From the NCBI GenBank assembly GCA_965602395.1, contig CBFCYW010000006.1, forward strand, positions 5,171 through 69,170: a stretch of DNA of 64,000 bases. Reading direction: 5' to 3'. The notes under the pieces are model-generated. The model made no database searches and had not been told where the DNA came from. It saw only the letters and a list, made by a program, of their open reading frames with translations. The number at the start of each line of letters is the position of its first letter. Within the stretch, counting starts at the first letter, position 1. Shown piece after piece: positions 1 through 64,000 of this stretch. Source of the stretch: an uncultured Chromatiales bacterium. GTDB lineage: Bacteria > Pseudomonadota > Gammaproteobacteria > CBFCYW01. Both the position numbers and the translations under genes were made by a program.

Positions 1-468
1 CCGCATCTGGCCGGTTGGCAGCGGCCGGGGCCGGCGGATGCCGCCGCGGTGCAGGCCGCGCTGCGCGCCGCGGATGCCTGGCAGTTCCGCGCGCGGCGCG
101 TCGACAGCCTCTCCGGCGGCGAGCGGCTGCGCGTGCTGCTGGCCCGCGCGCTGGCCGGCGAGCCGCAACTGCTGCTCGCCGACGAGCCGGTGGCGGCGCT
201 CGATCCGGCGCACCAGATCGGCGTGATGGGCCTGCTGCGCGAGCGCGCCCGCGGCCAGCGCGGCGGCGTGGTGGTGCTGCACGATCTGACCCTGGCAGCG
301 CGCTATTGCGACCGCCTGCTGCTGCTCGATCGCGGCACGGTGGTCGCCGAGGGCCGGCCGCGCGAAGTGCTCACCGAAGAGTGCCTGGCGGCGGTCTACG
401 GCGTCCACGCCTGCATCGGCCACTCCGCCGATGGCGGCCTTTACGTGCTGCCGTGGAAGACGGTTTGA
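1..468 (+). CDS. ABC transporter ATP-binding protein, iron-siderophore/cobalamin type (5'-truncated by window edge)
   Basis: Frame open from base 1; LSGGE signature, LLLADEP Walker B/D-loop, LHDL H-loop, typical FecE/FepC-like C-terminus. Confidence 0.88.
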   Translation, partial: PHLAGWQRPGPADAAAVQAALRAADAWQFRARRVDSLSGGERLRVLLARALAGEPQLLLADEPVAALDPAHQIGVMGLLRERARGQRGGVVVLHDLTLAARYCDRLLLLDRGTVVAEGRPREVLTEECLAAVYGVHACIGHSADGGLYVLPWKTV

Positions 469-478
469 GCTCGCGACC

Positions 479-1132
479 TCAACTGCTGAGCAGTTCGATC
501 CAGTTATCCACCTGCGGGTAGGCGCCGCGCGTGCGCTGCGGGCGACGACTGTCCGGGCGGGCGATGCTCCACAGCTCGGCGATGCCGTAGTCGCGCGCCG
601 CGTCGAGCACCTGCTCGTTGTCATCGACGAACAGGGTGCGCGCCGGATCGAAACCGGTGGCCGCCTGCAAGCACTCCCAAAAGGCGCGCTCCTCCTTGGG
701 GTGGCCGAAGTCGTGGGCGCTGTAGATGCTGTCGAGCAGCGAGTCGAGGCCGGTGCGCGCCATCTTCAGTTCGATGGCGCCGTGGTGGGCGTTGGTGGCG
801 AGGATGCGCGGCAGACCGCGCGCGCCGAGCGCTTCGAGAAAGGCCTCGGTGCCGGGGCGGATGGCGATCAGGTGCTGTACGTCTCGTTTCAATGTGGCGA
901 TATCGAAACCCAGCTCACGACTCCAGTGATCGAGACAGTAGAATGGCAGTTTGCCGATCACCGCGGCGAAGCGTGGATGCAACAGTGCCTGCGCTTCCTC
1001 CGGTGGCAGCCCGTTGCGCTCGGCGTAGTGCCGCGGGACGTACTCCAGCCAGAAATGGTTGTCGAAGTGCAGATCCAGCAAAGTGCCGTCCAGATCCAGC
1101 AAGACCGTATCAATGCGCTGCCAGTCGATCAT
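479..1132 (-). CDS. yrfG: HAD-family GMP/IMP nucleotidase
   Basis: IDWQRIDTVLLDLDGTLLDLHFDNHFW N-terminus, TNAH, FVDD motif. Confidence 0.9.
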   Translation of the reverse strand: MIDWQRIDTVLLDLDGTLLDLHFDNHFWLEYVPRHYAERNGLPPEEAQALLHPRFAAVIGKLPFYCLDHWSRELGFDIATLKRDVQHLIAIRPGTEAFLEALGARGLPRILATNAHHGAIELKMARTGLDSLLDSIYSAHDFGHPKEERAFWECLQAATGFDPARTLFVDDNEQVLDAARDYGIAELWSIARPDSRRPQRTRGAYPQVDNWIELLSS

Positions 1133-1166
1133 CTCCCCCCCACCGGGTCACCTGTTGGCGGCCATC

Positions 1167-1871
1167 ATGGCGACCGCGCTGTGTCTGTCAATCGGGCCGC
1201 GCCCGGGGATCGCCGAAAGCACGGCGGCCGGCGATGGCGACGACCGCGAGTGGGGCGACTGGCCGCGCTGGGACGACGTCGGCGCCGAGCGCGCCACCGG
1301 CGAGGTCAACGAGGGCCGGCTGAGCTTTCTGCGCCAGCGCCCGGACGGCCGCCTGCACCACCACGCCAACCGCATCACCATCGCCGAGCAGAGCCTGCGC
1401 GACGGCTGGGTAGAGCTGCAACAGTGTCACGAGGGACTCGACCCGGTGCCGCGGCTGCAGATCGTCTACCACCCGCAACGGGTGCGCCGGTTGCGGGTCA
1501 CCGAGCAGCGCGACGTGCAGAGCGCCGAGGTGGTCGGCTCGCGGGTCGAGCTGCGCGGCGTCGGCCGCGACGCGCGGATCTGCATCAGCGCGCGCAGCCT
1601 GGCGCTGGTGGCCGGCGATGACGGCAGCTTCGTGCTGCGAAATGGACCTTTCATGCGCCGCTTTCTGGACGGCTTCTACCCGATGCGGGTATCGATGGCG
1701 GTTCGCTGGCCGACCGGCACGCTGCGGCTGGGCGGGGTGCAGCCGGCGGCGCAACCGGGCTTTCACGTCACTGAACAGCGTGACGGTGTCGACTTCGAAG
1801 CCCTGTTCGAGGGCCGCCTGTCGACGCGCATACACCTTTTTCCCTCTAGCGCCGCGTCCGCCGGGCGATAA
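1167..1871 (+). CDS. hypothetical exported protein
   Basis: GC3-rich ORF; signal-peptide-like N-terminus, HHH patch and two Cys in the mature part; start uncertain. Confidence 0.7.
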   Translation: MATALCLSIGPRPGIAESTAAGDGDDREWGDWPRWDDVGAERATGEVNEGRLSFLRQRPDGRLHHHANRITIAEQSLRDGWVELQQCHEGLDPVPRLQIVYHPQRVRRLRVTEQRDVQSAEVVGSRVELRGVGRDARICISARSLALVAGDDGSFVLRNGPFMRRFLDGFYPMRVSMAVRWPTGTLRLGGVQPAAQPGFHVTEQRDGVDFEALFEGRLSTRIHLFPSSAASAGR

Positions 1872-1931
1872 CCCGATCAAAGCCAATGAACAGCACGATT
1901 TTCACCGGGAGAGCGGACCTCCGCTGACGGC

Positions 1932-2747
1932 ATGCACATCGACGAACGGCGCTTGCGCCCACTGATTCTCGACGCTCTGGATATCGCCCGCCGCGCCGGC
2001 GTGCGCATTCTGGAGGTCTACGAGACCGGCTTCGAGATTCAGCAAAAATCCGACCAAACGCCGCTGACCAGTGCCGATCTGGCCGCCAACGAGCTGATCG
2101 TCGCCGCGCTGTCCAAAGTGGAGCCACTGCTGCCGGTGCTCAGCGAGGAATCCGCCGACGTGCCCTTCAGCGAGCGCTGCCAGTGGCGCAGCTACTGGCT
2201 GGTCGATCCGCTCGACGGCACCCGCGAGTTCATCAAGCGCAACGGCGAATTCTCCGTCAACATCGCCCTCATCGAGCGCGGCGAGCCGGTGCTCGGCGTG
2301 GTCTACGCGCCGGCGCTGAAAGTGGCCTATTACGCGGCGCGCGGCTTCGGCGCCTGGAAGCAGCGCGACGGCCAGCGCCCGCGGCAGATCTACGCGCGCA
2401 ACGCGGTGCCGCGGCGCAATGTCACGGTGGCGCGCAGCAACTCCAGCCCCGGGCCGGAGATGGAGGCCTTTCTGGAGAAGCTCGGCGAACATCAGGAGGT
2501 GGCGATGGGCGCGGCGCTGAAATCCTGCCTGGTGGCCGAGGGCCGCGCCGATGTCTACGCCCGCCTCGGCCCGACCTCCGAGTGGGACACCGGCGCCGCG
2601 CAGTGCATCGTCGAAGAGGCCGGCGGCATGATCATGGACACGCAGATGCGCGAGCTGAAATACAACACCAAGGATTCGCTGCTCAACCCGCACTTCTTCG
2701 TCATCGGCGACGCCGACCACAACTGGGCCAACTACCTGAAGAAGTGA
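1932..2747 (+). CDS. cysQ: 3'(2'),5'-bisphosphate nucleotidase CysQ
   Basis: PLTSADLAAN, LSEES, WLVDPLDGTREF, EWDTGAAQ inositol-monophosphatase-family motifs. Confidence 0.93.
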   Translation: MHIDERRLRPLILDALDIARRAGVRILEVYETGFEIQQKSDQTPLTSADLAANELIVAALSKVEPLLPVLSEESADVPFSERCQWRSYWLVDPLDGTREFIKRNGEFSVNIALIERGEPVLGVVYAPALKVAYYAARGFGAWKQRDGQRPRQIYARNAVPRRNVTVARSNSSPGPEMEAFLEKLGEHQEVAMGAALKSCLVAEGRADVYARLGPTSEWDTGAAQCIVEEAGGMIMDTQMRELKYNTKDSLLNPHFFVIGDADHNWANYLKK

Positions 2748-2765
2748 TCGCCCGGAAGGCGCCGC

Positions 2766-3794
2766 TCAGGCGTGCGGCGCCGGAAACGAGCGATAGTGCA
2801 ACGGGATCCGGCCGAGGCGCCGGTCGCGCGACGGCTGCAGGCCGAAGTGGCGGCGATAGACGCGGGCGAAATACTCCTGAGAGCTGAAACCGCAAGCGGT
2901 CGCCACCACCAGTAGCGGCATCTCGGTCTGGGTCACCAGACTGCGCGCGCGCTCCAGCCTGCTGGCCTGGTAATACTGCACTGCGGTGAGCCCGGTGTGG
3001 CTGCGGAACAGCCGCTCCAGCTGGCGCTGCGAGAGACCCGCGCGGCGGGCGATGGTGGCTACCGGCAGCGGGTTTTCCAGATTGCCCTCCATGCACACGA
3101 TGGCCTCGCGCAGCTTGGGTGGCGCGGCGTAGCCGACCGGCTCGTGATAGCTGGGCCGCTGGCTCTCGCCGCCGCCGCGCAGGCGCTCGTGGAAGATATA
3201 GCGCGCCGCGGCGTTGGCCAGATCGATGCCATCGCGCAGGCGGATCAGCTCCAGCGCCAGATCACCGCTGGCGTTGCCGCCGCAGCAGCTCAGCCGCGTG
3301 CCGTCGATGATGAACAGATCCTCGCAGGCGATCGCATCCGGGAACAGCTCGCGAAAGCTGGCGATGTGCTCGTAGTGCACCGTCGCCCGGCGGCCGGCGA
3401 GCAGCCCGGCGAAGGCGAGCAGAAAGGCGCCATTGTCGATGCCGCCCAGCGCCACGCCGGCGGCCGCGCGACGCTTCAGCCAACCGAGCAGGCGGGGGTC
3501 GCGGTAGTCCTCCGGGGCCCAGCTGGCGCTGACGAACAGCATGTCGATATCATCGCCGCAGCGCTCGAAAGGCTGCGTCTCGCCCAGTTTCATGCCATTG
3601 CTGGCCTGCACTGCGCCGCCCGCCAGCGACAGCAGCTGCCAGTCGTAGCGCGGTCGGTCGCCGAGGTAGTTGGCGGCGCGAAAGGGATCGAGCAGGGCGG
3701 TGGTGGCCATCAGGTTGAAGTTGGGCAACAGCAGCACCGCCATGCGCACGGGTGGTGTGGCGGCACATTCTGCGGAGGGCGGGGCAGTGGACAT
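2766..3794 (-). CDS. GlxA-family (GATase1-like + AraC HTH) transcriptional regulator
   Basis: LDPFRAANYL, ATVHYEH, C-terminal LSQRQLERLF and ACGFSSQEYFARVYRRHFG AraC HTH; divergent from the ABC operon. Confidence 0.92.
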   Translation of the reverse strand: MSTAPPSAECAATPPVRMAVLLLPNFNLMATTALLDPFRAANYLGDRPRYDWQLLSLAGGAVQASNGMKLGETQPFERCGDDIDMLFVSASWAPEDYRDPRLLGWLKRRAAAGVALGGIDNGAFLLAFAGLLAGRRATVHYEHIASFRELFPDAIACEDLFIIDGTRLSCCGGNASGDLALELIRLRDGIDLANAAARYIFHERLRGGGESQRPSYHEPVGYAAPPKLREAIVCMEGNLENPLPVATIARRAGLSQRQLERLFRSHTGLTAVQYYQASRLERARSLVTQTEMPLLVVATACGFSSQEYFARVYRRHFGLQPSRDRRLGRIPLHYRSFPAPHA

Positions 3795-3807
3795 AAGCGC
3801 GGCCGAT

Positions 3808-3839
3808 GGCGTAAAAATCCAGAATGTCGGCGAAATAAT
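3808..3839 (+). promoter_or_regulatory. candidate AraC-type operator (two half-sites, 21-bp period)
   Basis: GGCGTAAAAATCCAGAATGTCGGCGAAATAAT; 24/32 identical to 8938-8969. Confidence 0.55.
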
Positions 3840-3978
3840 ACTGTGCTCGCCAGGTTCGCTGCACTGGCCTGTGAGCGCCATCGCGGTCAGCACGACAGAA
3901 AAACACCCGCGACGCCGGTGGCTGCCGCCGCCGGAACAATCCCGATGACATGCGTCGTCGCACCCCGGAGGAAAGAAA

Positions 3979-4943
3979 ATGAGAACCAAAGGTTTCACTC
4001 TCGCGCCCGCTCTCGCCGCACTCGGCCTGCTCTGCGGCAGTGCCCAGGCCGCCAGCCTGGGTGCGGTCGATGAGCCGATCAAGCTGGCGATCAACGAATG
4101 GACCGGCCAGCACGTCTCCACCCACATCGCCGGGCGCATGCTCGAAGCCGCCGGCTACAAGGTCGAGTACACCACCGCCGGCTACATGAATATGTGGCAG
4201 GCGATCGCCGACGGCGAGATCCACGCCGCGATGGAGGTGTGGGAGTCCAACGTCTCCGACCAGTACGCCAAAATGCGCGACGCCGGCCAGCTGGAAGAAC
4301 TCTCCGATCTCGGTCTGAATGCCCGCGAGGGCATCGCCTACCCGGCCCACGTGGCCGACATCTGCCCGGCCTGCCGGACTGGCAGGCGCTGAAGAAGTGC
4401 GCCGGCCAGTTCGCCACCGCAGAGACCATCCCGCAGGGGCGGCTGGTGGATTACCCGGCCGATTGGGGCACGCCGGGCGCCGATCGGGTCAACGCGCTGG
4501 GCCTGCCGTTCAAAGCCGTGCCGGCCGGCTCCGAGGGCGCGCTGATCACCGAGATCCGCGCCGCGACGGAGAAAAAGAGCCCGCTGCTGATCACTTTCTG
4601 GCAGCCGCACTGGGCGATGTCCGCCTACGACATGCAGTGGGTGGCGCTGCCCGAGGGTGAGCCGGCCTGTTACGACGATGCCAGCTGGGGGCCGAACCCC
4701 AACGCCACCAGCGACTGCGACTTCCTGCCCGCGCGGATCTTCAAAGCCGGCTGGCCGGGGATCCGCGACAAGTGGCCGGCGGCGCATGAAATCCTCGTCA
4801 ACTACAGCCTCTCCACCGAGGCCCAGCAGCCGATGATGGGCGCCGTGGATGTGGACGGCGAAAATGTCGAAGCCGTCGTCTCCGCCTGGATGAGCGCCAA
4901 CGAGGGCAGCTGGAAGCCGGTCGTCGAAGCCGCCACTCAATAG
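3979..4943 (+). pseudogene. glycine betaine/choline-type ABC substrate-binding protein (OpuAC/ProX family), 1-nt frameshift near 4368-4370
   Basis: Signal peptide and EWTGQ...EVWE in ORF 3979-4392 continue as LPDWQALKKC...FWQPHW in ORF 4098-4943; TGC CCG GC CTG lacks one G of CCG GGC; may be a sequencing error. Confidence 0.8.
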
Positions 4944-4946
4944 CCG

Positions 4947-6020
4947 ATGGCCACGCAAGACCCGCGAGCGCCCGCGGCGATCTCCTGCAGCGGCGTCTGG
5001 CAGGTGTTCGGCGGCGATGCCCGGGCCGCACTGGCCCGGGCGCTGCAGGACTGCGCTGGCGATGCCCGCGCCGCCGCCGCACAGCTGCGCGAATCCGGCC
5101 TGACGGCAGCGGTGCAGGATGCCAGCTTCGAGGTCGCCGAGGGCGAGCTGTTCGTCATCATGGGCCTGTCCGGCTCCGGCAAATCGACGCTGGTGCGCTG
5201 TATCTCCAACCTGTTGCACGCCACCGGCGGCGAGATCCGCATCGCCGGCGAAAACATCGTCGCAGCCAGCAAGCAGCGGCTGATCGAGCTGCGCCGCGAA
5301 AAGCTCGGCATGGTCTTTCAGCACTTCGGCCTGTTTCCGCACATGACCGTGGCGGAGAACGTCGCCTTCCCGCTCAAGGTCAAGGGCTCGGGCAGGGCCG
5401 AGCGCCAGCGGCGGGCGCTGGAAGTGATCGAACTGGTCGGCCTGGCCGGCCGTGAAAACGCCTATCCGCGCGAGCTGTCCGGCGGCCAGCGCCAGCGCGT
5501 CGGCATCGCCCGCAGCCTGGCGGTGAACCCGGACATCTGGTTCCTCGACGAGCCCTTCTCGGCGCTGGACCCGCTGATCCGCCGCCAGCTGCAGGACGAA
5601 TTCCTCAACATTCAGGCCAACCTGAAAAAATCCATCGTCTTCATCACCCACGACATCACCGAGGCACTGAAGCTGGCGGATCGCATCGCCATCATGCGCG
5701 ACGGCGAAATCGTGCAGATCGGCACCCCGGCGGAGATCGTGCTCGCGCCGGTGGATGACTACGTGCGCGAATTCTCCAAGGATGTCGCCAAGGGCCGTCA
5801 CGCCTGTGTCGAATCGGTGATGCAGCGCGATCACAGCCCCCCGGTGCAGATGCCCGACGACCCCGGCGTGCGCGCCGACATGACGCTGGATGCGGCGCTG
5901 GCCGCCTGCATGTCGCTGTACCAGCCGGTGCCGGTGCGCGATGCCAGTGGCCGCCAGGTGGGCTATGTGCGCCCGCAGGACCTGGCCGCCGCCCTCAACA
6001 GCGATGATGATCAGCCATGA
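4947..6020 (+). CDS. betaine/proline-type ABC transporter ATP-binding protein (ProV/OpuAA family)
   Basis: GLSGSGKS Walker A, LSGGQRQRVGIAR, DEPFSALDPLIRR. Confidence 0.93.
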   Translation: MATQDPRAPAAISCSGVWQVFGGDARAALARALQDCAGDARAAAAQLRESGLTAAVQDASFEVAEGELFVIMGLSGSGKSTLVRCISNLLHATGGEIRIAGENIVAASKQRLIELRREKLGMVFQHFGLFPHMTVAENVAFPLKVKGSGRAERQRRALEVIELVGLAGRENAYPRELSGGQRQRVGIARSLAVNPDIWFLDEPFSALDPLIRRQLQDEFLNIQANLKKSIVFITHDITEALKLADRIAIMRDGEIVQIGTPAEIVLAPVDDYVREFSKDVAKGRHACVESVMQRDHSPPVQMPDDPGVRADMTLDAALAACMSLYQPVPVRDASGRQVGYVRPQDLAAALNSDDDQP

Positions 6021-8068
6021 GCACGAGCGACTGGTGGGCTGATCGCAGCGCCGGAGTGCGCGCCGCGCTGCTGGTGTCGCTGACCGGCGCGCTGTGTCTG
6101 CTGCTGGAATCCTCGCTGCCCTGGCTGGTGAGCTGGCCGCAGGCCTGGACGCTGCCGGCGGCGCAGTGGATCGGCGACGGCCTCGGCTGGCTGCTGGGCG
6201 GGCTGAAGCCGCTGGCGCGATTTTTCTCCGAGCTGCTGGCCCACCCCATGGACTGGGCCAACGCGCTGCTCAACGCCACCCCCTGGCCGCTGCTGATCGG
6301 CCTGACCACGGCGCTGGGCTGGTACCTCGGCGGTATCGGCATGGCGACGATGGCGCTGCTCGGGCTGGGCTTCGTGCTCGCCTCCGGCTACTGGACGCAG
6401 GGCATGAATACCCTCGCGCTGGTGGCGGTATCGGTGCCGCTGGCGCTGCTCAGCGGCCTGCTGATCGGCATCCTCGCCAATGAGTTCCCACGCTTCAAAA
6501 GCCCGGTGCAGACCCTGCTCGACGTGATGCAGACGGTGCCCACCTTTGCCTATCTGACCCCGCTGCTGCTGCTGTTTGGCTTCGGCCCGGTGGTCGGGCT
6601 GATCGCCTCGGCGATCTACGCCGCGCCACCCATGGCGCGCAATGTGCTCCTCGGCCTGGAGCGGGTCGACAGCGAAGTCCGCGAGGCGGCGCTGATGAGC
6701 GGCGCCAATCGCCTCCAGCAGCTGTTTCTGGTGGAGCTGCCGGCGGCGGCCACGCAGATCATGGTGGGTGTCAACCAATGCCTGATGGCAGCGCTGTCGA
6801 TGGTGATCATCGCGGCGGTGATCGGCGGCTTCAACGACATCGGCTGGGAGGTGTTGCTGACCATGCGCAAGGCGCAGTTCGGCCAGAGCCTGATGGCCGG
6901 GCTGGTGATCGTGGTCTTCGCCGTGCTCATCGACCGCATGAGCGGCGCCCTGGCCAGCGAGCGCCGGCGCCACGATCTGCGCGTCGTCTGGGGCCTGCTC
7001 GGGTTTACCGCGCTGGCCACGCTGCTGAGCTGGAACGGGCTGCCGGATGCCGCCGAGCTGCGCCTGCTGGACGGCGCCGCAGCCGCGGTGGATGCCGGTC
7101 TCGGTAAATTCACCGCCGATTACGGCGCGGCGCTGGACAGCCTCAAGAACGGGGTGATGTTCTACGCCCTGCTGCCGCTGCGCATCGGGCTGGATCAGTC
7201 CGTGCTGCCCTTCACCTGGGGCTTTCAGTGGACCGCGGCGATGAGCTACGGCCTGTTCGCCGCCGCCGCCGCCATCGCCGTGCTGCTGGCCTGGCGCGGC
7301 GCGGCGCTGGCCGGGCTGCTGCTGCTGATCGCCGTCGGGGTGATCGAAACCGGCGTCGCCGAACTGCCCTGGCCCTTCGTGCTGGCGGCGGTGGTGGCGC
7401 TGGGCCGGGTGGCCGGCGGCTGGCGATTGGCGATCTTCGCCCTGCTGATGCTCGCCAGCCTGTTGCTCGCCGGGCTGTGGGAGCGGGCGCTGCTGTCGCT
7501 GTACCTGTGCAGCGCGGCGGTGCTGGCCTGCGCCCTGTGCGGCGGCGCGCTGGGCCTGCTCTGCGCGCTCAACCCGCTGGCCTGGCGGCTGCTGCGGCCG
7601 GTTTGCGACATGCTGCAAACCATCCCGCTGTTCGTGTTTCTGATCCCGGTGCTGATGTTTTTCCAGATCGGCGAGTTCTCCGCCTTTCTGGCGATCTGCG
7701 CCTACGCCATCGTGCCGATGATCCGCTACACCCGGCACGGACTGGTGAGCACCCCGCCCGAGCTGATCGAGGCCGCGGTCTGCTCCGGCGCCACCGAGTG
7801 GCAGATCATGCGCGAGGTGCGCGCCCCCTACGCTGCGCCGACCATCCTGCTGGGCCTCAACCAGACCATTCTCTATGCCTTCGCGATGCTGGTGATCGCC
7901 GCGCTGATCGGCACCACCGGGCTGGGCCAGTCGATCTATCTGGCGCTGGGTCAGGCGGATATCGGCCTGGGCATCACCGCCGGCGCCGCGATGGCGATTC
8001 TCGCCCTGGTGGCGGATCGGCTGGTGCAGGGCTTCGCTCGGGAGCGTCGCCAGGCACTGGGTCTGTAG
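6017..8068 (+). CDS. betaine-type ABC transporter permease with two fused ProW-like domains
   Basis: Two copies of the ProW motif set (LDVMQTVPTFAYL / CDMLQTIPLFVFL; EAALMSGAN / EAAVCSGAT; GVNQ / GLNQ). Confidence 0.9.
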   Translation: MSTSDWWADRSAGVRAALLVSLTGALCLLLESSLPWLVSWPQAWTLPAAQWIGDGLGWLLGGLKPLARFFSELLAHPMDWANALLNATPWPLLIGLTTALGWYLGGIGMATMALLGLGFVLASGYWTQGMNTLALVAVSVPLALLSGLLIGILANEFPRFKSPVQTLLDVMQTVPTFAYLTPLLLLFGFGPVVGLIASAIYAAPPMARNVLLGLERVDSEVREAALMSGANRLQQLFLVELPAAATQIMVGVNQCLMAALSMVIIAAVIGGFNDIGWEVLLTMRKAQFGQSLMAGLVIVVFAVLIDRMSGALASERRRHDLRVVWGLLGFTALATLLSWNGLPDAAELRLLDGAAAAVDAGLGKFTADYGAALDSLKNGVMFYALLPLRIGLDQSVLPFTWGFQWTAAMSYGLFAAAAAIAVLLAWRGAALAGLLLLIAVGVIETGVAELPWPFVLAAVVALGRVAGGWRLAIFALLMLASLLLAGLWERALLSLYLCSAAVLACALCGGALGLLCALNPLAWRLLRPVCDMLQTIPLFVFLIPVLMFFQIGEFSAFLAICAYAIVPMIRYTRHGLVSTPPELIEAAVCSGATEWQIMREVRAPYAAPTILLGLNQTILYAFAMLVIAALIGTTGLGQSIYLALGQADIGLGITAGAAMAILALVADRLVQGFARERRQALGL

Positions 8069-8079
8069 CGGGCTCGCGG

Positions 8080-8946
8080 GTGCGCCCCGAGGCACTGGCG
8101 CTGATCGCCGCGATCCTCTGGGGTATCTGGTGGATACCCATCCGCCATCTGGAATCCCTCGGCGCGCACAGCGTGTGGGGTGGCATCGCCATGAGCGCCG
8201 GCGGGCTCGCGGCCGTCGGCCTGTGGCTGCTGCTGCGCCGCGGCTCGCTGCGCATCGACTGGCGCAGCCTGCTGGGCGCGGCGCTGGTGGGGGTCGCGGT
8301 GACCACCTATTCCACCGCCCTCAATCACGCCGACGTGGTGCGGGTGATCCTGCTGTTCTACCTGGCGCCGGCCTGGGGCAAGCTGATCGAGTGGGCGCTG
8401 CTGGGCCATCGCTGGGGCTGGTCGAGCAGCCTGGCGCTGGCCGCCGCGCTCGGCGGCGCGCTGCTGGTGCTCGGCGGCGAGGTCTCGCTGCAGGCGCTGG
8501 GAGTGGGCGATGTGCTGGCGATCCTGTCCGGCATGGCCTGGGCCGCCGGGGCGGCGCTGATGTTCATCGGCGGCGGCGCCAGCCCGGCCGCGCTGACCCT
8601 GGCCACCTGTGCCAGCGGCGTGCTCACCGGGCTGCTCTACGCGGCGCTGGCGGGGGTCGCCATCGCCGCCGATCCGATGCCCATCGCCGCCGCCGGGCTG
8701 GCCTACGGCGGGCTGTACCTGGTGCCCATCTGCATGCTCACCCTGTGGAGTGCGCAGCGCCTGTCGCCGGCCACCATCAGTTTTATCCTCACCGCGGAGA
8801 TCATCTCCGGGGTGCTCTCCGGGGTGCTGCTGCTGGATGAACCCTTCGGTCCGATGCAGGCCGCCGGCGCGCTGCTGATCGTGCTCGGGGCGAGTATCGA
8901 GATGATCGCCGCGCGAGGGATTTCGCCGCAAGCATCCGGCGAATAA
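8080..8946 (+). CDS. DMT/EamA-family transporter
   Basis: About 10 hydrophobic segments, LLFYLAPAW; GTG start 11 nt after permease stop. Confidence 0.85.
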   Translation: MRPEALALIAAILWGIWWIPIRHLESLGAHSVWGGIAMSAGGLAAVGLWLLLRRGSLRIDWRSLLGAALVGVAVTTYSTALNHADVVRVILLFYLAPAWGKLIEWALLGHRWGWSSSLALAAALGGALLVLGGEVSLQALGVGDVLAILSGMAWAAGAALMFIGGGASPAALTLATCASGVLTGLLYAALAGVAIAADPMPIAAAGLAYGGLYLVPICMLTLWSAQRLSPATISFILTAEIISGVLSGVLLLDEPFGPMQAAGALLIVLGASIEMIAARGISPQASGE

Positions 8947-8969
8947 GTACAGAATCTCGACGAAAAAGT
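8938..8969 (+). promoter_or_regulatory. candidate AraC-type operator upstream of the sulfatase operon
   Basis: GGCGAATAAGTACAGAATCTCGACGAAAAAGT, same motif as 3808-3839; -10-like TAGTCT at 8995-9000. Confidence 0.55.
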
Positions 8970-9044
8970 GACGAATTCCCCCAATCCACTGGACTAGTCT
9001 GGCTCCACGACGGCCGTTTGCCGCCATCCTCCAGAGCCAGGCTA

Positions 9045-10583
9045 ATGCCCAAAACCCACGCCCGACCGAATCTGCTCATCGTCATGGCCGACCAGCTCGC
9101 GCCGCAGTTTCTGCCCTGCTACGGCCACCCGCTGGTGCAGGCGCCGAACCTGCAAAAGCTGGCCGATGAAGGCGTGATATTCGATGCCGCCTACACCAAC
9201 TCGCCGCTCTGCGCACCGTCGCGCTGCGTGATGATGAGCGGCCGCCTGCCGGCGCAGATCGCCGCCTGGGACAACGCCGTGGAATTCCGCTCGGAGATTC
9301 CCACCTTCGCCCACTATCTGGCCGCCGAGGGCTACCACACCTGCCTCAGCGGCAAGATGCACTTCGTCGGCGCCGACCAGCTGCACGGCTACGCGCGACG
9401 CCTGACCACCGATGTCTACCCGGCGGATTTCACCTGGCACCCGCAGTGGGACAAGCCCGGCGAGCGGCTCGACTGGTACCACAACATGGAGGTGGTGACG
9501 AAAGCCGGCGAGTGCCTGAGCTCGATGTATCTGGACTACGACGACGAGGCGGTTTTTCAGGCCCGGCGCTATCTGTTCGAGCGCGCCCGCGGTGCCGACG
9601 ACGACCAGCAACCCTTTATGCTCACCGTGTCGATGATCCAGCCGCACGACCCCTACCTGTGCCGGCCGGAGAACTGGGCGCTGTACCGCGACGACGACAT
9701 CGATCTGCCCGCCGTGCCCCACGGCAGCGTCACCGAAGATCCGCACAGCGCCCGCCTGCGCCACAGCTACGGCGCCAGCGATGTGCAGCTCGACGAGGCC
9801 ACGCTGCGCCGCGCGCGCCACGCCTACTACGGCTCGGTGAGCGATGTGGATGCCAAGCTGGGCCAGCTGCTACAGACGCTGGAGGAAACCGGCTTTGCCG
9901 ACAACACCGTGGTGCTGTTCGTCGCCGACCACGGCGACATGCTCGGCGAGCGCGGCCTGTGGTTCAAAATGAGCTACTTCGAGCACTCGGCGCGGGTGCC
10001 GCTGATCGTCCACGCGCCGCAACGCTTCCGGCACCGCCGCGTCGCCGAGGCCGTCTCGCTGGTGGATCTGCTGCCGACGCTGGTGGAGCTGGCCCGCGAC
10101 GGCCGCGCCGGCGACTACGCCACGCCGCTGGAGGGGCGCTCGCTGCTGCCCCATCTCAACGGCAGCGGCGGCCACGACGAGGTGATCGGCGAATACTTCG
10201 GCGAGGGCATCTGCGAGCCGCTGTACATGCTGCGCCGCGGCAGCCGGAAGCTGATCCACGCCGCCGGAGACCCGCCGCAATTCTACGATCTGGCCCGCGA
10301 CCCGAACGAGACCGACAACCTCGCCGGCGATTCGCAGCACGCCGCGCAGCACGCCGCGCAGATCGCCGCGCTGACGGCCGAACTGGAAGCCCGCCACGAT
10401 CGCGAGCAGATCACCGCGCGGGTGCTGGAGAGCCAGCGCCGGCGCCGATTCCTCAAGGGCGTGATGCGCCAGCAGGGGCTGTCCTGGGATCACCAGCCGC
10501 ACAGCGATGCGGCCAACAGCTTTGTGCGCAATACCCTGCCCATCTACGAACTCGAAAAACGCGCGCGCTTCCCGCGCGCCTGA
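9045..10583 (+). CDS. betC: choline-sulfatase-like enzyme
   Basis: PNLLIVMADQL, sulfatase CxPxR motif (SPLCAPSR), GKMHFVG, RLTTDVYPADF, DHGDMLGERGLWFKM, BetC-type C-terminus ESQRRR...WDHQP. Confidence 0.88.
   Translation: MPKTHARPNLLIVMADQLAPQFLPCYGHPLVQAPNLQKLADEGVIFDAAYTNSPLCAPSRCVMMSGRLPAQIAAWDNAVEFRSEIPTFAHYLAAEGYHTCLSGKMHFVGADQLHGYARRLTTDVYPADFTWHPQWDKPGERLDWYHNMEVVTKAGECLSSMYLDYDDEAVFQARRYLFERARGADDDQQPFMLTVSMIQPHDPYLCRPENWALYRDDDIDLPAVPHGSVTEDPHSARLRHSYGASDVQLDEATLRRARHAYYGSVSDVDAKLGQLLQTLEETGFADNTVVLFVADHGDMLGERGLWFKMSYFEHSARVPLIVHAPQRFRHRRVAEAVSLVDLLPTLVELARDGRAGDYATPLEGRSLLPHLNGSGGHDEVIGEYFGEGICEPLYMLRRGSRKLIHAAGDPPQFYDLARDPNETDNLAGDSQHAAQHAAQIAALTAELEARHDREQITARVLESQRRRRFLKGVMRQQGLSWDHQPHSDAANSFVRNTLPIYELEKRARFPRA
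10335..10361 (+). repeat. 12-bp in-frame tandem duplication (QHAA QHAA Q)
   Basis: CAGCACGCCGCG x2 + CAG. Confidence 0.8.
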
Positions 10584-10595
10584 CGGAGGCTACCG

Positions 10596-11738
10596 ATGCA
10601 ACAGCTACCCACCGAGCAGGACATCCGCCAGATCGGCCGCGGCTTCGATCCCGATCCGGCCAGATCCTCATCCATCGATACCCGTTGCTATGTCGATCCG
10701 GGCTTTCTGCAGCTGGAACGCGAGCAGGTGTTCTGGCGCAGCTGGCAGTTCGTCTGCCACGCCGAGGCATTGCGCGAAGCGGGCAGCTATGTGACGGCGG
10801 ATGTGCAGGGCCGCAGCATCGCCGCGCTGCGCGGCCACGATGGCCAGCTGCGCGCCTTTTACAACGTCTGCAAACACCGCGGCCACGAGCTGCTCTCCGG
10901 CAGCGGCAAGACGCGCATGATCACCTGCCCCTACCACGCCTGGACCTACCAGGCCGACGGCCAGCTGCGCGCCGCCCGCGGCAGCGAGAAGATCGTCGGT
11001 TTCGATCGCCAAGCCTGCAGGCTCGACGCGGTGCAGATCGAAGAATTCTGCAGCCTGATCTTCGTCAATCTCGATCCGCAGGCCGCGCCGCTGGCGGAGC
11101 AGAGCGGCAGCCTGGCGGATGAGCTCAACAGCTACGCACCGGATCTGTCCCGGCTGACCTTCGCCCACCGCCTGACCTACACCATCAAGGCCAACTGGAA
11201 GTCGGTGGTCGATAACTTTCTCGAGTGCTACCACTGCGACGTCGCCCACAAGGATTTCGTCACTCTGGTGGACATGGACAGCTACAAGGTGCAAACCCAC
11301 GGCATCTGGTCCAGCCACATGGCTCGCGCCGGGCTCACCGAAAACAAGGCCTATTCGGTCGAAAACGCCACCGTCACCGACCACGCGGTGTGGTTCCTGT
11401 GGCCCAACACCACGCTGATGCGCTACCCCGGCCGGGGCAATTTCATGGTCTGGAAATTCATCCCGCTGGGGCCGGAGGAAACCTACGAGGAGTTCGACAT
11501 CTTCCTCGAGGACGACACCCCCAACGAGGCCGAGCGCGAAGCGCTGCGCTTCATCGACGAAGTGCTGCAACCCGAGGACATCGGTCTGGTGGAAAGCGTG
11601 CAGCGCGGCATGAACACCCCGGCCTTCAACTCGGGTCGCTACATGGTCGATCCGCAAGGCTCGGGCCAGAGCGAGCACGCGGTGCACCACTTCCACGGCC
11701 TGATTCTGGACGCCTACCGGCGCGCGTGCGAGTCGTGA
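10596..11738 (+). CDS. Rieske non-heme iron oxygenase, CntA/YeaW (carnitine monooxygenase)-like alpha subunit
   Basis: Rieske CKH...CPYH; NWKxVVDNFLECYHCxxAH iron motif; PEDIGLVESVQRG; GSGQSEHAVHHFH C-terminus. Confidence 0.88.
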   Translation: MQQLPTEQDIRQIGRGFDPDPARSSSIDTRCYVDPGFLQLEREQVFWRSWQFVCHAEALREAGSYVTADVQGRSIAALRGHDGQLRAFYNVCKHRGHELLSGSGKTRMITCPYHAWTYQADGQLRAARGSEKIVGFDRQACRLDAVQIEEFCSLIFVNLDPQAAPLAEQSGSLADELNSYAPDLSRLTFAHRLTYTIKANWKSVVDNFLECYHCDVAHKDFVTLVDMDSYKVQTHGIWSSHMARAGLTENKAYSVENATVTDHAVWFLWPNTTLMRYPGRGNFMVWKFIPLGPEETYEEFDIFLEDDTPNEAEREALRFIDEVLQPEDIGLVESVQRGMNTPAFNSGRYMVDPQGSGQSEHAVHHFHGLILDAYRRACES

Positions 11739-12490
11739 GCGGGGCTCTCGACGGGCGGGTCGCGGTGGTCACCGGCGGCTGTGGCGGCATCGGTCAGGCG
11801 ATCTGCAAGCGCTTCGCCGCCGAGGGCGCGACGGTCTACGCGGCGGACATCGCCGAGGCCGAGCTGCCCGCGGGCGTCGCCTACGCCCGCCACGACGTCA
11901 CCAGTGAAGACAGCGCCAGCGAGCTGATGGCGCGGGTCGAGCGCGAGCAGGGCCAGCTGCACGTGCTGGTCAACGCGGCCGGCATCGAGATCGAAAAGAC
12001 CATCGAGGAAACCAGCCTCGACGAGTGGAACCGGATCTTCGCCATCAACGTCAGCGGCACCTTCCTGACCTCAAAAAAGGCGCTGCCGCTGATGCGCCTG
12101 GCCGGCAGCGGCTCGATCGTCAACTTCGGCTCCTACGACGGCTTCATCGCCGACCCCGGGCTGGCCGCCTACTGCGCCACCAAGGGCGCGGTGCACGCGC
12201 TGACCCGCGCCATGGCCTGCGATTGCGGGCCGGACAATATCCGCGTCAACGCCATCTGCCCCGGCTACATCGACACACCGATGCTGCAGAGCTTCTTCGG
12301 CTCCTCCGGCGACATCGAAAGCCTGAAGAGCGAGGTGCGCCGGGTGCACCCCATCGGCCGCTACGGCACGCCCGAAGACGTGGCCAACCTGGTCAACTGG
12401 CTGGCCGGCGACGAGGCGCGCTACGCCTCCGGCCAGCTGTGGGTGCTGGACGGCGGGCTGACCGCACAAGTGCAACAAATGCGTGTCTGA
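11735..12490 (+). CDS. short-chain dehydrogenase/reductase
   Basis: TGGCGGIG, VNAAG, YCATK (YxxxK); GTGA overlap with the oxygenase stop. Confidence 0.92.
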   Translation: MSGALDGRVAVVTGGCGGIGQAICKRFAAEGATVYAADIAEAELPAGVAYARHDVTSEDSASELMARVEREQGQLHVLVNAAGIEIEKTIEETSLDEWNRIFAINVSGTFLTSKKALPLMRLAGSGSIVNFGSYDGFIADPGLAAYCATKGAVHALTRAMACDCGPDNIRVNAICPGYIDTPMLQSFFGSSGDIESLKSEVRRVHPIGRYGTPEDVANLVNWLAGDEARYASGQLWVLDGGLTAQVQQMRV

Positions 12491-12503
12491 GGGAGGTTCA
12501 AGC

Positions 12504-13433
12504 ATGTCCAAACCGATCATTATCAGCTGCGCCGTCACCGGCGGCATCCACACACCGAGCATGTCGCCGCACCTGCCGATCACCCCGGCGCAGATCGCCG
12601 AGCAATCCATCGGCGCGGCCGAGGCCGGCGCCTCGATCATCCATCTGCACGCCCGCGATCCGCTAGACGGCCGGCCGACGCCGGACCCGGAGGTATTCAT
12701 GCAATTCCTGCCGGTGATCAAATCCGGCTGCGATGCGGTGGTCAACATCTCCACCGGCGGCGGGCTGGGCATGAGCCTGGAGCAACGCCTCGCCGCGGCG
12801 ATGCGCGCGGCGCCGGAGATGGCCTCGCTGAACATGGGTTCGCTGAACTTCGGCATCTTCCCGATGAAGGACAAATACCAGGATTGGCAGCACGATTGGG
12901 AGCCGGCCTTTCTGGAGATGACCCGCGACTTCATCTTCCGCAACACCTTCGCCGACATCGAGCACGTGCTGATGACCCTCGGCGAAGAGCACGGCACGCG
13001 CTTTGAGATGGAGTGCTACGACCTCGGCCACCTGTACAACGTGGCGCACTTCGTCGATCGCGGGCTGATCAAGCCGCCGTTCTTCATTCAGATGATCTTC
13101 GGCATTCTCGGCGGCGTCGGCGCCGATCTGGACAATCTCACCCACATGCACCGGGTCGCCGAGCGGCTGTTCGGCGACGACTTCGAATGGTCGGTGCTGG
13201 CCGCCGGCAAACACCAGATGAAGTTCGCCACCACCGCCGCGCTGCTCGGTGGCAACCTGCGCGTCGGACTGGAGGACAGCCTGTATCTGGGCGCCGGCCA
13301 GCTGGCGCAGAGCAATGCCCAGCAGGTGGCCAGGATCCGCCGCATCGTCGAGGACCTGTCGCTGCAGATCGCCACACCGGCCGAAGCGCGCCAGCGGCTG
13401 GGACTCAAGGGCGGCGATCAGGTCGCCTTTTGA
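12504..13433 (+). CDS. beta-keto acid cleavage enzyme (BKACE/DUF849)
   Basis: IISCAVTGGIHTP, IHLHARDP (HxH metal ligands), LRVGLEDS. Confidence 0.92.
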   Translation: MSKPIIISCAVTGGIHTPSMSPHLPITPAQIAEQSIGAAEAGASIIHLHARDPLDGRPTPDPEVFMQFLPVIKSGCDAVVNISTGGGLGMSLEQRLAAAMRAAPEMASLNMGSLNFGIFPMKDKYQDWQHDWEPAFLEMTRDFIFRNTFADIEHVLMTLGEEHGTRFEMECYDLGHLYNVAHFVDRGLIKPPFFIQMIFGILGGVGADLDNLTHMHRVAERLFGDDFEWSVLAAGKHQMKFATTAALLGGNLRVGLEDSLYLGAGQLAQSNAQQVARIRRIVEDLSLQIATPAEARQRLGLKGGDQVAF

Positions 13434-13457
13434 CACAAACGATTCGGAGGAAAACCC

Positions 13458-14882
13458 ATGCAGCCCACCACCAGACTACTGATCGCCGGCGAGCTGGTCG
13501 CAGGCGCCGGCGAAGCCGTGCCGGTGCTCGACCCCTGCAGCGGGCAAAGCATCTGCAGCGTCGCCGAGGCCAGCGCCGAGCAGGTCGATGCCGCGGTGCG
13601 CGCGGCGAGCGAGGCCTTCCCCGCCTACGCCGCGACCACCCCCGGCGAGCGCGCCGCGCTGATGCTGGCGCTGGCCGACCGACTGGAGGCCGATCTCGAC
13701 AGCTTCGCCGCGCTGGAATCGCTGGATACCGGCAAGCCGCTGGCCGCGGCGGCGGAGGAGGTCGGCGCCTGCGTCGATCTGTTCCGCTTCATGGCCGGCG
13801 CCTGCCGCTGCCTGAGCGGCCCGGCCGCCGGCGAATACATGGCCGGCTTCACCTCGATGATCCGCCGCGATCCGGTCGGCGTGGTGGCCAGCATCGCGCC
13901 GTGGAACTACCCGCTGATGATGGCCGCGTGGAAGATCGCCCCGGCGCTGGCCAGCGGCTGCACGCTGGTGCTCAAGCCCTCCGAGCTGACCCCGCTGTCG
14001 GCGCTCAAGCTCGCCGAGCTGCTCGGCGAGATCTACCCGGCGGGTGTGGTCAGCGTGCTGTCCGGGCGCGGCGCCAGCACCGGCGACCGGCTGATCAATC
14101 ACGACGCGGTGGAATTCATCTCGCTGACCGGCTCGATCCGCACCGCCACGCGGGTGCTGGAAGCGGCCTCGAAAACCATCAAGCACACCCATCTCGAACT
14201 GGGCGGCAAGGCGCCGGTGATCGTCTTCGACGACGCCGATCTGGAAGCGGTGGTCGAGGGCGTGCGCGGCTTTTCCTACTACAACGCCGGGCAGGACTGC
14301 ACCCAGCCCTGCCGCCTGTACGTGGCCGACAAACTCTACGACCGGCTGGTCGCCGATCTCGGCAGCGCCATCGGCTCGATCAACACCGGCCTGCCACAGG
14401 ACGACGACGTGGAGATGGGGCCGATCATCAGCGAGGCCCAATTCCAGCGTGTGCAGGGCATGGTCGATCGCGCCGCCAGCGCCGGCCACATGGAGATCGT
14501 CACCGGCGGCCGCGCCAGCGGCAACGGCTTCTTCTACCAGCCGACGCTGATCGCCAACGCCCAGCAGGGCGACGAGGTGGTGCGCGAGGAAATCTTCGGC
14601 CCGGTGGTCACCGCCAGCCGCTTCAGCGACGTCGATCAGGCGGTCGACTGGGCCAACGACACCCGCTACGGGCTGGCGTCTTCGGTGTGGACCAAAGACA
14701 TCGGCCGGGCGATGGCCACCGTGGCGCGGCTGCGCTACGGCATCACCTGGGTCAACACCCATCTGGTCGGCGTCTCGGAGATGCCCCACGGCGGCATGAA
14801 AAGCTCCGGCTACGGCAAGGATATGTCGATCTTCGCGCTGGAGGACTACAGCGTTCCCCGCCACGTGATGATCGCCCACTGA
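13458..14882 (+). CDS. aldehyde dehydrogenase, aminobutyraldehyde-dehydrogenase (PatD/YdcW)-like
   Basis: [30 protein letters not shown] catalytic Cys, [22 protein letters not shown]. Confidence 0.9.
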
Positions 14883-14892
14883 GGTCGCCGCA

Positions 14893-15657
14893 ATGACTGG
14901 ACAACTAACGGGCAAAACCGCCGTGGTCACCGGCGGCGGCAAGGGTATCGGGCGCGGCATCGTCGAAGCCTTCGCCGCCGCCGGCGCGCAGGTGCTGACC
15001 TGCGGCCGCGCTGCGCAGGCGCAACTGCCGGCCGGCTGCGAATGGCTGCAGGCCGACATCAGCGACAATGCCGGCGTCGACGCACTGGCCGCGCGCGCCG
15101 AGGCGCTGTTCGGCCGGCTCGACATTCTGGTCAACAACGCCGGCGTGCAGGTGGAGAAAACCGTCGTCGACAGCAGCGACGAGGACTGGCGGCAGGTGAT
15201 CGGCGTCAACGCCCGCGGGGTGTTCCTCTGCTGCCGGCGATTTATCCCGCTGATGGCCGCCGGAGGCGGCGGCAGCATCATCAACATCGGCTCGATCAGC
15301 GGCGATCACGCCGATCCACAGATGGCGCTGTACAACGCCTCGAAAGCCTTCGTCCACGGGCTGACGCGATCGATAGCCGTGGATCACGGCGCCGAGGGCA
15401 TTCGCTGCAACGCCATCCGCCCCGGCTGGATCGACACCGGCATGGCCGAAGCGGCCTTCGCACTGGCCGGCCAGCCGCAGGCCGCGCGCCGCGACGCGCT
15501 GGCGCGCCACGCCGTCGGCCGGCTCGGCCAGCCGTCGGATATCGCCGCCGCGGCGCTGTGGCTGGGCAGCGATAGCTCGGCCTTTGTCAGCGGACAGATG
15601 ATCACCATCGACGGCGGATTGATCGCAGCCTCACCGCTGCGGCCCAGCCTGTTCTGA
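14893..15657 (+). CDS. short-chain dehydrogenase/reductase
   Basis: TGGGKGIG, VNNAG, YNASK. Confidence 0.92.
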   Translation: MTGQLTGKTAVVTGGGKGIGRGIVEAFAAAGAQVLTCGRAAQAQLPAGCEWLQADISDNAGVDALAARAEALFGRLDILVNNAGVQVEKTVVDSSDEDWRQVIGVNARGVFLCCRRFIPLMAAGGGGSIINIGSISGDHADPQMALYNASKAFVHGLTRSIAVDHGAEGIRCNAIRPGWIDTGMAEAAFALAGQPQAARRDALARHAVGRLGQPSDIAAAALWLGSDSSAFVSGQMITIDGGLIAASPLRPSLF

Positions 15658-15672
15658 TCTGGAGAACACCCA

Positions 15673-16614
15673 ATGCACAATCAAATCGAAGTCGTCGGCC
15701 TGGTCGGCGGCGGCGTTATCGGCGCCAGCTGGGCGGCACTGTTTCTGGCCGCCGGCCACGAGGTCGATCTGTTCGACCCGGCGGCGCACGCCGAGGCCCA
15801 CGCACGCGACTACATCGAACGGGCCTGGCCTGCGCTGGAGCAGCTCGGGCTGATCCGCCCGGGTGCCAGCGCCGATCGGCTGCGCTGCGTCGGCGACGCC
15901 GCCAGCGCCGTGCGCCGCGCCCAGTTCGTGCAGGAGAGCGTGCCCGAGCGGATGCCCATCAAGCACGAGACCTACCGGCTGATCGAACCGGCACTGGCGC
16001 CGGAGGCGATCGTCGCCAGCAGCTCCTCGGGGCTGCTGATGAGCGAGATGCTGCGCGGCTGGAACAAGCCGGCGCGCTTCATCCTCGGCCACCCCTTCAA
16101 CCCGCCGCACCTGATCCCGCTGGTCGAGCTGCTCGGCACCGAGCACACCGAGGCGGGCGTGCTGGACGCCGCCGCGGCGTTTTACGAGCGCTGCGGCAAG
16201 GTCACCATCCGCGTCAATAAGGAGGTGCCGGCGCACGTCGCCAACCGGCTGCAGGCGGCGCTGTGGCGCGAGGCGGTCAATCTGGTGGTCGAGGGCGTGG
16301 CCAGCGTCGAGGATGTCGACAAGGCGGTCACCGCCGGGCCGGGGCTGCGCTGGTCGGTGATGGGGCCGCACATGCTGTTCAGCCTGGGCAGCGGCGGGCA
16401 GGGCATCGACGGCTTCTGCGAGCGCTACGGCGACAGCTTCCACACCTGGTGGGACAGCCTCGGCGCGCCGCGCCTGAACGCGGAAACCGCCGCCAAACTG
16501 GCCGCGGGCATCACCGTGGAGGAGCGCGGGCGCAGCTTTGAATCGCTGGCCGCCGAACGCGACGCCAAACTGGTGGCGGCGATGCGCGCGCTGGCGGCGC
16601 CGGATCAGCACTGA
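15673..16614 (+). CDS. 3-hydroxyacyl-CoA dehydrogenase family protein (carnitine 3-dehydrogenase / lambda-crystallin-like)
   Basis: GGGVIGASW, QESVPE, SSSSGL, GHPFNPPHLIPLVE, ANRLQAALWRE, GPGLRW. Confidence 0.88.
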   Translation: MHNQIEVVGLVGGGVIGASWAALFLAAGHEVDLFDPAAHAEAHARDYIERAWPALEQLGLIRPGASADRLRCVGDAASAVRRAQFVQESVPERMPIKHETYRLIEPALAPEAIVASSSSGLLMSEMLRGWNKPARFILGHPFNPPHLIPLVELLGTEHTEAGVLDAAAAFYERCGKVTIRVNKEVPAHVANRLQAALWREAVNLVVEGVASVEDVDKAVTAGPGLRWSVMGPHMLFSLGSGGQGIDGFCERYGDSFHTWWDSLGAPRLNAETAAKLAAGITVEERGRSFESLAAERDAKLVAAMRALAAPDQH

Positions 16615-16647
16615 GCCGCCATCGCCAGCGGCATCAAGCCGTCGGCA

Positions 16648-17004
16648 TCAGTCGGGCGGCAGGCAGACCCAGCCGTCGACCAGCTCCACCGCCACCGGCT
16701 GCAGCGATCGCCCGGGGCAGGGGCCGTGCACGCAGCGGCCGCTGCCCGGCTCGAACAGCGCCATGTGCAGGCTGCACTGCAGGTAGCGGCCATCGGCGTC
16801 GAAGAAGCGATCCGGCAGCCAGTTGAGCGGCGCGCCAGTGTGCGGGCAGCTGTTGCGATAGGCGCGCAAGCCATCGCCGTGGCGCAGCAGGATCAGCTCG
16901 TCCCGCCAGCCCGGCTCGCCACCGGGCAGCGGCACGCCGATGGCGCCTTTGCCCGGCAGCTCGCCCACCCGGCAGAGTCGGCGCCGGCTCTCTCGATCAC
17001 TCAT
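16648..17004 (-). CDS. Rieske [2Fe-2S] ferredoxin-type protein
   Basis: NSCPH...CSLH Rieske ligands, GPC. Confidence 0.88.
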   Translation of the reverse strand: MSDRESRRRLCRVGELPGKGAIGVPLPGGEPGWRDELILLRHGDGLRAYRNSCPHTGAPLNWLPDRFFDADGRYLQCSLHMALFEPGSGRCVHGPCPGRSLQPVAVELVDGWVCLPPD

Positions 17005-17092
17005 TCAAACAGTATATCCACGCCCCGCGGCACGCCGGCCATGAGTTATCATTGCGCCCCTTTTCGAGACAGCACAATCGGGGCACAGCAGC

Positions 17093-17551
17093 ATGAGCGA
17101 AGCGGTTTTCGCCACCCCACAGGAGGCCGAGGAAGCCTTCTATGAGGCCTTTGAACGCAGCGATCTGGAGGCGATGATGGCAGTCTGGGCCAAAGACGAC
17201 GGCGTGATCTGCATCCACCCCGGCGCACCGCGGCTGGAGGGGCTCGACGAGATTCGCGAAAGCTGGCGGCAGATCTTCTCCGCCAGCGGAGAACTGAGCT
17301 TCTCCCTCAGCGATGTGCGCTACACCCAGGATTCACTGCTCGCCATCCACCTGCTGCGCGAGGAGATCGCCGTCGCCGGCGAGACCACCGGGGCGATGCT
17401 GACCACCAACGTCTACCAGTTCATCGACGGCAGCTGGCGGATGACCCTGCACCACGCCTCGCCCGACCCCCTCGACGAGGCGGACGACGGCGAGGAGGAG
17501 CTGGCCGAACACGCTGCCGACGCCACTGGCACCGGCATCGTCTACCACTAG
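17093..17551 (+). CDS. SnoaL/NTF2-like domain protein
   Basis: AFYEAFERSDLEAMMAVW, CIHPG, TNVY, WRMTLHHAS. Confidence 0.85.
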   Translation: MSEAVFATPQEAEEAFYEAFERSDLEAMMAVWAKDDGVICIHPGAPRLEGLDEIRESWRQIFSASGELSFSLSDVRYTQDSLLAIHLLREEIAVAGETTGAMLTTNVYQFIDGSWRMTLHHASPDPLDEADDGEEELAEHAADATGTGIVYH

Positions 17552-17565
17552 CGGGGGCGCAGCAG

Positions 17566-19122
17566 ATGCCCACTAACAGCCAGCGCGGCGCGGTCGCCGC
17601 CGGCCACCCGCGCACCGCCGAGGCGGCGGCCGAGATCCTGCGCGCCGGCGGCAATGCCTTCGACGCCGCCTGCGCGGCGCTGGCCACCGCCTGCGCCGCC
17701 GAGCCGGTGCTCGCCTCGCTGGGCGGCGGCGGCTTCCTCAACGCCCAGCCCGCCGGGAAGTCCCCGCTGCTGTACGATTTTTTCGTGCAGACGCCGCGCC
17801 AGCAATGCCCGCCGGACGAATGCGACTTCTACCCGATCACCGCCGACTTCGGCAACGCCACCCAGGATTTCCACATCGGCCTCGGCAGCATCGCCACGCC
17901 GGGGCTGGTGCGCGGCCTGTTCGCGGTGCACGGCGACCTCGGCCGGATGCCGCTCGCCGAAGTACTGCAACCGGCGATCCACGCCGCTCGCGAAGGTGTC
18001 GAGATCAACCCGCTGCAGGCCTACATCAGCAACATCGTGGCAGCCATCTTCACCGCCAGCCCGGCGGCCATCGCAACCTTCCGCGGCGGTGCCGGGCCCG
18101 GGCAGCGCATCCTCGCCGGCGAGCAGCGGCGCTTTGCGGAGCTGGCCGATCTGCTGGATAGCCTGGCCGGCGAGGGCGAGGATCTGTTCTACCGCGGCGA
18201 GGTAGCGCAGCGGCTGGTGGCGATGTGCGCCAGCGGCGGCGGCCACCTGCGCGCCGAGGATCTCGCCGGGTATCGCGTCGCGCGTCGCGAACCACTGGCG
18301 GTGGCGCACGGCGACTGGCGCCTGTACAGCAATCCGCCGCCATCCTCCGGTGGCCTGCTGGTGGCCTTCGGCCTGCGCCTGATGGAGGCCGCCGGCGGCG
18401 CGGCGCTGGAATTTGGCGACGGCGACCGGCTGCGCCTGCTGGCACAGAGCATGGCGCTGACCCAGAAAGCGCGCCTGGATGCCCACGTCGACGAGGGCGG
18501 CGAGCGCATGCTGCGCCTGCTGGCGCCCGACTACCTGGCCAGCTATCAGCGCGAGATCGCCGGCCGCGCCGCCGCGCTGCGCGGCACCACGCACATCAGC
18601 GTAGCCGACGCGGCGGGCAATCTGGCGGCGCTGACGGTATCCAACGGCGAGGGCTGCGGGCAGGTGGTGCCCGGCTGTGGCTTCATGCCCAACAACATGC
18701 TCGGCGAGGAGGATCTCAACCCCGGCGGCTTCATGCGCTGGGCCTGCGACCAGCGGATGACCTCGATGATGGCGCCGACCCTCGGCGCACACCGCGATGG
18801 CCGGCGGCTGATCACCGGCTCCGGCGGCTCCAACCGCATTCGCTCGGCGCTGCTGCAGGTGCTGCTGAATATCATCGACCACGACATGCCGGCGGAGCGC
18901 GCGGTAGCCGCGCCGCGACTGCATCTGGAGGGCGAACACCTGGCGCTGGAGGCGGGTTTCGCGCGTGACGCCGAAGCCGCGCTGCTCGGCGACTGGCCGG
19001 ATCATCAGCGCTGGGAGGAGCCGAACTTCTTCTTCGGCGGCGCGCACAGCCTGCTGCTCGCCGACAGCGGGATCAGCGGCGCCGGAGACGCTCGCCGCGG
19101 CGGGGTGTTCATCAACGTTTGA
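17566..19122 (+). CDS. gamma-glutamyltransferase family protein
   Basis: GGNAFDAA, LGGGGF, TTHISV (Thr nucleophile), NNMLGE, SMMAP, GSGGS. Confidence 0.9.
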   Translation: MPTNSQRGAVAAGHPRTAEAAAEILRAGGNAFDAACAALATACAAEPVLASLGGGGFLNAQPAGKSPLLYDFFVQTPRQQCPPDECDFYPITADFGNATQDFHIGLGSIATPGLVRGLFAVHGDLGRMPLAEVLQPAIHAAREGVEINPLQAYISNIVAAIFTASPAAIATFRGGAGPGQRILAGEQRRFAELADLLDSLAGEGEDLFYRGEVAQRLVAMCASGGGHLRAEDLAGYRVARREPLAVAHGDWRLYSNPPPSSGGLLVAFGLRLMEAAGGAALEFGDGDRLRLLAQSMALTQKARLDAHVDEGGERMLRLLAPDYLASYQREIAGRAAALRGTTHISVADAAGNLAALTVSNGEGCGQVVPGCGFMPNNMLGEEDLNPGGFMRWACDQRMTSMMAPTLGAHRDGRRLITGSGGSNRIRSALLQVLLNIIDHDMPAERAVAAPRLHLEGEHLALEAGFARDAEAALLGDWPDHQRWEEPNFFFGGAHSLLLADSGISGAGDARRGGVFINV

Positions 19123-19173
19123 GTGTCCGGCCAGAAATGGCCGGCGCGGTGGGCAGCGGTCAACCCCGCCGCT

Positions 19174-19590
19174 TCAAATCTCGACCGCGCTCATCCAGAC
19201 GCCATCGCGACTGCAGACGCTCAGCGCATAGAGCTCGCCACGGTAGCCGGGCAGGTGGAACTGAGAGACGGCGCGGGTGTCGCCGCGCGGGTCGAAATGG
19301 TGCTCCGCGAGCAGTTGCATATCGCCATCGAGCAGCGCGTGGCGCAGGATGTGGTGCTCCTCGCCCATCTCGTGGCGATTGCTGATCACCACCTGCAAGC
19401 CGCCACCACTGGCCGGCCAGGTGTCGATGCGCGGCATGTGGCCCTGGGCGCGATCGCCACAGCGCTCGCTGTGACAGCACTCGACAGCTCCAGCGCCGCC
19501 GCACCAGCGCGCCAGCTGGCCTTCGTCGCAGCAGGTCGCATCGAGCACGCTGATCGACCGGGCCTGGCGCGTGGTTACAGTCTGTCGCAT
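19174..19590 (-). CDS. desulfoferrodoxin/superoxide-reductase-like protein with altered metal site
   Basis: GHMP, RHEM, EHHI and YALSVCSRDGVW align to SOR ligands (KHxP, HPM, HxI, CxxHGxW); start uncertain. Confidence 0.6.
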   Translation of the reverse strand: MRQTVTTRQARSISVLDATCCDEGQLARWCGGAGAVECCHSERCGDRAQGHMPRIDTWPASGGGLQVVISNRHEMGEEHHILRHALLDGDMQLLAEHHFDPRGDTRAVSQFHLPGYRGELYALSVCSRDGVWMSAVEI

Positions 19591-19855
19591 GGCGCTGGTT
19601 GCCCGCTGTCCACCAGCCATTGCGGCAGTGCCTTGCGGCACGCACATCAAATCATTCCGTCCCATCGCGTCGGTTCTCCGTCGTTCGTTCCGGAGGGCAC
19701 AGACTAGGCTTGCCACAACGGGCGCTCTGTGGCTTCGCTCTCGTTATCCACGGCAAAAAGCGTGCGCCGATCGCGATTCGCCGGCGGATGCGCGCTATTG
19801 AGACATGCGCGCCACCGGTGCCGAAAACCCGGCGCTGGTGGCGAAAGAATCGTCC

Positions 19856-20485
19856 TCACACGCTGGTGATGTGGAAGCTTTGCGGGGTCTGCTGCTGGCA
19901 TTCGAGGCGCACCCCAAGGTCGCGCAGGATACCGTCGCGCAGCGAATAGATCACCCCGTGCACCGCCAGTGGCTGCTCGCGCAGCCAGGCGCGCTGGACG
20001 ATGGGCGTCTGGCTGACGTTGGCCACCTGCTCGACCACATTCAGCTCGCAGAGGCGATCCACCCGCTGCGCTTCGTCGAGCGCATCGATGCTTTCGCGGT
20101 GCTTGTGGTAGACGTTTTTGAGACTGTGCAGCCAGCTGTCGATCAGCCCGTGCGAGGTGTTGGACATGGCCGCCGCGACGCCGCCGCAGCCGTAGTGGCC
20201 GCAGACGATCACATGCCGCACCTTGAGCACTTCGACGGCGAACTGCAGCACCGACATGCAGTTGGCATCCGAGGGCAGCACGATGTTGGCCACATTGCGG
20301 TGCACGAACAGCTCGCCGGGGTCGAGACCGACGATCTGGTTGGCCGGCACGCGGCTGTCGGCGCAGCCGATCCACAGAAACTCCGGACTCTGCTGGCCAC
20401 ACAGGCGGGCGAAGAAGTCGGGATCGCGAGCAGTCATCTCGGCGGCCCAGCGGCTGTTGTTGCGGTACAGGTCCTCGATATCCAT
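19856..20485 (-). CDS. can: beta-class carbonic anhydrase
   Basis: WIGCADSRVP, FVHRNVAN, GHYGCGG. Confidence 0.95.
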   Translation of the reverse strand: MDIEDLYRNNSRWAAEMTARDPDFFARLCGQQSPEFLWIGCADSRVPANQIVGLDPGELFVHRNVANIVLPSDANCMSVLQFAVEVLKVRHVIVCGHYGCGGVAAAMSNTSHGLIDSWLHSLKNVYHKHRESIDALDEAQRVDRLCELNVVEQVANVSQTPIVQRAWLREQPLAVHGVIYSLRDGILRDLGVRLECQQQTPQSFHITSV

Positions 20486-20528
20486 TGCTTTCCTCTCTGG
20501 GTTTTCAGTGTTCAGGCGTTTTCAGGAT

Positions 20529-21383
20529 TCAGGCGGCGCGGCGGATGACCAGCCACATGGCGGTCAGCAGCAGCGCCGCGGCCAGGTAAAAGGCCGGCTG
20601 TGGCAGCTCGGCGTAGAGCAGCGCCGCAGCGAAGCCGGCCCAGATAAACTGCCCGGTGTTGACGATCGACACCAGCTGCCCGCGCAGGCGGCGCATGGCG
20701 AAATTCAGCGCCGAGTGGCCGATCACCGTCGATACCAGCGCCAGTCCGGCGATCATCGCCAGTTCGTAGAGCGAATACTCGGGCAGCGGTTCGCCCAGCG
20801 CCAGCCCCACGACCAGGGCAAACAGCCCGGCCAGCAGATAGACCGGCAGCAGGTACAGCCACAGGCTGGCGAAGTGCCGGTGCTTGCGCGCCAGCACCAG
20901 GTAGACGGCGAACAACAGCATCGACAGCAGGCAGATCAGATCGCCCCACAGGTAGCCGGGGTCGATGTCGAAATCGCTGGCGGTGAGCAGCAGCATACCG
21001 ACCACCGCCAGCGCCGTGGCCAGCCACTCGGCACGGCGCAGGCGCTCGCCAAACATCGCCAGCAGCAACAGCGGCATCACCAGCGGTACCAGGCTGACCA
21101 GCAGCGTGGCGTTGGCCGCCGGGGTCATCCGCGCACCCAGATTCCAGGCGATGAAATGCAGGCCGAGCACGATGCCCGGCAGCCAGGCGTGGCCCAGCGT
21201 CTCCGCCAGCGAGTACTGGCGATGGCGGCGCTGCTCCCGCCACCACAGCGGCGCCAGCACGGCGGCGGCGATCAGCGTGCGCCAGGCGGACAGCAGCACC
21301 GGGTCCTCGGCGCTCTCGCGGATGAAGATCGCCGACAGAGCGCAGGCGATCACGCCGCCCAGCAGCACCGCGTAGTTGAGCAT
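20529..21383 (-). CDS. DMT/EamA-family transporter
   Basis: About 10 TM segments, LGLHFIAWN, TVIGHSALN; TGATG overlap with ampG. Confidence 0.85.
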   Translation of the reverse strand: MLNYAVLLGGVIACALSAIFIRESAEDPVLLSAWRTLIAAAVLAPLWWREQRRHRQYSLAETLGHAWLPGIVLGLHFIAWNLGARMTPAANATLLVSLVPLVMPLLLLAMFGERLRRAEWLATALAVVGMLLLTASDFDIDPGYLWGDLICLLSMLLFAVYLVLARKHRHFASLWLYLLPVYLLAGLFALVVGLALGEPLPEYSLYELAMIAGLALVSTVIGHSALNFAMRRLRGQLVSIVNTGQFIWAGFAAALLYAELPQPAFYLAAALLLTAMWLVIRRAA

Positions 21384-22738
21384 CAGCCCGCGCTCGCCGC
21401 CGGCGCACCGCGAGCCGCATCGCGCAGCAGCCAGACGCACAGCAGGATCGCCGGCAGACCCAGCGCCGCGGCGTACAAAAAGAAGTGGGCGTAGCCCTCG
21501 GCCTCGACCACCAGCCCGGAAAAGCCGCCGAGGAATTTCGCCGGCAGGGTCATCAACGAGGAAAACAGCGCGTACTGGGTGGCGGTGTAGGCCGTCGAGG
21601 TCAACCCCGACAGCCAGGCGATGAAGGCCGCGGTGGCCAACCCACCGGCGAGGTTGTCGGCGCTGATCACCAGCGCCAGCCCGGCGACACTGGGACCGAT
21701 GCCGGCCAGCCAGGCGAACAGCAAATTGGTGATCGCCACCAGCGCCGCGCCCAGCAGCAGCGGTCGCTGCACGCCGAAGCGCATCACCAGCAGTCCACCG
21801 AGCGCGGTGCCGGCCAGCGACATGCCGAAGCCGAACAGCTTGGCGATCTCGGCGATCTGCGTCTTGCTGTAGCCGAGATCGAGATAGAAGGGATTGGCCA
21901 TCACCCCCATGGTGATGTCGGAGAGCTTGTACAAGCCGACCAGCGCCAGTATCAGCAGCGCGCGCTTGCCGTTGCGGCTGAAGAAATCGACAAAGGGACA
22001 GACCACCGCAGCGACGAACCAGCCACCGGCATCGCGCAGCAGTTTCGGCAGATGGCCGTTGCGGGCGATGAAATCCAGCGCGCGCCGCTCGGCCTGCGCC
22101 GGCTGCGGCTGATGCTCGGGCTCGCGCACCAGCAGCACGGTGACCACGCCGACGCCCATCAACGCGGCCATCGCCAGATAGGCGCCGCTCCAGCCGGCGA
22201 ACTCGGCGGTGTACAGCGCGCCGGCGCCGGCCACCAGCAGGGCCACGCGGTAGCCGAAGATGTACATCGCCGCCATCGCGCCCTGATATTCCGGATCGGC
22301 GGATTCGATGCGAAAGGCGTCGATGCCGATATCCTGGGTCGCCGAACTGAAGGCCACCAGCACCGCGAACAGGGCGATCGGCAGCAGATCCTCGCGCGGG
22401 TCGGCCAGCGCCATGCCGGCCAGCCCGGCCATCACCCCGAGCTGCGCCAGCAGCATCCAGCTGCGGCGCCGGCCGAGCCAGCGGGTCAGCCCCGGGATCG
22501 GCAGTCGATCGACCACCGGCGCCCAGAACACCTTCACCGAAAAGGTGATCCCCACCCAGCTGAAGAAACCGATGGTGGCGCGCGATACCTCGGCCTCGGT
22601 CAGCCAGGCGGAGAGCGTCGAAAACACCAGCAGAAACGGCAGCCCGGCGGCGAAGCCGAGAAAGAACAGCGCGACCACGCGCGGATTGGCGTAGGCCGCG
22701 GCCGCTTCGCGCCAGCTGTGCAGGGGTTTTGCGGTCAC
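21383..22738 (-). CDS. ampG: muropeptide MFS permease AmpG
   Basis: LGFAAGLPFLL, KVFWAPVVD, GRRRSWML, SATQDIGIDAFRIE, YTATQYAL. Confidence 0.93.
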   Translation of the reverse strand: MTAKPLHSWREAAAAYANPRVVALFFLGFAAGLPFLLVFSTLSAWLTEAEVSRATIGFFSWVGITFSVKVFWAPVVDRLPIPGLTRWLGRRRSWMLLAQLGVMAGLAGMALADPREDLLPIALFAVLVAFSSATQDIGIDAFRIESADPEYQGAMAAMYIFGYRVALLVAGAGALYTAEFAGWSGAYLAMAALMGVGVVTVLLVREPEHQPQPAQAERRALDFIARNGHLPKLLRDAGGWFVAAVVCPFVDFFSRNGKRALLILALVGLYKLSDITMGVMANPFYLDLGYSKTQIAEIAKLFGFGMSLAGTALGGLLVMRFGVQRPLLLGAALVAITNLLFAWLAGIGPSVAGLALVISADNLAGGLATAAFIAWLSGLTSTAYTATQYALFSSLMTLPAKFLGGFSGLVVEAEGYAHFFLYAAALGLPAILLCVWLLRDAARGAPAASAG

Positions 22739-22748
22739 GCTTGCTCGC

Positions 22749-23522
22749 TCACAGGGGGTGGTCGTAATCGATGGTCAGTGGCGCGTGATCGGAGAAGCGC
22801 TGGTCGCGGTAGATCTCGGTGTTGAGCACCTTGCCGCGCAGCCCCGGCGTGGTGATCTGGTAGTCGATGCGCCAGCCGGTGTTGTTGGCCCAGGCGTTGC
22901 CGCGGTTCGACCACCAGGTGTACTCGTGCTCCGCCTGCGGCAGCTCGCGAAAGGCATCGACCCAGCCGCACTCGTCGAACAGCCTGCTCAGCCAGGCGCG
23001 CTCCTCGGGCAGAAAGCCGGAGTTTTTCTGATTGCCGCGCCAGTTGCGGATGTCCGCTTTGGTGTGCGCGATGTTCCAGTCGCCGCAGATCACCGTCTCG
23101 TGACCGAGCGATTTGAGCTGCTGCATGTGCGGCAGAAAGCGCTCCATCAGCCAGTATTTGAAATCCTGCCGCTCTGCCTTCGACGAGCCGGAAGGCATGT
23201 ACAGCGAGACCACCGCCGTGTCGGCAAAGCGCGCTTCAATGTAGCGGCCCTCGCGGTCGACCTCTTCGATGCCGAGGCCGACGATCAGCTCGCGCGGCTC
23301 TTCCCGGCAGTAGAGGGCGACGCCGCTGTAGCCCTTTTTTTCCGCGTCGTGGTAGTGGCAGTGGTAGCCGGCCGGGTGGAAGATCGCGTCGCCGAGCTGG
23401 TCGATCTGCGCCTTGGTTTCCTGAATGCAGACCACATCCGCGGCCTGCTGCGGCAGCCAGTCGAAAAAGCCCTTGCGTGCAGCGGCGCGGATGCCGTTGG
23501 CGTTGAGGGTAGTGATGCGCAA
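22749..23522 (-). CDS. xth: exodeoxyribonuclease III / AP endonuclease (ExoA/Xth family)
   Basis: TTG start after GGAG; NANGIRAA, QETK, GYSGV, GDWN, WWSNRG, GWRIDY, SDHAP. Confidence 0.92.
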   Translation of the reverse strand: MRITTLNANGIRAAARKGFFDWLPQQAADVVCIQETKAQIDQLGDAIFHPAGYHCHYHDAEKKGYSGVALYCREEPRELIVGLGIEEVDREGRYIEARFADTAVVSLYMPSGSSKAERQDFKYWLMERFLPHMQQLKSLGHETVICGDWNIAHTKADIRNWRGNQKNSGFLPEERAWLSRLFDECGWVDAFRELPQAEHEYTWWSNRGNAWANNTGWRIDYQITTPGLRGKVLNTEIYRDQRFSDHAPLTIDYDHPL

Positions 23523-23682
23523 GGCGGTTCTCCGGTGGTCGCGGCGCGATCTGGCAGGGTGACACGACAAGTTTCGGTGGCAGGCGTCACGCCGCGCTGC
23601 ACCGCGCCGGCCACGGCGGCGTGTATCATACGCGACTGTTTCGCCCACGCGAGTCCACGCGACCCGCCAGCCGAGCCAGATC

Positions 23683-24354
23683 ATGCAGGACTATCAGCGC
23701 GAATTCCTCGACTTCGCCATCGACCGCGGCGTGCTGCGCTTTGGCAGCTTCACCCTCAAATCCGGCCGCGTCAGCCCGTACTTCTTCAACGCCGGGTTGT
23801 TCGACAGCGGCGCCGCGCTGGCCCGTCTCGGCCGCTACTACGCGCGCGCCATCATCGATTCGGGCATCGAATTCGACCTGCTCTTCGGCCCGGCCTACAA
23901 GGGCATCCCGCTGGCCGCCGCCACCGCGGTGGCACTGGCGGACGAGCACGCCCGCGACGTGCCCTGGTGCTTCAACCGCAAGGAGGCCAAGGACCACGGC
24001 GAGGGCGGCTCGCTGGTCGGTGCGCCACTGGCCGGGCGGGTGCTGCTGATCGACGACGTGATCACCGCCGGCACGGCAATCCGCGAATCGCTGCAGATCA
24101 CCGCCGCCGCCGGCGCCGAGCTGGTCGGCGCGGTGATCGCCCTCGACCGCCAGGAGCGCGGCCAGGGCGAGGCATCGGCGATACAGGAGCTGGAGGCGCG
24201 GCACGATATCGGCATCGCGCACATCGTCGCGCTGGAGGACATCGTCGCCTATCTCGAAGCGCGCGGCGATCGCGCCGCGGATTTGCTGGCAATCAGGAAC
24301 TATCGGGCAGAGTACGGCGTCCATGCTGGTGCAACCGCCGTCGGTCACAGATAA
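23683..24354 (+). CDS. pyrE: orotate phosphoribosyltransferase
   Basis: [37 protein letters not shown]. Confidence 0.97.
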
Positions 24355-24424
24355 TCCACTCGCCCGACCGCGCTTGGTCTAGAGTCAGATAAAACCACAC
24401 CACCATCACACACCTGCCTCACCG

Positions 24425-25135
24425 ATGCACCGCAACAGCCCAGCGCGCCCGAAGCAGCCATCCACCGACACGGTGGCCTCATCGCATAACCGCTTGCCGC
24501 ACACGGCACTGCTCGCCTGCCTGCTAGTCATCGCCAGCCTGCCCGACTCGTCTCAGGCCGGGCTTTACAAATGGGTCGATGAGCAGGGCAACGTCCACTA
24601 CGGCGACCGCCCGCCGGCGGATCCGGACACCGGCCATCAGCGCTACAACGAACAGGGCGTGGTGGTGGACAGCAAGCCGGCGGCGCTCACCGAGGCCGAG
24701 CGCGAAGCGGCCCGCGCGGCCGAGCGCCGGAGACGCCAGCAGGCCGAGCGCGAAGCGGCTCGCCAGCTCCGCGATCGGGTACTGCTGGAGACCTTCACCA
24801 CCGAGCGCGATCTGCTGCTGGCGCGCGACGACCGCATCGGTGCGCTGGACGCGACCATCGCACTGTCGGCCAAGCACCTCAACAACTGGAACGACAAACT
24901 GGCGCGCGTCGAGGGCCAGATCGCCGATCTGGCCGAGCAGTCGGAGGATGCACCGCAGCTACTGCTGGATGAGCGCGCTTCGCTGCGCCGCAAGATTGCC
25001 GGTGCCGAGAAGTTCAGCGCGCAGAAGATCGCCGAGCGCAGCGCACTGGCAGAGCAGTTCGAAGCCGACATCAGCCGCTACCGCGAGCTGCGACGCGAGC
25101 AGGCCGAAATGATGGAGCAGCTGGGCAATAACTGA
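24425..25135 (+). CDS. DUF4124-domain exported protein with coiled-coil
   Basis: LYKWVDEQGNVHYGDRPP after a signal-like segment; start uncertain. Confidence 0.82.
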   Translation: MHRNSPARPKQPSTDTVASSHNRLPHTALLACLLVIASLPDSSQAGLYKWVDEQGNVHYGDRPPADPDTGHQRYNEQGVVVDSKPAALTEAEREAARAAERRRRQQAEREAARQLRDRVLLETFTTERDLLLARDDRIGALDATIALSAKHLNNWNDKLARVEGQIADLAEQSEDAPQLLLDERASLRRKIAGAEKFSAQKIAERSALAEQFEADISRYRELRREQAEMMEQLGNN

Positions 25136-25202
25136 GGGCGGCGCCCGCCGCCCCCGCAATCATCGGTAGAGATCGGGCCAGGCGCGACCCGATCAGAGTG
25201 TA

Positions 25203-25880
25203 CTACTGGCCCCCGGCCAATTCCTCGCGAGCCAGCTGATCGACAATCTTCATCATCCGCGGGTAGCTGCCGGCCAGCGAACCGCTGGTCTTGTACTTGC
25301 CATTGATCGCCACTGCCGGCACACCCTCCAGCTCATAGCTGCGCGCCAACTGCGTGGCGCGGTTGAGCTGCCCCTGCACGGCGAAGGAATCCATGGTCTT
25401 GCGGAACTGGTCGCGGTCGATGCCCAGCGAAGCGGCGAAATCTGCCAGCTCATCCTTGCCGCTCAGCTTGCGGCGCTGCTTGTGGATGGCGTCGAACAGC
25501 GGGTCGTGCAGGGTTTCGGTGACACCCAGCGCCTCAGCGGCGTAGAAAGCGCGCGCGTGGTTTTCCCAGCTCGGATTGAGCGGCGGGGCGACGCGTTTGA
25601 ACACCACGCCCTCCGGCTTCTCCGCCAGCCAGGCCTGCATGCTCGGCTCCAGCCGATAGCAGTGCGGGCAGCCGTACCAGAAGAATTCGATTACTTCGAC
25701 CTGGCCCGCTTCAACCGACGTGTTGCGCGCCGGCTCCAACCAGTCGTAACCATCTTCGACGGCGCGCGCACTCTGCCCGGCACCCAACAGACACACGGCG
25801 GCAAGGCCGGCGCAGCCTCTGGCGAGAACCAGCCGTCGGGCAGGAGAATGGCGGTGATCGGTCGGGGTGCTCAATGACAT
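25203..25880 (-). CDS. dsbA: thiol:disulfide interchange protein DsbA
   Basis: EFFWYGCPHC, GVPAVAINGKY. Confidence 0.93.
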   Translation of the reverse strand: MSLSTPTDHRHSPARRLVLARGCAGLAAVCLLGAGQSARAVEDGYDWLEPARNTSVEAGQVEVIEFFWYGCPHCYRLEPSMQAWLAEKPEGVVFKRVAPPLNPSWENHARAFYAAEALGVTETLHDPLFDAIHKQRRKLSGKDELADFAASLGIDRDQFRKTMDSFAVQGQLNRATQLARSYELEGVPAVAINGKYKTSGSLAGSYPRMMKIVDQLAREELAGGQ

Positions 25881-26003
25881 AGGGATATCTCCTCAGCAAA
25901 TTGTGGACGCGGATATGACCCACACAAGTGGCGGAGGTTGCATGAGCAGCAGGAAAGCCGCTGCGGCCACCGCGCGCGGCGACCGCAGCCACATACAGGC
26001 CCT

Positions 26004-26612
26004 TTAGTGCAGGCCCTGGATGTAATTGGCGACGGCCTCGATCTCGGCGTCGGTCATGCGCTTGGCGACCATGCTCATCATGCCGCTGGGGTCGTTATCG
26101 CGCGCGCCGCTGCGGAAATCCTTCAGCGTCTTGGCGGTGTAGGCGGCGTGCTGTGCCGCCAGCGCCGGATAGGCCGCCGGCGGGTTGCCCTTGCCCGCCG
26201 GGCCGTGGCAGGCGATGCAGGCGGGCACTTCGGCCTCGGTGATGCCGCCGCGATAGATGCTCTCGCCGAGATCGAGATTGTCCTCGCTGGCCGCCGCCGG
26301 GGCGTTACCCTGCGACGCGTAGTAAGCGCCGAGATCGGCCATGTCGGCCTCGCTCAGACCGGCCACCATGGGCGCCATGCTGGCATCCTGGCGCGCGCCG
26401 GATTTGAAATCGGCCAGCTGCTTGGCGGTGTACTTGGCGCCCTGACCGGCCAGCTTCGGGAAATTGGGCGCTGCCGAATTGCCGTCGGCACCGTGGCAGC
26501 CGGCGCACATGGCTGACTTGGCCTGGCCATTGGCCGCGTCGCCCGCCGCCTGCGCCGCCGTGGCTGCCACCAGTGCGATGCCTGCCAGACCGGCGAGAAG
26601 CATCTTCTTCAT
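26004..26612 (-). CDS. diheme cytochrome c4
   Basis: Signal peptide, CAGCH and CIACH heme motifs, PKLAGQ; divergent from yihA. Confidence 0.93.
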   Translation of the reverse strand: MKKMLLAGLAGIALVAATAAQAAGDAANGQAKSAMCAGCHGADGNSAAPNFPKLAGQGAKYTAKQLADFKSGARQDASMAPMVAGLSEADMADLGAYYASQGNAPAAASEDNLDLGESIYRGGITEAEVPACIACHGPAGKGNPPAAYPALAAQHAAYTAKTLKDFRSGARDNDPSGMMSMVAKRMTDAEIEAVANYIQGLH

Positions 26613-26783
26613 CGCGTTCACTCCTCAAATACATTGCAATGCGAAATCCGGGCTGCGCTGCGGGCCTTGTGAGGCCGCGCGCGGCGGAAAAAACCCGCAA
26701 ATCATAACAGACTCGCCGCGCCCTTTCATGCGCCGCAGCGAGTAGAATTGTGCGCCCGCAACATGGCCAGGGAGCCGCTCGGC

Positions 26784-27434
26784 ATGAATCCTCTCTACGC
26801 TCGCGCGACCTTCGTCACCGCGGCGCACAATCTGCGCCAACTGCCCGATGACAGCCTCGCCGAAGTCGCCTTCGCCGGGCGCTCCAACGCCGGTAAATCC
26901 AGCGCGCTGAACACCATCGCCGGCCACGGCAAACTGGCGCGCACCAGCAAGACCCCCGGGCGCACCCAGCAGATCATCTGCTTCGGGCTCGGCGACGGCC
27001 GCTATCTCACCGATCTGCCCGGCTACGGCTACGCCAAAGTGCCGAAAAAGCAGCTCGACCACTGGCGGCAGACGCTGACCCGCTATCTCTCCAGCCGCGA
27101 GCCGCTGCGCTGTCTGGTGCTGGTGATGGACGTGCGCCACCCGCTGACCGATTACGACTGGCTGCTGATCGAGGCCGCGACGCGCGGCAATGTGGCTCTG
27201 CACTGCCTGCTGACCAAGGCTGACAAGCTGTCGCGCAGCCGCGCCATGGCCGTGCTGCACGCGACCCGCAAGGCACTGGAGGAGGCCGGCGTGGAAGCCA
27301 GCCTGCAATTGTTTTCGGCACTCAAAAAAAGCGGCGTCGACGACGCCCACGAACTGCTCGACGAATTCCTCGCCGAGATCCCGCCGGATGCCCGGCCGGC
27401 GGCACCGGACGACAGCTCAACACCAGACCGATGA
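26784..27434 (+). CDS. yihA: ribosome biogenesis GTPase YihA/EngB
   Basis: GRSNAGKSS, SKTPGRT, DLPGYGY, TKADK. Confidence 0.95.
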   Translation: MNPLYARATFVTAAHNLRQLPDDSLAEVAFAGRSNAGKSSALNTIAGHGKLARTSKTPGRTQQIICFGLGDGRYLTDLPGYGYAKVPKKQLDHWRQTLTRYLSSREPLRCLVLVMDVRHPLTDYDWLLIEAATRGNVALHCLLTKADKLSRSRAMAVLHATRKALEEAGVEASLQLFSALKKSGVDDAHELLDEFLAEIPPDARPAAPDDSSTPDR

Positions 27435-28418
27435 GGCCACGCGGCGGCCGACCGGCTCGCCGCGGGAATTGTCGATGATCGGCGCAAACCAGTCGGCGAG
27501 CGCCTCGGTCTGTCCCGGATCGAGCACGCGAAAGCGCTGCAACAGCGCGCCCAGAGCGACCTCCGAAGCGGCGGTGTTGCCGTCGTCGATCTTCAGCGCC
27601 ACGCCCAGACCCAGCTCCGGCAGCGCCGCGGCGTAGACTCCGTCGGCACCGACCTTGGCCTGCACCTGCTGCCCGGCCCGCTCCAGCAGCGCGCTGCACA
27701 ACCGCCGCTCCCCGGCGACCATCAGCGGCTCCGCCTGCAGCGCGGCGCGGATCTGCTCGATGGCATCGCGCCGCTCGGCGGCCAACCCGGACGGATCGGC
27801 GAAACGCGCGTAAGCCTGCGCAAGGCGCGCCAGCGGCAGCGCCAGCACCGGGATGCCACAGCCGTCGGTGGCGCGCGGCAGGCGCTCGGCATCGACTCCG
27901 GCCATCTCCCCCAAGGCCGCCATCCAGCGCCGCTGGACGATATGCCCGGGCTGGCTGTAGCCACGCGTCGGCGCATCCAGATAGCGCGCCAGGGCGAGCA
28001 TGCCACTGTGTTTTCCGGAGCAGTTGTGCAGTAGCCGACGCGGCTCGCCGCCGCCGCGCAGCCAGGCTTCGCCGGCGGCGCGCATCGGCAGGGCGGGGCC
28101 GCATTCGAGATCGTCCTCGCCCAGCTCCAACGCCGCCAACCAGTGTTCGACGGCCTCAGCGTGGCGCGCTTCGCCATTGTGCGAGGCGCAGGCCAGCGCC
28201 AGCTGATCAGCGCGCAGCGCCTGTGCCGCGGCGGCACCCGACTCGACCAGCGGCAACGCCTGCAGCGGCTTGGTCGATGAGCGCGGGTAGACCGGCGTGG
28301 CCACATCGCCGAGGGCAAAGTGCAGTCGCCCCGCCGTATCGCACACCGCCAACGCACCGCGGTGGCGGCACTCGACCAGTTCGCCCCGCCAACTCTCCAC
28401 CAATACCGGATTATCCAT
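27417..28418 (-). CDS. L-asparaginase II family (Rhizobium AnsA-type)
   Basis: RSSTKPLQAL, ACASHNGE, NCSGKH, DGCGIP; GGAGG RBS. Confidence 0.9.
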   Translation of the reverse strand: MDNPVLVESWRGELVECRHRGALAVCDTAGRLHFALGDVATPVYPRSSTKPLQALPLVESGAAAAQALRADQLALACASHNGEARHAEAVEHWLAALELGEDDLECGPALPMRAAGEAWLRGGGEPRRLLHNCSGKHSGMLALARYLDAPTRGYSQPGHIVQRRWMAALGEMAGVDAERLPRATDGCGIPVLALPLARLAQAYARFADPSGLAAERRDAIEQIRAALQAEPLMVAGERRLCSALLERAGQQVQAKVGADGVYAAALPELGLGVALKIDDGNTAASEVALGALLQRFRVLDPGQTEALADWFAPIIDNSRGEPVGRRVASSVWC

Positions 28419-28543
28419 CTCGCCTCCCATTGCCGTTTTCGCCGCCAATGACCCGCGGCGACGATAGCACGTGGGGAAATTTTTGACGGAACGCAGACCA
28501 ACCCGCGCCGGACTAATCCATAGTGCAAGCGAAGCGGAGAAAG

Positions 28544-29092
28544 ATGATGCCCGGCACAGCGACGACACACAGCCCCCGGCGGGTTCGCACCTGCTTGACG
28601 ACAGCGCTGATCGCGGCGCTGCTCAGCGCCTGTGCCGGCCTGCCGCGAATGTTCACCGAACCGATGCCCGATGCGCCGGATATCGCCGCCGTGAGCGCGG
28701 CGCCCCAGTCCCACGTTGGCGAACGGGTGCGTTGGCGGGGGGTATTTCTGACCGCGCGCCAGATCGGCGACAACGGGCTGCTGGAGTTGGTCGATGATGC
28801 CCGCGCACCCGCGCGACGCTTCTTCGTCCAGCTGCCCGGCGGCGCACCCAGCGGCGAGCAACCGGGGCGCGAACTGACCGTGGTGGGGCGGCTGGCGGAA
28901 CCGCTGCGCGAGGAGATCGGCGGCCGCGTCAGCCACTTTGCGGTGATCGAAGTGGAGAGTTCCGAGCAGCTGTTGTGGCACACGCCCGCGACGCGCTGGC
29001 ACTACGCCAACCAGCCGCTGTACCACCCCTATCTCGACTTCCCCTGGTACCGTTGCGAGCGGCTGTCCGGCGGCTACTGGCGCTGCCGCTGA
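28544..29092 (+). CDS. Slp-family outer-membrane lipoprotein
   Basis: Lipobox LLSAC, GERVRWRG, GRELTVVG, Tyr/Pro/Trp-rich tail. Confidence 0.72.
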   Translation: MMPGTATTHSPRRVRTCLTTALIAALLSACAGLPRMFTEPMPDAPDIAAVSAAPQSHVGERVRWRGVFLTARQIGDNGLLELVDDARAPARRFFVQLPGGAPSGEQPGRELTVVGRLAEPLREEIGGRVSHFAVIEVESSEQLLWHTPATRWHYANQPLYHPYLDFPWYRCERLSGGYWRCR

Positions 29093-29146
29093 GCAGGCCT
29101 TATTGCGCGTCCGCCGGGCGCGCGGCAGGCAGGGGCGGCAAGCGCG

Positions 29147-30991
29147 CTACAGCGACCGCCACACGCCGCTGAACTCATCCGCCTCTTCGCGGCGCGGCGA
29201 CGGCAGGCTGGCGCCGCCGCTGCTGGCAGCCTTGGCCGCTCCGGTGGCGATGCGGATCTGAAACCGGGTGAAGAAGCTGGTCTGATCCAGCGCCTCGACC
29301 AGCTTCACGCGCACATCCTTGTCGCCGATGTGGATGGTGGTGATGTCCCCCTGGCGAAAGGTGTGCGAGGGTGCCAGCAGGGTGGATGGCTGCTTGATCG
29401 CCTTGATTTCCGGGAGCATCAGGCATTCGTTGCTGCTGATATCCTGGGCACGCACACCGTGGCGGCGCTCGGCGACCACCGGCACAACGCGCGGCGAGAG
29501 CATCTGCACCCCACACAGAAAGCTGCGCGTATCGGTGAACTGCATCCAGCGGATGACGCCGATGCGCCAGCTCAGCGTGCGCCCGTCGCGGGTCTTTTCG
29601 CGCAACGCGACGACTTCACCGACATGCGCCCGCGAGGGACCCTCGCCCTGCCAGCGCAAGCCGAAGCCGGCGGCACTGACGTTGACCACAGTCCAGTTTT
29701 GCTGTCGCGGCGGCGGCCTGGCGTTGCTACGCGCCCCGCTGTGCTGGGCCTTGACCAGCGCGCGCCCCATCGGCTTGCCGCGGGCCACCGATTCCCAGAG
29801 CTGGCCATCGCGAGACGGGCCGCCCAACTGCGGATGGGTGATGAAGCCGGTACCGCTGCCACGGCGCTCGGTCGGTGGCAGCGACATCAGCTGCAGATCG
29901 TTGAGGTTGAGCCCCGAATCGTCCGCTTTCGATGCCGCCGGCTTGCGCTCGTGGCAAAGGCGCGCGTGGATATCCTTCAGGCCGGTCTCGACCAGCGCCT
30001 TGTTGTTGCGCACCGCGCGCCCGGATTTGCGCTGATTACTCAGGCTCAGGCTGGCCTTGATGCACAGCAGGGTACTGCGCTGCAGATGCTCGTCATCGAG
30101 GATTGGCGATTCATGCTGCGGCGCGCGCTTGAGCTCTTCGTCCACCCGCGGCAGCAGCTTACTCAGATCGATCGCACGCAACTCCGCCGGATTCGGCGCG
30201 TTGACGAAGCCAAGCCGCGACGGCGGCGCGTTGGTGCCGAGGCAGACGCCGAACGAGGCGCCCCGGCGGCGGCTCTGCGCATCCGGCGTGCTGTTGCCGA
30301 GCAGCACGTCGTCGCTCCAGTGCTCAAGCTTGTTGAACAGCAGTACCGCCTCGCCACGGCGCAAACGGTTGGGCGAGCACAATGTAAAAACCAGCGCGCG
30401 CTTGTAGGCGGCGCTGACGCTCAATTGGGCATTGCCGCGCGGGCCGGCGTCGCGCAGCTCCTTGGACTGCAGGTCGAGCTTTTCCACGCCGGCGTAGAGC
30501 TGGTGCAGGTCGCTCCAGATCGATTTCGGCAGTGGCTGATAGAGCTGGGCGCAGCGCAGCATGACCTCGCTGAGGTTGCTGATGGCGCGCTCGCTGGCAA
30601 GCATTTGCAGGCGCGCCGGCAACTGCTCGCCGCCCTGTGCCGCATCGACCAGGGCGATTTTGTAGCCAAAGGCCAGCTCCTGGAGGATCGCCAGGTGCAG
30701 ATCATAAATCCGGCGAGATTTCTCCGGTAGCGGCAGGCTCAGGCTGGCGTAGCGGGCCAGCAGATTATCCAGAATCAACCAGCCGGTAGGCCGCATCAAC
30801 TCCATGATTTCCACGCGCACGCGCGGCTCGTTGCGCAGCCTGTTGCTGTGCTTGAGACCGTGGTAGAACTGGCGCGTCAGCTCGCCGATGTCGTTGCCCT
30901 GCAACTCCGCCAGCCACTTTTTCACCCGCCGTGGCGAACGCGGGAAGCTACCCTCGACAGGTTCCATCTGACCGGGAATATTCAATGCCAT
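29147..30991 (-). CDS. FimW-like cyclic-di-GMP receptor (PilZ-type motifs)
   Basis: N-terminus resembles FimW as recalled (KKWLAEL...R..IMELMRP...LAFGYK); RKSGR (RxxxR) and NVSAAG (NxSxxG); start could be 31087. Confidence 0.7.
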   Translation of the reverse strand: MALNIPGQMEPVEGSFPRSPRRVKKWLAELQGNDIGELTRQFYHGLKHSNRLRNEPRVRVEIMELMRPTGWLILDNLLARYASLSLPLPEKSRRIYDLHLAILQELAFGYKIALVDAAQGGEQLPARLQMLASERAISNLSEVMLRCAQLYQPLPKSIWSDLHQLYAGVEKLDLQSKELRDAGPRGNAQLSVSAAYKRALVFTLCSPNRLRRGEAVLLFNKLEHWSDDVLLGNSTPDAQSRRRGASFGVCLGTNAPPSRLGFVNAPNPAELRAIDLSKLLPRVDEELKRAPQHESPILDDEHLQRSTLLCIKASLSLSNQRKSGRAVRNNKALVETGLKDIHARLCHERKPAASKADDSGLNLNDLQLMSLPPTERRGSGTGFITHPQLGGPSRDGQLWESVARGKPMGRALVKAQHSGARSNARPPPRQQNWTVVNVSAAGFGLRWQGEGPSRAHVGEVVALREKTRDGRTLSWRIGVIRWMQFTDTRSFLCGVQMLSPRVVPVVAERRHGVRAQDISSNECLMLPEIKAIKQPSTLLAPSHTFRQGDITTIHIGDKDVRVKLVEALDQTSFFTRFQIRIATGAAKAASSGGASLPSPRREEADEFSGVWRSL

Positions 30992-31343
30992 AAGCGTAGT
31001 TACCGAACTTTTCCACCGCTCCAGGCGACTGCTGCCACGGGGCGTGGCGGTCGTTGTGGGATCTGCTTGCAAAACGCTGCTCTCCATGCTCAATGACCGA
31101 AGGACGCACCTTTCCGGCGGGACAGGTTGAGCATCGCATCGCCAGCTCGCAGGCCACCACAAACCGCATCACACATCGACGCAATTTCGCCGCTCCCACG
31201 TCGGCGCAATGGCCTTGACGCCCAAATGCCGACACACTGCACACATGCAGTTGTCGTGCCACCCCAGGCACCACTGTACACCCCGCTGCACCACAGTGCG
31301 CTTGGTGTAAACTGCCGCGTTTTGCATCCTGGGAACGAGCGGC

Positions 31344-31883
31344 ATGCAACAGTTTCACGGAACCACCATCGTCAGCGTACGCCGAGGCGGGCAGGTCGTC
31401 ATCGGCGGCGATGGCCAGGTCACGCTGGGCAACACGGTAATGAAGGGCAATGCGCGCAAGGTGCGGCGCCTGTACAAGGATCGCGTGCTGGCCGGCTTCG
31501 CCGGCGGCACCGCCGACGCCTTCACCCTGTTCGAGCGCTTCGAGGGCAAGCTGGAAGAACACGGCGGCAACCTCACTCGCGCCGCCGTCGAGCTGGCCAA
31601 GGACTGGCGCACCGATCGCATGCTGCGCCGCCTCGAAGCGCTGCTGGCGGTGGCCGATACCAGCGCCTCGCTGGTGATCTCCGGCAACGGCGACGTCATC
31701 GAGCCGGAGGGCGGGCTGATCGCCATCGGCTCCGGTGGTCCCTTCGCCCAGGCGGCCGGGCGCGCGCTGCTCGAACACAGCCAGCTGGATGCGCGCGAGA
31801 TCGCCGAGCAGGCCTTGAAGATCGCCGCCGACATCTGCATCTACACCAACCACAACCGCACCATCGAAACCCTGGAGTGCTGA
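31344..31883 (+). CDS. hslV: ATP-dependent protease subunit HslV
   Basis: [20 protein letters not shown]. Confidence 0.97.
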
Positions 31884-31889
31884 CGGCCC

Positions 31890-33224
31890 ATGTCGCAGAT
31901 GACCCCGCGCGAAATCGTCCAGGAGCTGGACAAGCACATCATCGGCCAGCAGGACGCCAAGCGCGCCGTGGCCGTGGCCCTGCGCAATCGCTGGCGGCGC
32001 CAGCAGGTGGATGAACCGCTGCGCGGCGAGATCACCCCCAAGAACATTCTGATGATCGGCCCCACCGGGGTCGGCAAAACCGAGATCGCGCGCCGCCTGG
32101 CGCGGCTGGCCAACGCGCCGTTCATCAAAATCGAGGCGACCAAGTTCACCGAGGTCGGCTACGTCGGCCGCGACGTGGAATCGATCATCCGCGATCTGGT
32201 CGATGCGGCGATCAAGCAGACCCGCGAGCGGGAAAAGGAAAAGGTTCGCTTCCGCGCCGAGGACGCCGCCGAAGAGCGCATCCTCGACGCCCTGCTGCCG
32301 CCGCCGCGCAACAGCTACGCCACGGATACGCCGCGCGAGGAGTCCTCCACCCGACAGAAATTCCGCAAGAAGCTGCGCGAGGGCGAGCTGGACGACAAGG
32401 ACATCGAGCTGGAATTCAGCGCGCCGCAGGTCGGTGTCGAAATCATGGCGCCACCGGGCATGGAGGAGATGACCCAGCAATTGCAGGGGCTGTTCCAGAA
32501 CCTCGGCGGCGGGCAGCACAAAAAGAAAAAGCTCAAGGTGCGCGACGCGCTGCGCCTGCTGATCGACGAAGAGGCCGCCAAACTGGTCAACGAGGACGAG
32601 CTCAAGCAGAAGGCGGTGGACAACGTCGAGCAGAACGGCATCGTCTTTCTCGATGAAATCGACAAGGTCACCCGCCGCAGCGACGCCAACAGCAGCGGCG
32701 GCGACGTCTCCCGCGAGGGCGTGCAACGCGATCTGCTGCCACTGGTCGAGGGCTGCACGGTGAGCACCAAATACGGCTCGGTGCGCACCGATCACATCCT
32801 GTTCATCGCCTCCGGCGCCTTCCATCTGGCCAAGCCGTCGGATCTGATCCCCGAACTGCAGGGGCGGCTGCCGATCCGCGTCGAGCTGGCGGCGCTGAGC
32901 GCGGATGACTTCGTGCGCATCCTCGCCGAGCCGGATGCCTCGCTCACCGAGCAGTACGCCGCGCTGCTGGCCACCGAGGAGGTCGCGCTGGAGTTTCCCG
33001 CCGACGGCCTGCGACGCATCGCCGAGATCGCCTTTCAGGTCAACGAGCGCACCGAGAACATCGGCGCACGGCGCCTGCACACGGTGATGGAGCGGCTGCT
33101 GGAGGAGGCATCCTTCAAGGCCGCCGACCTCTCCGGGCAGACCATCACCGTCGATGCCGGCTACGTCGAGCAGCGCCTCGGCGAGCTGGTAGTCGACGAA
33201 GATCTGTCCCGCTACATCCTCTGA
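31890..33224 (+). CDS. hslU: ATP-dependent protease ATPase subunit HslU
   Basis: [28 protein letters not shown]. Confidence 0.97.
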
Positions 33225-33232
33225 GATCGCCC

Positions 33233-33589
33233 ATGCCCACCCCCACCGAAATCAAGCTGCACGGCGCCAGCCGCGTGCTGGAAGTCCATTTCGACGACGG
33301 CAGCACCTTTGAGCTGAGCTGCGAGTACCTGCGCACCCACAGCCCCTCCGCCGAGGTGCGCGGCCACGGTCCCGGGCAGGAAGTGCTGCAGGTCGGCAAG
33401 CGCGACGTGGCGATCAGCGACGTCCAGCCGGTCGGCCAGTACGCCGTCAAACTGGTGTTCGACGACGGCCACGACTCCGGCCTGTACACCTGGAACTACC
33501 TCTACGAGCTGGGCAGCCGCCAGAATGAATACTGGCAGCGCTACCTCGATCAGCTCGCCGCCGCCGGCGCCAGCCGCGACCCGGCCTGA
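33233..33589 (+). CDS. DUF971 / GBBH-like N-terminal domain protein
   Basis: [31 protein letters not shown]. Confidence 0.9.
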
Positions 33590-33623
33590 CGCCGGCCTGA
33601 AACCAGCACCTGGGGGACCAACC

Positions 33624-34373
33624 GTGGACGAGAACGAACAGACGCATTTCGGCTATCGCAGCGTCGAAGCCGGCGAAAAGGCCGGTATGGTCGCCGAGGT
33701 CTTTCACTCGGTGGCCGGCAAGTACGACCTGATGAACGACCTGATGTCCTTCGGCGTGCATCGCCTGTGGAAGCGCTTCACCATCGAGCGCTCCGGCGTG
33801 CGCGCCGGCCAGCGGGTGCTCGATCTGGCCGGTGGCACCGGCGATCTGGCGCGCGCCTTCGCGCGCCGCGTCGGCGCGCGCGGCGAAGTGGTGCTGGCGG
33901 ACATCAACCAGTCGATGCTGGAAGTCGGTCGCGGCAAGCTCGACGACCTCGGCGTGGTCGGCAACATCCGCTACGTGCAGGCCAACGCCGAATGCCTGCC
34001 GTTTCCCGACGACCACTTCGACGCCATCAGCATCGCCTTCGGCCTGCGCAACGTCACCGACAAGGACGCCGCGCTGGCCAGCATGTACCGCGTGCTGCGC
34101 CCCGGCGGGCGGCTGCTGGTGCTGGAATTCTCCAAGCCGGTCGCCCCCGGCCTCGGCAGGCTCTACGACGCCTACTCCTTCAGCGCACTGCCGGCGATGG
34201 GCAAGCTGGTCGCCGGCGACGCCGACAGCTACCGCTACCTCGCCGAGTCGATCCGCATGCACCCGGATCAGCAAACCCTTCTGGGGATGCTGGAAACGGC
34301 CGGCTTCGAGCGCTGCGAATACTTCAACCTCAGCGGCGGCGTGGTCGCCCTGCATCGCGGCTACAAGCTGTGA
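33624..34373 (+). CDS. ubiE: ubiquinone/menaquinone C-methyltransferase
   Basis: [31 protein letters not shown]. Confidence 0.96.
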
Positions 34374-35062
34374 GCGAAACCCTGCCACAGACACAGACAC
34401 AGCCGCAGCCGCCCGGCGATCAAGCCCGCGCCTTCCCCCTGCCGCTGGCGCTGGCGGTAGAAAAAGCCCTCAATGCGCTGATCGCGCGCGATCCCGAATC
34501 GCGCCGCCGCCTCGCCGCACTGGACGGCAAGCTGATCGCGCTGCGCTTTCGCGGGCTGGGCGCGGCCGCCTACTTCTTCTGCCACGCCGACGGCGTCGAG
34601 GTCGCCGGCCGCCACGACGGCGACGTCGACGCCAGCATCGAAGGCGCGCCCTTCTCGCTGGCCTCGATGCCCTTCAGCCGCCGCGCACTGTTCACCGGCC
34701 GCGTGCGCCTGGGCGGCGACGTGGCGCTGGCCAAGCGCTTCCACCGCCTGCTCGACCAGATAGACGTCGACTGGGAGGAGCAGCTGGCGCAGCTGCTCGG
34801 CGACATCGCCGCGCACCAGCTCGGCAACCTGGCGCGCGGCGCCGGGCGCTGGCTGGCGCGCGCCGCCGAAGACCGCCGCCGGGATCTCGCCGACTACCTG
34901 CAGGAAGAGGCCGCGCAGCTGCCGCCGCGCGCCGAGATCGAAACCTTTCACGACGCCATCGACAACCTGCGCGAGGACTGCGACCGCCTCGCCGCGCGCC
35001 TCGCCGCGCTGCAAAGCGATGCCGGCAACCGAGGCGGCGACGACCCGCAGGACGCGCGCTGA
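34370..35062 (+). CDS. ubiJ: ubiquinone biosynthesis accessory factor (SCP2 domain)
   Basis: Between ubiE and ubiB; DWEEQLA..GD, DYLQEE, C-terminal coiled coil. Confidence 0.88.
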
Positions 35063-36759
35063 TGCCACTGCGCGGCGCGCGGCGCGGCCTGCGCCTGCTG
35101 CACATCCAGCGCGTGCTGCGCCGCTACGGCCTCGACGAACTGCTCGCCGCAGTGCCCGGTGCGGGGCTGGCGCGCGTCGCCTTCCGCCTCACTCCCGAAG
35201 CGCTGCGCAGTCGCCGCAGCCGCGCCCTGCCGCGCGGTGAGCGCATCCGCCGCGCGCTGGAAGAACTCGGCCCGATCTTCGTCAAGTTCGGCCAGATCCT
35301 CTCCACCCGCCGCGACCTGCTGCCCGACGACATCGCCGTCGAGCTGGCCCGCCTGCAGGACCGCGTGCCGCCCTTCGACCCGGCGCTGGCGCGCAGCCAG
35401 ATCGAAACCGCGCTGGGCGCGCCGGTGGGCGAGCTGTTCGCCACCTTCGACGCCCAGCCGCTGGCCTCGGCCTCGGTGGCACAGGTGCACGCGGCGACGC
35501 TGCACAGCGGCCAGCGGGTGGTGCTCAAGGTGCTGCGCCCGGGCATCGAAGCGACCATTCGCGGCGATGTCGAGCTGCTCAAGCTGATCGCCCGGCTGGC
35601 GCTGCGCTACGTCGGCGAAGCCCGTCGCCTGCGCCCGGTGGAGGTGGTGGCGGAGTTCGAAAAGACCATCTTCGACGAGTTGGATCTGGTTCGCGAGGCG
35701 GCCAACGCCGCCCAGCTGCGGCGCAATTTCGACGGCTCAAAGGCGCTCTACGTGCCCGAGGTGCACTGGGACTACTGCCGCGAAAAGGTGCTCTGCCTGG
35801 AGCGCATCGACGGCATTCCGGTGGCCGATGTGGCGGCGTTGAACGGCATCGGCGTGGATTTCAAAAAGCTCGCCGAGCGCGGTGTCGAAGTGTTCTTCAC
35901 CCAGGTGTTCCGCGACAACTTCTTCCACGCCGACATGCACCCTGGCAACATCTTCGTCAGCCGCCGCGAGCCGCAAGACCCGCAGTACATCGCGGTCGAT
36001 TTTGGCATCGTCGGCAGTCTGACCGACGCCGACCGCCACTATCTGGCGGGCAATTTCCTGGCCTTTTTCGAGCGCGATTACCGTCGCGTGGCGCAGCTGC
36101 ACGTGGATTCCGGCTGGGTGCCGGCAGACACCCGGGTGGAGGATTTCGAAGCGTCGATCCGCACCGTCTGTGAGCCGATCTTCGAAAAGCCGCTGGCGGA
36201 GATTTCATTCGGCCATCTGCTGCTGCGCCTGTTTCAGGTGGCGCGGCGCTTCGACATGCAGGTGCAGCCGCAGCTGGTGCTGCTGCAAAAAACCCTGCTC
36301 AATATCGAGGGCCTCGGCCGCCAGCTGTACCCGCAGCTGGATCTGTGGCAGACCGCCAAGCCCTATCTGGAGCGCTGGATGCGCGAGCAGATCGGCCCGC
36401 GCGCGGTGTTCGGCAAGCTGCGCGAGCAACTGCCCGACTACGGCGCAGCACTGCCCGAGTTACCGCTGCTGGCCCACCAGTTGCTGCGCCAGGCGCGCGA
36501 CGGCGAGCTGCGCGTCGAGTGGCACGGCGCCGAGCTGACGCGCATCCGCGACGAGCTGCGCGACGCCAACCGCCGCGTCGTGCTGGCGATCATCGGCGCC
36601 GCGCTGGTTATCTCCGCGGCGCTGATCTACGGCCTCGACGGCCTGCGTCCGGCGCAGATTCTCGGCGCGCCGCTGGCCAGCTGGCTGCTCGGCGGTGCCG
36701 GCGCCGCGCTGCTGTGGCGCGCGCTGCCGGCGCAGCGTGAGCCACCACACAGCGAATAG
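35062..36759 (+). CDS. ubiB: ubiquinone biosynthesis kinase-like protein
   Basis: [35 protein letters not shown]. Confidence 0.96.
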
Positions 36760-36775
36760 GCGCCGCCAACAGGGA

Positions 36776-36806
36776 TTGAATCGCGAGCGCGACAAAGCTA
36801 TATACT
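36776..36806 (+). promoter_or_regulatory. putative sigma70 promoter for ORF 36886-37248
   Basis: TTGAAT-17 nt-TATATA (overlapping TATACT). Confidence 0.45.
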
Positions 36807-36843
36807 CTGCGCGTCGCTCAACCCAAAACCAGCGCAGCTGCCC

Positions 36844-36879
36844 GCCAGAGCAACTGCCAAAGCAGCTGCCAGAGCAACC
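36844..36879 (+). repeat. three 12-bp imperfect tandem repeats, intergenic
   Basis: GCCAGAGCAACT GCCAAAGCAGCT GCCAGAGCAACC. Confidence 0.75.
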
Positions 36880-36885
36880 GCATCG

Positions 36886-37248
36886 GTGATCAGCCCCAGC
36901 CACAATCTGCCCGTCACGCCGCCGCCGGCGCCGCCCGGCGACAGCCAGCGCGCGGCGCGCATCGACGCGCCATCGCCGGCCGGCGAGCGGCGCAGCGCCC
37001 CGCGCGAGCAGATCACCCGCCAGGTGGCCGGCGAGCGGCTGCCCAGCGAACGCAGCCTCGACGGCGAACTGCAGGATGAGCTGTTGCGCTCGCAGGCCAA
37101 CTGGCGCGCCGCCGAGGGCGGCTTCCGCGCCTCGCTCGAAGGCTTGAGCCTGCGCGCGGTGGACGCCATCCACAGCTACGAATCCGTGCGCAGCGCCAGC
37201 CCGGCACACCCCGGCAGCAGCGGCGTGCTGCTGGATACCTACGCCTGA
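36886..37248 (+). CDS. small hypothetical protein ending in GVLLDTYA
   Basis: Fills the ubiB-TAXI gap, GC3-rich, upstream promoter-like motif. Confidence 0.6.
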   Translation: MISPSHNLPVTPPPAPPGDSQRAARIDAPSPAGERRSAPREQITRQVAGERLPSERSLDGELQDELLRSQANWRAAEGGFRASLEGLSLRAVDAIHSYESVRSASPAHPGSSGVLLDTYA

Positions 37249-38621
37249 GTCGGCGCACTGCCGGCTTCGCCGTTGGCGTCATCGTCGGCGCCGTCGCCCG
37301 GCACCTCCCCCAAGCGGCGCCGCAGCTGCGAGCGCAGCAGTTCGAGGTGCTGGCGCAGCATGTACAGCTCCTGCCCGTAGGACAGCGGCACATCGATGCC
37401 GCGCACTTCGCGCTCGATCTCGTCGAGGCGCCGCAGGCCGGATTCCAGATCGGCCGCCTGAGGCTCGCGCTCGGCGTGCAGATCCATCTCCTGCAGCTCG
37501 TCGTACCAGCGATAGATGCGCTTGCGCATGCGCCAGCGGTAAACCGGCGGCAGAATCCGCGACAGCGGCAGCATTAATCCGAGCAGCGGCACCAGCATCA
37601 CCCACAGACGATCCACCAGTACCGCGGCCCAAAACGGCAGATAGCGCTGCAGCAGCGGCGGACCGCGCCGGTAGAAGCGCTCGGCCTCTTCAGTGAGCGG
37701 GAAATCGACCAGGGCCGGCGAGGGGAATTGCGCCTCGGCCTCGAGCAAGCCGGGGCTGGCGTGGATATCGCGCGCGGCGAGCAGCAGCAGACCGGCCAGC
37801 GCCGGGTGCAGATCATCGCGCGTGGCCAGCGCCGCGGCCGGCGCCAGCAGCAGCAGATCTTCGCTGGGGCTGTTCTGACTGGGTGACAGCGCACCACTGG
37901 GCAGGCTGACGCGCGACAAAAAGCGGTGCCGGCGAGTGAAGGCCGCGGCGCGCTGCAACGACATCGGACGCACGCCCTCCAGCGCCAGCAGGCGCTGCAC
38001 GCTGGGCGAATTGAGCCCGGCGACCAGCGACACCGCATCCGCCTCGCCACGCTGCAACGCATCGATCGCCTCGCCGCCGGACAGCGGCAGGCTGTCGACC
38101 TCGACGCCGGCGTCCGCGAACAGCAGTTCGGCAACCGCACGGCTGCCACTGCCGGCGGCGCCCAGCGCGACGCGACGCCCGGCCAGCGCATCCAGCCGCG
38201 CACCGCGGATATCCTCGCGCACGAAGATCCACAGCGGTTCGAGATAGAGGCTGCCGAGCGAGCGGATCGCGGCATTTTCCGGCTCGCTGCTCAGCGCCGT
38301 GCCACCCTGGGCGAAGGCCACGTCGACCTCGCCATTGCGCAAGCGCTGCAGGTTATCCAGTGCGCCGGCGCTCTCGCGCAGCTCCAGCTGGATGCCGTCC
38401 TCGGCGAGCCGCTCGCGATAGCGCAGGCCGAAGGCGTGGTAGGCGCCATCCGCTCGCCCGGTGGCCATCACCAGCCGCTGCGCCGGCGCCGGCTCGACGA
38501 ATTGATAGGCCAGCGCGAAGGCGCACAGCGCCAGCAATCCCACCAGACCCCAGATTTGCATGACGCCCGGGCCTGCCGCCGGGCCTGTGCCACGGCGTTC
38601 GCGCCGATCGTTCACCGCCAT
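37239..38621 (-). CDS. TAXI-family solute-binding protein with N- and C-terminal TM segments
   Basis: MATGRADGAY, SAGALDN, YLEPLWIF, GAAGSGS, then LQRYLPFW + TM helix + coiled tail. Confidence 0.82.
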   Translation of the reverse strand: MAVNDRRERRGTGPAAGPGVMQIWGLVGLLALCAFALAYQFVEPAPAQRLVMATGRADGAYHAFGLRYRERLAEDGIQLELRESAGALDNLQRLRNGEVDVAFAQGGTALSSEPENAAIRSLGSLYLEPLWIFVREDIRGARLDALAGRRVALGAAGSGSRAVAELLFADAGVEVDSLPLSGGEAIDALQRGEADAVSLVAGLNSPSVQRLLALEGVRPMSLQRAAAFTRRHRFLSRVSLPSGALSPSQNSPSEDLLLLAPAAALATRDDLHPALAGLLLLAARDIHASPGLLEAEAQFPSPALVDFPLTEEAERFYRRGPPLLQRYLPFWAAVLVDRLWVMLVPLLGLMLPLSRILPPVYRWRMRKRIYRWYDELQEMDLHAEREPQAADLESGLRRLDEIEREVRGIDVPLSYGQELYMLRQHLELLRSQLRRRLGEVPGDGADDDANGEAGSAPTQA

Positions 38622-38652
38622 CCTCCCGCGCCGGCCGCTGCCGCCGCACCGC

Positions 38653-39561
38653 TCATGATTTGTCCCGCTTGTGCGCCCGCGGATGGGCGCGTTCGTAGAC
38701 GCTGGCCAGATGCTGAAAGTCGAGGTGGGTGTAGATCTGCGTGCTGCTGATGTCGGCGTGGCCGAGCAGCTCCTGCACTGCGCGCAGATCGCCCGAGGAC
38801 TCCAGCAGATGGCTGGCGAAGGCGTGGCGCAGCATGTGCGGATGGACGTGGCGATCCAGCCCGCGGCGCTTGACCAGCCGCAGCAGTCGCGCGCGCACGC
38901 CGCCGCGCTGCAGGCGAGCGCCGCGTGCAGCGATGAACAGCGCCGGCTCGGCGGCTTCGCGCAGCAGCTCGCCGCGCACCGCCAGCCAGCGCTCCAGCGC
39001 GGCGCGCGCCTTGCCGCCGATCGGCAGCACGCGGGTCTTGCCGCCCTTGCCGCAGACCTCCAGCAGACCCGCGCGCAGATCCAGCCGCTGCAGATCCAGC
39101 GCGACCAGCTCTGCCAGCCGCAGGCCGCAGGAGTAGCACAGCTCAAACATCGCCAGATCGCGCAGCTCCAGCGGGCCTTCGCCGGGGCTGTCGAGCAGCC
39201 GGCCGAGCTGCTCGGCATCCAGCGTCGCCGGCAGCTTGCGCGGCCGCTTCGGCGCGCTGACACCGTGCGCCGGGTTGTGCGTCAGCTCGCCGCGGCGCAG
39301 CAGAAAATCGCAAAAGGAGCGCAGCGCCGACAGCCGTCGCGCAACGCTGGCCGCAGATAAACCGCTGCGATGGCTGGCGGCGGCCATCGCCCGCACCGCC
39401 TGGGCATCCAGCGCGCGCCAGTCGCCGATGCCGGCGCCATCGCGCAGCTGGCGCAGGGCGCGCAGCTCGCGGCGGTAGCCATCCAGGGTGTGCGGTGAGT
39501 AGCGCCGCTCGCGTTCGAGCTTGGCGAGGAACTCGTCGACCAAAGAGTCCGCTTTACTCAT
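38653..39561 (-). CDS. xerC: tyrosine recombinase XerC
   Basis: YSPHT, GLRLAEL, GKGGKTR, HPHMLRH, LGHADISSTQIY; position after dapF-yigA. Confidence 0.93.
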   Translation of the reverse strand: MSKADSLVDEFLAKLERERRYSPHTLDGYRRELRALRQLRDGAGIGDWRALDAQAVRAMAAASHRSGLSAASVARRLSALRSFCDFLLRRGELTHNPAHGVSAPKRPRKLPATLDAEQLGRLLDSPGEGPLELRDLAMFELCYSCGLRLAELVALDLQRLDLRAGLLEVCGKGGKTRVLPIGGKARAALERWLAVRGELLREAAEPALFIAARGARLQRGGVRARLLRLVKRRGLDRHVHPHMLRHAFASHLLESSGDLRAVQELLGHADISSTQIYTHLDFQHLASVYERAHPRAHKRDKS

Positions 39562-39570
39562 CGCCTGTAC

Positions 39571-40425
39571 TCACGGCCGGCCATCGCCATCGCCATCGCC
39601 ATCTGCGTGCTGGTCATCTGCGCGTTGGTCTGCGACGGCCTCCGGCTGCGCGGGCTCGGCGGCACCGCTTGCGGTCTCGTCCGCGGCCCGCTGCGCGGCC
39701 AGCACCGCGGCCAGACGCTGCGACAGCAGCTCGCCGAGCTGGGTCAGAAACAACAGGCCCTTGGCCGGGTGAAAGCGCCGCTCGTCCGCGTGGCCGAGGG
39801 CCAGCAGGCCGATGTTCTGCGTCGCCTTCAGCGGCAGCAGCGCCACCGAGCCGACCTCGCTGGCGCGCTCGTCGAACAGCGCCTGCAGTTGCGCCGCGTC
39901 GAGCTGGCCGCTGTGCACGCGGCGCTCGCGGAAGAATTCGACGAAGTGCTCGATGGCAGCGTCGCTGCGCTGCCAGACGCCGGCGCGGTCGCGGGCGCGC
40001 AGGTGGCCGTCGCCCTGATCGATCAGCTTGAGCACCACCAGCTCGGTGTCGAACTGGTCGCGCATCGCCGCCAGCGTGGCACAGATCACGTCATCCACGG
40101 TGCCGGCGGCCATCAGCTCCAGCGCCAGCGCGTGCAGGCGGCGATTGACGCGCTCGTTGTCGCGCGCCACCTGCACCAGTTCGGCGATGTTCGCTTCCAG
40201 CTGGATGTGCCGCTGGCGCAGCGCCTGCAGCTGGCGCTGCACCAGCGAGACCACGCCGTCGCCATCCGGATGGGGGATCTCCAGTCGCGCCAGCAGCTCC
40301 GGCTCGCGGGCGAAAAACTCCGGGTGCGCCTCCAGCCAGGCAACCACCGATTCGCCATCCAGCGGGTTGCCGTCGGCGGGCGACTCGCGCAGCGGCCCGT
40401 CCACTGACTCGATGCCATCGCTCAT
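39571..40425 (-). CDS. yigA: DUF484 (YigA) family protein
   Basis: [32 protein letters not shown]; acidic tail. Confidence 0.88.
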
Positions 40426-41267
40426 AGCTCGATCACTCCCTCGAAAACGCTTTCGGTCGGCCCGCTCATCAGCACCGGCGCGATCCCGCTCGCAGCGCAC
40501 TCGCCGGCCCAGCGCAGATCCAGTTCACCGCCCGGCAGCTGCACCCGCACCGCCTCGTCGAGCAGGCCGCGCAGGCGGCCGGCGACCACCGCCGCGCAGG
40601 CGCCGGTGCCGCAGGCCTGGGTTTCGCCGACGCCGCGCTCGTAGACGCGCAGGCGGATCGCGTCGCGCGCCAGCACCTGCATAAAGCCGACGTTGGCCCG
40701 CGCCGGAAAGCGCGGGTGGGATTCGATCGCCGCGCCGAGCCGCTGTACCGGTGCACTGTCGACGTCATCGACGCAGAGCACGGCGTGCGGGTTGCCCATC
40801 GACACCGCGCCGATGCTGTATTCGCGGCCGTCGACCTCAAGTGCGTAGCTGGCGGCGCGCTGCGCGGCTGTGAAGGGGATGTCGCGCGGCTCCAGGCGCG
40901 GTGCGCCCATGTCGACACGGACCCGCCCGCCGCTCTCGATGCGCAGCAGAATCTTCCCGGCGGCGGTGTTGACCGGAATTTCGCGCTTGTCGCTGAGGCC
41001 GCGCTGGCGCACGAAGCGGGCGAAGCAGCGCGCGCCGTTGCCGCACTGTTCGACCTCGCCGCCGTCGGCGTTGAAGATGCGGTAGTCGAAGTCGGCGCCG
41101 GCCGCTGAGGGCGGCTCGACCACCAGCAGCTGGTCGCAGCCGATGCCGCGGCGGCGATCGGCGATGCGGCGGATCTGCGCCGCGTTCAGCGCAAATGGCT
41201 GGCGCGTGGCATCGATTACGACGAAGTCGTTGCCGAGGCCGTTCATCTTGGTGAATTCGAGTCGCAT
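40422..41267 (-). CDS. dapF: diaminopimelate epimerase
   Basis: [30 protein letters not shown]. Confidence 0.97.
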
Positions 41268-41330
41268 CAGCGGCTTCCGGGCGCGGATCTGGTTATCGTG
41301 GGGCGATTCTAACAGCCTGCGGCGCGGCGC

Positions 41331-42578
41331 TCAGTCGGGCAGGCGCGATTCGCCGGCGAGCAGCTGCTGGCGGGTTTCGCGGGCGCGCACCAGGTGGCTG
41401 CGATCGCCGTCGACCAGCACTTCGGCGGCGCGCGCGCGGCTGTTGTAGTTGGAGCTCATGCCGAAGGCGTAGGCACCGGCCGAGCGCACCGCCAGCAGAT
41501 CGCCCTCGGCCAGCACCAGCTCGCGCTGCTTGCCGAGAAAGTCGCTGGATTCGCACACCGGGCCGACCACATCGTAGACGCGCGCGGCACCGGCGCGCGG
41601 GCGCACCGCGACGATCTCCTGCCAGGCGCCGTACAGCGCCGGGCGGATCAGGTCGTTCATCGCCGCATCGACGACGGCGAAGTCGCGATCCTCACCGTGC
41701 TTGAGGTATTCGACCCGCGACAGCAGCAGCCCGGCGTTGCCGACGATGCTGCGCCCCGGCTCGACCAGCAGCTGCAGTGGCCGCGCGCCGATGCGCTCGA
41801 AAACCTGCCGCGCCCAGGCGTCGAGGTCGATCGGCGACTCGTCGCGATAGCGGATGCCCTGGCCGCCGCCCAGGTCGAGGTGGCGGATGGCAATGCCCTC
41901 GGCGGCGAGCCGGTCGATCAGCGCCAACAGGCGATCGAGGGCGTCGATGTAGGGTTCGATCTCGGTGAGCTGCGAGCCGATGTGGCAGTCGACGCCGTGC
42001 GCGGCCACGTGCTTGAGCTCGGCGGCGCGGCGGTAGACCGCCAACGCGCGCTCGATGGGGATGCCGAACTTGTTCTCCTTCAGACCGGTGGAGATGTAGG
42101 GGTGGGTGCGGGCGTCGACGTCCGGGTTGATGCGCAGCGACACCGGCGCGACCACGCCCAGCTCGCCAGCCACCGCATCGAGACGCTCCAGCTCGGCCTC
42201 GGATTCGACGTTGAAGCAGCGGATGCCGGCTTCGAGTGCTTCGCGCATTTCCGCGGCGGTCTTGCCGACGCCGGAAAAAACCACTTTCGCCGGGTCGCCG
42301 CCGGCGGCCAGCACGCGCGCCAGCTCGCCGCCGGAGACGATGTCAAAGCCGGCACCCAGGCGCGCCAGCAGATCCAGCACGGCGAGGTTGGAGTTGGCTT
42401 TCACGGCGTAGCAGATCAGATGCTGGCGGCCGCTGAGAGCCTGCGCGTAAGCGGCGTAGGCGGCCTCGATGGCGGCCCGCGAGTAAACGTACAGCGGCGT
42501 GCCGTAACGCTCGGCGAGCGCCGCGCAGGGCAGCGCCTCGGCGTGCAGTTCGCCGCCGCGGTAGTCGAAGGAATTCAT
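41331..42578 (-). CDS. lysA: diaminopimelate decarboxylase
   Basis: [32 protein letters not shown]. Confidence 0.97.
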
Positions 42579-42718
42579 GATTTTTTTTCCGGCTCTCGCT
42601 CGCCGTCGCGGCTTTCGACGGGGGCATCCTGCGGCAGGTAGAGCGGTCCCTTCTTGCCACAGCCGGCCAGCCCGCCGGCGACGGCGAACAGGGTGAGGGC
42701 GATGACGATTGCGCGCAC
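42575..42718 (-). CDS. lptM: small lipoprotein LptM (YifL/LppL), 47 aa, absent from the ORF track
   Basis: Hand-translated (V)RAIVIALTLFAVAGGLAGCGKKGPLYLPQD...EKKS*; GGAGG RBS; ATGA overlap with lysA. Confidence 0.9.
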   Translation of the reverse strand: MRAIVIALTLFAVAGGLAGCGKKGPLYLPQDAPVESRDGEREPEKKS

Positions 42719-42771
42719 GGCCGTAGCCTCCGCGTGAAAAAACGGCGCAGTATAGCCTGTTGTGCGGCGCG

Positions 42772-43482
42772 CTACTTGAGGCTTTCGGAGAGTTTGGCGT
42801 CGAGTGCTTCGGCGATAATCGTCCGTAGCTCGCCGGGATCGAGCTTGTCCAGCGTCTCGGGGGGAACCTTCGGCGCCAGCGCCCCTTTCAGCGCGTCGAT
42901 GGTCCAGGCCGGTACCGGGGGGGGCGAGGCAAGCTTGAGGATCACCTGCTCCTGAATCGGCCTGGCATCATCCGCCAGATCGTCCTCTTTCAGGCGCAGC
43001 AGCGGAACCTTGGCACGCGTGAAGGCGTAATCGAGCCAATCCACCCAGGGTTCCTCGTTATTCTTTGGGCAAATGATGCCGCAGATCGGCGAGAAGGCGC
43101 CTTCCTCCTTACCGCTCTTGTTGATGGTCTGCTTGTGGTAGATGACGAAGTCGATCTCCTTCCTCATCCGCTCGTGATTCCAGACCCGAACCTTGGCGAA
43201 GTGCTGCGGCTCCAGCACCTTTTTTACCCGCACCTTGGAGACGACTTCGAAATGCGGGCCGTTGAACTTGCGCAAAGCATGCAGAACCTTGCGTTCCTCA
43301 TCGCCTTCCAGCACCCCCTCAGGCATGGGTTTGTAGGTCTGCTTGCGCTTGCGATTGACGCCCTCGACCTTCTCTCCGACCTTGAACACACCCATCGCCA
43401 GCAGCCACAGCAGCGTGGCACTGAGCACGAGTAGCGCGAAGAAGATGGCGATCTGTCCGAGCAGCGGCAGGCCGGCAATCAT
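42772..43482 (-). CDS. membrane-anchored DUF2726-like protein, divergent
   Basis: N-terminal TM; EERKVLHAL, SKVRV, IDFVI, AKVPLLRL pattern; Lys-rich. Confidence 0.6.
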   Translation of the reverse strand: MIAGLPLLGQIAIFFALLVLSATLLWLLAMGVFKVGEKVEGVNRKRKQTYKPMPEGVLEGDEERKVLHALRKFNGPHFEVVSKVRVKKVLEPQHFAKVRVWNHERMRKEIDFVIYHKQTINKSGKEEGAFSPICGIICPKNNEEPWVDWLDYAFTRAKVPLLRLKEDDLADDARPIQEQVILKLASPPPVPAWTIDALKGALAPKVPPETLDKLDPGELRTIIAEALDAKLSESLK

Positions 43483-43648
43483 GTGAGCCACCACGTGGAG
43501 ACGATGTAGCGATCGGGAAATGCGCGAATCACAGTGCGTTCGCTCCCTAAGCTTGTCTGCGCGACAGACTACTGCTGCAACGGCGTCAATTCAGTGACGA
43601 TGTAACAATATTGGGGAAAACGCAAAGTTTTGTAAATCGCGCCGACGC

Positions 43649-44227
43649 TCACTCCTCCGGCAGCGGCACGCGCCGCCCCGGCAACACGCGGTGGCGCGCC
43701 TCGAACGTCTCCAGAGCGCTGTGATCGATCTCCAGATAGGCATCGCTGCTCGGCCCATCGGCGCGGTAGTCGACGCCCTCGAACTTGACGATGCCGCTGT
43801 TGTCCTGGCGCCAGTCGCGGCCGTAGAGGCGGTACTCGCCGACCACCTGCCCGCCGGGAAAATAGGCGCCGAACTCCAGCGTCGAGCCGGCGCTGTCATC
43901 GAAGCTCAGCAGTATCGAGTGCTCGGTTGCACCGACCGCCACGCCCGGTGTGCCGGCGTGGATCACCACTTCATCGGTGCGCCGGCCGCTGACCACTTTC
44001 AGGGTGCCACGAACCACGTCGTGGCTGCCGCTGGGTACATCGCGGTGCAGGGTGATGGTCTGCGAGGTGTAGTACTGCAGCTGCTGCAGATCGGCGCGAC
44101 TCAGCCCCTGCTCGCGGCGCAGCTCGTGGGTAAAGGGGATGCGCGGCGCGCAGCCGGTGGCCAACAGCAGGGCGCACAGGGCGAGCAACGAGGCGGCGGA
44201 CAGCGGGGTCAGGCGGCGCTGGAACAT
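43649..44227 (-). CDS. hypothetical lipoprotein
   Basis: Lipobox LATGC after a basic/hydrophobic signal. Confidence 0.78.
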   Translation of the reverse strand: MFQRRLTPLSAASLLALCALLLATGCAPRIPFTHELRREQGLSRADLQQLQYYTSQTITLHRDVPSGSHDVVRGTLKVVSGRRTDEVVIHAGTPGVAVGATEHSILLSFDDSAGSTLEFGAYFPGGQVVGEYRLYGRDWRQDNSGIVKFEGVDYRADGPSSDAYLEIDHSALETFEARHRVLPGRRVPLPEE

Positions 44228-44387
44228 GGTGATTGGGGCTGTGCTTGCGGCTGGAATGAGTTGGGCGCAAAGCATAGCGGGGCAGCGCGAGAGCTACCAG
44301 CCTTGGCCGCCGGCAGCAAAAAGTGGCAACGGCAACACGCTCGGGGTGCGGCCGCAGAGCGACTACCGGCATGGGCCGGCAAGAGGT

Positions 44388-44414
44388 GCGGCACCGGCAT
44401 GGCGCCGGTGCCGC
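44388..44414 (-). terminator. 11-bp perfect hairpin just after the RRM gene stop
   Basis: GCGGCACCGGC-5 nt-GCCGGTGCCGC; no good downstream U-tract, so terminator function is uncertain. Confidence 0.5.
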
Positions 44415-44420
44415 TAAAAA

Positions 44421-44696
44421 TCAGAAGCGGCGAGGGCCGCCGCGCGGGCGATCTTCGCGCGGACGCGCCTCGTTGACACGCAGATTGCGACCGCCGAGAT
44501 CGGTGCCTTCGAGGGCCTCGATCGCAGCCTGACCCTGGCCGCCATCGGACATTTCGACAAAGCCGAAACCCTTCGAGCGACCGGTGTCGCGGTCCATGAT
44601 GATCTTGGCACTGGAGACGTCACCGTAGGCGCTGAACAGGCCGTGCAGATCGTCTTCGGTGGTGTTGTAGGGCAGGTTCCCAACGTAAATATTCAT
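44421..44696 (-). CDS. single-RRM RNA-binding protein with Arg/Gly-rich tail
   Basis: RNP2 IYVGNL, RNP1 KGFGFVEM, LRVNEARPR. Confidence 0.95.
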   Translation of the reverse strand: MNIYVGNLPYNTTEDDLHGLFSAYGDVSSAKIIMDRDTGRSKGFGFVEMSDGGQGQAAIEALEGTDLGGRNLRVNEARPREDRPRGGPRRF

Positions 44697-44818
44697 CACT
44701 AAATTCACTCATCACCGTGCCTTGTAGATATTGAGGACACGGCCGCGGAACCAAAGCACGGAATTCCGCGGCTGCGCACGGCCCGACCGGGCCGCTGGCG
44801 GGAGTCGTTCCGCCTGGC

Positions 44819-45003
44819 AGCCGACACACGGGGTATCTGCCGATCCGTTCGCCGTCTTCGCCTGGCCAGCGGGCGGTGACCACTCCGGGCACAGCGGACG
44901 CGCGTCGATTGGGGACGTGGTGCGGTACGGCGGGAGGGGGCGACCGATGGGGGGAGAAGCGGCGTGCGGAGCTGGGTGGATACCCTGAGAGCGACTGTCG
45001 GCT
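44819..45003. other. long irregular inverted repeat (candidate structured leader or ncRNA)
   Basis: Nested in-register stems AGCCGACA/TGTCGGCT, GGGTATC/GATACCC, TCCG/CGGA, CGCCG/CGGCG, CTTC/GAAG. Confidence 0.55.
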
Positions 45004-45006
45004 CAG

Positions 45007-45035
45007 ATCATCGCCCGCACGGCGCGTCGGTGCAA
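45007..45035 (-). promoter_or_regulatory. putative sigma70 promoter reading into the hairpin and RRM gene
   Basis: TTGCAC-17 nt-GATGAT on the minus strand. Confidence 0.4.
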
Positions 45036-45113
45036 GCGAAATCTACCCTGGCCGCCGGTCCGACGGCGCCGCGCGCGCCGCCATCTCCGCCACCGGCGGA
45101 CGCCCTAACGGGT

Positions 45114-46946
45114 TCAATCGCCGCGCTTATGGCCGGGCTTGCCGCCGTGCCCCGACTTGAACGGCTTGCCCTTGCGCGGCCGCTCGGCGGAAAAATCACC
45201 GCCAGCGGAGGGGCCGCGCTTGTGCTGGCCGTCGCGTTGGCCATGGCCGTATCCACCACTCGGGCCGCCACCCGGGCCGCGATCCGGGCGCAACTGCAGC
45301 TTGCGACCGCAGACCCAGACCCCCTGCAGAATGCGAAACGCCTCGTCGGGCAGGCGCTGCGGCAGCTCGACCAGACTGAACTCATCGAACAGGCGGATGC
45401 GACCGATGCTGTCGCGCGCCAGTCCCGACTCATTGGCGATGGCGCCGACCAGATTGCGCGGCTCAACGCCATGGGCGCGGCCCACCTCGACGCGGTAGGG
45501 AACCAGCCCCGGGGTCGGCTCGCGGCGTTTGAAATCGCCCTTGCCGCGGCCATCGGGCCGCTCGCCAGCTGCGCGTGGATCACGTCGGTCGTGCCGCTCG
45601 CGCTGTTCGCGCCGAGGCGGGTCCTTGGGCAGCTGTAGCGGCAGATCGCGCTGCGCCATCCACGCCAGCGCGGCGGCCACATCGACCATCTCCACCTCGT
45701 GTTCGCGCTGGAACTGTTCGACCACGGACTGGAAGAAATCCAGCGGCTGAGCATCCAGCGCGGCTTCGATCTCAGCCTTGAACTGGATTACGCGACGCTC
45801 GGAGAGGTCGGCGTTGCTGGGCATCTCCATGGGCTCGATCCGCTGGCGCGTGGCGCGCTCGATGGCGCGCAGCAGGTAGCGCTCGCGACGCGCCACGAAC
45901 AGGATCGCGTTGCCCTCGCGACCGGCGCGGCCGGTGCGGCCGATGCGGTGTACGTAAGCCTCGGTATCCAGCGGGATGTCGTAGTTGACCACGTGACTGA
46001 TGCGCGGCACGTCGAGGCCGCGAGCGGCGACATCGGTGGCGACGATGATATCCAGCTTGCCGTTCTTCAGCCGCTCGACGGTCGCCTCGCGCTGCTGCTG
46101 CTGCATGTCGCCGTTCAGCGCGGCGCTGGCAAAGCCACGCGCGGCGAGCTTTTCCGCCAGTTCGGTGGTCATCGTGCGGGTGCGCACGAAAACCAGCATC
46201 GCGTCGAAGTCCTCGACCTCCAGCAGGCGCGTCAGGGCATCGTTTTTGTGCAGCCCTTCGACCAGCCAGTAGCGCTGGCGGATGGTATCCACCGTGGTGG
46301 TCTTCGCAGCGATCTCGACCAGCGCCGGATCGCGCAGGTAACGCCGCGTGATGGCCTGGATCTGCGCCGGCATGGTGGCCGAGAAGAGCGCTGTCTGGTG
46401 GCCCTGTGGACACTGTTCGAGGATCCATTCGACATCTTCGATGAAACCCATGCGCAGCATCTCATCGGCCTCATCGAGCACCACCGCGCGCAGCTGATCG
46501 AGTTTGAGGCTGCCGCGGCGCAGGTGATCCATGACCCGCCCCGGGGTGCCGACGATGACCTGTGCGCCGCGGCGCAGCTGCTTGAGCTGCACGCCCATGC
46601 TCTGCCCGCCGTAGATCGGCAGGACGTGGAAGCCGGGCAGGTCGTGGGCGTACTTCTGAAACGCCTCGGCCACCTGGATCGCCAGCTCACGGGTCGGCGC
46701 CAGCACCAGCAGCTGGGGGGCGTCGAGCGAGGTATCGATGCGCGCCAGCAGCGGCAGGGCGAAGGCCGCGGTCTTGCCGGTGCCGGTCTGCGCCTGACCG
46801 AGTAGATCGCGCCCCTCCAGCAGCAGCGGGATGCTCTTGGCCTGGATCGGCGAGGGCGTCTCGTAGCCGACCGCGCTGACCGCGGCGAGCAGGCTCGGCG
46901 GCAGCCCCAGTTCGGCGAAGGACGCGGGGGAATCGTTGCTGGACAT
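45114..46946 (-). CDS. deaD: DEAD-box RNA helicase DeaD/CsdA
   Basis: AQTGTGKT, PTRELA, DEAD, SAT, HRIGRTGR, DbpA-type C-terminal domain (GAIANE). Confidence 0.93.
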   Translation of the reverse strand: MSSNDSPASFAELGLPPSLLAAVSAVGYETPSPIQAKSIPLLLEGRDLLGQAQTGTGKTAAFALPLLARIDTSLDAPQLLVLAPTRELAIQVAEAFQKYAHDLPGFHVLPIYGGQSMGVQLKQLRRGAQVIVGTPGRVMDHLRRGSLKLDQLRAVVLDEADEMLRMGFIEDVEWILEQCPQGHQTALFSATMPAQIQAITRRYLRDPALVEIAAKTTTVDTIRQRYWLVEGLHKNDALTRLLEVEDFDAMLVFVRTRTMTTELAEKLAARGFASAALNGDMQQQQREATVERLKNGKLDIIVATDVAARGLDVPRISHVVNYDIPLDTEAYVHRIGRTGRAGREGNAILFVARRERYLLRAIERATRQRIEPMEMPSNADLSERRVIQFKAEIEAALDAQPLDFFQSVVEQFQREHEVEMVDVAAALAWMAQRDLPLQLPKDPPRREQRERHDRRDPRAAGERPDGRGKGDFKRREPTPGLVPYRVEVGRAHGVEPRNLVGAIANESGLARDSIGRIRLFDEFSLVELPQRLPDEAFRILQGVWVCGRKLQLRPDRGPGGGPSGGYGHGQRDGQHKRGPSAGGDFSAERPRKGKPFKSGHGGKPGHKRGD

Positions 46947-47033
46947 GATGCTCGTACCGGGCGCGATGGCGCTGTGGGGAAGGTGGCGACAGCGGCGCCG
47001 CTGTGGCCGCTCGCAGAATCGAAAAGGCCGGGC

Positions 47034-47039
47034 ATTATA
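47034..47039 (-). promoter_or_regulatory. -10 element upstream of deaD
   Basis: Perfect TATAAT about 90 nt upstream of the start; no clear -35. Confidence 0.4.
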
Positions 47040-47143
47040 CGCCATTGATCTGGAAAGTGTGCGCCATGCAACCGCCGACGGCTTGACCGCCACAGGCTGC
47101 CGACACAGCATCGAGACATTCGCCAAATCGTTGAGATAAAAGC

Positions 47144-49171
47144 ATGCAATCGCCTCGCAAGACCGCCACAGCCGAAGCCGACCCGATCCGTCGTACCGCC
47201 AACCTGGCCGTCACCCTATTGACCGCTGCCCTGCTGGCCGCCTGCGGCAGCAGCGGCAGCGCTTCCGATGACTCTGGCGGCGGCGGCGGTAGCGGCGACA
47301 GTAGCGGCGACAGTGGCGGCGACGGCGGTGGCGACGGCGGTGGCGACGACAGTGGCGGCGACGGTGGCGGCGACGGTGGCGGCGACGGTGGTGGCGACGA
47401 CAGTGGCGACAGTGGCGACAGTGGCGATAACAGTGGCGACGGCGATGACGGCGAGCCACCAGTCGAAGAAGAGACGGTCTTCACGCCGCGAGCCGACGAC
47501 CTGATCCTGCCCACAGACTGGTACGCCGGCCAGACGCTGGATGTGGTCCGCGTCGATCTGCGCACCGCCGCCGGCAGCAGTGGCATCTGCCAGGCCGACG
47601 ACCCGGCCACGCCCGATGTCGACGAACAGGACTACAGCGGCTGCACGCTGGATGACCTGCGCGGCGACGTCATCAACAACGACGCCTTCGATCCGGAAGT
47701 GCCGGTACACTTCAGCCAATCGCCGGATTTCCCCGACGACGGCAGCGTGAGCAACGCCGAGCTGGAAATCCGCGGTGCAACATCGCGCTTCGCGGTGCAG
47801 AAATCCTGGCGGATCAAGCTCGACAGCAAAGACGTACTATGGCGCGACGAACGCCGCCTGCAGCTCAACAAACACCCCTGGGAGCTGGCCCGGGTGCGCA
47901 ACAAGCTGAGCTTCGATCTGTTCGCCGAGATCCCCCATCTGCCCAGCCTGCGCGCCCAGTTCGTGCAGCTCTATCTCGACGACGGCGCCGGCCCCGAGGA
48001 CTACGGCCTGTTCACCCACGTTGAGCACACCGGCAAGGAATACCTCGTCAACCGCGGCTGGGACAAGGACTCCCCGCTGTACAAGGCATCGAGATTCACC
48101 TTCCGCGAGCGCGCCGCATTTGCGCTCGACGGCAACGGCGAACCGCTCGACCCGAACGCCTTTGAAAGACGCGTGGAAATCAAGCGCGGCGACGATCACA
48201 GCGCTTTCGTCGCCATGCTCGCCGCGGTCAACGATTTCGACAACGACTTCGAAAGCGACGTCATGGGGCGATTCTTCAACCGCAACAACTACCTGACCTG
48301 GCTGGCGGTGAATATTCTCAGCGGCAACTGGGATACGCAGAGCCAGAATTTCTACCTCTACAACCCGCTGGGTACCGAGCGCTTCTACTTTACACCCTGG
48401 GATTACGACGGCGCCTGGGGCTGGGATCGACAGCCCGATCAGATCGCCGCGGACAAGCCCGAGCGGCGCTGGTCGCGCGGCATCAGCAACTGGTGGGATG
48501 GCAAACTGCACAAGCGCTATCTATCGCAGCCGGGGGCGCTGGAGGAACTCAACGCCGCGGTGGAGGAGCTCTACCAGCGCTACTTCCAGCCCGCCGACAT
48601 CGCCGCGCGGCTGGCGACGTACAAGGAACACATCCGCCCGCTGGTCACCGGCCTGCCGGACTACCCCCATCTGCCGCTGCCCGGCACGCCGCCGCAGACT
48701 GAAGTCGAACAGGCCTGGAGCGCGGACTACGACGCCATCGCCGGGCAGGCCGAGCGCAACTATCAGGATTTCCTCACCCTGCAGGAAAGCCCGATGCCCT
48801 TCTGGATCAGCGGGCCGCAGATCGACGGCGCGACCACCACGCTGAGCTGGGGGCCGTCGCACGATCTGCAGGGCGACGCGCTGCACTACGCGCTGTACCT
48901 GGCCAGCGACCCGGCGCTGCTGCCACTAACCCCCAACGACGCCGTCGACCCGGCGGTGACGCATCTGGCCGGCATCGCCGCAGCGCCCGGCGAGTACCCC
49001 AGCCAGGCCATCGAGACCCCGGCCAGCGGTGAGTGGTACATGAAGGTCTTTGTTATCGACGCCAGCAACCCGGCGGAGCACTGGCAGATCGCCTTCGACA
49101 GCTTGCACCACCCCATCTCGGACGACGAAGTCGAGATCTACCACGGCGTGCGCTGGTTCGAGGTGCCCTGA
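47144..49171 (+). CDS. CotH-kinase family lipoprotein
   Basis: Lipobox LLAAC; IRGATSR, KSWRIKL, RNKLSFDLF, YGLFTHVE, NWDTQSQNFYLY, PWDYD. Confidence 0.85.
   Translation: MQSPRKTATAEADPIRRTANLAVTLLTAALLAACGSSGSASDDSGGGGGSGDSSGDSGGDGGGDGGGDDSGGDGGGDGGGDGGGDDSGDSGDSGDNSGDGDDGEPPVEEETVFTPRADDLILPTDWYAGQTLDVVRVDLRTAAGSSGICQADDPATPDVDEQDYSGCTLDDLRGDVINNDAFDPEVPVHFSQSPDFPDDGSVSNAELEIRGATSRFAVQKSWRIKLDSKDVLWRDERRLQLNKHPWELARVRNKLSFDLFAEIPHLPSLRAQFVQLYLDDGAGPEDYGLFTHVEHTGKEYLVNRGWDKDSPLYKASRFTFRERAAFALDGNGEPLDPNAFERRVEIKRGDDHSAFVAMLAAVNDFDNDFESDVMGRFFNRNNYLTWLAVNILSGNWDTQSQNFYLYNPLGTERFYFTPWDYDGAWGWDRQPDQIAADKPERRWSRGISNWWDGKLHKRYLSQPGALEELNAAVEELYQRYFQPADIAARLATYKEHIRPLVTGLPDYPHLPLPGTPPQTEVEQAWSADYDAIAGQAERNYQDFLTLQESPMPFWISGPQIDGATTTLSWGPSHDLQGDALHYALYLASDPALLPLTPNDAVDPAVTHLAGIAAAPGEYPSQAIETPASGEWYMKVFVIDASNPAEHWQIAFDSLHHPISDDEVEIYHGVRWFEVP
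47276..47452 (+). repeat. Gly/Asp/Ser low-complexity tandem repeat (GGDG/SGDS linker)
   Basis: Repeated GGCGAC(A/G)GTGGC-like 9-15 nt units. Confidence 0.85.
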
Positions 49172-49184
49172 ATCCGGCCGGCAC

Positions 49185-49577
49185 TCAGTCGATCTCGGCG
49201 AGCAGCTCCATGCGCTCGACGTCGGCGAGGGTGATGCGCCGCCCGTCGGCGGTGACGAAGGTGCGCCCGTCGAGCTGGTTTGCAAAGGCCTGATATTCGA
49301 TCACCGTGCCGGTGGAGCTGTTCACCACCCGCAACGTCACCAGCCGCTGCGCCTCGCTCCAGCGCAGGTAGAAGAAGATCCCGCCGAGGCCCAGCAGGGC
49401 CAGCAGCACGATGGCGGTGAGCCTGTGGTTGGCGGCCGCGGGCTTGCGCGCGGCAGCGCCGCTGGTGCCAGCGCCGGACGGGCCGGCGGGTGAATCATCC
49501 TCGGCGGCGTCGCGGGCGCGCAGGTACAGCGCCACGGCGACGATCACACCGACGGTGAGCAGAATCTTGGTGAACAT
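49185..49577 (-). CDS. hypothetical two-TM membrane protein
   Basis: Two hydrophobic segments plus a small beta-rich C-terminus (FVTADGRRITLADVERME). Confidence 0.75.
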   Translation of the reverse strand: MFTKILLTVGVIVAVALYLRARDAAEDDSPAGPSGAGTSGAAARKPAAANHRLTAIVLLALLGLGGIFFYLRWSEAQRLVTLRVVNSSTGTVIEYQAFANQLDGRTFVTADGRRITLADVERMELLAEID

Positions 49578-49633
49578 GCGGCGGACACTACCACAGCCGG
49601 GGCACGCCGCGGCCGGCGACAGCCCACTGGCGA

Positions 49634-50875
49634 CTAGCCGAAGCGCGCCGCGCCCAGCGGCGCCAGATCCACCCCGGTGGGCTCATCACAGATCTGTCGC
49701 GCCAGCTGCTCGCCGAGCAGCGGGCCGAGGGTGAAACCCAGATAGCAGTGGCCGAAATGCAGCCACAGGCCGGCGTGGCGCGGTGCGGCGCCGACCAGCG
49801 GCAGGCTGTCCGGCAGGCAGGGGCGGCTGCCCACCCAACGCTCGCCAACCTCCTCGCCCAGCGGCAGCATGCGCCGCGCCACCGGCAGCAGTCGCTGCAG
49901 CTGTACCGGGGTCATCGGCGCGCCGTGGTGGGCGAACTCGAAAGCCGTAGTCAGGCGCACGCCGTCGCGCATCGGCGACAACAGCATGCCGTTGTCCACA
50001 TCCACCAGTGGGCGCTGCAGCGGCTCGTCGACGGTCGGCCGCAGATGGCTGTGATAGCCGCGGATCGACTGCAGCGGATAGCGATAGCCGAAACGGCGCA
50101 ACAGATCCATCGACCAGGGACCGAGGCAGACCACCACCCGCGCCGCGCTCAACGGCCCGGCGTCGCTGTCCAAGCGCCATTCGCCGGCCACCTGGCGCAG
50201 CCCGGCGGCATCGCCGCGCGCCAGCAGGCCACCGCTGGCGGCGAAGTGCCGGGCGATCGCCGCGGTGACTTCGCCGGGGCTGGCCACGGTGTGGCTCTGC
50301 GGCCAGTACAGCGAGCGGTACGGGCGTGCATCGAGCAGTGGCTCGTAGTCGCGCAGCGCCTCGCCTTCGATCAGCTCGTAGGGCATGCCGATGCTGTCGG
50401 CGCGCGCCAGCACCGGCTCGGCCGCGTGGTAGCTCTGTGCGCTGCGATACATGCGAATCCAGCCGCGGTCGCGGTACAGATCCAGCGCACCGGTCTGCCT
50501 GGCGAGTTCGCGGTGCGCCGCCAGCGCGCGGCTCATCAGCGGGTGCACGGCGCGAAAGAAACGCTCTTCGCCGTCCTCGTCGGAGGCGCGCCACAGCGCC
50601 AGCAGCCACGGCAAAAGACGCGGCAGGATGCGCCAGTGGTAGTGGGTCTGCAGGCTGCGGTTGCTGGCGTAGCGCAGCAGCGCCAGCGGGTCGCGCGGAA
50701 AGACGATGGGTTCGAGCCCATCGACCTCGACGATGCCGGCATTGCCATAGGAGGTCTCGCGACCCGGCTCGCGGCGGTCCAGCAGGGCCACGTTTTGGCC
50801 GCGCGCCAGCAGCGCCTGCGCGGTCGAGGCGCCGGCGATACCGGCGCCGAGTACTAATGTGTCCAGCTTGCGCAT
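49634..50875 (-). CDS. FAD-dependent oxidoreductase, D-amino acid dehydrogenase (DadA)-like
   Basis: GAGIAG, ETSYGNAG, RGYH, GSRPCLPDSLP, FGH. Confidence 0.88.
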   Translation of the reverse strand: MRKLDTLVLGAGIAGASTAQALLARGQNVALLDRREPGRETSYGNAGIVEVDGLEPIVFPRDPLALLRYASNRSLQTHYHWRILPRLLPWLLALWRASDEDGEERFFRAVHPLMSRALAAHRELARQTGALDLYRDRGWIRMYRSAQSYHAAEPVLARADSIGMPYELIEGEALRDYEPLLDARPYRSLYWPQSHTVASPGEVTAAIARHFAASGGLLARGDAAGLRQVAGEWRLDSDAGPLSAARVVVCLGPWSMDLLRRFGYRYPLQSIRGYHSHLRPTVDEPLQRPLVDVDNGMLLSPMRDGVRLTTAFEFAHHGAPMTPVQLQRLLPVARRMLPLGEEVGERWVGSRPCLPDSLPLVGAAPRHAGLWLHFGHCYLGFTLGPLLGEQLARQICDEPTGVDLAPLGAARFG

Positions 50876-50955
50876 GCTCGGCTCAGGGGATTGGCTATGG
50901 ATGTTGTTACGGGTTGCGATTCGGAGGTCTGGCGACGGCTGCAAGAGCCGCCGGG

Positions 50956-50982
50956 CAGAGTCGCGGACAGGGTCGCGGACAG
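50956..50982 (+). repeat. 12-bp intergenic tandem duplication
   Basis: CAGAGTCGCGGA CAGGGTCGCGGA CAG. Confidence 0.65.
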
Positions 50983-51047
50983 CTCGCCCGGCCACGGGCG
51001 GCGGGCATGATAGCCGCTGTGGCGCGGCGCTGCAGCGTCGTCGCAGC

Positions 51048-51431
51048 TCAGTCGCCGCGCAGGTCTGCGGCCGCGGCGCGGCCCTCCAGCGCGCACCAGC
51101 GACGGAAGCCGCCAAGGCCGCGATTCTGCCACTCGGCGTGGGCCGCCTGCCAGGCATCCATGCGCGCGCGCTGCAGGGCGGCGGTGTCGAAGCCGGTGCT
51201 GCGTTGCAACTGACGCAGCCGGCGGTGGAATCCATCCCGCACCGCGTCATCCACCAGCCCGCAGTAGCTGGCCACTTCGATATCGTAGTGCAGACGCACC
51301 AGTGGCTCGACCGGCGGCGGTGCCGCAGCGGCCAGCGACGGCATCAACACGGCGGCGCAAATCACCAGCCAGCGGGCCGATAACGGCGCCAGCGGGTCTC
51401 GGCGCCGAGCGCCGCAGTCGGATCCAGGCAT
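51048..51431 (-). CDS. hypothetical exported helical protein
   Basis: GGAGG RBS, signal peptide, YCGL...EWQNRGLGGFRRWC. Confidence 0.72.
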   Translation of the reverse strand: MPGSDCGARRRDPLAPLSARWLVICAAVLMPSLAAAAPPPVEPLVRLHYDIEVASYCGLVDDAVRDGFHRRLRQLQRSTGFDTAALQRARMDAWQAAHAEWQNRGLGGFRRWCALEGRAAAADLRGD

Positions 51432-51552
51432 ATCCACCTCCGCACTCGCGCCTGCCGCAATGGTGCCGATTGCATCACACCGGCGGTGAAATTCCGATTA
51501 TCCTGCGCCACAGTTCATCGCCGACCGGATTGAAAGGGGGATCGCGCAAGCC

Positions 51553-52146
51553 ATGTGCGCCAGCAACGCCAACGCTATTCGGGACGCCGCCACGGCGTGC
51601 CGCTGCGGCATTGCCAGCCGAGCGTCCGCGATCCTGATCTGCGCCTTGAGCGCGCTGTTGCTGACTGCCTGCGGCGGCCCGCCGCCAGCGCCCGAGCCAC
51701 TGGTACAGCCGGTGCCGACGGTGCCGGTACCACGCCCCTGCACCGGCAATCTGGCCGGCACCGACGCCGCCGGTGCTGCATTGCAGCGCATCCGCATCCT
51801 CGCCCGCGACAACGCCAACCGCGGCGAGCCGGTGGCGCTGGACATAATCTTTATCTACGACCCGGCGCTGCTCGCCGAGCTGCCGCGCGACGCCGGCGCC
51901 TGGTTTCAGCGCCGCGATGCCATCCGCCTGCTGGCCGGCGGCGGCCTGCAGGTGGTCTCACTGGCGATCGCGCCCGGCAGCGGCCCGGCGCACATCGACC
52001 TGCCCGAGGATGCCAGCCTGGTGCACCGCGTGCTGGCCTATCCGCTGTACCACGAGCCGGCAGCGCAGCGCGTGCTGGAACTGACCCGATTCCACAGCGT
52101 CCGCCTGACCTTTGAAGAGAACACCGTGACCATGTGCCGCGAGTGA
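51553..52146 (+). CDS. TssJ-like lipoprotein (paralog 1)
   Basis: Lipobox LLTAC; ANRGEPVALDIIFIYD...WF..R...IAPG. Confidence 0.6.
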   Translation: MCASNANAIRDAATACRCGIASRASAILICALSALLLTACGGPPPAPEPLVQPVPTVPVPRPCTGNLAGTDAAGAALQRIRILARDNANRGEPVALDIIFIYDPALLAELPRDAGAWFQRRDAIRLLAGGGLQVVSLAIAPGSGPAHIDLPEDASLVHRVLAYPLYHEPAAQRVLELTRFHSVRLTFEENTVTMCRE

Positions 52147-52242
52147 CGAAGCCATCACCGCCGCCACTCCGGCGGCGAACTATGCTTGGCTGCCCTTCGC
52201 TGGCCCGATCGCCAGCCAGCTCGCCACCAGCCAGGAGTCACC

Positions 52243-52752
52243 ATGTTCAAGCGCATCCCCAGCTTCCTTTGCCTGTTTGCCGGCCTGCTGCTCAGCGCCT
52301 GCGCGGATATGCCCGCCCAAGGCCCGGGATCGGGGCCGGAGCAGGGATCGGGAACCGGTGGCGGCGCACTCGAACCGGGCAGCGGCAACCCCGGCGGCGG
52401 ACGGCGCATCGAGGCGCTGGCCAAGGCCGGCGGCCAAGAGGTGATCAATATCGACCTGGTGTTCATCTACGACGACAGCCTCAGCGAGCACTTGCCGGCA
52501 CGCACCGGGAGCTGGTTCGCGGCTCGCGAGCAACTGCTCGCCAATGCCGGCGGACTGCTCGAACGGGTCTCTCTGGAGCTGCCAGCGAGTTTCGCCAGCG
52601 GCCCGCTGCGCCTGCCCGAACGCGCCGATGGGGCGCAGCGCGTGCTGCTCTACGCAGACCATGCGCAGACCCCCGAGGCCGTCGACCTGACAGCGCGGCG
52701 GCGCATCGCGCTGCGCCTTTACGCGGGCGGTCTGGATGTCGCCGATCTCTGA
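52243..52752 (+). CDS. TssJ-like lipoprotein (paralog 2)
   Basis: AGGAG RBS; lipobox LLSAC; Gly/Pro linker; INIDLVFIYD...SWF..RE. Confidence 0.6.
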   Translation: MFKRIPSFLCLFAGLLLSACADMPAQGPGSGPEQGSGTGGGALEPGSGNPGGGRRIEALAKAGGQEVINIDLVFIYDDSLSEHLPARTGSWFAAREQLLANAGGLLERVSLELPASFASGPLRLPERADGAQRVLLYADHAQTPEAVDLTARRRIALRLYAGGLDVADL

Positions 52753-52871
52753 GCTGATCTCCAGGCCGGCCACCGGGCCGGGCGCGCCGCCGCCGCGGTG
52801 CTAAGATTCGAGCTGCGGCCGGCCGCGGTCGCCGCCACAAATCCGCCGCACGCCATCAGGTTTCTCTTCGC

Positions 52872-54047
52872 ATGCCGCCGCGACTATTCGCCCCATTAAT
52901 GCTCTTTCTGCTGGCGCTCGCGCCGCCGCTCGCGGCTGACGAAGCAGAGCCAACCGAGCAGCAGCGCAGCGCGGCCGCCGAGCGATTGGAGCGGGTGCGC
53001 GCCCAGATCAGCTCTCTGCAGCAGCGCGTCGCCACGCAACAGGCCGAGCGCGGCAATGTCTCCAGCGAGCTGCGCGAGGTGGATCTAGCGGTAGCTGCCA
53101 TCCTCACTGAACTGGATCAGCTCGGCGCGCAACTGGCCGACCAGCAGCGCGAACTGGCGCAGATCGAAACCCGCCGCACGGCGCTGCACGGGGAGCTGGC
53201 AGCGCACCAGACGTCGCTGCGCGAGCAGTTGCGCGCCGCCTACCGCATCGGCCAGACACCGGTGCTGCAGCTGCTGCTCAAACAGCAGGATCCGGCCCGG
53301 CTGAGCCGCGCGCTGCGCTACTACGATTATTTCAACCGCGCCCGACTGGCGGCCATCGAGCGCGCCGAGGCACTGCTGGTGGAGCTCGCCGAGCTGGCCG
53401 AGCGCGAGCGCCGCGCCGCCGAGCAGTTGCGCGCCACCCGCCGCGAGGCCAGCCGCCGCCACGCCGCGCTGGAGGAACGCCAGCTTGCGCGGCGCGAAGT
53501 GCTGGCGCGGCTGGAGCGGGAGATCGCCACCACCGGCGGCGAAATCCGCCACCTGCAGGGCGACGCCAAACGCCTGCAGGCGCTGCTCGACGAGTTGAGC
53601 CAGATACTCGCCGACATTCCAGCGCCGCCGCGCGAACGCGAACCCTTCGCCCAGCGCCGCGGCAAGCTGCCCTGGCCGGTGCGCGGACGCGTGCTGAACG
53701 CCTTCGGCAGCCGCCACGGCGACGGCCCGCTGAGTAGTCAGGGGCTGGTGATCGCCGCCGGCGATGGCGACTCGGTGCAGGCCGTGCACCACGGCCACGT
53801 GGTCTACGCCGACTGGCTGCAGGGCTTCGGCATGATTGCGATCGTCGATCACGGCGATGGCTACATGAGCCTGTACGGAAACAACAGCGCTCTGTTCAAG
53901 GAAACCGGCGACTGGGTGTCCAGCGGCGAGCGGCTTGCAACCGCCGGCGACGGCGGCGGTCAACTGGGTAGTGGCGTGTACTTCGAGATCCGCCGCAAGG
54001 GCCGCCCCATCGATCCGGCGCGCTGGCTACGGCGTGGCGGCGGCTGA
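52872..54047 (+). CDS. envC: murein hydrolase activator EnvC
   Basis: Signal peptide, long coiled coil, degenerate M23 domain (LPWPVRG, YMSLYGNN, YFEIR). Confidence 0.9.
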   Translation: MPPRLFAPLMLFLLALAPPLAADEAEPTEQQRSAAAERLERVRAQISSLQQRVATQQAERGNVSSELREVDLAVAAILTELDQLGAQLADQQRELAQIETRRTALHGELAAHQTSLREQLRAAYRIGQTPVLQLLLKQQDPARLSRALRYYDYFNRARLAAIERAEALLVELAELAERERRAAEQLRATRREASRRHAALEERQLARREVLARLEREIATTGGEIRHLQGDAKRLQALLDELSQILADIPAPPREREPFAQRRGKLPWPVRGRVLNAFGSRHGDGPLSSQGLVIAAGDGDSVQAVHHGHVVYADWLQGFGMIAIVDHGDGYMSLYGNNSALFKETGDWVSSGERLATAGDGGGQLGSGVYFEIRRKGRPIDPARWLRRGGG

Positions 54048-54232
54048 GGACGCGCCGGTCGCACCATCACCCAAGTGACTGTATGACCGGGCGGAAAACG
54101 CGCCACATCGCGAACCGCAGCAAGGGTGCAGGGCAAGGCCGCTCTGATACACTAACAGCAACCGGCCGCCGCAGTGCCGAAACCGAGCGACCGCCAGCCG
54201 CGTGCCGCACGGCAGCCACCACGGAGACACGC

Positions 54233-55561
54233 ATGCATTCCAGACCCCGCACACTCACTCTCGTCCTGCTCGGCGTGGTGCTCGGTGGCGCCCTGTCCAT
54301 CGGCCAGGGCGTGCTGGCGACCCGCGACGATCCGGCCGAGGCGCTACCGCTCGAAGACCTGCGCACGTTTACGGACATCTTCACGCGCATCAAGGCCAAT
54401 TACGTCGAGGAGATCGACGATAAAGAGCTGCTCGAACACGCCATCCGCGGCATGCTCTCGGGGCTCGATCCGCACTCCGCCTACCTCAGCCCCGACCAGT
54501 TCAACGAGCTGCGCATCGGCACCTCCGGTGAATTCGGCGGTCTCGGCATCGAAGTCGGCATGGAAGACGGCTTCGTAAAAGTGGTCGCGCCGATCGACGA
54601 CACCCCGGCGCAGCGCGCCGGCATGCAGTCCGGCGATCTGATCATCCGCCTCGACGACCAGCCGGTGAAGGGCATGACCCTCTCCGACGCGGTCAAGGTG
54701 ATGCGCGGCAAGCCGGGCACCGACATCGTGCTCACCGTGGTTCGCGACGGCGAGGACAAGCCGCTGAAGGTGACCATCACCCGCGCCGTGATTCAGGTCA
54801 GCAGCGTCAAGCAGCGCATGCTCGACGATGGCTTCGGCTATCTGCGCATCTCGCACTTCCAGACCAAAACCACCCAGTATCTGCTGGATGGCATCGAACA
54901 GCTGCGCGAAGAAAACGGCGGCGATCTGCGTGGTCTGGTGCTGGATCTGCGCAACAATCCCGGCGGCGTGCTGTCCGCCGCAGTGGGCGTCTCCGACGCC
55001 TTCGTCGAAGACGGCCTGATCGTCTATACCGATGGCCGCGAAGAGAACGCCCAACTCAGCTACAACGCCAGCCCCGGCGATGTGCTCGACGGCGCGCCCA
55101 TCGTGGTACTGGTCAACGGTGGCTCGGCCTCGGCTTCGGAGATCGTCGCCGGCGCACTGCAGGACCACCAGCGCGCCGTCATCATGGGCGCCAAAACCTT
55201 CGGCAAGGGTTCGGTGCAGACCATTCAGGATCTGCCCAACGGCGGTGCGGTGAAGCTGACCACGGCGCGTTATTTCACACCGGATGGCCGCTCGATCCAG
55301 GCCGAGGGGATCGACCCGGACATCGAAGTCGGCCGTTTCAAGGTCGCCCGCGAGAACGGCGACGAAGACGAAGTCGCGCCGCTCACCGAGGCCAATCTCA
55401 GCGGCCACCTGGACAACCCCAACGGCGAAGAGGTGGTCGAAGACGCCGATAGCGAAGCCCAGCGCCAGGGCGAGCTGGACAAGCTGGCCGACGAAGACTA
55501 CCCGCTGTACCAGGCACTCAACCTGCTGCGCGGGCTGACCATCCTGCAGGCGCAACGCTGA
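54233..55561 (+). CDS. ctpA: carboxyl-terminal processing protease (S41)
   Basis: LDPHS, PDZ GLGIEV, DLRNNPGG, SASASEI, GKGSVQ. Confidence 0.93.
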   Translation: MHSRPRTLTLVLLGVVLGGALSIGQGVLATRDDPAEALPLEDLRTFTDIFTRIKANYVEEIDDKELLEHAIRGMLSGLDPHSAYLSPDQFNELRIGTSGEFGGLGIEVGMEDGFVKVVAPIDDTPAQRAGMQSGDLIIRLDDQPVKGMTLSDAVKVMRGKPGTDIVLTVVRDGEDKPLKVTITRAVIQVSSVKQRMLDDGFGYLRISHFQTKTTQYLLDGIEQLREENGGDLRGLVLDLRNNPGGVLSAAVGVSDAFVEDGLIVYTDGREENAQLSYNASPGDVLDGAPIVVLVNGGSASASEIVAGALQDHQRAVIMGAKTFGKGSVQTIQDLPNGGAVKLTTARYFTPDGRSIQAEGIDPDIEVGRFKVARENGDEDEVAPLTEANLSGHLDNPNGEEVVEDADSEAQRQGELDKLADEDYPLYQALNLLRGLTILQAQR

Positions 55562-55566
55562 CAGCG

Positions 55567-56625
55567 GTGCTGGAATCGGCCCCAGTGGCGCGGCGATTCC
55601 AGCCGCGTTGTCGGCCGCCTGGCCGGACGGGCCTGTGCGCCACCGGGCTCGCCGCACTGCTGGCGGCGAGCACGCCGGCCAGCGCCAACGCCCTGCTCGA
55701 AGCGCTCGACGCCATCGCCGCCGCGCGCCGCGCCGCAGCGCTCGCCGAGCCGCAGCCCGACAGGGCCGATCCCGCGCAACGACAAGCCAGTGCGACAGCC
55801 GCGCAGACGGCCGCCGAGGCGCCTGCTGCTGCAACACCCGAATCCTCGCAGCGAGCGAAAACCGGGGCCAAAGCCGAGCGGGCCAAGCGGGTCGATATCG
55901 CCAATCGACCGGCTGTCGTCGCCAGCCTGCCGGCGATCAGCATCATCATCGATGACATCGGCTACAGCCGCGAGATCGGCGCGCAGCTGCTCGATCTGCC
56001 GCGACCGGTGACACTATCCATCCTGCCGCACAGCCCGCACGGCGCCGCGCTGGCACAGCGCGCGCAACGCAGCGGCCACGAAATCATGCTGCATCTGCCG
56101 ATGGAATCGAGCATCGGCGCCGATTCCGGGCCAGGCACGCTGGCCAGCGGCATGAGCGGCGAGCAGTTCGAACGCACCCTGCTCGACAATCTGCGCGCGA
56201 TTCCCGGCATCAGCGGCGTCAACAACCACATGGGCAGTCTGCTGACCAGCCGCCGTGATGCGATGCAGCAGTTGATGGACGGGATCGCCGCACACGGCGA
56301 GCTGTTTTTCGTCGACAGCCGCACTGCCATCGGCACCGTCGCCGAGGATACCGCGCGGCGGTTCGGCATCCCCAGCACCCGGCGCGATGTGTTTCTCGAC
56401 AACCTGCAGGAGGTGGCGGCGATCGATCGCCAGTTCGACAAACTGCTGGAACGCGCGCGCCGCAACGGCTACGCACTGGCCATCGGCCACCCCTACCCGG
56501 AGACCCTCGCCGTACTGCAGCGACGCCTGCCACAGCTGCGCGGCATCCGCCTGATCCGCGTCGATCAGCAGATCGCCGAGCGGCCGCCGAGCGCTAGCGT
56601 CGCCCCGCTGGCACAAAGACCCTAG
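55567..56625 (+). CDS. yibQ: divergent polysaccharide deacetylase (YibQ family)
   Basis: IIIDDIG, LHLPME, NNHMGS, FVDSRT, RDVFLD, AIGHP; start uncertain. Confidence 0.88.
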   Translation: MLESAPVARRFQPRCRPPGRTGLCATGLAALLAASTPASANALLEALDAIAAARRAAALAEPQPDRADPAQRQASATAAQTAAEAPAAATPESSQRAKTGAKAERAKRVDIANRPAVVASLPAISIIIDDIGYSREIGAQLLDLPRPVTLSILPHSPHGAALAQRAQRSGHEIMLHLPMESSIGADSGPGTLASGMSGEQFERTLLDNLRAIPGISGVNNHMGSLLTSRRDAMQQLMDGIAAHGELFFVDSRTAIGTVAEDTARRFGIPSTRRDVFLDNLQEVAAIDRQFDKLLERARRNGYALAIGHPYPETLAVLQRRLPQLRGIRLIRVDQQIAERPPSASVAPLAQRP

Positions 56626-56656
56626 CGAGACTCCCGCGGCCACCGGCGCGCTGCAC

Positions 56657-58147
56657 TCAATCCTTCGCCTGGCCCGGCTGGCCCCCGGGCAGATCGAGCC
56701 GCGCCCAGAGCTCATCGACCCGCGCGACCACTTGCGGGTCGCGGGCGATGGGGCGACCCCACTCGCGCTGCGTCTCGCCGGGCCACTTGTTGGTGGCATC
56801 GAAACCCATCTTCGAGCCCAGGCCGGAGACCGGCGAGGCGAAATCCAGATAATCGATAGGCGTGTTGTCGACGATGGTGGTGTCTCGGCCGGGGTCCATG
56901 CGGGTGGTCATGGCCCAGATGACATCCTTCCAATCGCGCGCGTTCACGTCATCATCGACGACGATCACGAATTTTGTGTACATAAACTGGCGCAGAAACG
57001 ACCACACGCCCATCATCACCCGCTTCGCGTGGCCGGCGTACTGCTTCTTCATGCTGACCACCGCGAGCCGGTAGGAACAACCCTCCGGCGGCAGGTAGAA
57101 ATCGATGATCTCCGGAAACTGCTTTTGCAGAATCGGCACGAAAACCTCGTTCAGCGCCACGCCGAGCACCGCCGGCTCGTCCGGCGGACGGCCGGTGTAG
57201 GTCGAGTGATAGATCGGCTGTTTGCGATGGCTGATGCGGTCGAGCGTGAACACCGGGAAGTCATCGACTTCGTTGTAATAGCCGGTGTGGTCGCCAAACG
57301 GTCCCTCCGGTGCGGTGTCGCCATGCAGATGGCCTTCGAGGACGAACTCCGCCGAGGCCGGGACCAGTAAATCCGACCCCTTGCACTGCACCAGCTGGCT
57401 GCGCGAGCCGCGCAACAGACCGGCGAAGGCGTGCTCGGCGAGGCTGTCCGGCACCGGGGTGACGGCAGCGAGAATGGTCGCCGGATCCGCGCCCAGTGCG
57501 ACCGCCACCGGAAAGGGCTCTCCGGGATGTGACTGCTGCCAGTCGCGGTAATCCAGCGCACCGCCACGGTGCGCCAGCCAGCGCATGATTACCCGCTGGC
57601 GACCGATCACCTGCATGCGGTAGATGCCCATGTTCTGCCGCGGCTTGTTCGGCCCCTTGGTGACGACCAGCCCCCAGGTGATCAGCGGCCCGGCATCGCC
57701 CGGCCAGCAGGTCTGCACCGGCAGCTGGCCCAGATCGATGTCGTCGCCCTCGATCAGCACCTCCTGGCAAGCGGCCCGGCGCACCTTTTTGGGCGCCATG
57801 TCCAGCACCTTTTTGAAGATCGGCAGGCTTCGCCAGGCCTCCCGGATGCCCTTCGGCGGGTCCGGCTCTTTGAGGAAGGCCAACAGCTCGCCGATCTCGC
57901 GCAGTGCCGCGACGGAATCCGCGCCCATGCCCAGCGCCACGCGCTGGGGCGTGCCGAACAGGTTGGCGAGCACCGGAATCCGGCTACCCGTAGGGTTTTC
58001 AAACAGCACTGCGGGGCCGCCGGCGCGGAGCAGGCGGTCGCAGATTTCTGTCATTTCAAGGTGTGGATCGACTGCCTCGCGGATGCGGACCAACTCGCCG
58101 CGCGCTTCCAGCTGGGCGATGAAGTCGCGCAGATCGCGATACTGCAT
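56657..58147 (-). CDS. ubiD: 4-hydroxy-3-polyprenylbenzoate decarboxylase
   Basis: [32 protein letters not shown]. Confidence 0.96.
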
Positions 58148-58156
58148 CCCGGCCGG

Positions 58157-59092
58157 CTACCAGATCTGCACACCGCCGGTGCGCTTGCGGATGCGGTAGT
58201 CGAGCCAGCGAATGCCGAGCCAGAAACCGATCGCCAGCGTCGCCACGGCGAGTGCGATGTACAGCGCGTGGGTATGCCGCTGCAGGCCGAGCCGGGCGAT
58301 GAAGTCCCAGGGGCTGGGCTCACTGGGCTGCGCCGCGGCCACCTGCACGATCTCGGATTCGGCAGAGCCACCACCGCCGGGCGTGCCGCCGAGCGCGCTG
58401 AGTGCGCTGGCCACCTGTGCGCGTAGCGCCTGCAATTCGGCACCGAGTTGCGCCTCGCGATCACGCAACTCGTCGCGCTGGGCGAGCAGGCCCTCAACGC
58501 GAGCCTCGGCCTCCGCGGCACGCTCATTAGCTGTCTGCAAAACAGTCGGATCGGCGGCAGATTGGGCCGCAGAGCCGGCCCCGGCAACGCCGGCATCCAG
58601 ATCCGCGCGCAGCTGCTCGCTCTCAGCGCGGGCAGCTTCTGCGGCGGCATTGGCCGCGCCGAGCGCCTCGCGCAACTCGGACAGCTGCGTCTGGCTGGCG
58701 GAGAGGCGCTCTTCCAACGCGGCCTTTTCCTCAGCCAGTGAGGCGACTTCTTGCGCCGCCTCACCGCCGCCGGCCTCGCGCAGTTCCTCCAGCTCCTTCT
58801 CCAGCTCCGCAAGGCGTATCCCCGCCGGCACCTCATCGACCAGATACTTGCTCTTCACCCAGCCTTCCGAACCATCCGGCAGGCGCGCGCGCAACCAGGC
58901 ACCCTGGTCATCCAGCACCTCCAGTGCCGTGCCGCTGGTGATCGATGTCATCTGCCCCTCGCCTTTCTGCTCGTAGACGCCGAGGTAGAGTTTATCGGTG
59001 ACGTAGAGGGTGTCGGCCTGGCCGGCGAGCGGCACCAGGCTGGCGACCAGGCCGGTCAGTGTGGCGAGCAGAATCGCACTGAATCGTTGCAT
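58157..59092 (-). CDS. SH3-domain membrane protein (YgiM/TIGR04211-like)
   Basis: Signal peptide, YVTD...EGWV..KYL SH3b, coiled coil, C-terminal TM and basic tail. Confidence 0.8.
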   Translation of the reverse strand: MQRFSAILLATLTGLVASLVPLAGQADTLYVTDKLYLGVYEQKGEGQMTSITSGTALEVLDDQGAWLRARLPDGSEGWVKSKYLVDEVPAGIRLAELEKELEELREAGGGEAAQEVASLAEEKAALEERLSASQTQLSELREALGAANAAAEAARAESEQLRADLDAGVAGAGSAAQSAADPTVLQTANERAAEAEARVEGLLAQRDELRDREAQLGAELQALRAQVASALSALGGTPGGGGSAESEIVQVAAAQPSEPSPWDFIARLGLQRHTHALYIALAVATLAIGFWLGIRWLDYRIRKRTGGVQIW

Positions 59093-59334
59093 GCACATTT
59101 CTCCGGTTCTGGCGGCCGCGCCACTGCAGGGCTATTGGCGCGCTGTTCGCGGCCGTCGAATGCCGAGTCGGGCGGTGGCGATGGGCGGTGCGAGAGAGCA
59201 CTGTCCGTCCAGCACGATGCCATCGGCGAAAATTGGCCGAACATGCTAGGCGATCGCGAAGGGCTTCGCCAGCGGCGCCTTCACGGGTTCGTTTTTCGTC
59301 GCAGAAATATTTTTTAAATCATTGAAAAACAAGG

Positions 59335-62849
<3,515 letters not shown>

Positions 62850-62856
62850 CTGCTGG

Positions 62857-63969
62857 CTAGAGGCGCATCGGCATCACGACATACTGCGCGTCTTCGGAGC
62901 CGGCCGGGGTGATCAGGCACGAGCTGTTGGCGTCGCGAAAGCTCAGGCTGACCTCGTCGGTGTCCAGGGTGTTGAGCACATCGAGCAGGTAAGCGACGTT
63001 GAAACCGATCTCCAGCGCCTCGCCGGCATAGTCGACGGTCAGCTCGTCCTGCGCCTCCTCCTGCTCAGGGTTGTGGGTCTGGATGCGCAGCTCGCCGTCG
63101 CCCAGCAACAGGCGGATGCCCTTGTACTTTTCGTTGGAGAGAATCGCCGCGCGCGACAGCGCGGCGCGGAATTCCTCGCGCGGCAGTTGCAGCAGCTTGT
63201 CGTTGCCCTTGGGCAGCACGCGATCGTAATCGGGGAACTTGCCGTCGATCAGCTTCGAGTTGAAACGCACACCGGGCAGGCTGACACGCACGTGATTGGC
63301 GCCGAGTTCGACACTGGCAGGCCCCTGCTCATCCGAGAGCACGCGCAGCAGCTCCTGCACGCCTTTGCGCGGGATGATCACCTGGGTTAGCTCGCCCAGC
63401 CCGGCGCCCGGATCGATCTCCAGCGCGGCGTCACTGAGCGCCAGACGATGGCCGTCGGTGGCCACGCAGCGCAGGCGCTGGGCGCCCAGCTCGAAAAGCA
63501 CGCCGTTGAGGTAGTAGCGCACGTCCTGCTGAGCCATCGCGAAACTGGTGCGATTCAGGCTGCGGGCCAGCACCGCGGGGTCGAGATCGAACTTGGCGGC
63601 GATGTCAAAACCGCCGACTTCGGGGAACTCGTCTGCGGGCAGGGTGGCCAGCGAAAAGCGGCTGCGCCCGGCGCGCAGCTGGGCGCGATCTCCCTCGGCA
63701 GAAAATTCGATGCGCGCGCCGTCGGGCAGCGAGCGGCAGATGTCGTGCAGCTTGCGCGCCGGCACGGTGATCGCAGATTGGCCTTCGATATCCAGCGCCA
63801 GTTCGGCGCGCAGTTCGACCTCCAGATCGGTGGCGGTCACCGACAGCCTGCCGGCATGGGCGGTCAGCAGCACGTTGGCCAGCACCGGGAGTGTCTGCCG
63901 GCGCTCTACGGCGCCGAGCACCTTCTGCAGCGGCTTGAGCAGTTCTTCTCGCTGAGCTGTGAATCGCAT
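62857..63969 (-). CDS. dnaN: DNA polymerase III beta sliding clamp
   Basis: ATDLE, QQDVRYYLNG, ATDGHRL, GKFPDY, YVVMPMRL. Confidence 0.98.
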   Translation of the reverse strand: MRFTAQREELLKPLQKVLGAVERRQTLPVLANVLLTAHAGRLSVTATDLEVELRAELALDIEGQSAITVPARKLHDICRSLPDGARIEFSAEGDRAQLRAGRSRFSLATLPADEFPEVGGFDIAAKFDLDPAVLARSLNRTSFAMAQQDVRYYLNGVLFELGAQRLRCVATDGHRLALSDAALEIDPGAGLGELTQVIIPRKGVQELLRVLSDEQGPASVELGANHVRVSLPGVRFNSKLIDGKFPDYDRVLPKGNDKLLQLPREEFRAALSRAAILSNEKYKGIRLLLGDGELRIQTHNPEQEEAQDELTVDYAGEALEIGFNVAYLLDVLNTLDTDEVSLSFRDANSSCLITPAGSEDAQYVVMPMRL

Positions 63970-64000
63970 GCGCTTGGGTCCTTGGGCTTTGGATGTTGTC

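Follow-up and report, generated by a model that had tools for sequence, protein, structure and literature searches.

What does the gene cluster at positions 2766–16614 of the window (the whole 64,000-nucleotide stretch of DNA that was analysed) degrade, and does it follow one of the routes described for choline sulfate or carnitine? The locus is a genuine cluster, compact and conserved in many bacteria, for the catabolism of a choline- or carnitine-like compound. A GbdR/CdhR-type regulator on the minus strand lies opposite a plus-strand run of a betaine-type ABC importer, a DMT transporter and seven enzymes at 9045–16614. Domain and profile matches confirmed all of the genes named in the initial annotation, on the strands given there. 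The features are as follows.

2766–3794, minus strand: GbdR/CdhR-like GATase1-AraC (GlxA-type) regulator (Pfam HTH_18, HTH_AraC and DJ-1_PfpI)
3795–3978, no strand: divergent intergenic region of 184 nt, presumed control region from the spacing between the regulator and binding-protein genes
3979–4943, plus strand: OpuAC-type periplasmic binding protein gene, TmoX-like, frameshifted (Pfam OpuAC on the C-terminal frame)
4947–6020, plus strand: ProV-type ABC ATPase (TIGR01186, 343 bits; cut-off 326.6)
6017–8068, plus strand: ProW-type permease, a fused double of 683 residues (two BPD_transp_1 stretches)
8080–8946, plus strand: EamA/DMT transporter (Pfam EamA, two stretches)
9045–10583, plus strand: choline-sulfatase (BetC) homologue (TIGR03417, 702.7 bits; cut-off 433)
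10596–11738, plus strand: group Va Rieske oxygenase, CntA-like, the centre of the module (Pfam Rieske and Ring_hydroxyl_A)
11735–12490, plus strand: SDR1, NAD-type classical short-chain dehydrogenase (Pfam adh_short)
12504–13433, plus strand: BKACE (Pfam BKACE, 354 bits; NF053538, 518 bits; cut-off 430)
13458–14882, plus strand: PatD/YdcW-like aminoaldehyde dehydrogenase, ALDH (PRK13473, 723 bits; cut-off 615)
14893–15657, plus strand: SDR2, NADP-type classical short-chain dehydrogenase/reductase (Pfam adh_short)
15673–16614, plus strand: 3-hydroxyacid dehydrogenase of the carnitine-dehydrogenase/lambda-crystallin family (Pfam 3HCDH_N and 3HCDH)

In the run that begins with the binding-protein gene and ends with the dehydrogenase gene, the gaps between genes are −4 to 24 nt, with the exception of 98 nt ahead of the sulfatase gene; the GTG start of SDR1 (11735) overlaps the stop of the Rieske gene, and the GTG at 8080 is the sole in-frame start for the DMT gene past the ProW stop. 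A site scan found no terminator-like site on the plus strand within this run, and a gap of 478 nt follows the dehydrogenase gene. The regulator starts at the ATG at 3794 (read from the translation). A consensus scan of the intergenic region returned no sigma-70-like site, and we only infer a promoter there. The binding-protein gene is split over two frames, one base having been lost near 4366–4370; its N-terminus (frame 3979–4392) resembles a signal peptide, and two intact orthologues of 320 and 325 residues (loci L053 and L038) are 52–55% identical to it on either side of the frame switch. Its closest solved structure is 4xz6 (121.6 bits). The fused ProW scores 348 bits against the choline permease model, below the cut-off of 363, and the same fusion is found in Mesorhizobium and Shinella. 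Counterparts of the DMT gene are weak (27–30% identity) and occur in four of 80 loci.

Conservation was counted in the 45 well-flanked members of a set of 80 related loci from Gammaproteobacteria, Alphaproteobacteria and one Chloroflexota MAG. The Rieske gene is adjoined by at least one SDR gene in all 45. An SDR1 orthologue (at least 60% identity) is present in 40 and SDR2 in 35, while BKACE is present in 19, in 17 of them together with the 3HCDH dehydrogenase (both in 17 loci, one alone in two and three, neither in 23; Fisher 2e-7, not corrected for relatedness). The Rieske gene and SDR stand alone in 23 of the 45 loci, and an orthologue of the regulator is placed divergently 5' of the Rieske gene in none of these 23 core-only loci but in 12 of the 22 extended ones. 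The operon also occurs in cultured Pseudomonas, Shinella, Mesorhizobium, Ruegeria and others, in some with a reductase and a thioesterase inside it. The order Rieske–SDR1–BKACE–ALDH–SDR2–dehydrogenase is common to the window, Pseudomonas sp. MPC6, Mesorhizobium amorphae and Shinella zoogloeoides, and recurs in Ruegeria sp. THAF33 with betC inserted 3' of the Rieske gene. The gene arrangement is non-random, since the same neighbours recur in the 80 loci and in cultured strains. Co-conservation had been set beforehand as a test that could refute the initial annotation; the gene set does recur, both as the universal Rieske–SDR pair and as BKACE with the dehydrogenase.

On a separate contig, the window's genome encodes a full canonical carnitine operon, with an L-carnitine dehydrogenase (437 bits; cut-off 414) fused to a thioesterase, its own BKACE and its own regulator. 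It also encodes a BBOX-like GBBH_N+TauD protein and, on another contig, BetA; a profile search found no BetB above the cut-off in this genome. The cluster is therefore not simply one of those routes. The initial annotation rightly found no BetA, CntB or thioesterase in the cluster; BetA and the thioesterase-fused carnitine dehydrogenase lie elsewhere in the genome. Its description of the cluster as non-canonical, fitting no described choline-sulfate or carnitine route, also stands. The dehydrogenase of the cluster has L-carnitine dehydrogenase as its best family, yet scores 264 bits against a cut-off of 414 and is 40% identical to the canonical enzyme of the same genome; the two BKACE proteins belong to different subfamilies (37% identity). 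The cluster resembles the carnitine-to-glycine-betaine route of Pseudomonas aeruginosa (caiX-cdhCAB with cdhR) and of Sinorhizobium meliloti (carnitine dehydrogenase-thioesterase plus BKACE) in its GATase1-AraC regulator (234 bits to NCBIfam GbdR, below the cut-off of 480), which is divergent from the gene of a betaine binding protein, in its pairing of a 3HCDH-family dehydrogenase with BKACE and, in Pseudomonas sp. MPC6, in an in-cluster 4HBT_2 thioesterase; the Rieske oxygenase, two SDRs, ALDH and sulfatase are additional to that route. With betICBA the cluster shares a BetC homologue that scores above the curated cut-off and has the formylglycine motif (CAPSR; 432 bits to the BetC structure 6fny), whereas it has no BetA, BetB or BetI. 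The literature search found no paper assigning a substrate to this Rieske-centred operon.

The oxygenase is most similar to CntA, which is both its nearest solved relative (6y8j; 264 bits) and its nearest characterised homologue, and it shares the group Va Rieske fold of CntAB/YeaWX (Acinetobacter baumannii, E. coli, Klebsiella). All 26 family members examined keep the Rieske and iron ligands, bridging Glu, cation-pi aromatic (Phe208) and group V motifs; the Cys pair and Tyr225 of CntA are kept in the family as well. Nevertheless, identity to CntA/YeaW is 36–38%, the family forms its own clade beside them (SH-aLRT 100), and N270, Y315, F319 and, in most members, Y295 are replaced. The likeness to CntA, the known trimethylamine-forming enzyme, is a resemblance only. 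True cnt operons (composition in part from PMC11353897) have an SSADH-type ALDH and cntB beside cntA, and lack SDR and BKACE. SDRs, BKACE and a GlxA-type regulator accompany the window oxygenase in place of cntB, an SSADH-type ALDH, a D-malate (tartrate) dehydrogenase, a BCCT transporter and a LysR regulator, none of which adjoins it. These comparisons establish how the cluster is built, that it is co-conserved and that it differs from the canonical systems for choline and carnitine and from CntAB.

The reading that we tentatively prefer, at somewhat less than even likelihood, is hydroxylation, dehydrogenation and beta-keto-acid cleavage of a gamma-butyrobetaine-like betaine, with the ALDH and sulfatase as feeder branches. 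The operon would be inducible and would serve the breakdown of a trimethylammonium betaine, with an oxygenase from a new clade of group Va Rieske enzymes at its centre. The betaine would be taken up by the TmoX/ProXVW-like importer (the binding protein being frameshifted in the present assembly). The oxygenase would grip the ammonium head through Phe208 and hydroxylate a chain carbon not adjacent to nitrogen, with CMO-like regiochemistry, for example at C3 of gamma-butyrobetaine or a homologue. NAD-type SDR1 would turn the resulting alcohol into a beta-keto acid, and BKACE would transfer the carboxymethyl end to acetyl-CoA, yielding acetoacetate and a shorter betainyl-CoA. The natural L-3-hydroxy isomer could enter at the same keto acid through the 3HCDH enzyme. 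This reading is favoured by the invariable Rieske–SDR adjacency, the co-occurrence of BKACE and dehydrogenase and the shared gene order, by the kept ligands and cation-pi aromatic in a clade apart from CntA/YeaW, by the reductase genes inside the operon of other hosts, and by the neighbour of the oxygenase being an alcohol rather than an aldehyde dehydrogenase. The best family of the dehydrogenase and the GbdR/CdhR-like regulator point to carnitine-like chemistry, as do DMGDH-like genes, which adjoin the module directly in three loci (L066, L075 and L032) and lie nearby in three more, and a 4HBT_2 thioesterase inside the MPC6 cluster. The latter shares 38% identity (E 4e-35) with the thioesterase domain of the fused carnitine dehydrogenase in the window's genome, a domain that hydrolyses betainyl-CoA in S. 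meliloti according to a secondary citation in PMC12482172. Such an enzyme would hydrolyse the betainyl-CoA in MPC6 and L002; in the window's genome it would be encoded elsewhere or missing. In-cluster thioesterases are rare (one of 80 loci, L002, at 33% identity; one of five plasmids, that of MPC6), which counts against the preferred reading, as does the redundancy of a second route from gamma-butyrobetaine to glycine betaine beside the BBOX-like protein and carnitine operon. The true substrate may therefore be a homologue.

Cleavage of the C–N bond to trimethylamine is a strong rival, although still on the unlikely side. Hydroxylation by the oxygenase at the carbon that adjoins nitrogen in L-carnitine or a similar betaine would split off trimethylamine and leave a hydroxy-aldehyde acid, for instance malic semialdehyde; NADPH-dependent SDR2 would reduce the aldehyde, NAD-dependent SDR1 or the 3HCDH enzyme would oxidize the 3-hydroxyl, and BKACE would cleave a neutral 4-hydroxy-3-oxo acid to acetoacetate and glycolyl-CoA. 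Group Va holds choline monooxygenase as well as C–N-cleaving enzymes (PMC7948474), which suits the preferred reading; both characterised bacterial members, CntA and OxyBAC, cleave the C–N bond (PMC7948474), and this tells against it. CntA as nearest characterised homologue, the sister position to CntA/YeaW, the retention of Tyr225 and that of Tyr295 in five cultured orthologues also suit a lyase, whereas the pocket replacements do not. The resemblance of the dehydrogenase to lambda-crystallin/L-gulonate 3-dehydrogenase (144 bits to 3f3s) and a paralogous Rieske gene directly 5' of a BKACE gene in another genome (L102) fit this route too. However, true cnt operons use the SSADH-type ALDH on the aldehyde, whereas the ALDH here is PatD-like and rare; reduction followed by re-oxidation, rather than malate formation, is roundabout; the gene families that recur around the module in the 80 loci include none for trimethylamine oxidation; and the MPC6 thioesterase resembles a betainyl-CoA enzyme. 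That an SDR, not an aldehyde dehydrogenase, is always beside the oxygenase argues mildly against C–N cleavage.

BKACE (443 bits to 3e02 and 395 bits to 8rip) counts against our preferred reading and for the lyase route, since tested members of its subfamily accept uncharged beta-keto acids, including hydroxylated ones (PMC11961710); its identity of only 37% to the BKACE of the canonical carnitine operon also speaks against the preferred reading. An SDR and BKACE acting on a polyhydroxy acid also have a precedent in the oxidative deoxyribonate pathway of Pseudomonas simiae, in which an SDR makes a beta-keto acid from a 3-hydroxy acid and BKACE yields acetoacetate and acyl-CoA; its substrate is a sugar acid, and the pathway (bioRxiv 10.1101/205583) includes no oxygenase, betaine transporter or betaine regulator. 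The enzyme would be named a 3,5-dioxohexanoate enzyme by NCBIfam, being above the curated cut-off, and the BKACE15 context has been taken as aromatic degradation (PMC11961710). A neutral or aromatic compound might be the substrate that the oxygenase, SDRs and BKACE break down, through a triacetate-like keto acid, with the betaine transporter and regulator as chance neighbours. This is very improbable given the cation-pi aromatic and group V motifs kept in all 26 family members, and given the recurrence across independent lineages of betaine-type regulators and binding proteins, of the sulfatase and of the aminoaldehyde dehydrogenase.

The sulfatase is present in nine of the 45 loci (12 of all 80) and the ALDH in seven, and the two are associated (both in five, alone in four and two, neither in 34). 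Of the core-only loci, 22 lack the sulfatase and all 23 lack the ALDH. Set against the universal Rieske–SDR pair, these counts place desulfation and aldehyde oxidation outside the core, as add-on branches. With 632 bits to E. coli PatD/YdcW (1wnb), the ALDH is a near-orthologue of that enzyme and unlike the SSADH-type enzyme 3' of true cntA, and so probably acts before any amine loss, not after; the same match favours a cationic C4 intermediate. In the preferred reading it would form the betaine from the corresponding aminoaldehyde, and the sulfatase would hydrolyse the sulfate ester of an amino alcohol, at least that of choline. The initial annotation had instead proposed a single linear route from an O-sulfated, hydroxylated onium osmolyte: desulfation, C–N cleavage, aldehyde oxidation, SDR steps, C3 oxidation and keto-acid cleavage. 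All seven enzymes do form one tight operon in the window, in four of the 45 loci (L002, L051, L053 and L057) and in Ruegeria sp. THAF33, and the sulfatase gene directly adjoins the Rieske gene, 5' or 3', in the window, in six of the sulfatase-bearing loci (L002, L009, L021, L036, L053 and L055), in THAF33 and in Alisedimentitalea. The optional sulfatase and ALDH count against such a route, however, and the type of ALDH, which points to a cationic aldehyde, speaks against its placement after amine release; moreover, we know of no natural compound of this kind. We consider the linear route highly unlikely, and the earlier interpretation overall is partly supported.

It is also improbable, if less so, that the locus is a mosaic of separate small modules that each convert a quaternary amine to glycine betaine under one GbdR-type regulator, with sulfatase, a CMO-like Rieske enzyme or SDR, and ALDH serving choline sulfate and choline, and dehydrogenase and BKACE serving carnitine. 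The sulfatase score, its association with the ALDH, the lack of a BetB above the cut-off, a GMC oxidoreductase beside the L002 cluster and a choline monooxygenase label on six of 120 listed oxygenase family members (from one source) suit such a mosaic. Against it, BetA is above the cut-off in six of six genomes (the window's and all five core-only genomes tested), so that the Rieske–SDR core is no substitute for BetA; the canonical carnitine operon is present separately; and the core so often stands without sulfatase or ALDH.

An Asp after strand beta2 of an SDR marks the NAD type and an Arg the NADP type. The Asp is found in 58 of 65 SDR1 orthologues and the Arg in 57 of 57 SDR2 orthologues, which fits the earlier guess of an SDR redox pair. 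This split suits the one oxidation and one reduction of the lyase route, and SDR2 has no clear place in the preferred reading; its role may be keto or aldehyde reduction or hydroxyl inversion. TsaMBCD likewise couples a Rieske monooxygenase to two successive enzymes that regenerate NADH, an SDR alcohol dehydrogenase and then an aldehyde dehydrogenase (PMC10579966), although that oxygenase belongs to another Rieske group, the substrate is aromatic and there is no BKACE step. The electron donor of the oxygenase would be host-specific: in-operon reductase genes are of the PDR/VanB type in Pseudomonas sp. MPC6 and of the Pyr_redox_2 plus Reductase_C type in Shinella and Mesorhizobium.

Glycine betaine, choline, carnitine and related quaternary amines serve as major currencies of carbon and nitrogen, both in the sea and in symbioses between animals and microbes, and the trimethylamine formed from them is relevant to climate-active gases and, in the gut, to cardiovascular risk. 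The window has a GC content of 65-72%, and the stretch at 2766-16614 holds thirteen genes, laid out as follows.

2766-3794, minus strand: regulator with GATase1/DJ-1 and AraC architecture (GbdR model 234 bits, cut-off 480)
3979-4943, plus strand: OpuAC-type binding protein gene, starting 184 nt from the regulator
4947-6020, plus strand: ProV
6017-8068, plus strand: fused double ProW permease
8080-8946, plus strand: EamA/DMT protein, followed by a 98-nt gap
9045-10583, plus strand: choline-sulfatase homologue (TIGR03417 702.7 bits, cut-off 433)
10596-11738, plus strand: CntA-like Rieske oxygenase
11735-12490, plus strand: short-chain dehydrogenase SDR1
12504-13433, plus strand: BKACE
13458-14882, plus strand: PatD-like aldehyde dehydrogenase (ALDH)
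14893-15657, plus strand: short-chain dehydrogenase SDR2
15673-16614, plus strand: 3HCDH-family dehydrogenase

The seven enzyme genes are separated by gaps of 5-24 nt, with the end of the Rieske gene (11738) overlapping the start of SDR1 (11735), and no terminator-like site was seen on the plus strand within the gene run. A 478-nt gap lies 3' of the 3HCDH dehydrogenase gene; the SnoaL and GGT genes beyond it accompany the cluster in 0/80 related loci (tblastn, best 80 of 335). The binding-protein gene is broken across two frames. Intact orthologues of 320 residues (locus L053) and 325 residues (locus L038), which are 52-55% identical to that of the window, match one frame until '...ICP' and the next frame from 'PGLPDW...', pointing to a single-base loss at around 4366-4370. 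The gene may have been inactivated recently, or the frameshift may have arisen as an error of assembly in a G/C run. The remainder of the window is housekeeping in character (hslVU, ubiE, dapF, lysA, and gyrB-recF-dnaN at 59-64 kb), which places the cluster on the chromosome and fairly near replication-origin genes; the three last-named genes occupy 59335-63969 of the minus strand, at the window end and about 45 kb from the cluster.

To assess the conservation of the gene set, an alignment of 21 members of the oxygenase family (the Rieske oxygenase of the window and its orthologues) was searched against one-genome-per-species contigs, yielding 335 related stretches of which the best 80 were kept. 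Nearly all of these 80 are metagenome-assembled genomes (MAGs) labelled Gamma- or Alphaproteobacteria, with one labelled Chloroflexota, and they include sponge symbionts (Candidatus Poriferihabitans, Spongiihabitans), Arenicellales, Puniceispirillales and the Olavius Gamma 3 endosymbiont; the sources of the oxygenase relatives among them are mostly MAGs labelled marine, sponge or gutless-worm symbionts. The window proteins were searched by tblastn in the 80 loci, and counts were limited to the 45 with at least 6 kb downstream and at least 3 kb upstream. Greedy ORF picking in GC-rich loci at times took antisense frames (L101, L102), and tblastn was used there.

At least one cluster-type SDR adjoins the Rieske gene in 45/45 loci: both SDRs are present in 30, SDR1 only in 10 and SDR2 only in 5. 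BKACE and the dehydrogenase occur together in 17 of the 45, BKACE alone in two, the dehydrogenase alone in three and neither in 23, an association with a Fisher probability of 2e-7 when relatedness among loci is ignored. The regulator is found in 12/22 extended loci (those with BKACE or the dehydrogenase) and in 0/23 core-only loci. The sulfatase (9/45) and the ALDH (7/45) co-occur in five loci, and the extended loci hold 8/9 sulfatases and 7/7 ALDHs. These counts define a module with a universal core (Rieske and SDR), a common extension and optional feeders: the common extension is BKACE, the dehydrogenase and the regulator, and the optional feeders are the sulfatase, the ALDH and the ABC importer. 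When every ORF of the 80 loci was clustered without bias, no further general partner gene emerged, and the lineage-limited neighbours were GNAT (9), carbonic anhydrase (7), DMGDH-like (6), a PALP enzyme (6) and class II aldolase (6). The initial annotation had read the cluster as one linear route, with C-N cleavage, for an O-sulfated, hydroxylated onium osmolyte. The gene set is indeed co-conserved elsewhere, and the full seven-enzyme set occurs in L002, L051, L053 and L057; the sulfated-substrate route itself is, in our judgement, very unlikely.

The oxygenase scores 264 bits against CntA (6y8j) and far lower against Stc2 or GbcA. When 26 members of the family are aligned with CntA, YeaW and two Rieske paralogues, residues C92, H94, C111, H114, E210, H213, H218 and D328 (the Rieske CxH...CxxH motif, the 2-His-1-carboxylate and the bridging Glu) are present in 26/26 members. 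The position of CntA Tyr203, the cation-pi residue, is occupied by Phe208 and is Phe in all 26. An aromatic residue at 203 for the cation-pi contact is described as a signature of group Va, and CntA Y203F is active (PMC7948474). The residues of CntA described as contacting carnitine are Tyr225, Asn270, Tyr295, Phe258, Tyr315 and Phe319 (PMC7948474). Tyr225 is invariant in the family/CntA alignment, as is the Cys pair. The Tyr295 position is Phe in 21/26 members and Tyr in the five cultured orthologues, the Tyr315 position is Ile or Leu, the Phe319 position is Leu, Phe258 falls within an indel, and the counterpart of Asn270 is alignment-dependent, being Met275 with MAFFT or Arg276 with phmmer, and is given no weight here. 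As a whole, the carnitine-contacting set is therefore unmatched in the family, with Tyr225 kept.

A quick maximum-likelihood tree of 24 rows, in which every second one of 20 other family sequences was taken and 10 were omitted, places the family and its cultured orthologues in one clade (SH-aLRT 100) and CntA/YeaW in a separate clade (SH-aLRT 100), the two being joined at 95 along with a long-branched paralogue. The family is 36-38% identical to CntA/YeaW and 57-73% identical internally, with the near neighbour P0002 at 87-88%. The gene neighbourhoods also differ. In the true cnt operons of A. baumannii and Klebsiella, cntA has cntB and an SSADH-type ALDH as neighbours, and a tartrate/D-malate dehydrogenase, a BCCT transporter and a LysR regulator complete the set, a layout that agrees with the pathway described in PMC11353897. 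None of these cnt partners is present within the window, and the constant neighbour of the window family is a classical SDR, unlike the SSADH-type ALDH of cntA. This invariable SDR neighbour suggests that the product of the oxygenase is an alcohol. Group Va contains the C-N-cleaving CntA and OxyBAC as well as the choline monooxygenase of plants, whose site of hydroxylation is one carbon more distant from nitrogen (PMC7948474); with both chemistries in one group, homology alone does not settle the regiochemistry. Some family members are labelled choline monooxygenase by one source.

A tblastn search of a plasmid collection with the oxygenase gave 10 records at 57-59% identity and 20 at 40% or below. 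The first group comprises Alisedimentitalea scapharcae, Rhodobacteraceae M382, Rhizobium sp. CB3171, Roseovarius THAF8 and THAF9, Ruegeria sp. THAF33, two Shinella zoogloeoides, Mesorhizobium amorphae and Pseudomonas sp. MPC6; true cntA and yeaW fall in the second, at 36-38%. Cultured strains carry the operon on plasmids or chromids (Pseudomonas sp. MPC6, S. zoogloeoides, M. amorphae, Ruegeria sp. THAF33, Roseovarius spp. and A. scapharcae), which makes the question of trimethylamine formation directly testable. The annotated operons examined, from five of the 10 records, are arranged as follows.

Pseudomonas sp. MPC6: GlxA regulator, Rieske, SDR, BKACE, aminobutyraldehyde dehydrogenase, SDR, 3HCDH, PDR/VanB oxidoreductase, thioesterase, choline-type binding protein
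Mesorhizobium and Shinella: divergent ABC importer (same fused permease), six enzymes in the order of the window, ferredoxin reductase (Pyr_redox_2 and Reductase_C)
Ruegeria sp. THAF33: GlxA regulator, Rieske, betC, SDR, BKACE, ALDH, SDR, 3HCDH
Alisedimentitalea: Rieske, betC, SDR, SDR, 3HCDH

The presence of a reductase and a thioesterase within operons of cultured hosts indicates that both are part of the system, with a source that differs by host. The reductase and the thioesterase, which the initial annotation noted as missing, are absent from the cluster in the window, as it stated, yet they are members of the system. The genome of the window (3.68 Mb, 231 contigs, rated 100% complete) has PaaE and NqrF as its only proteins combining FNR and 2Fe-2S (Fer2) domains; its NAD_binding_1 matches are these two, a ferric-reductase-like protein and a Fer4-FNR protein. 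No Reductase_C protein was found in the 231 contigs, and the NAD_binding_1 and Reductase_C searches of this genome revealed no dedicated reductase partner for the oxygenase. The MPC6 thioesterase shares 38% identity (E 4e-35) with the thioesterase domain of a carnitine dehydrogenase on C74, another contig of the genome, and L002 has a relative at 33%. The corresponding domain of the S. meliloti carnitine dehydrogenase is cited as hydrolysing betainyl-CoA (PMC12482172). On the Mesorhizobium amorphae plasmid, the operon is followed by an SMR-type small multidrug/quaternary-cation efflux gene (L097:20385-20729) and a second GlxA-type regulator.

The same genome encodes a complete canonical carnitine operon at C74:23-3637 (L088). 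Its 499-residue carnitine dehydrogenase, fused to a 4HBT_2 thioesterase, scores 437 bits with the L-carnitine dehydrogenase model (cut-off 414) and adjoins its own BKACE and a divergent GbdR-like regulator. The window dehydrogenase falls below the cut-offs of both L-carnitine dehydrogenase models (NF005471, 264 bits against 414; NF005716, 231 bits against 592), and is 40% identical to the C74 enzyme; the two BKACEs are 37% identical. A further contig, C75, encodes a GBBH_N and TauD protein, the architecture of gamma-butyrobetaine/trimethyllysine hydroxylases, adjoining an ALDH. At C75:2540-6260 (L103) the ALDH, a flavin reductase and this protein lie side by side, and the trio could be a 2-oxoglutarate-dependent betaine hydroxylation unit. 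BetA is encoded on contig C88 (805 bits, cut-off 732), and no BetB above cut-off was found in the genome. All five chromosome-level genomes with core-only loci have BetA and four have an adjacent canonical dehydrogenase-BKACE pair; none of the five has a cluster-type dehydrogenase, the top match being 46-49%. The idea that the Rieske enzyme is a choline monooxygenase replacing BetA is weakened by the presence of BetA above cut-off in 6/6 genomes tested. The simpler possibility raised in the initial annotation, that the enzymes act on choline sulfate and L-carnitine with the missing partners encoded elsewhere, is not borne out for carnitine. For the sulfatase it is possible, and choline freed from choline sulfate could pass to BetA. 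A mosaic arrangement in which the cluster serves as a hub to glycine betaine seems to us unlikely.

Further clues to the chemistry come from the other enzymes. An Asp follows strand beta2 in 58/65 SDR1 orthologues and an Arg in 57/57 SDR2 orthologues; by the usual SDR coenzyme rule, SDR1 is presumably NAD-type and SDR2 NADP-type, a split that fits one oxidation and one reduction. The ALDH scores 723.5 bits with PRK13473 (cut-off 615), lies below the equivalog TIGR03374 (684, cut-off 909), matches E. coli PatD/YdcW (1wnb) with 632 bits and has the motifs ELGGKAP and GQDCTQ (catalytic Cys and Glu). As a near-orthologue of PatD/YdcW it suggests a cationic C4-type aminoaldehyde, and hence a step before any amine loss. 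The sulfatase, with a Choline_sulf_C domain, a CAPSR formylglycine motif and 432 bits to 6fny, is predicted to be a choline sulfatase of the BetC type by score, motif and C-terminal domain. BKACE scores 517.9 bits with NF053538 (3,5-dioxohexanoate:acetyl-CoA transferase; cut-off 430). A paralogue in a different context on contig C18 also passes this model (513 bits), which shows the model to be blind to context, and no triacetate-producing genes (phloroglucinol or related) were found in the window or among the genes that recur in the neighbourhoods of the 80 loci. The window BKACE shares 70-73% identity with cluster-type BKACEs and 62-68% with many that occur in other contexts, so that the subfamily is functionally mixed. 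It resembles BKACE15 of P. denitrificans (8rip, 395 bits), whose confirmed substrates are uncharged (PMC11961710). Judged by sequence, the BKACE subfamily would speak against a cationic keto acid; a non-onium substrate for the cluster as a whole is the least probable of the readings considered here. The C18 paralogue (C18:1675-7462, L089; 64.6% identical) has as neighbours a class III aminotransferase, a histone-deacetylase-like amidohydrolase and a polyamine-type ABC transporter, and together these genes resemble a further, uncharacterised route for a keto acid.

The largest share of the parts is accommodated by a CoA-independent shortening, similar to beta-oxidation, of an omega-trimethylammonio acid, a reading that we regard as possible but somewhat short of probable. 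The Rieske enzyme would hydroxylate the chain, and the NAD-type SDR1 would oxidize the resulting alcohol, as would the 3HCDH enzyme for the natural L-hydroxy isomer. BKACE would then cleave the keto acid and the thioesterase would free the shorter betaine, with the ALDH and the sulfatase acting as feeders. This reading is weakened by the BKACE subfamily, by apparent redundancy with the BBOX-like gene and the carnitine genes, and by the NADP-type SDR2, which it leaves unexplained; for the same reasons the substrate may be a homologue of gamma-butyrobetaine. Release of trimethylamine through C-N cleavage by the oxygenase would account well for the BKACE type and the NAD/NADP pair, but poorly for the type of ALDH, for the thioesterase and for the lack of a semialdehyde dehydrogenase, and we consider it doubtful. 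A more specific and rather speculative proposal is that the Rieske clade may be an unrecognised 2-oxoglutarate-independent beta-hydroxylase of gamma-butyrobetaine or an omega-betaine homologue. With the NAD-type SDR1 and the NADPH-type SDR2 it would make up a three-gene module for the synthesis or inversion of carnitine-type hydroxy-betaines in marine bacteria, both free-living and symbiotic. In that case, the many marine 'cntA-like' genes that lack a cntB would say nothing about trimethylamine formation.

A survey of marine reference genomes failed to find any organism in which cntA and cntB both have good homologues (PMC9321204). If the clade makes no trimethylamine, gene-based estimates of marine and host-associated trimethylamine sources need revision; if it does, a new downstream route is defined. 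Full-text searching of main texts found no paper that assigns the gene set or its substrate, and the NetSyn preprint on BKACE contexts has no mention of Rieske or sulfatase genes in its main text. Every part belongs to a known enzyme family; the gene set itself is unassigned in the literature found.

Several neighbours occur in subsets of the loci. A GNAT acetyltransferase gene lies directly 5' of and overlaps the Rieske gene in nine loci (L019, L040, L054, L060 and five others); the two form a single fused ORF in L019 (9353-11098), and the GNAT gene is at 9270-9983 in L040, L054 and L060. In Arenicellales, the GNAT-Rieske pair extends an operon that also encodes an RpiR regulator, a flavoprotein of the OYE type, another Rieske oxygenase and a racemase of the enolase superfamily; this operon resembles a set of proline-betaine genes. 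A DMGDH-like gene (DAO and GCV_T, ~810 residues) lies directly 3' of Rieske-SDR on the same strand at L066:12099-14534, L075:12079-14514 and L032:6520-8955, and hints that an N-methylated amine, not trimethylamine, is handed on. In six loci the operon is followed by a gene of the PALP family (fold-type II PLP), ~120 nt from the dehydrogenase gene in L004, L013, L015, L023 and L027 and ~1.2 kb from it in L043; two of these loci are labelled Candidatus Poriferihabitans or Arenicellales and four only Gammaproteobacteria, and all except L043 have an opposite-strand EamA transporter. At L102:4822-7106, in another genome (G003), a paralogous group V Rieske gene (40% identical) is immediately followed by BKACE (65% identical) with no SDR between them, which indicates that Rieske-BKACE coupling recurs. 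Finally, a Thiolinea MAG has a pentameric ligand-gated ion-channel homologue (Neur_chan domains; L001:12937-13980) between BKACE and the ALDH.
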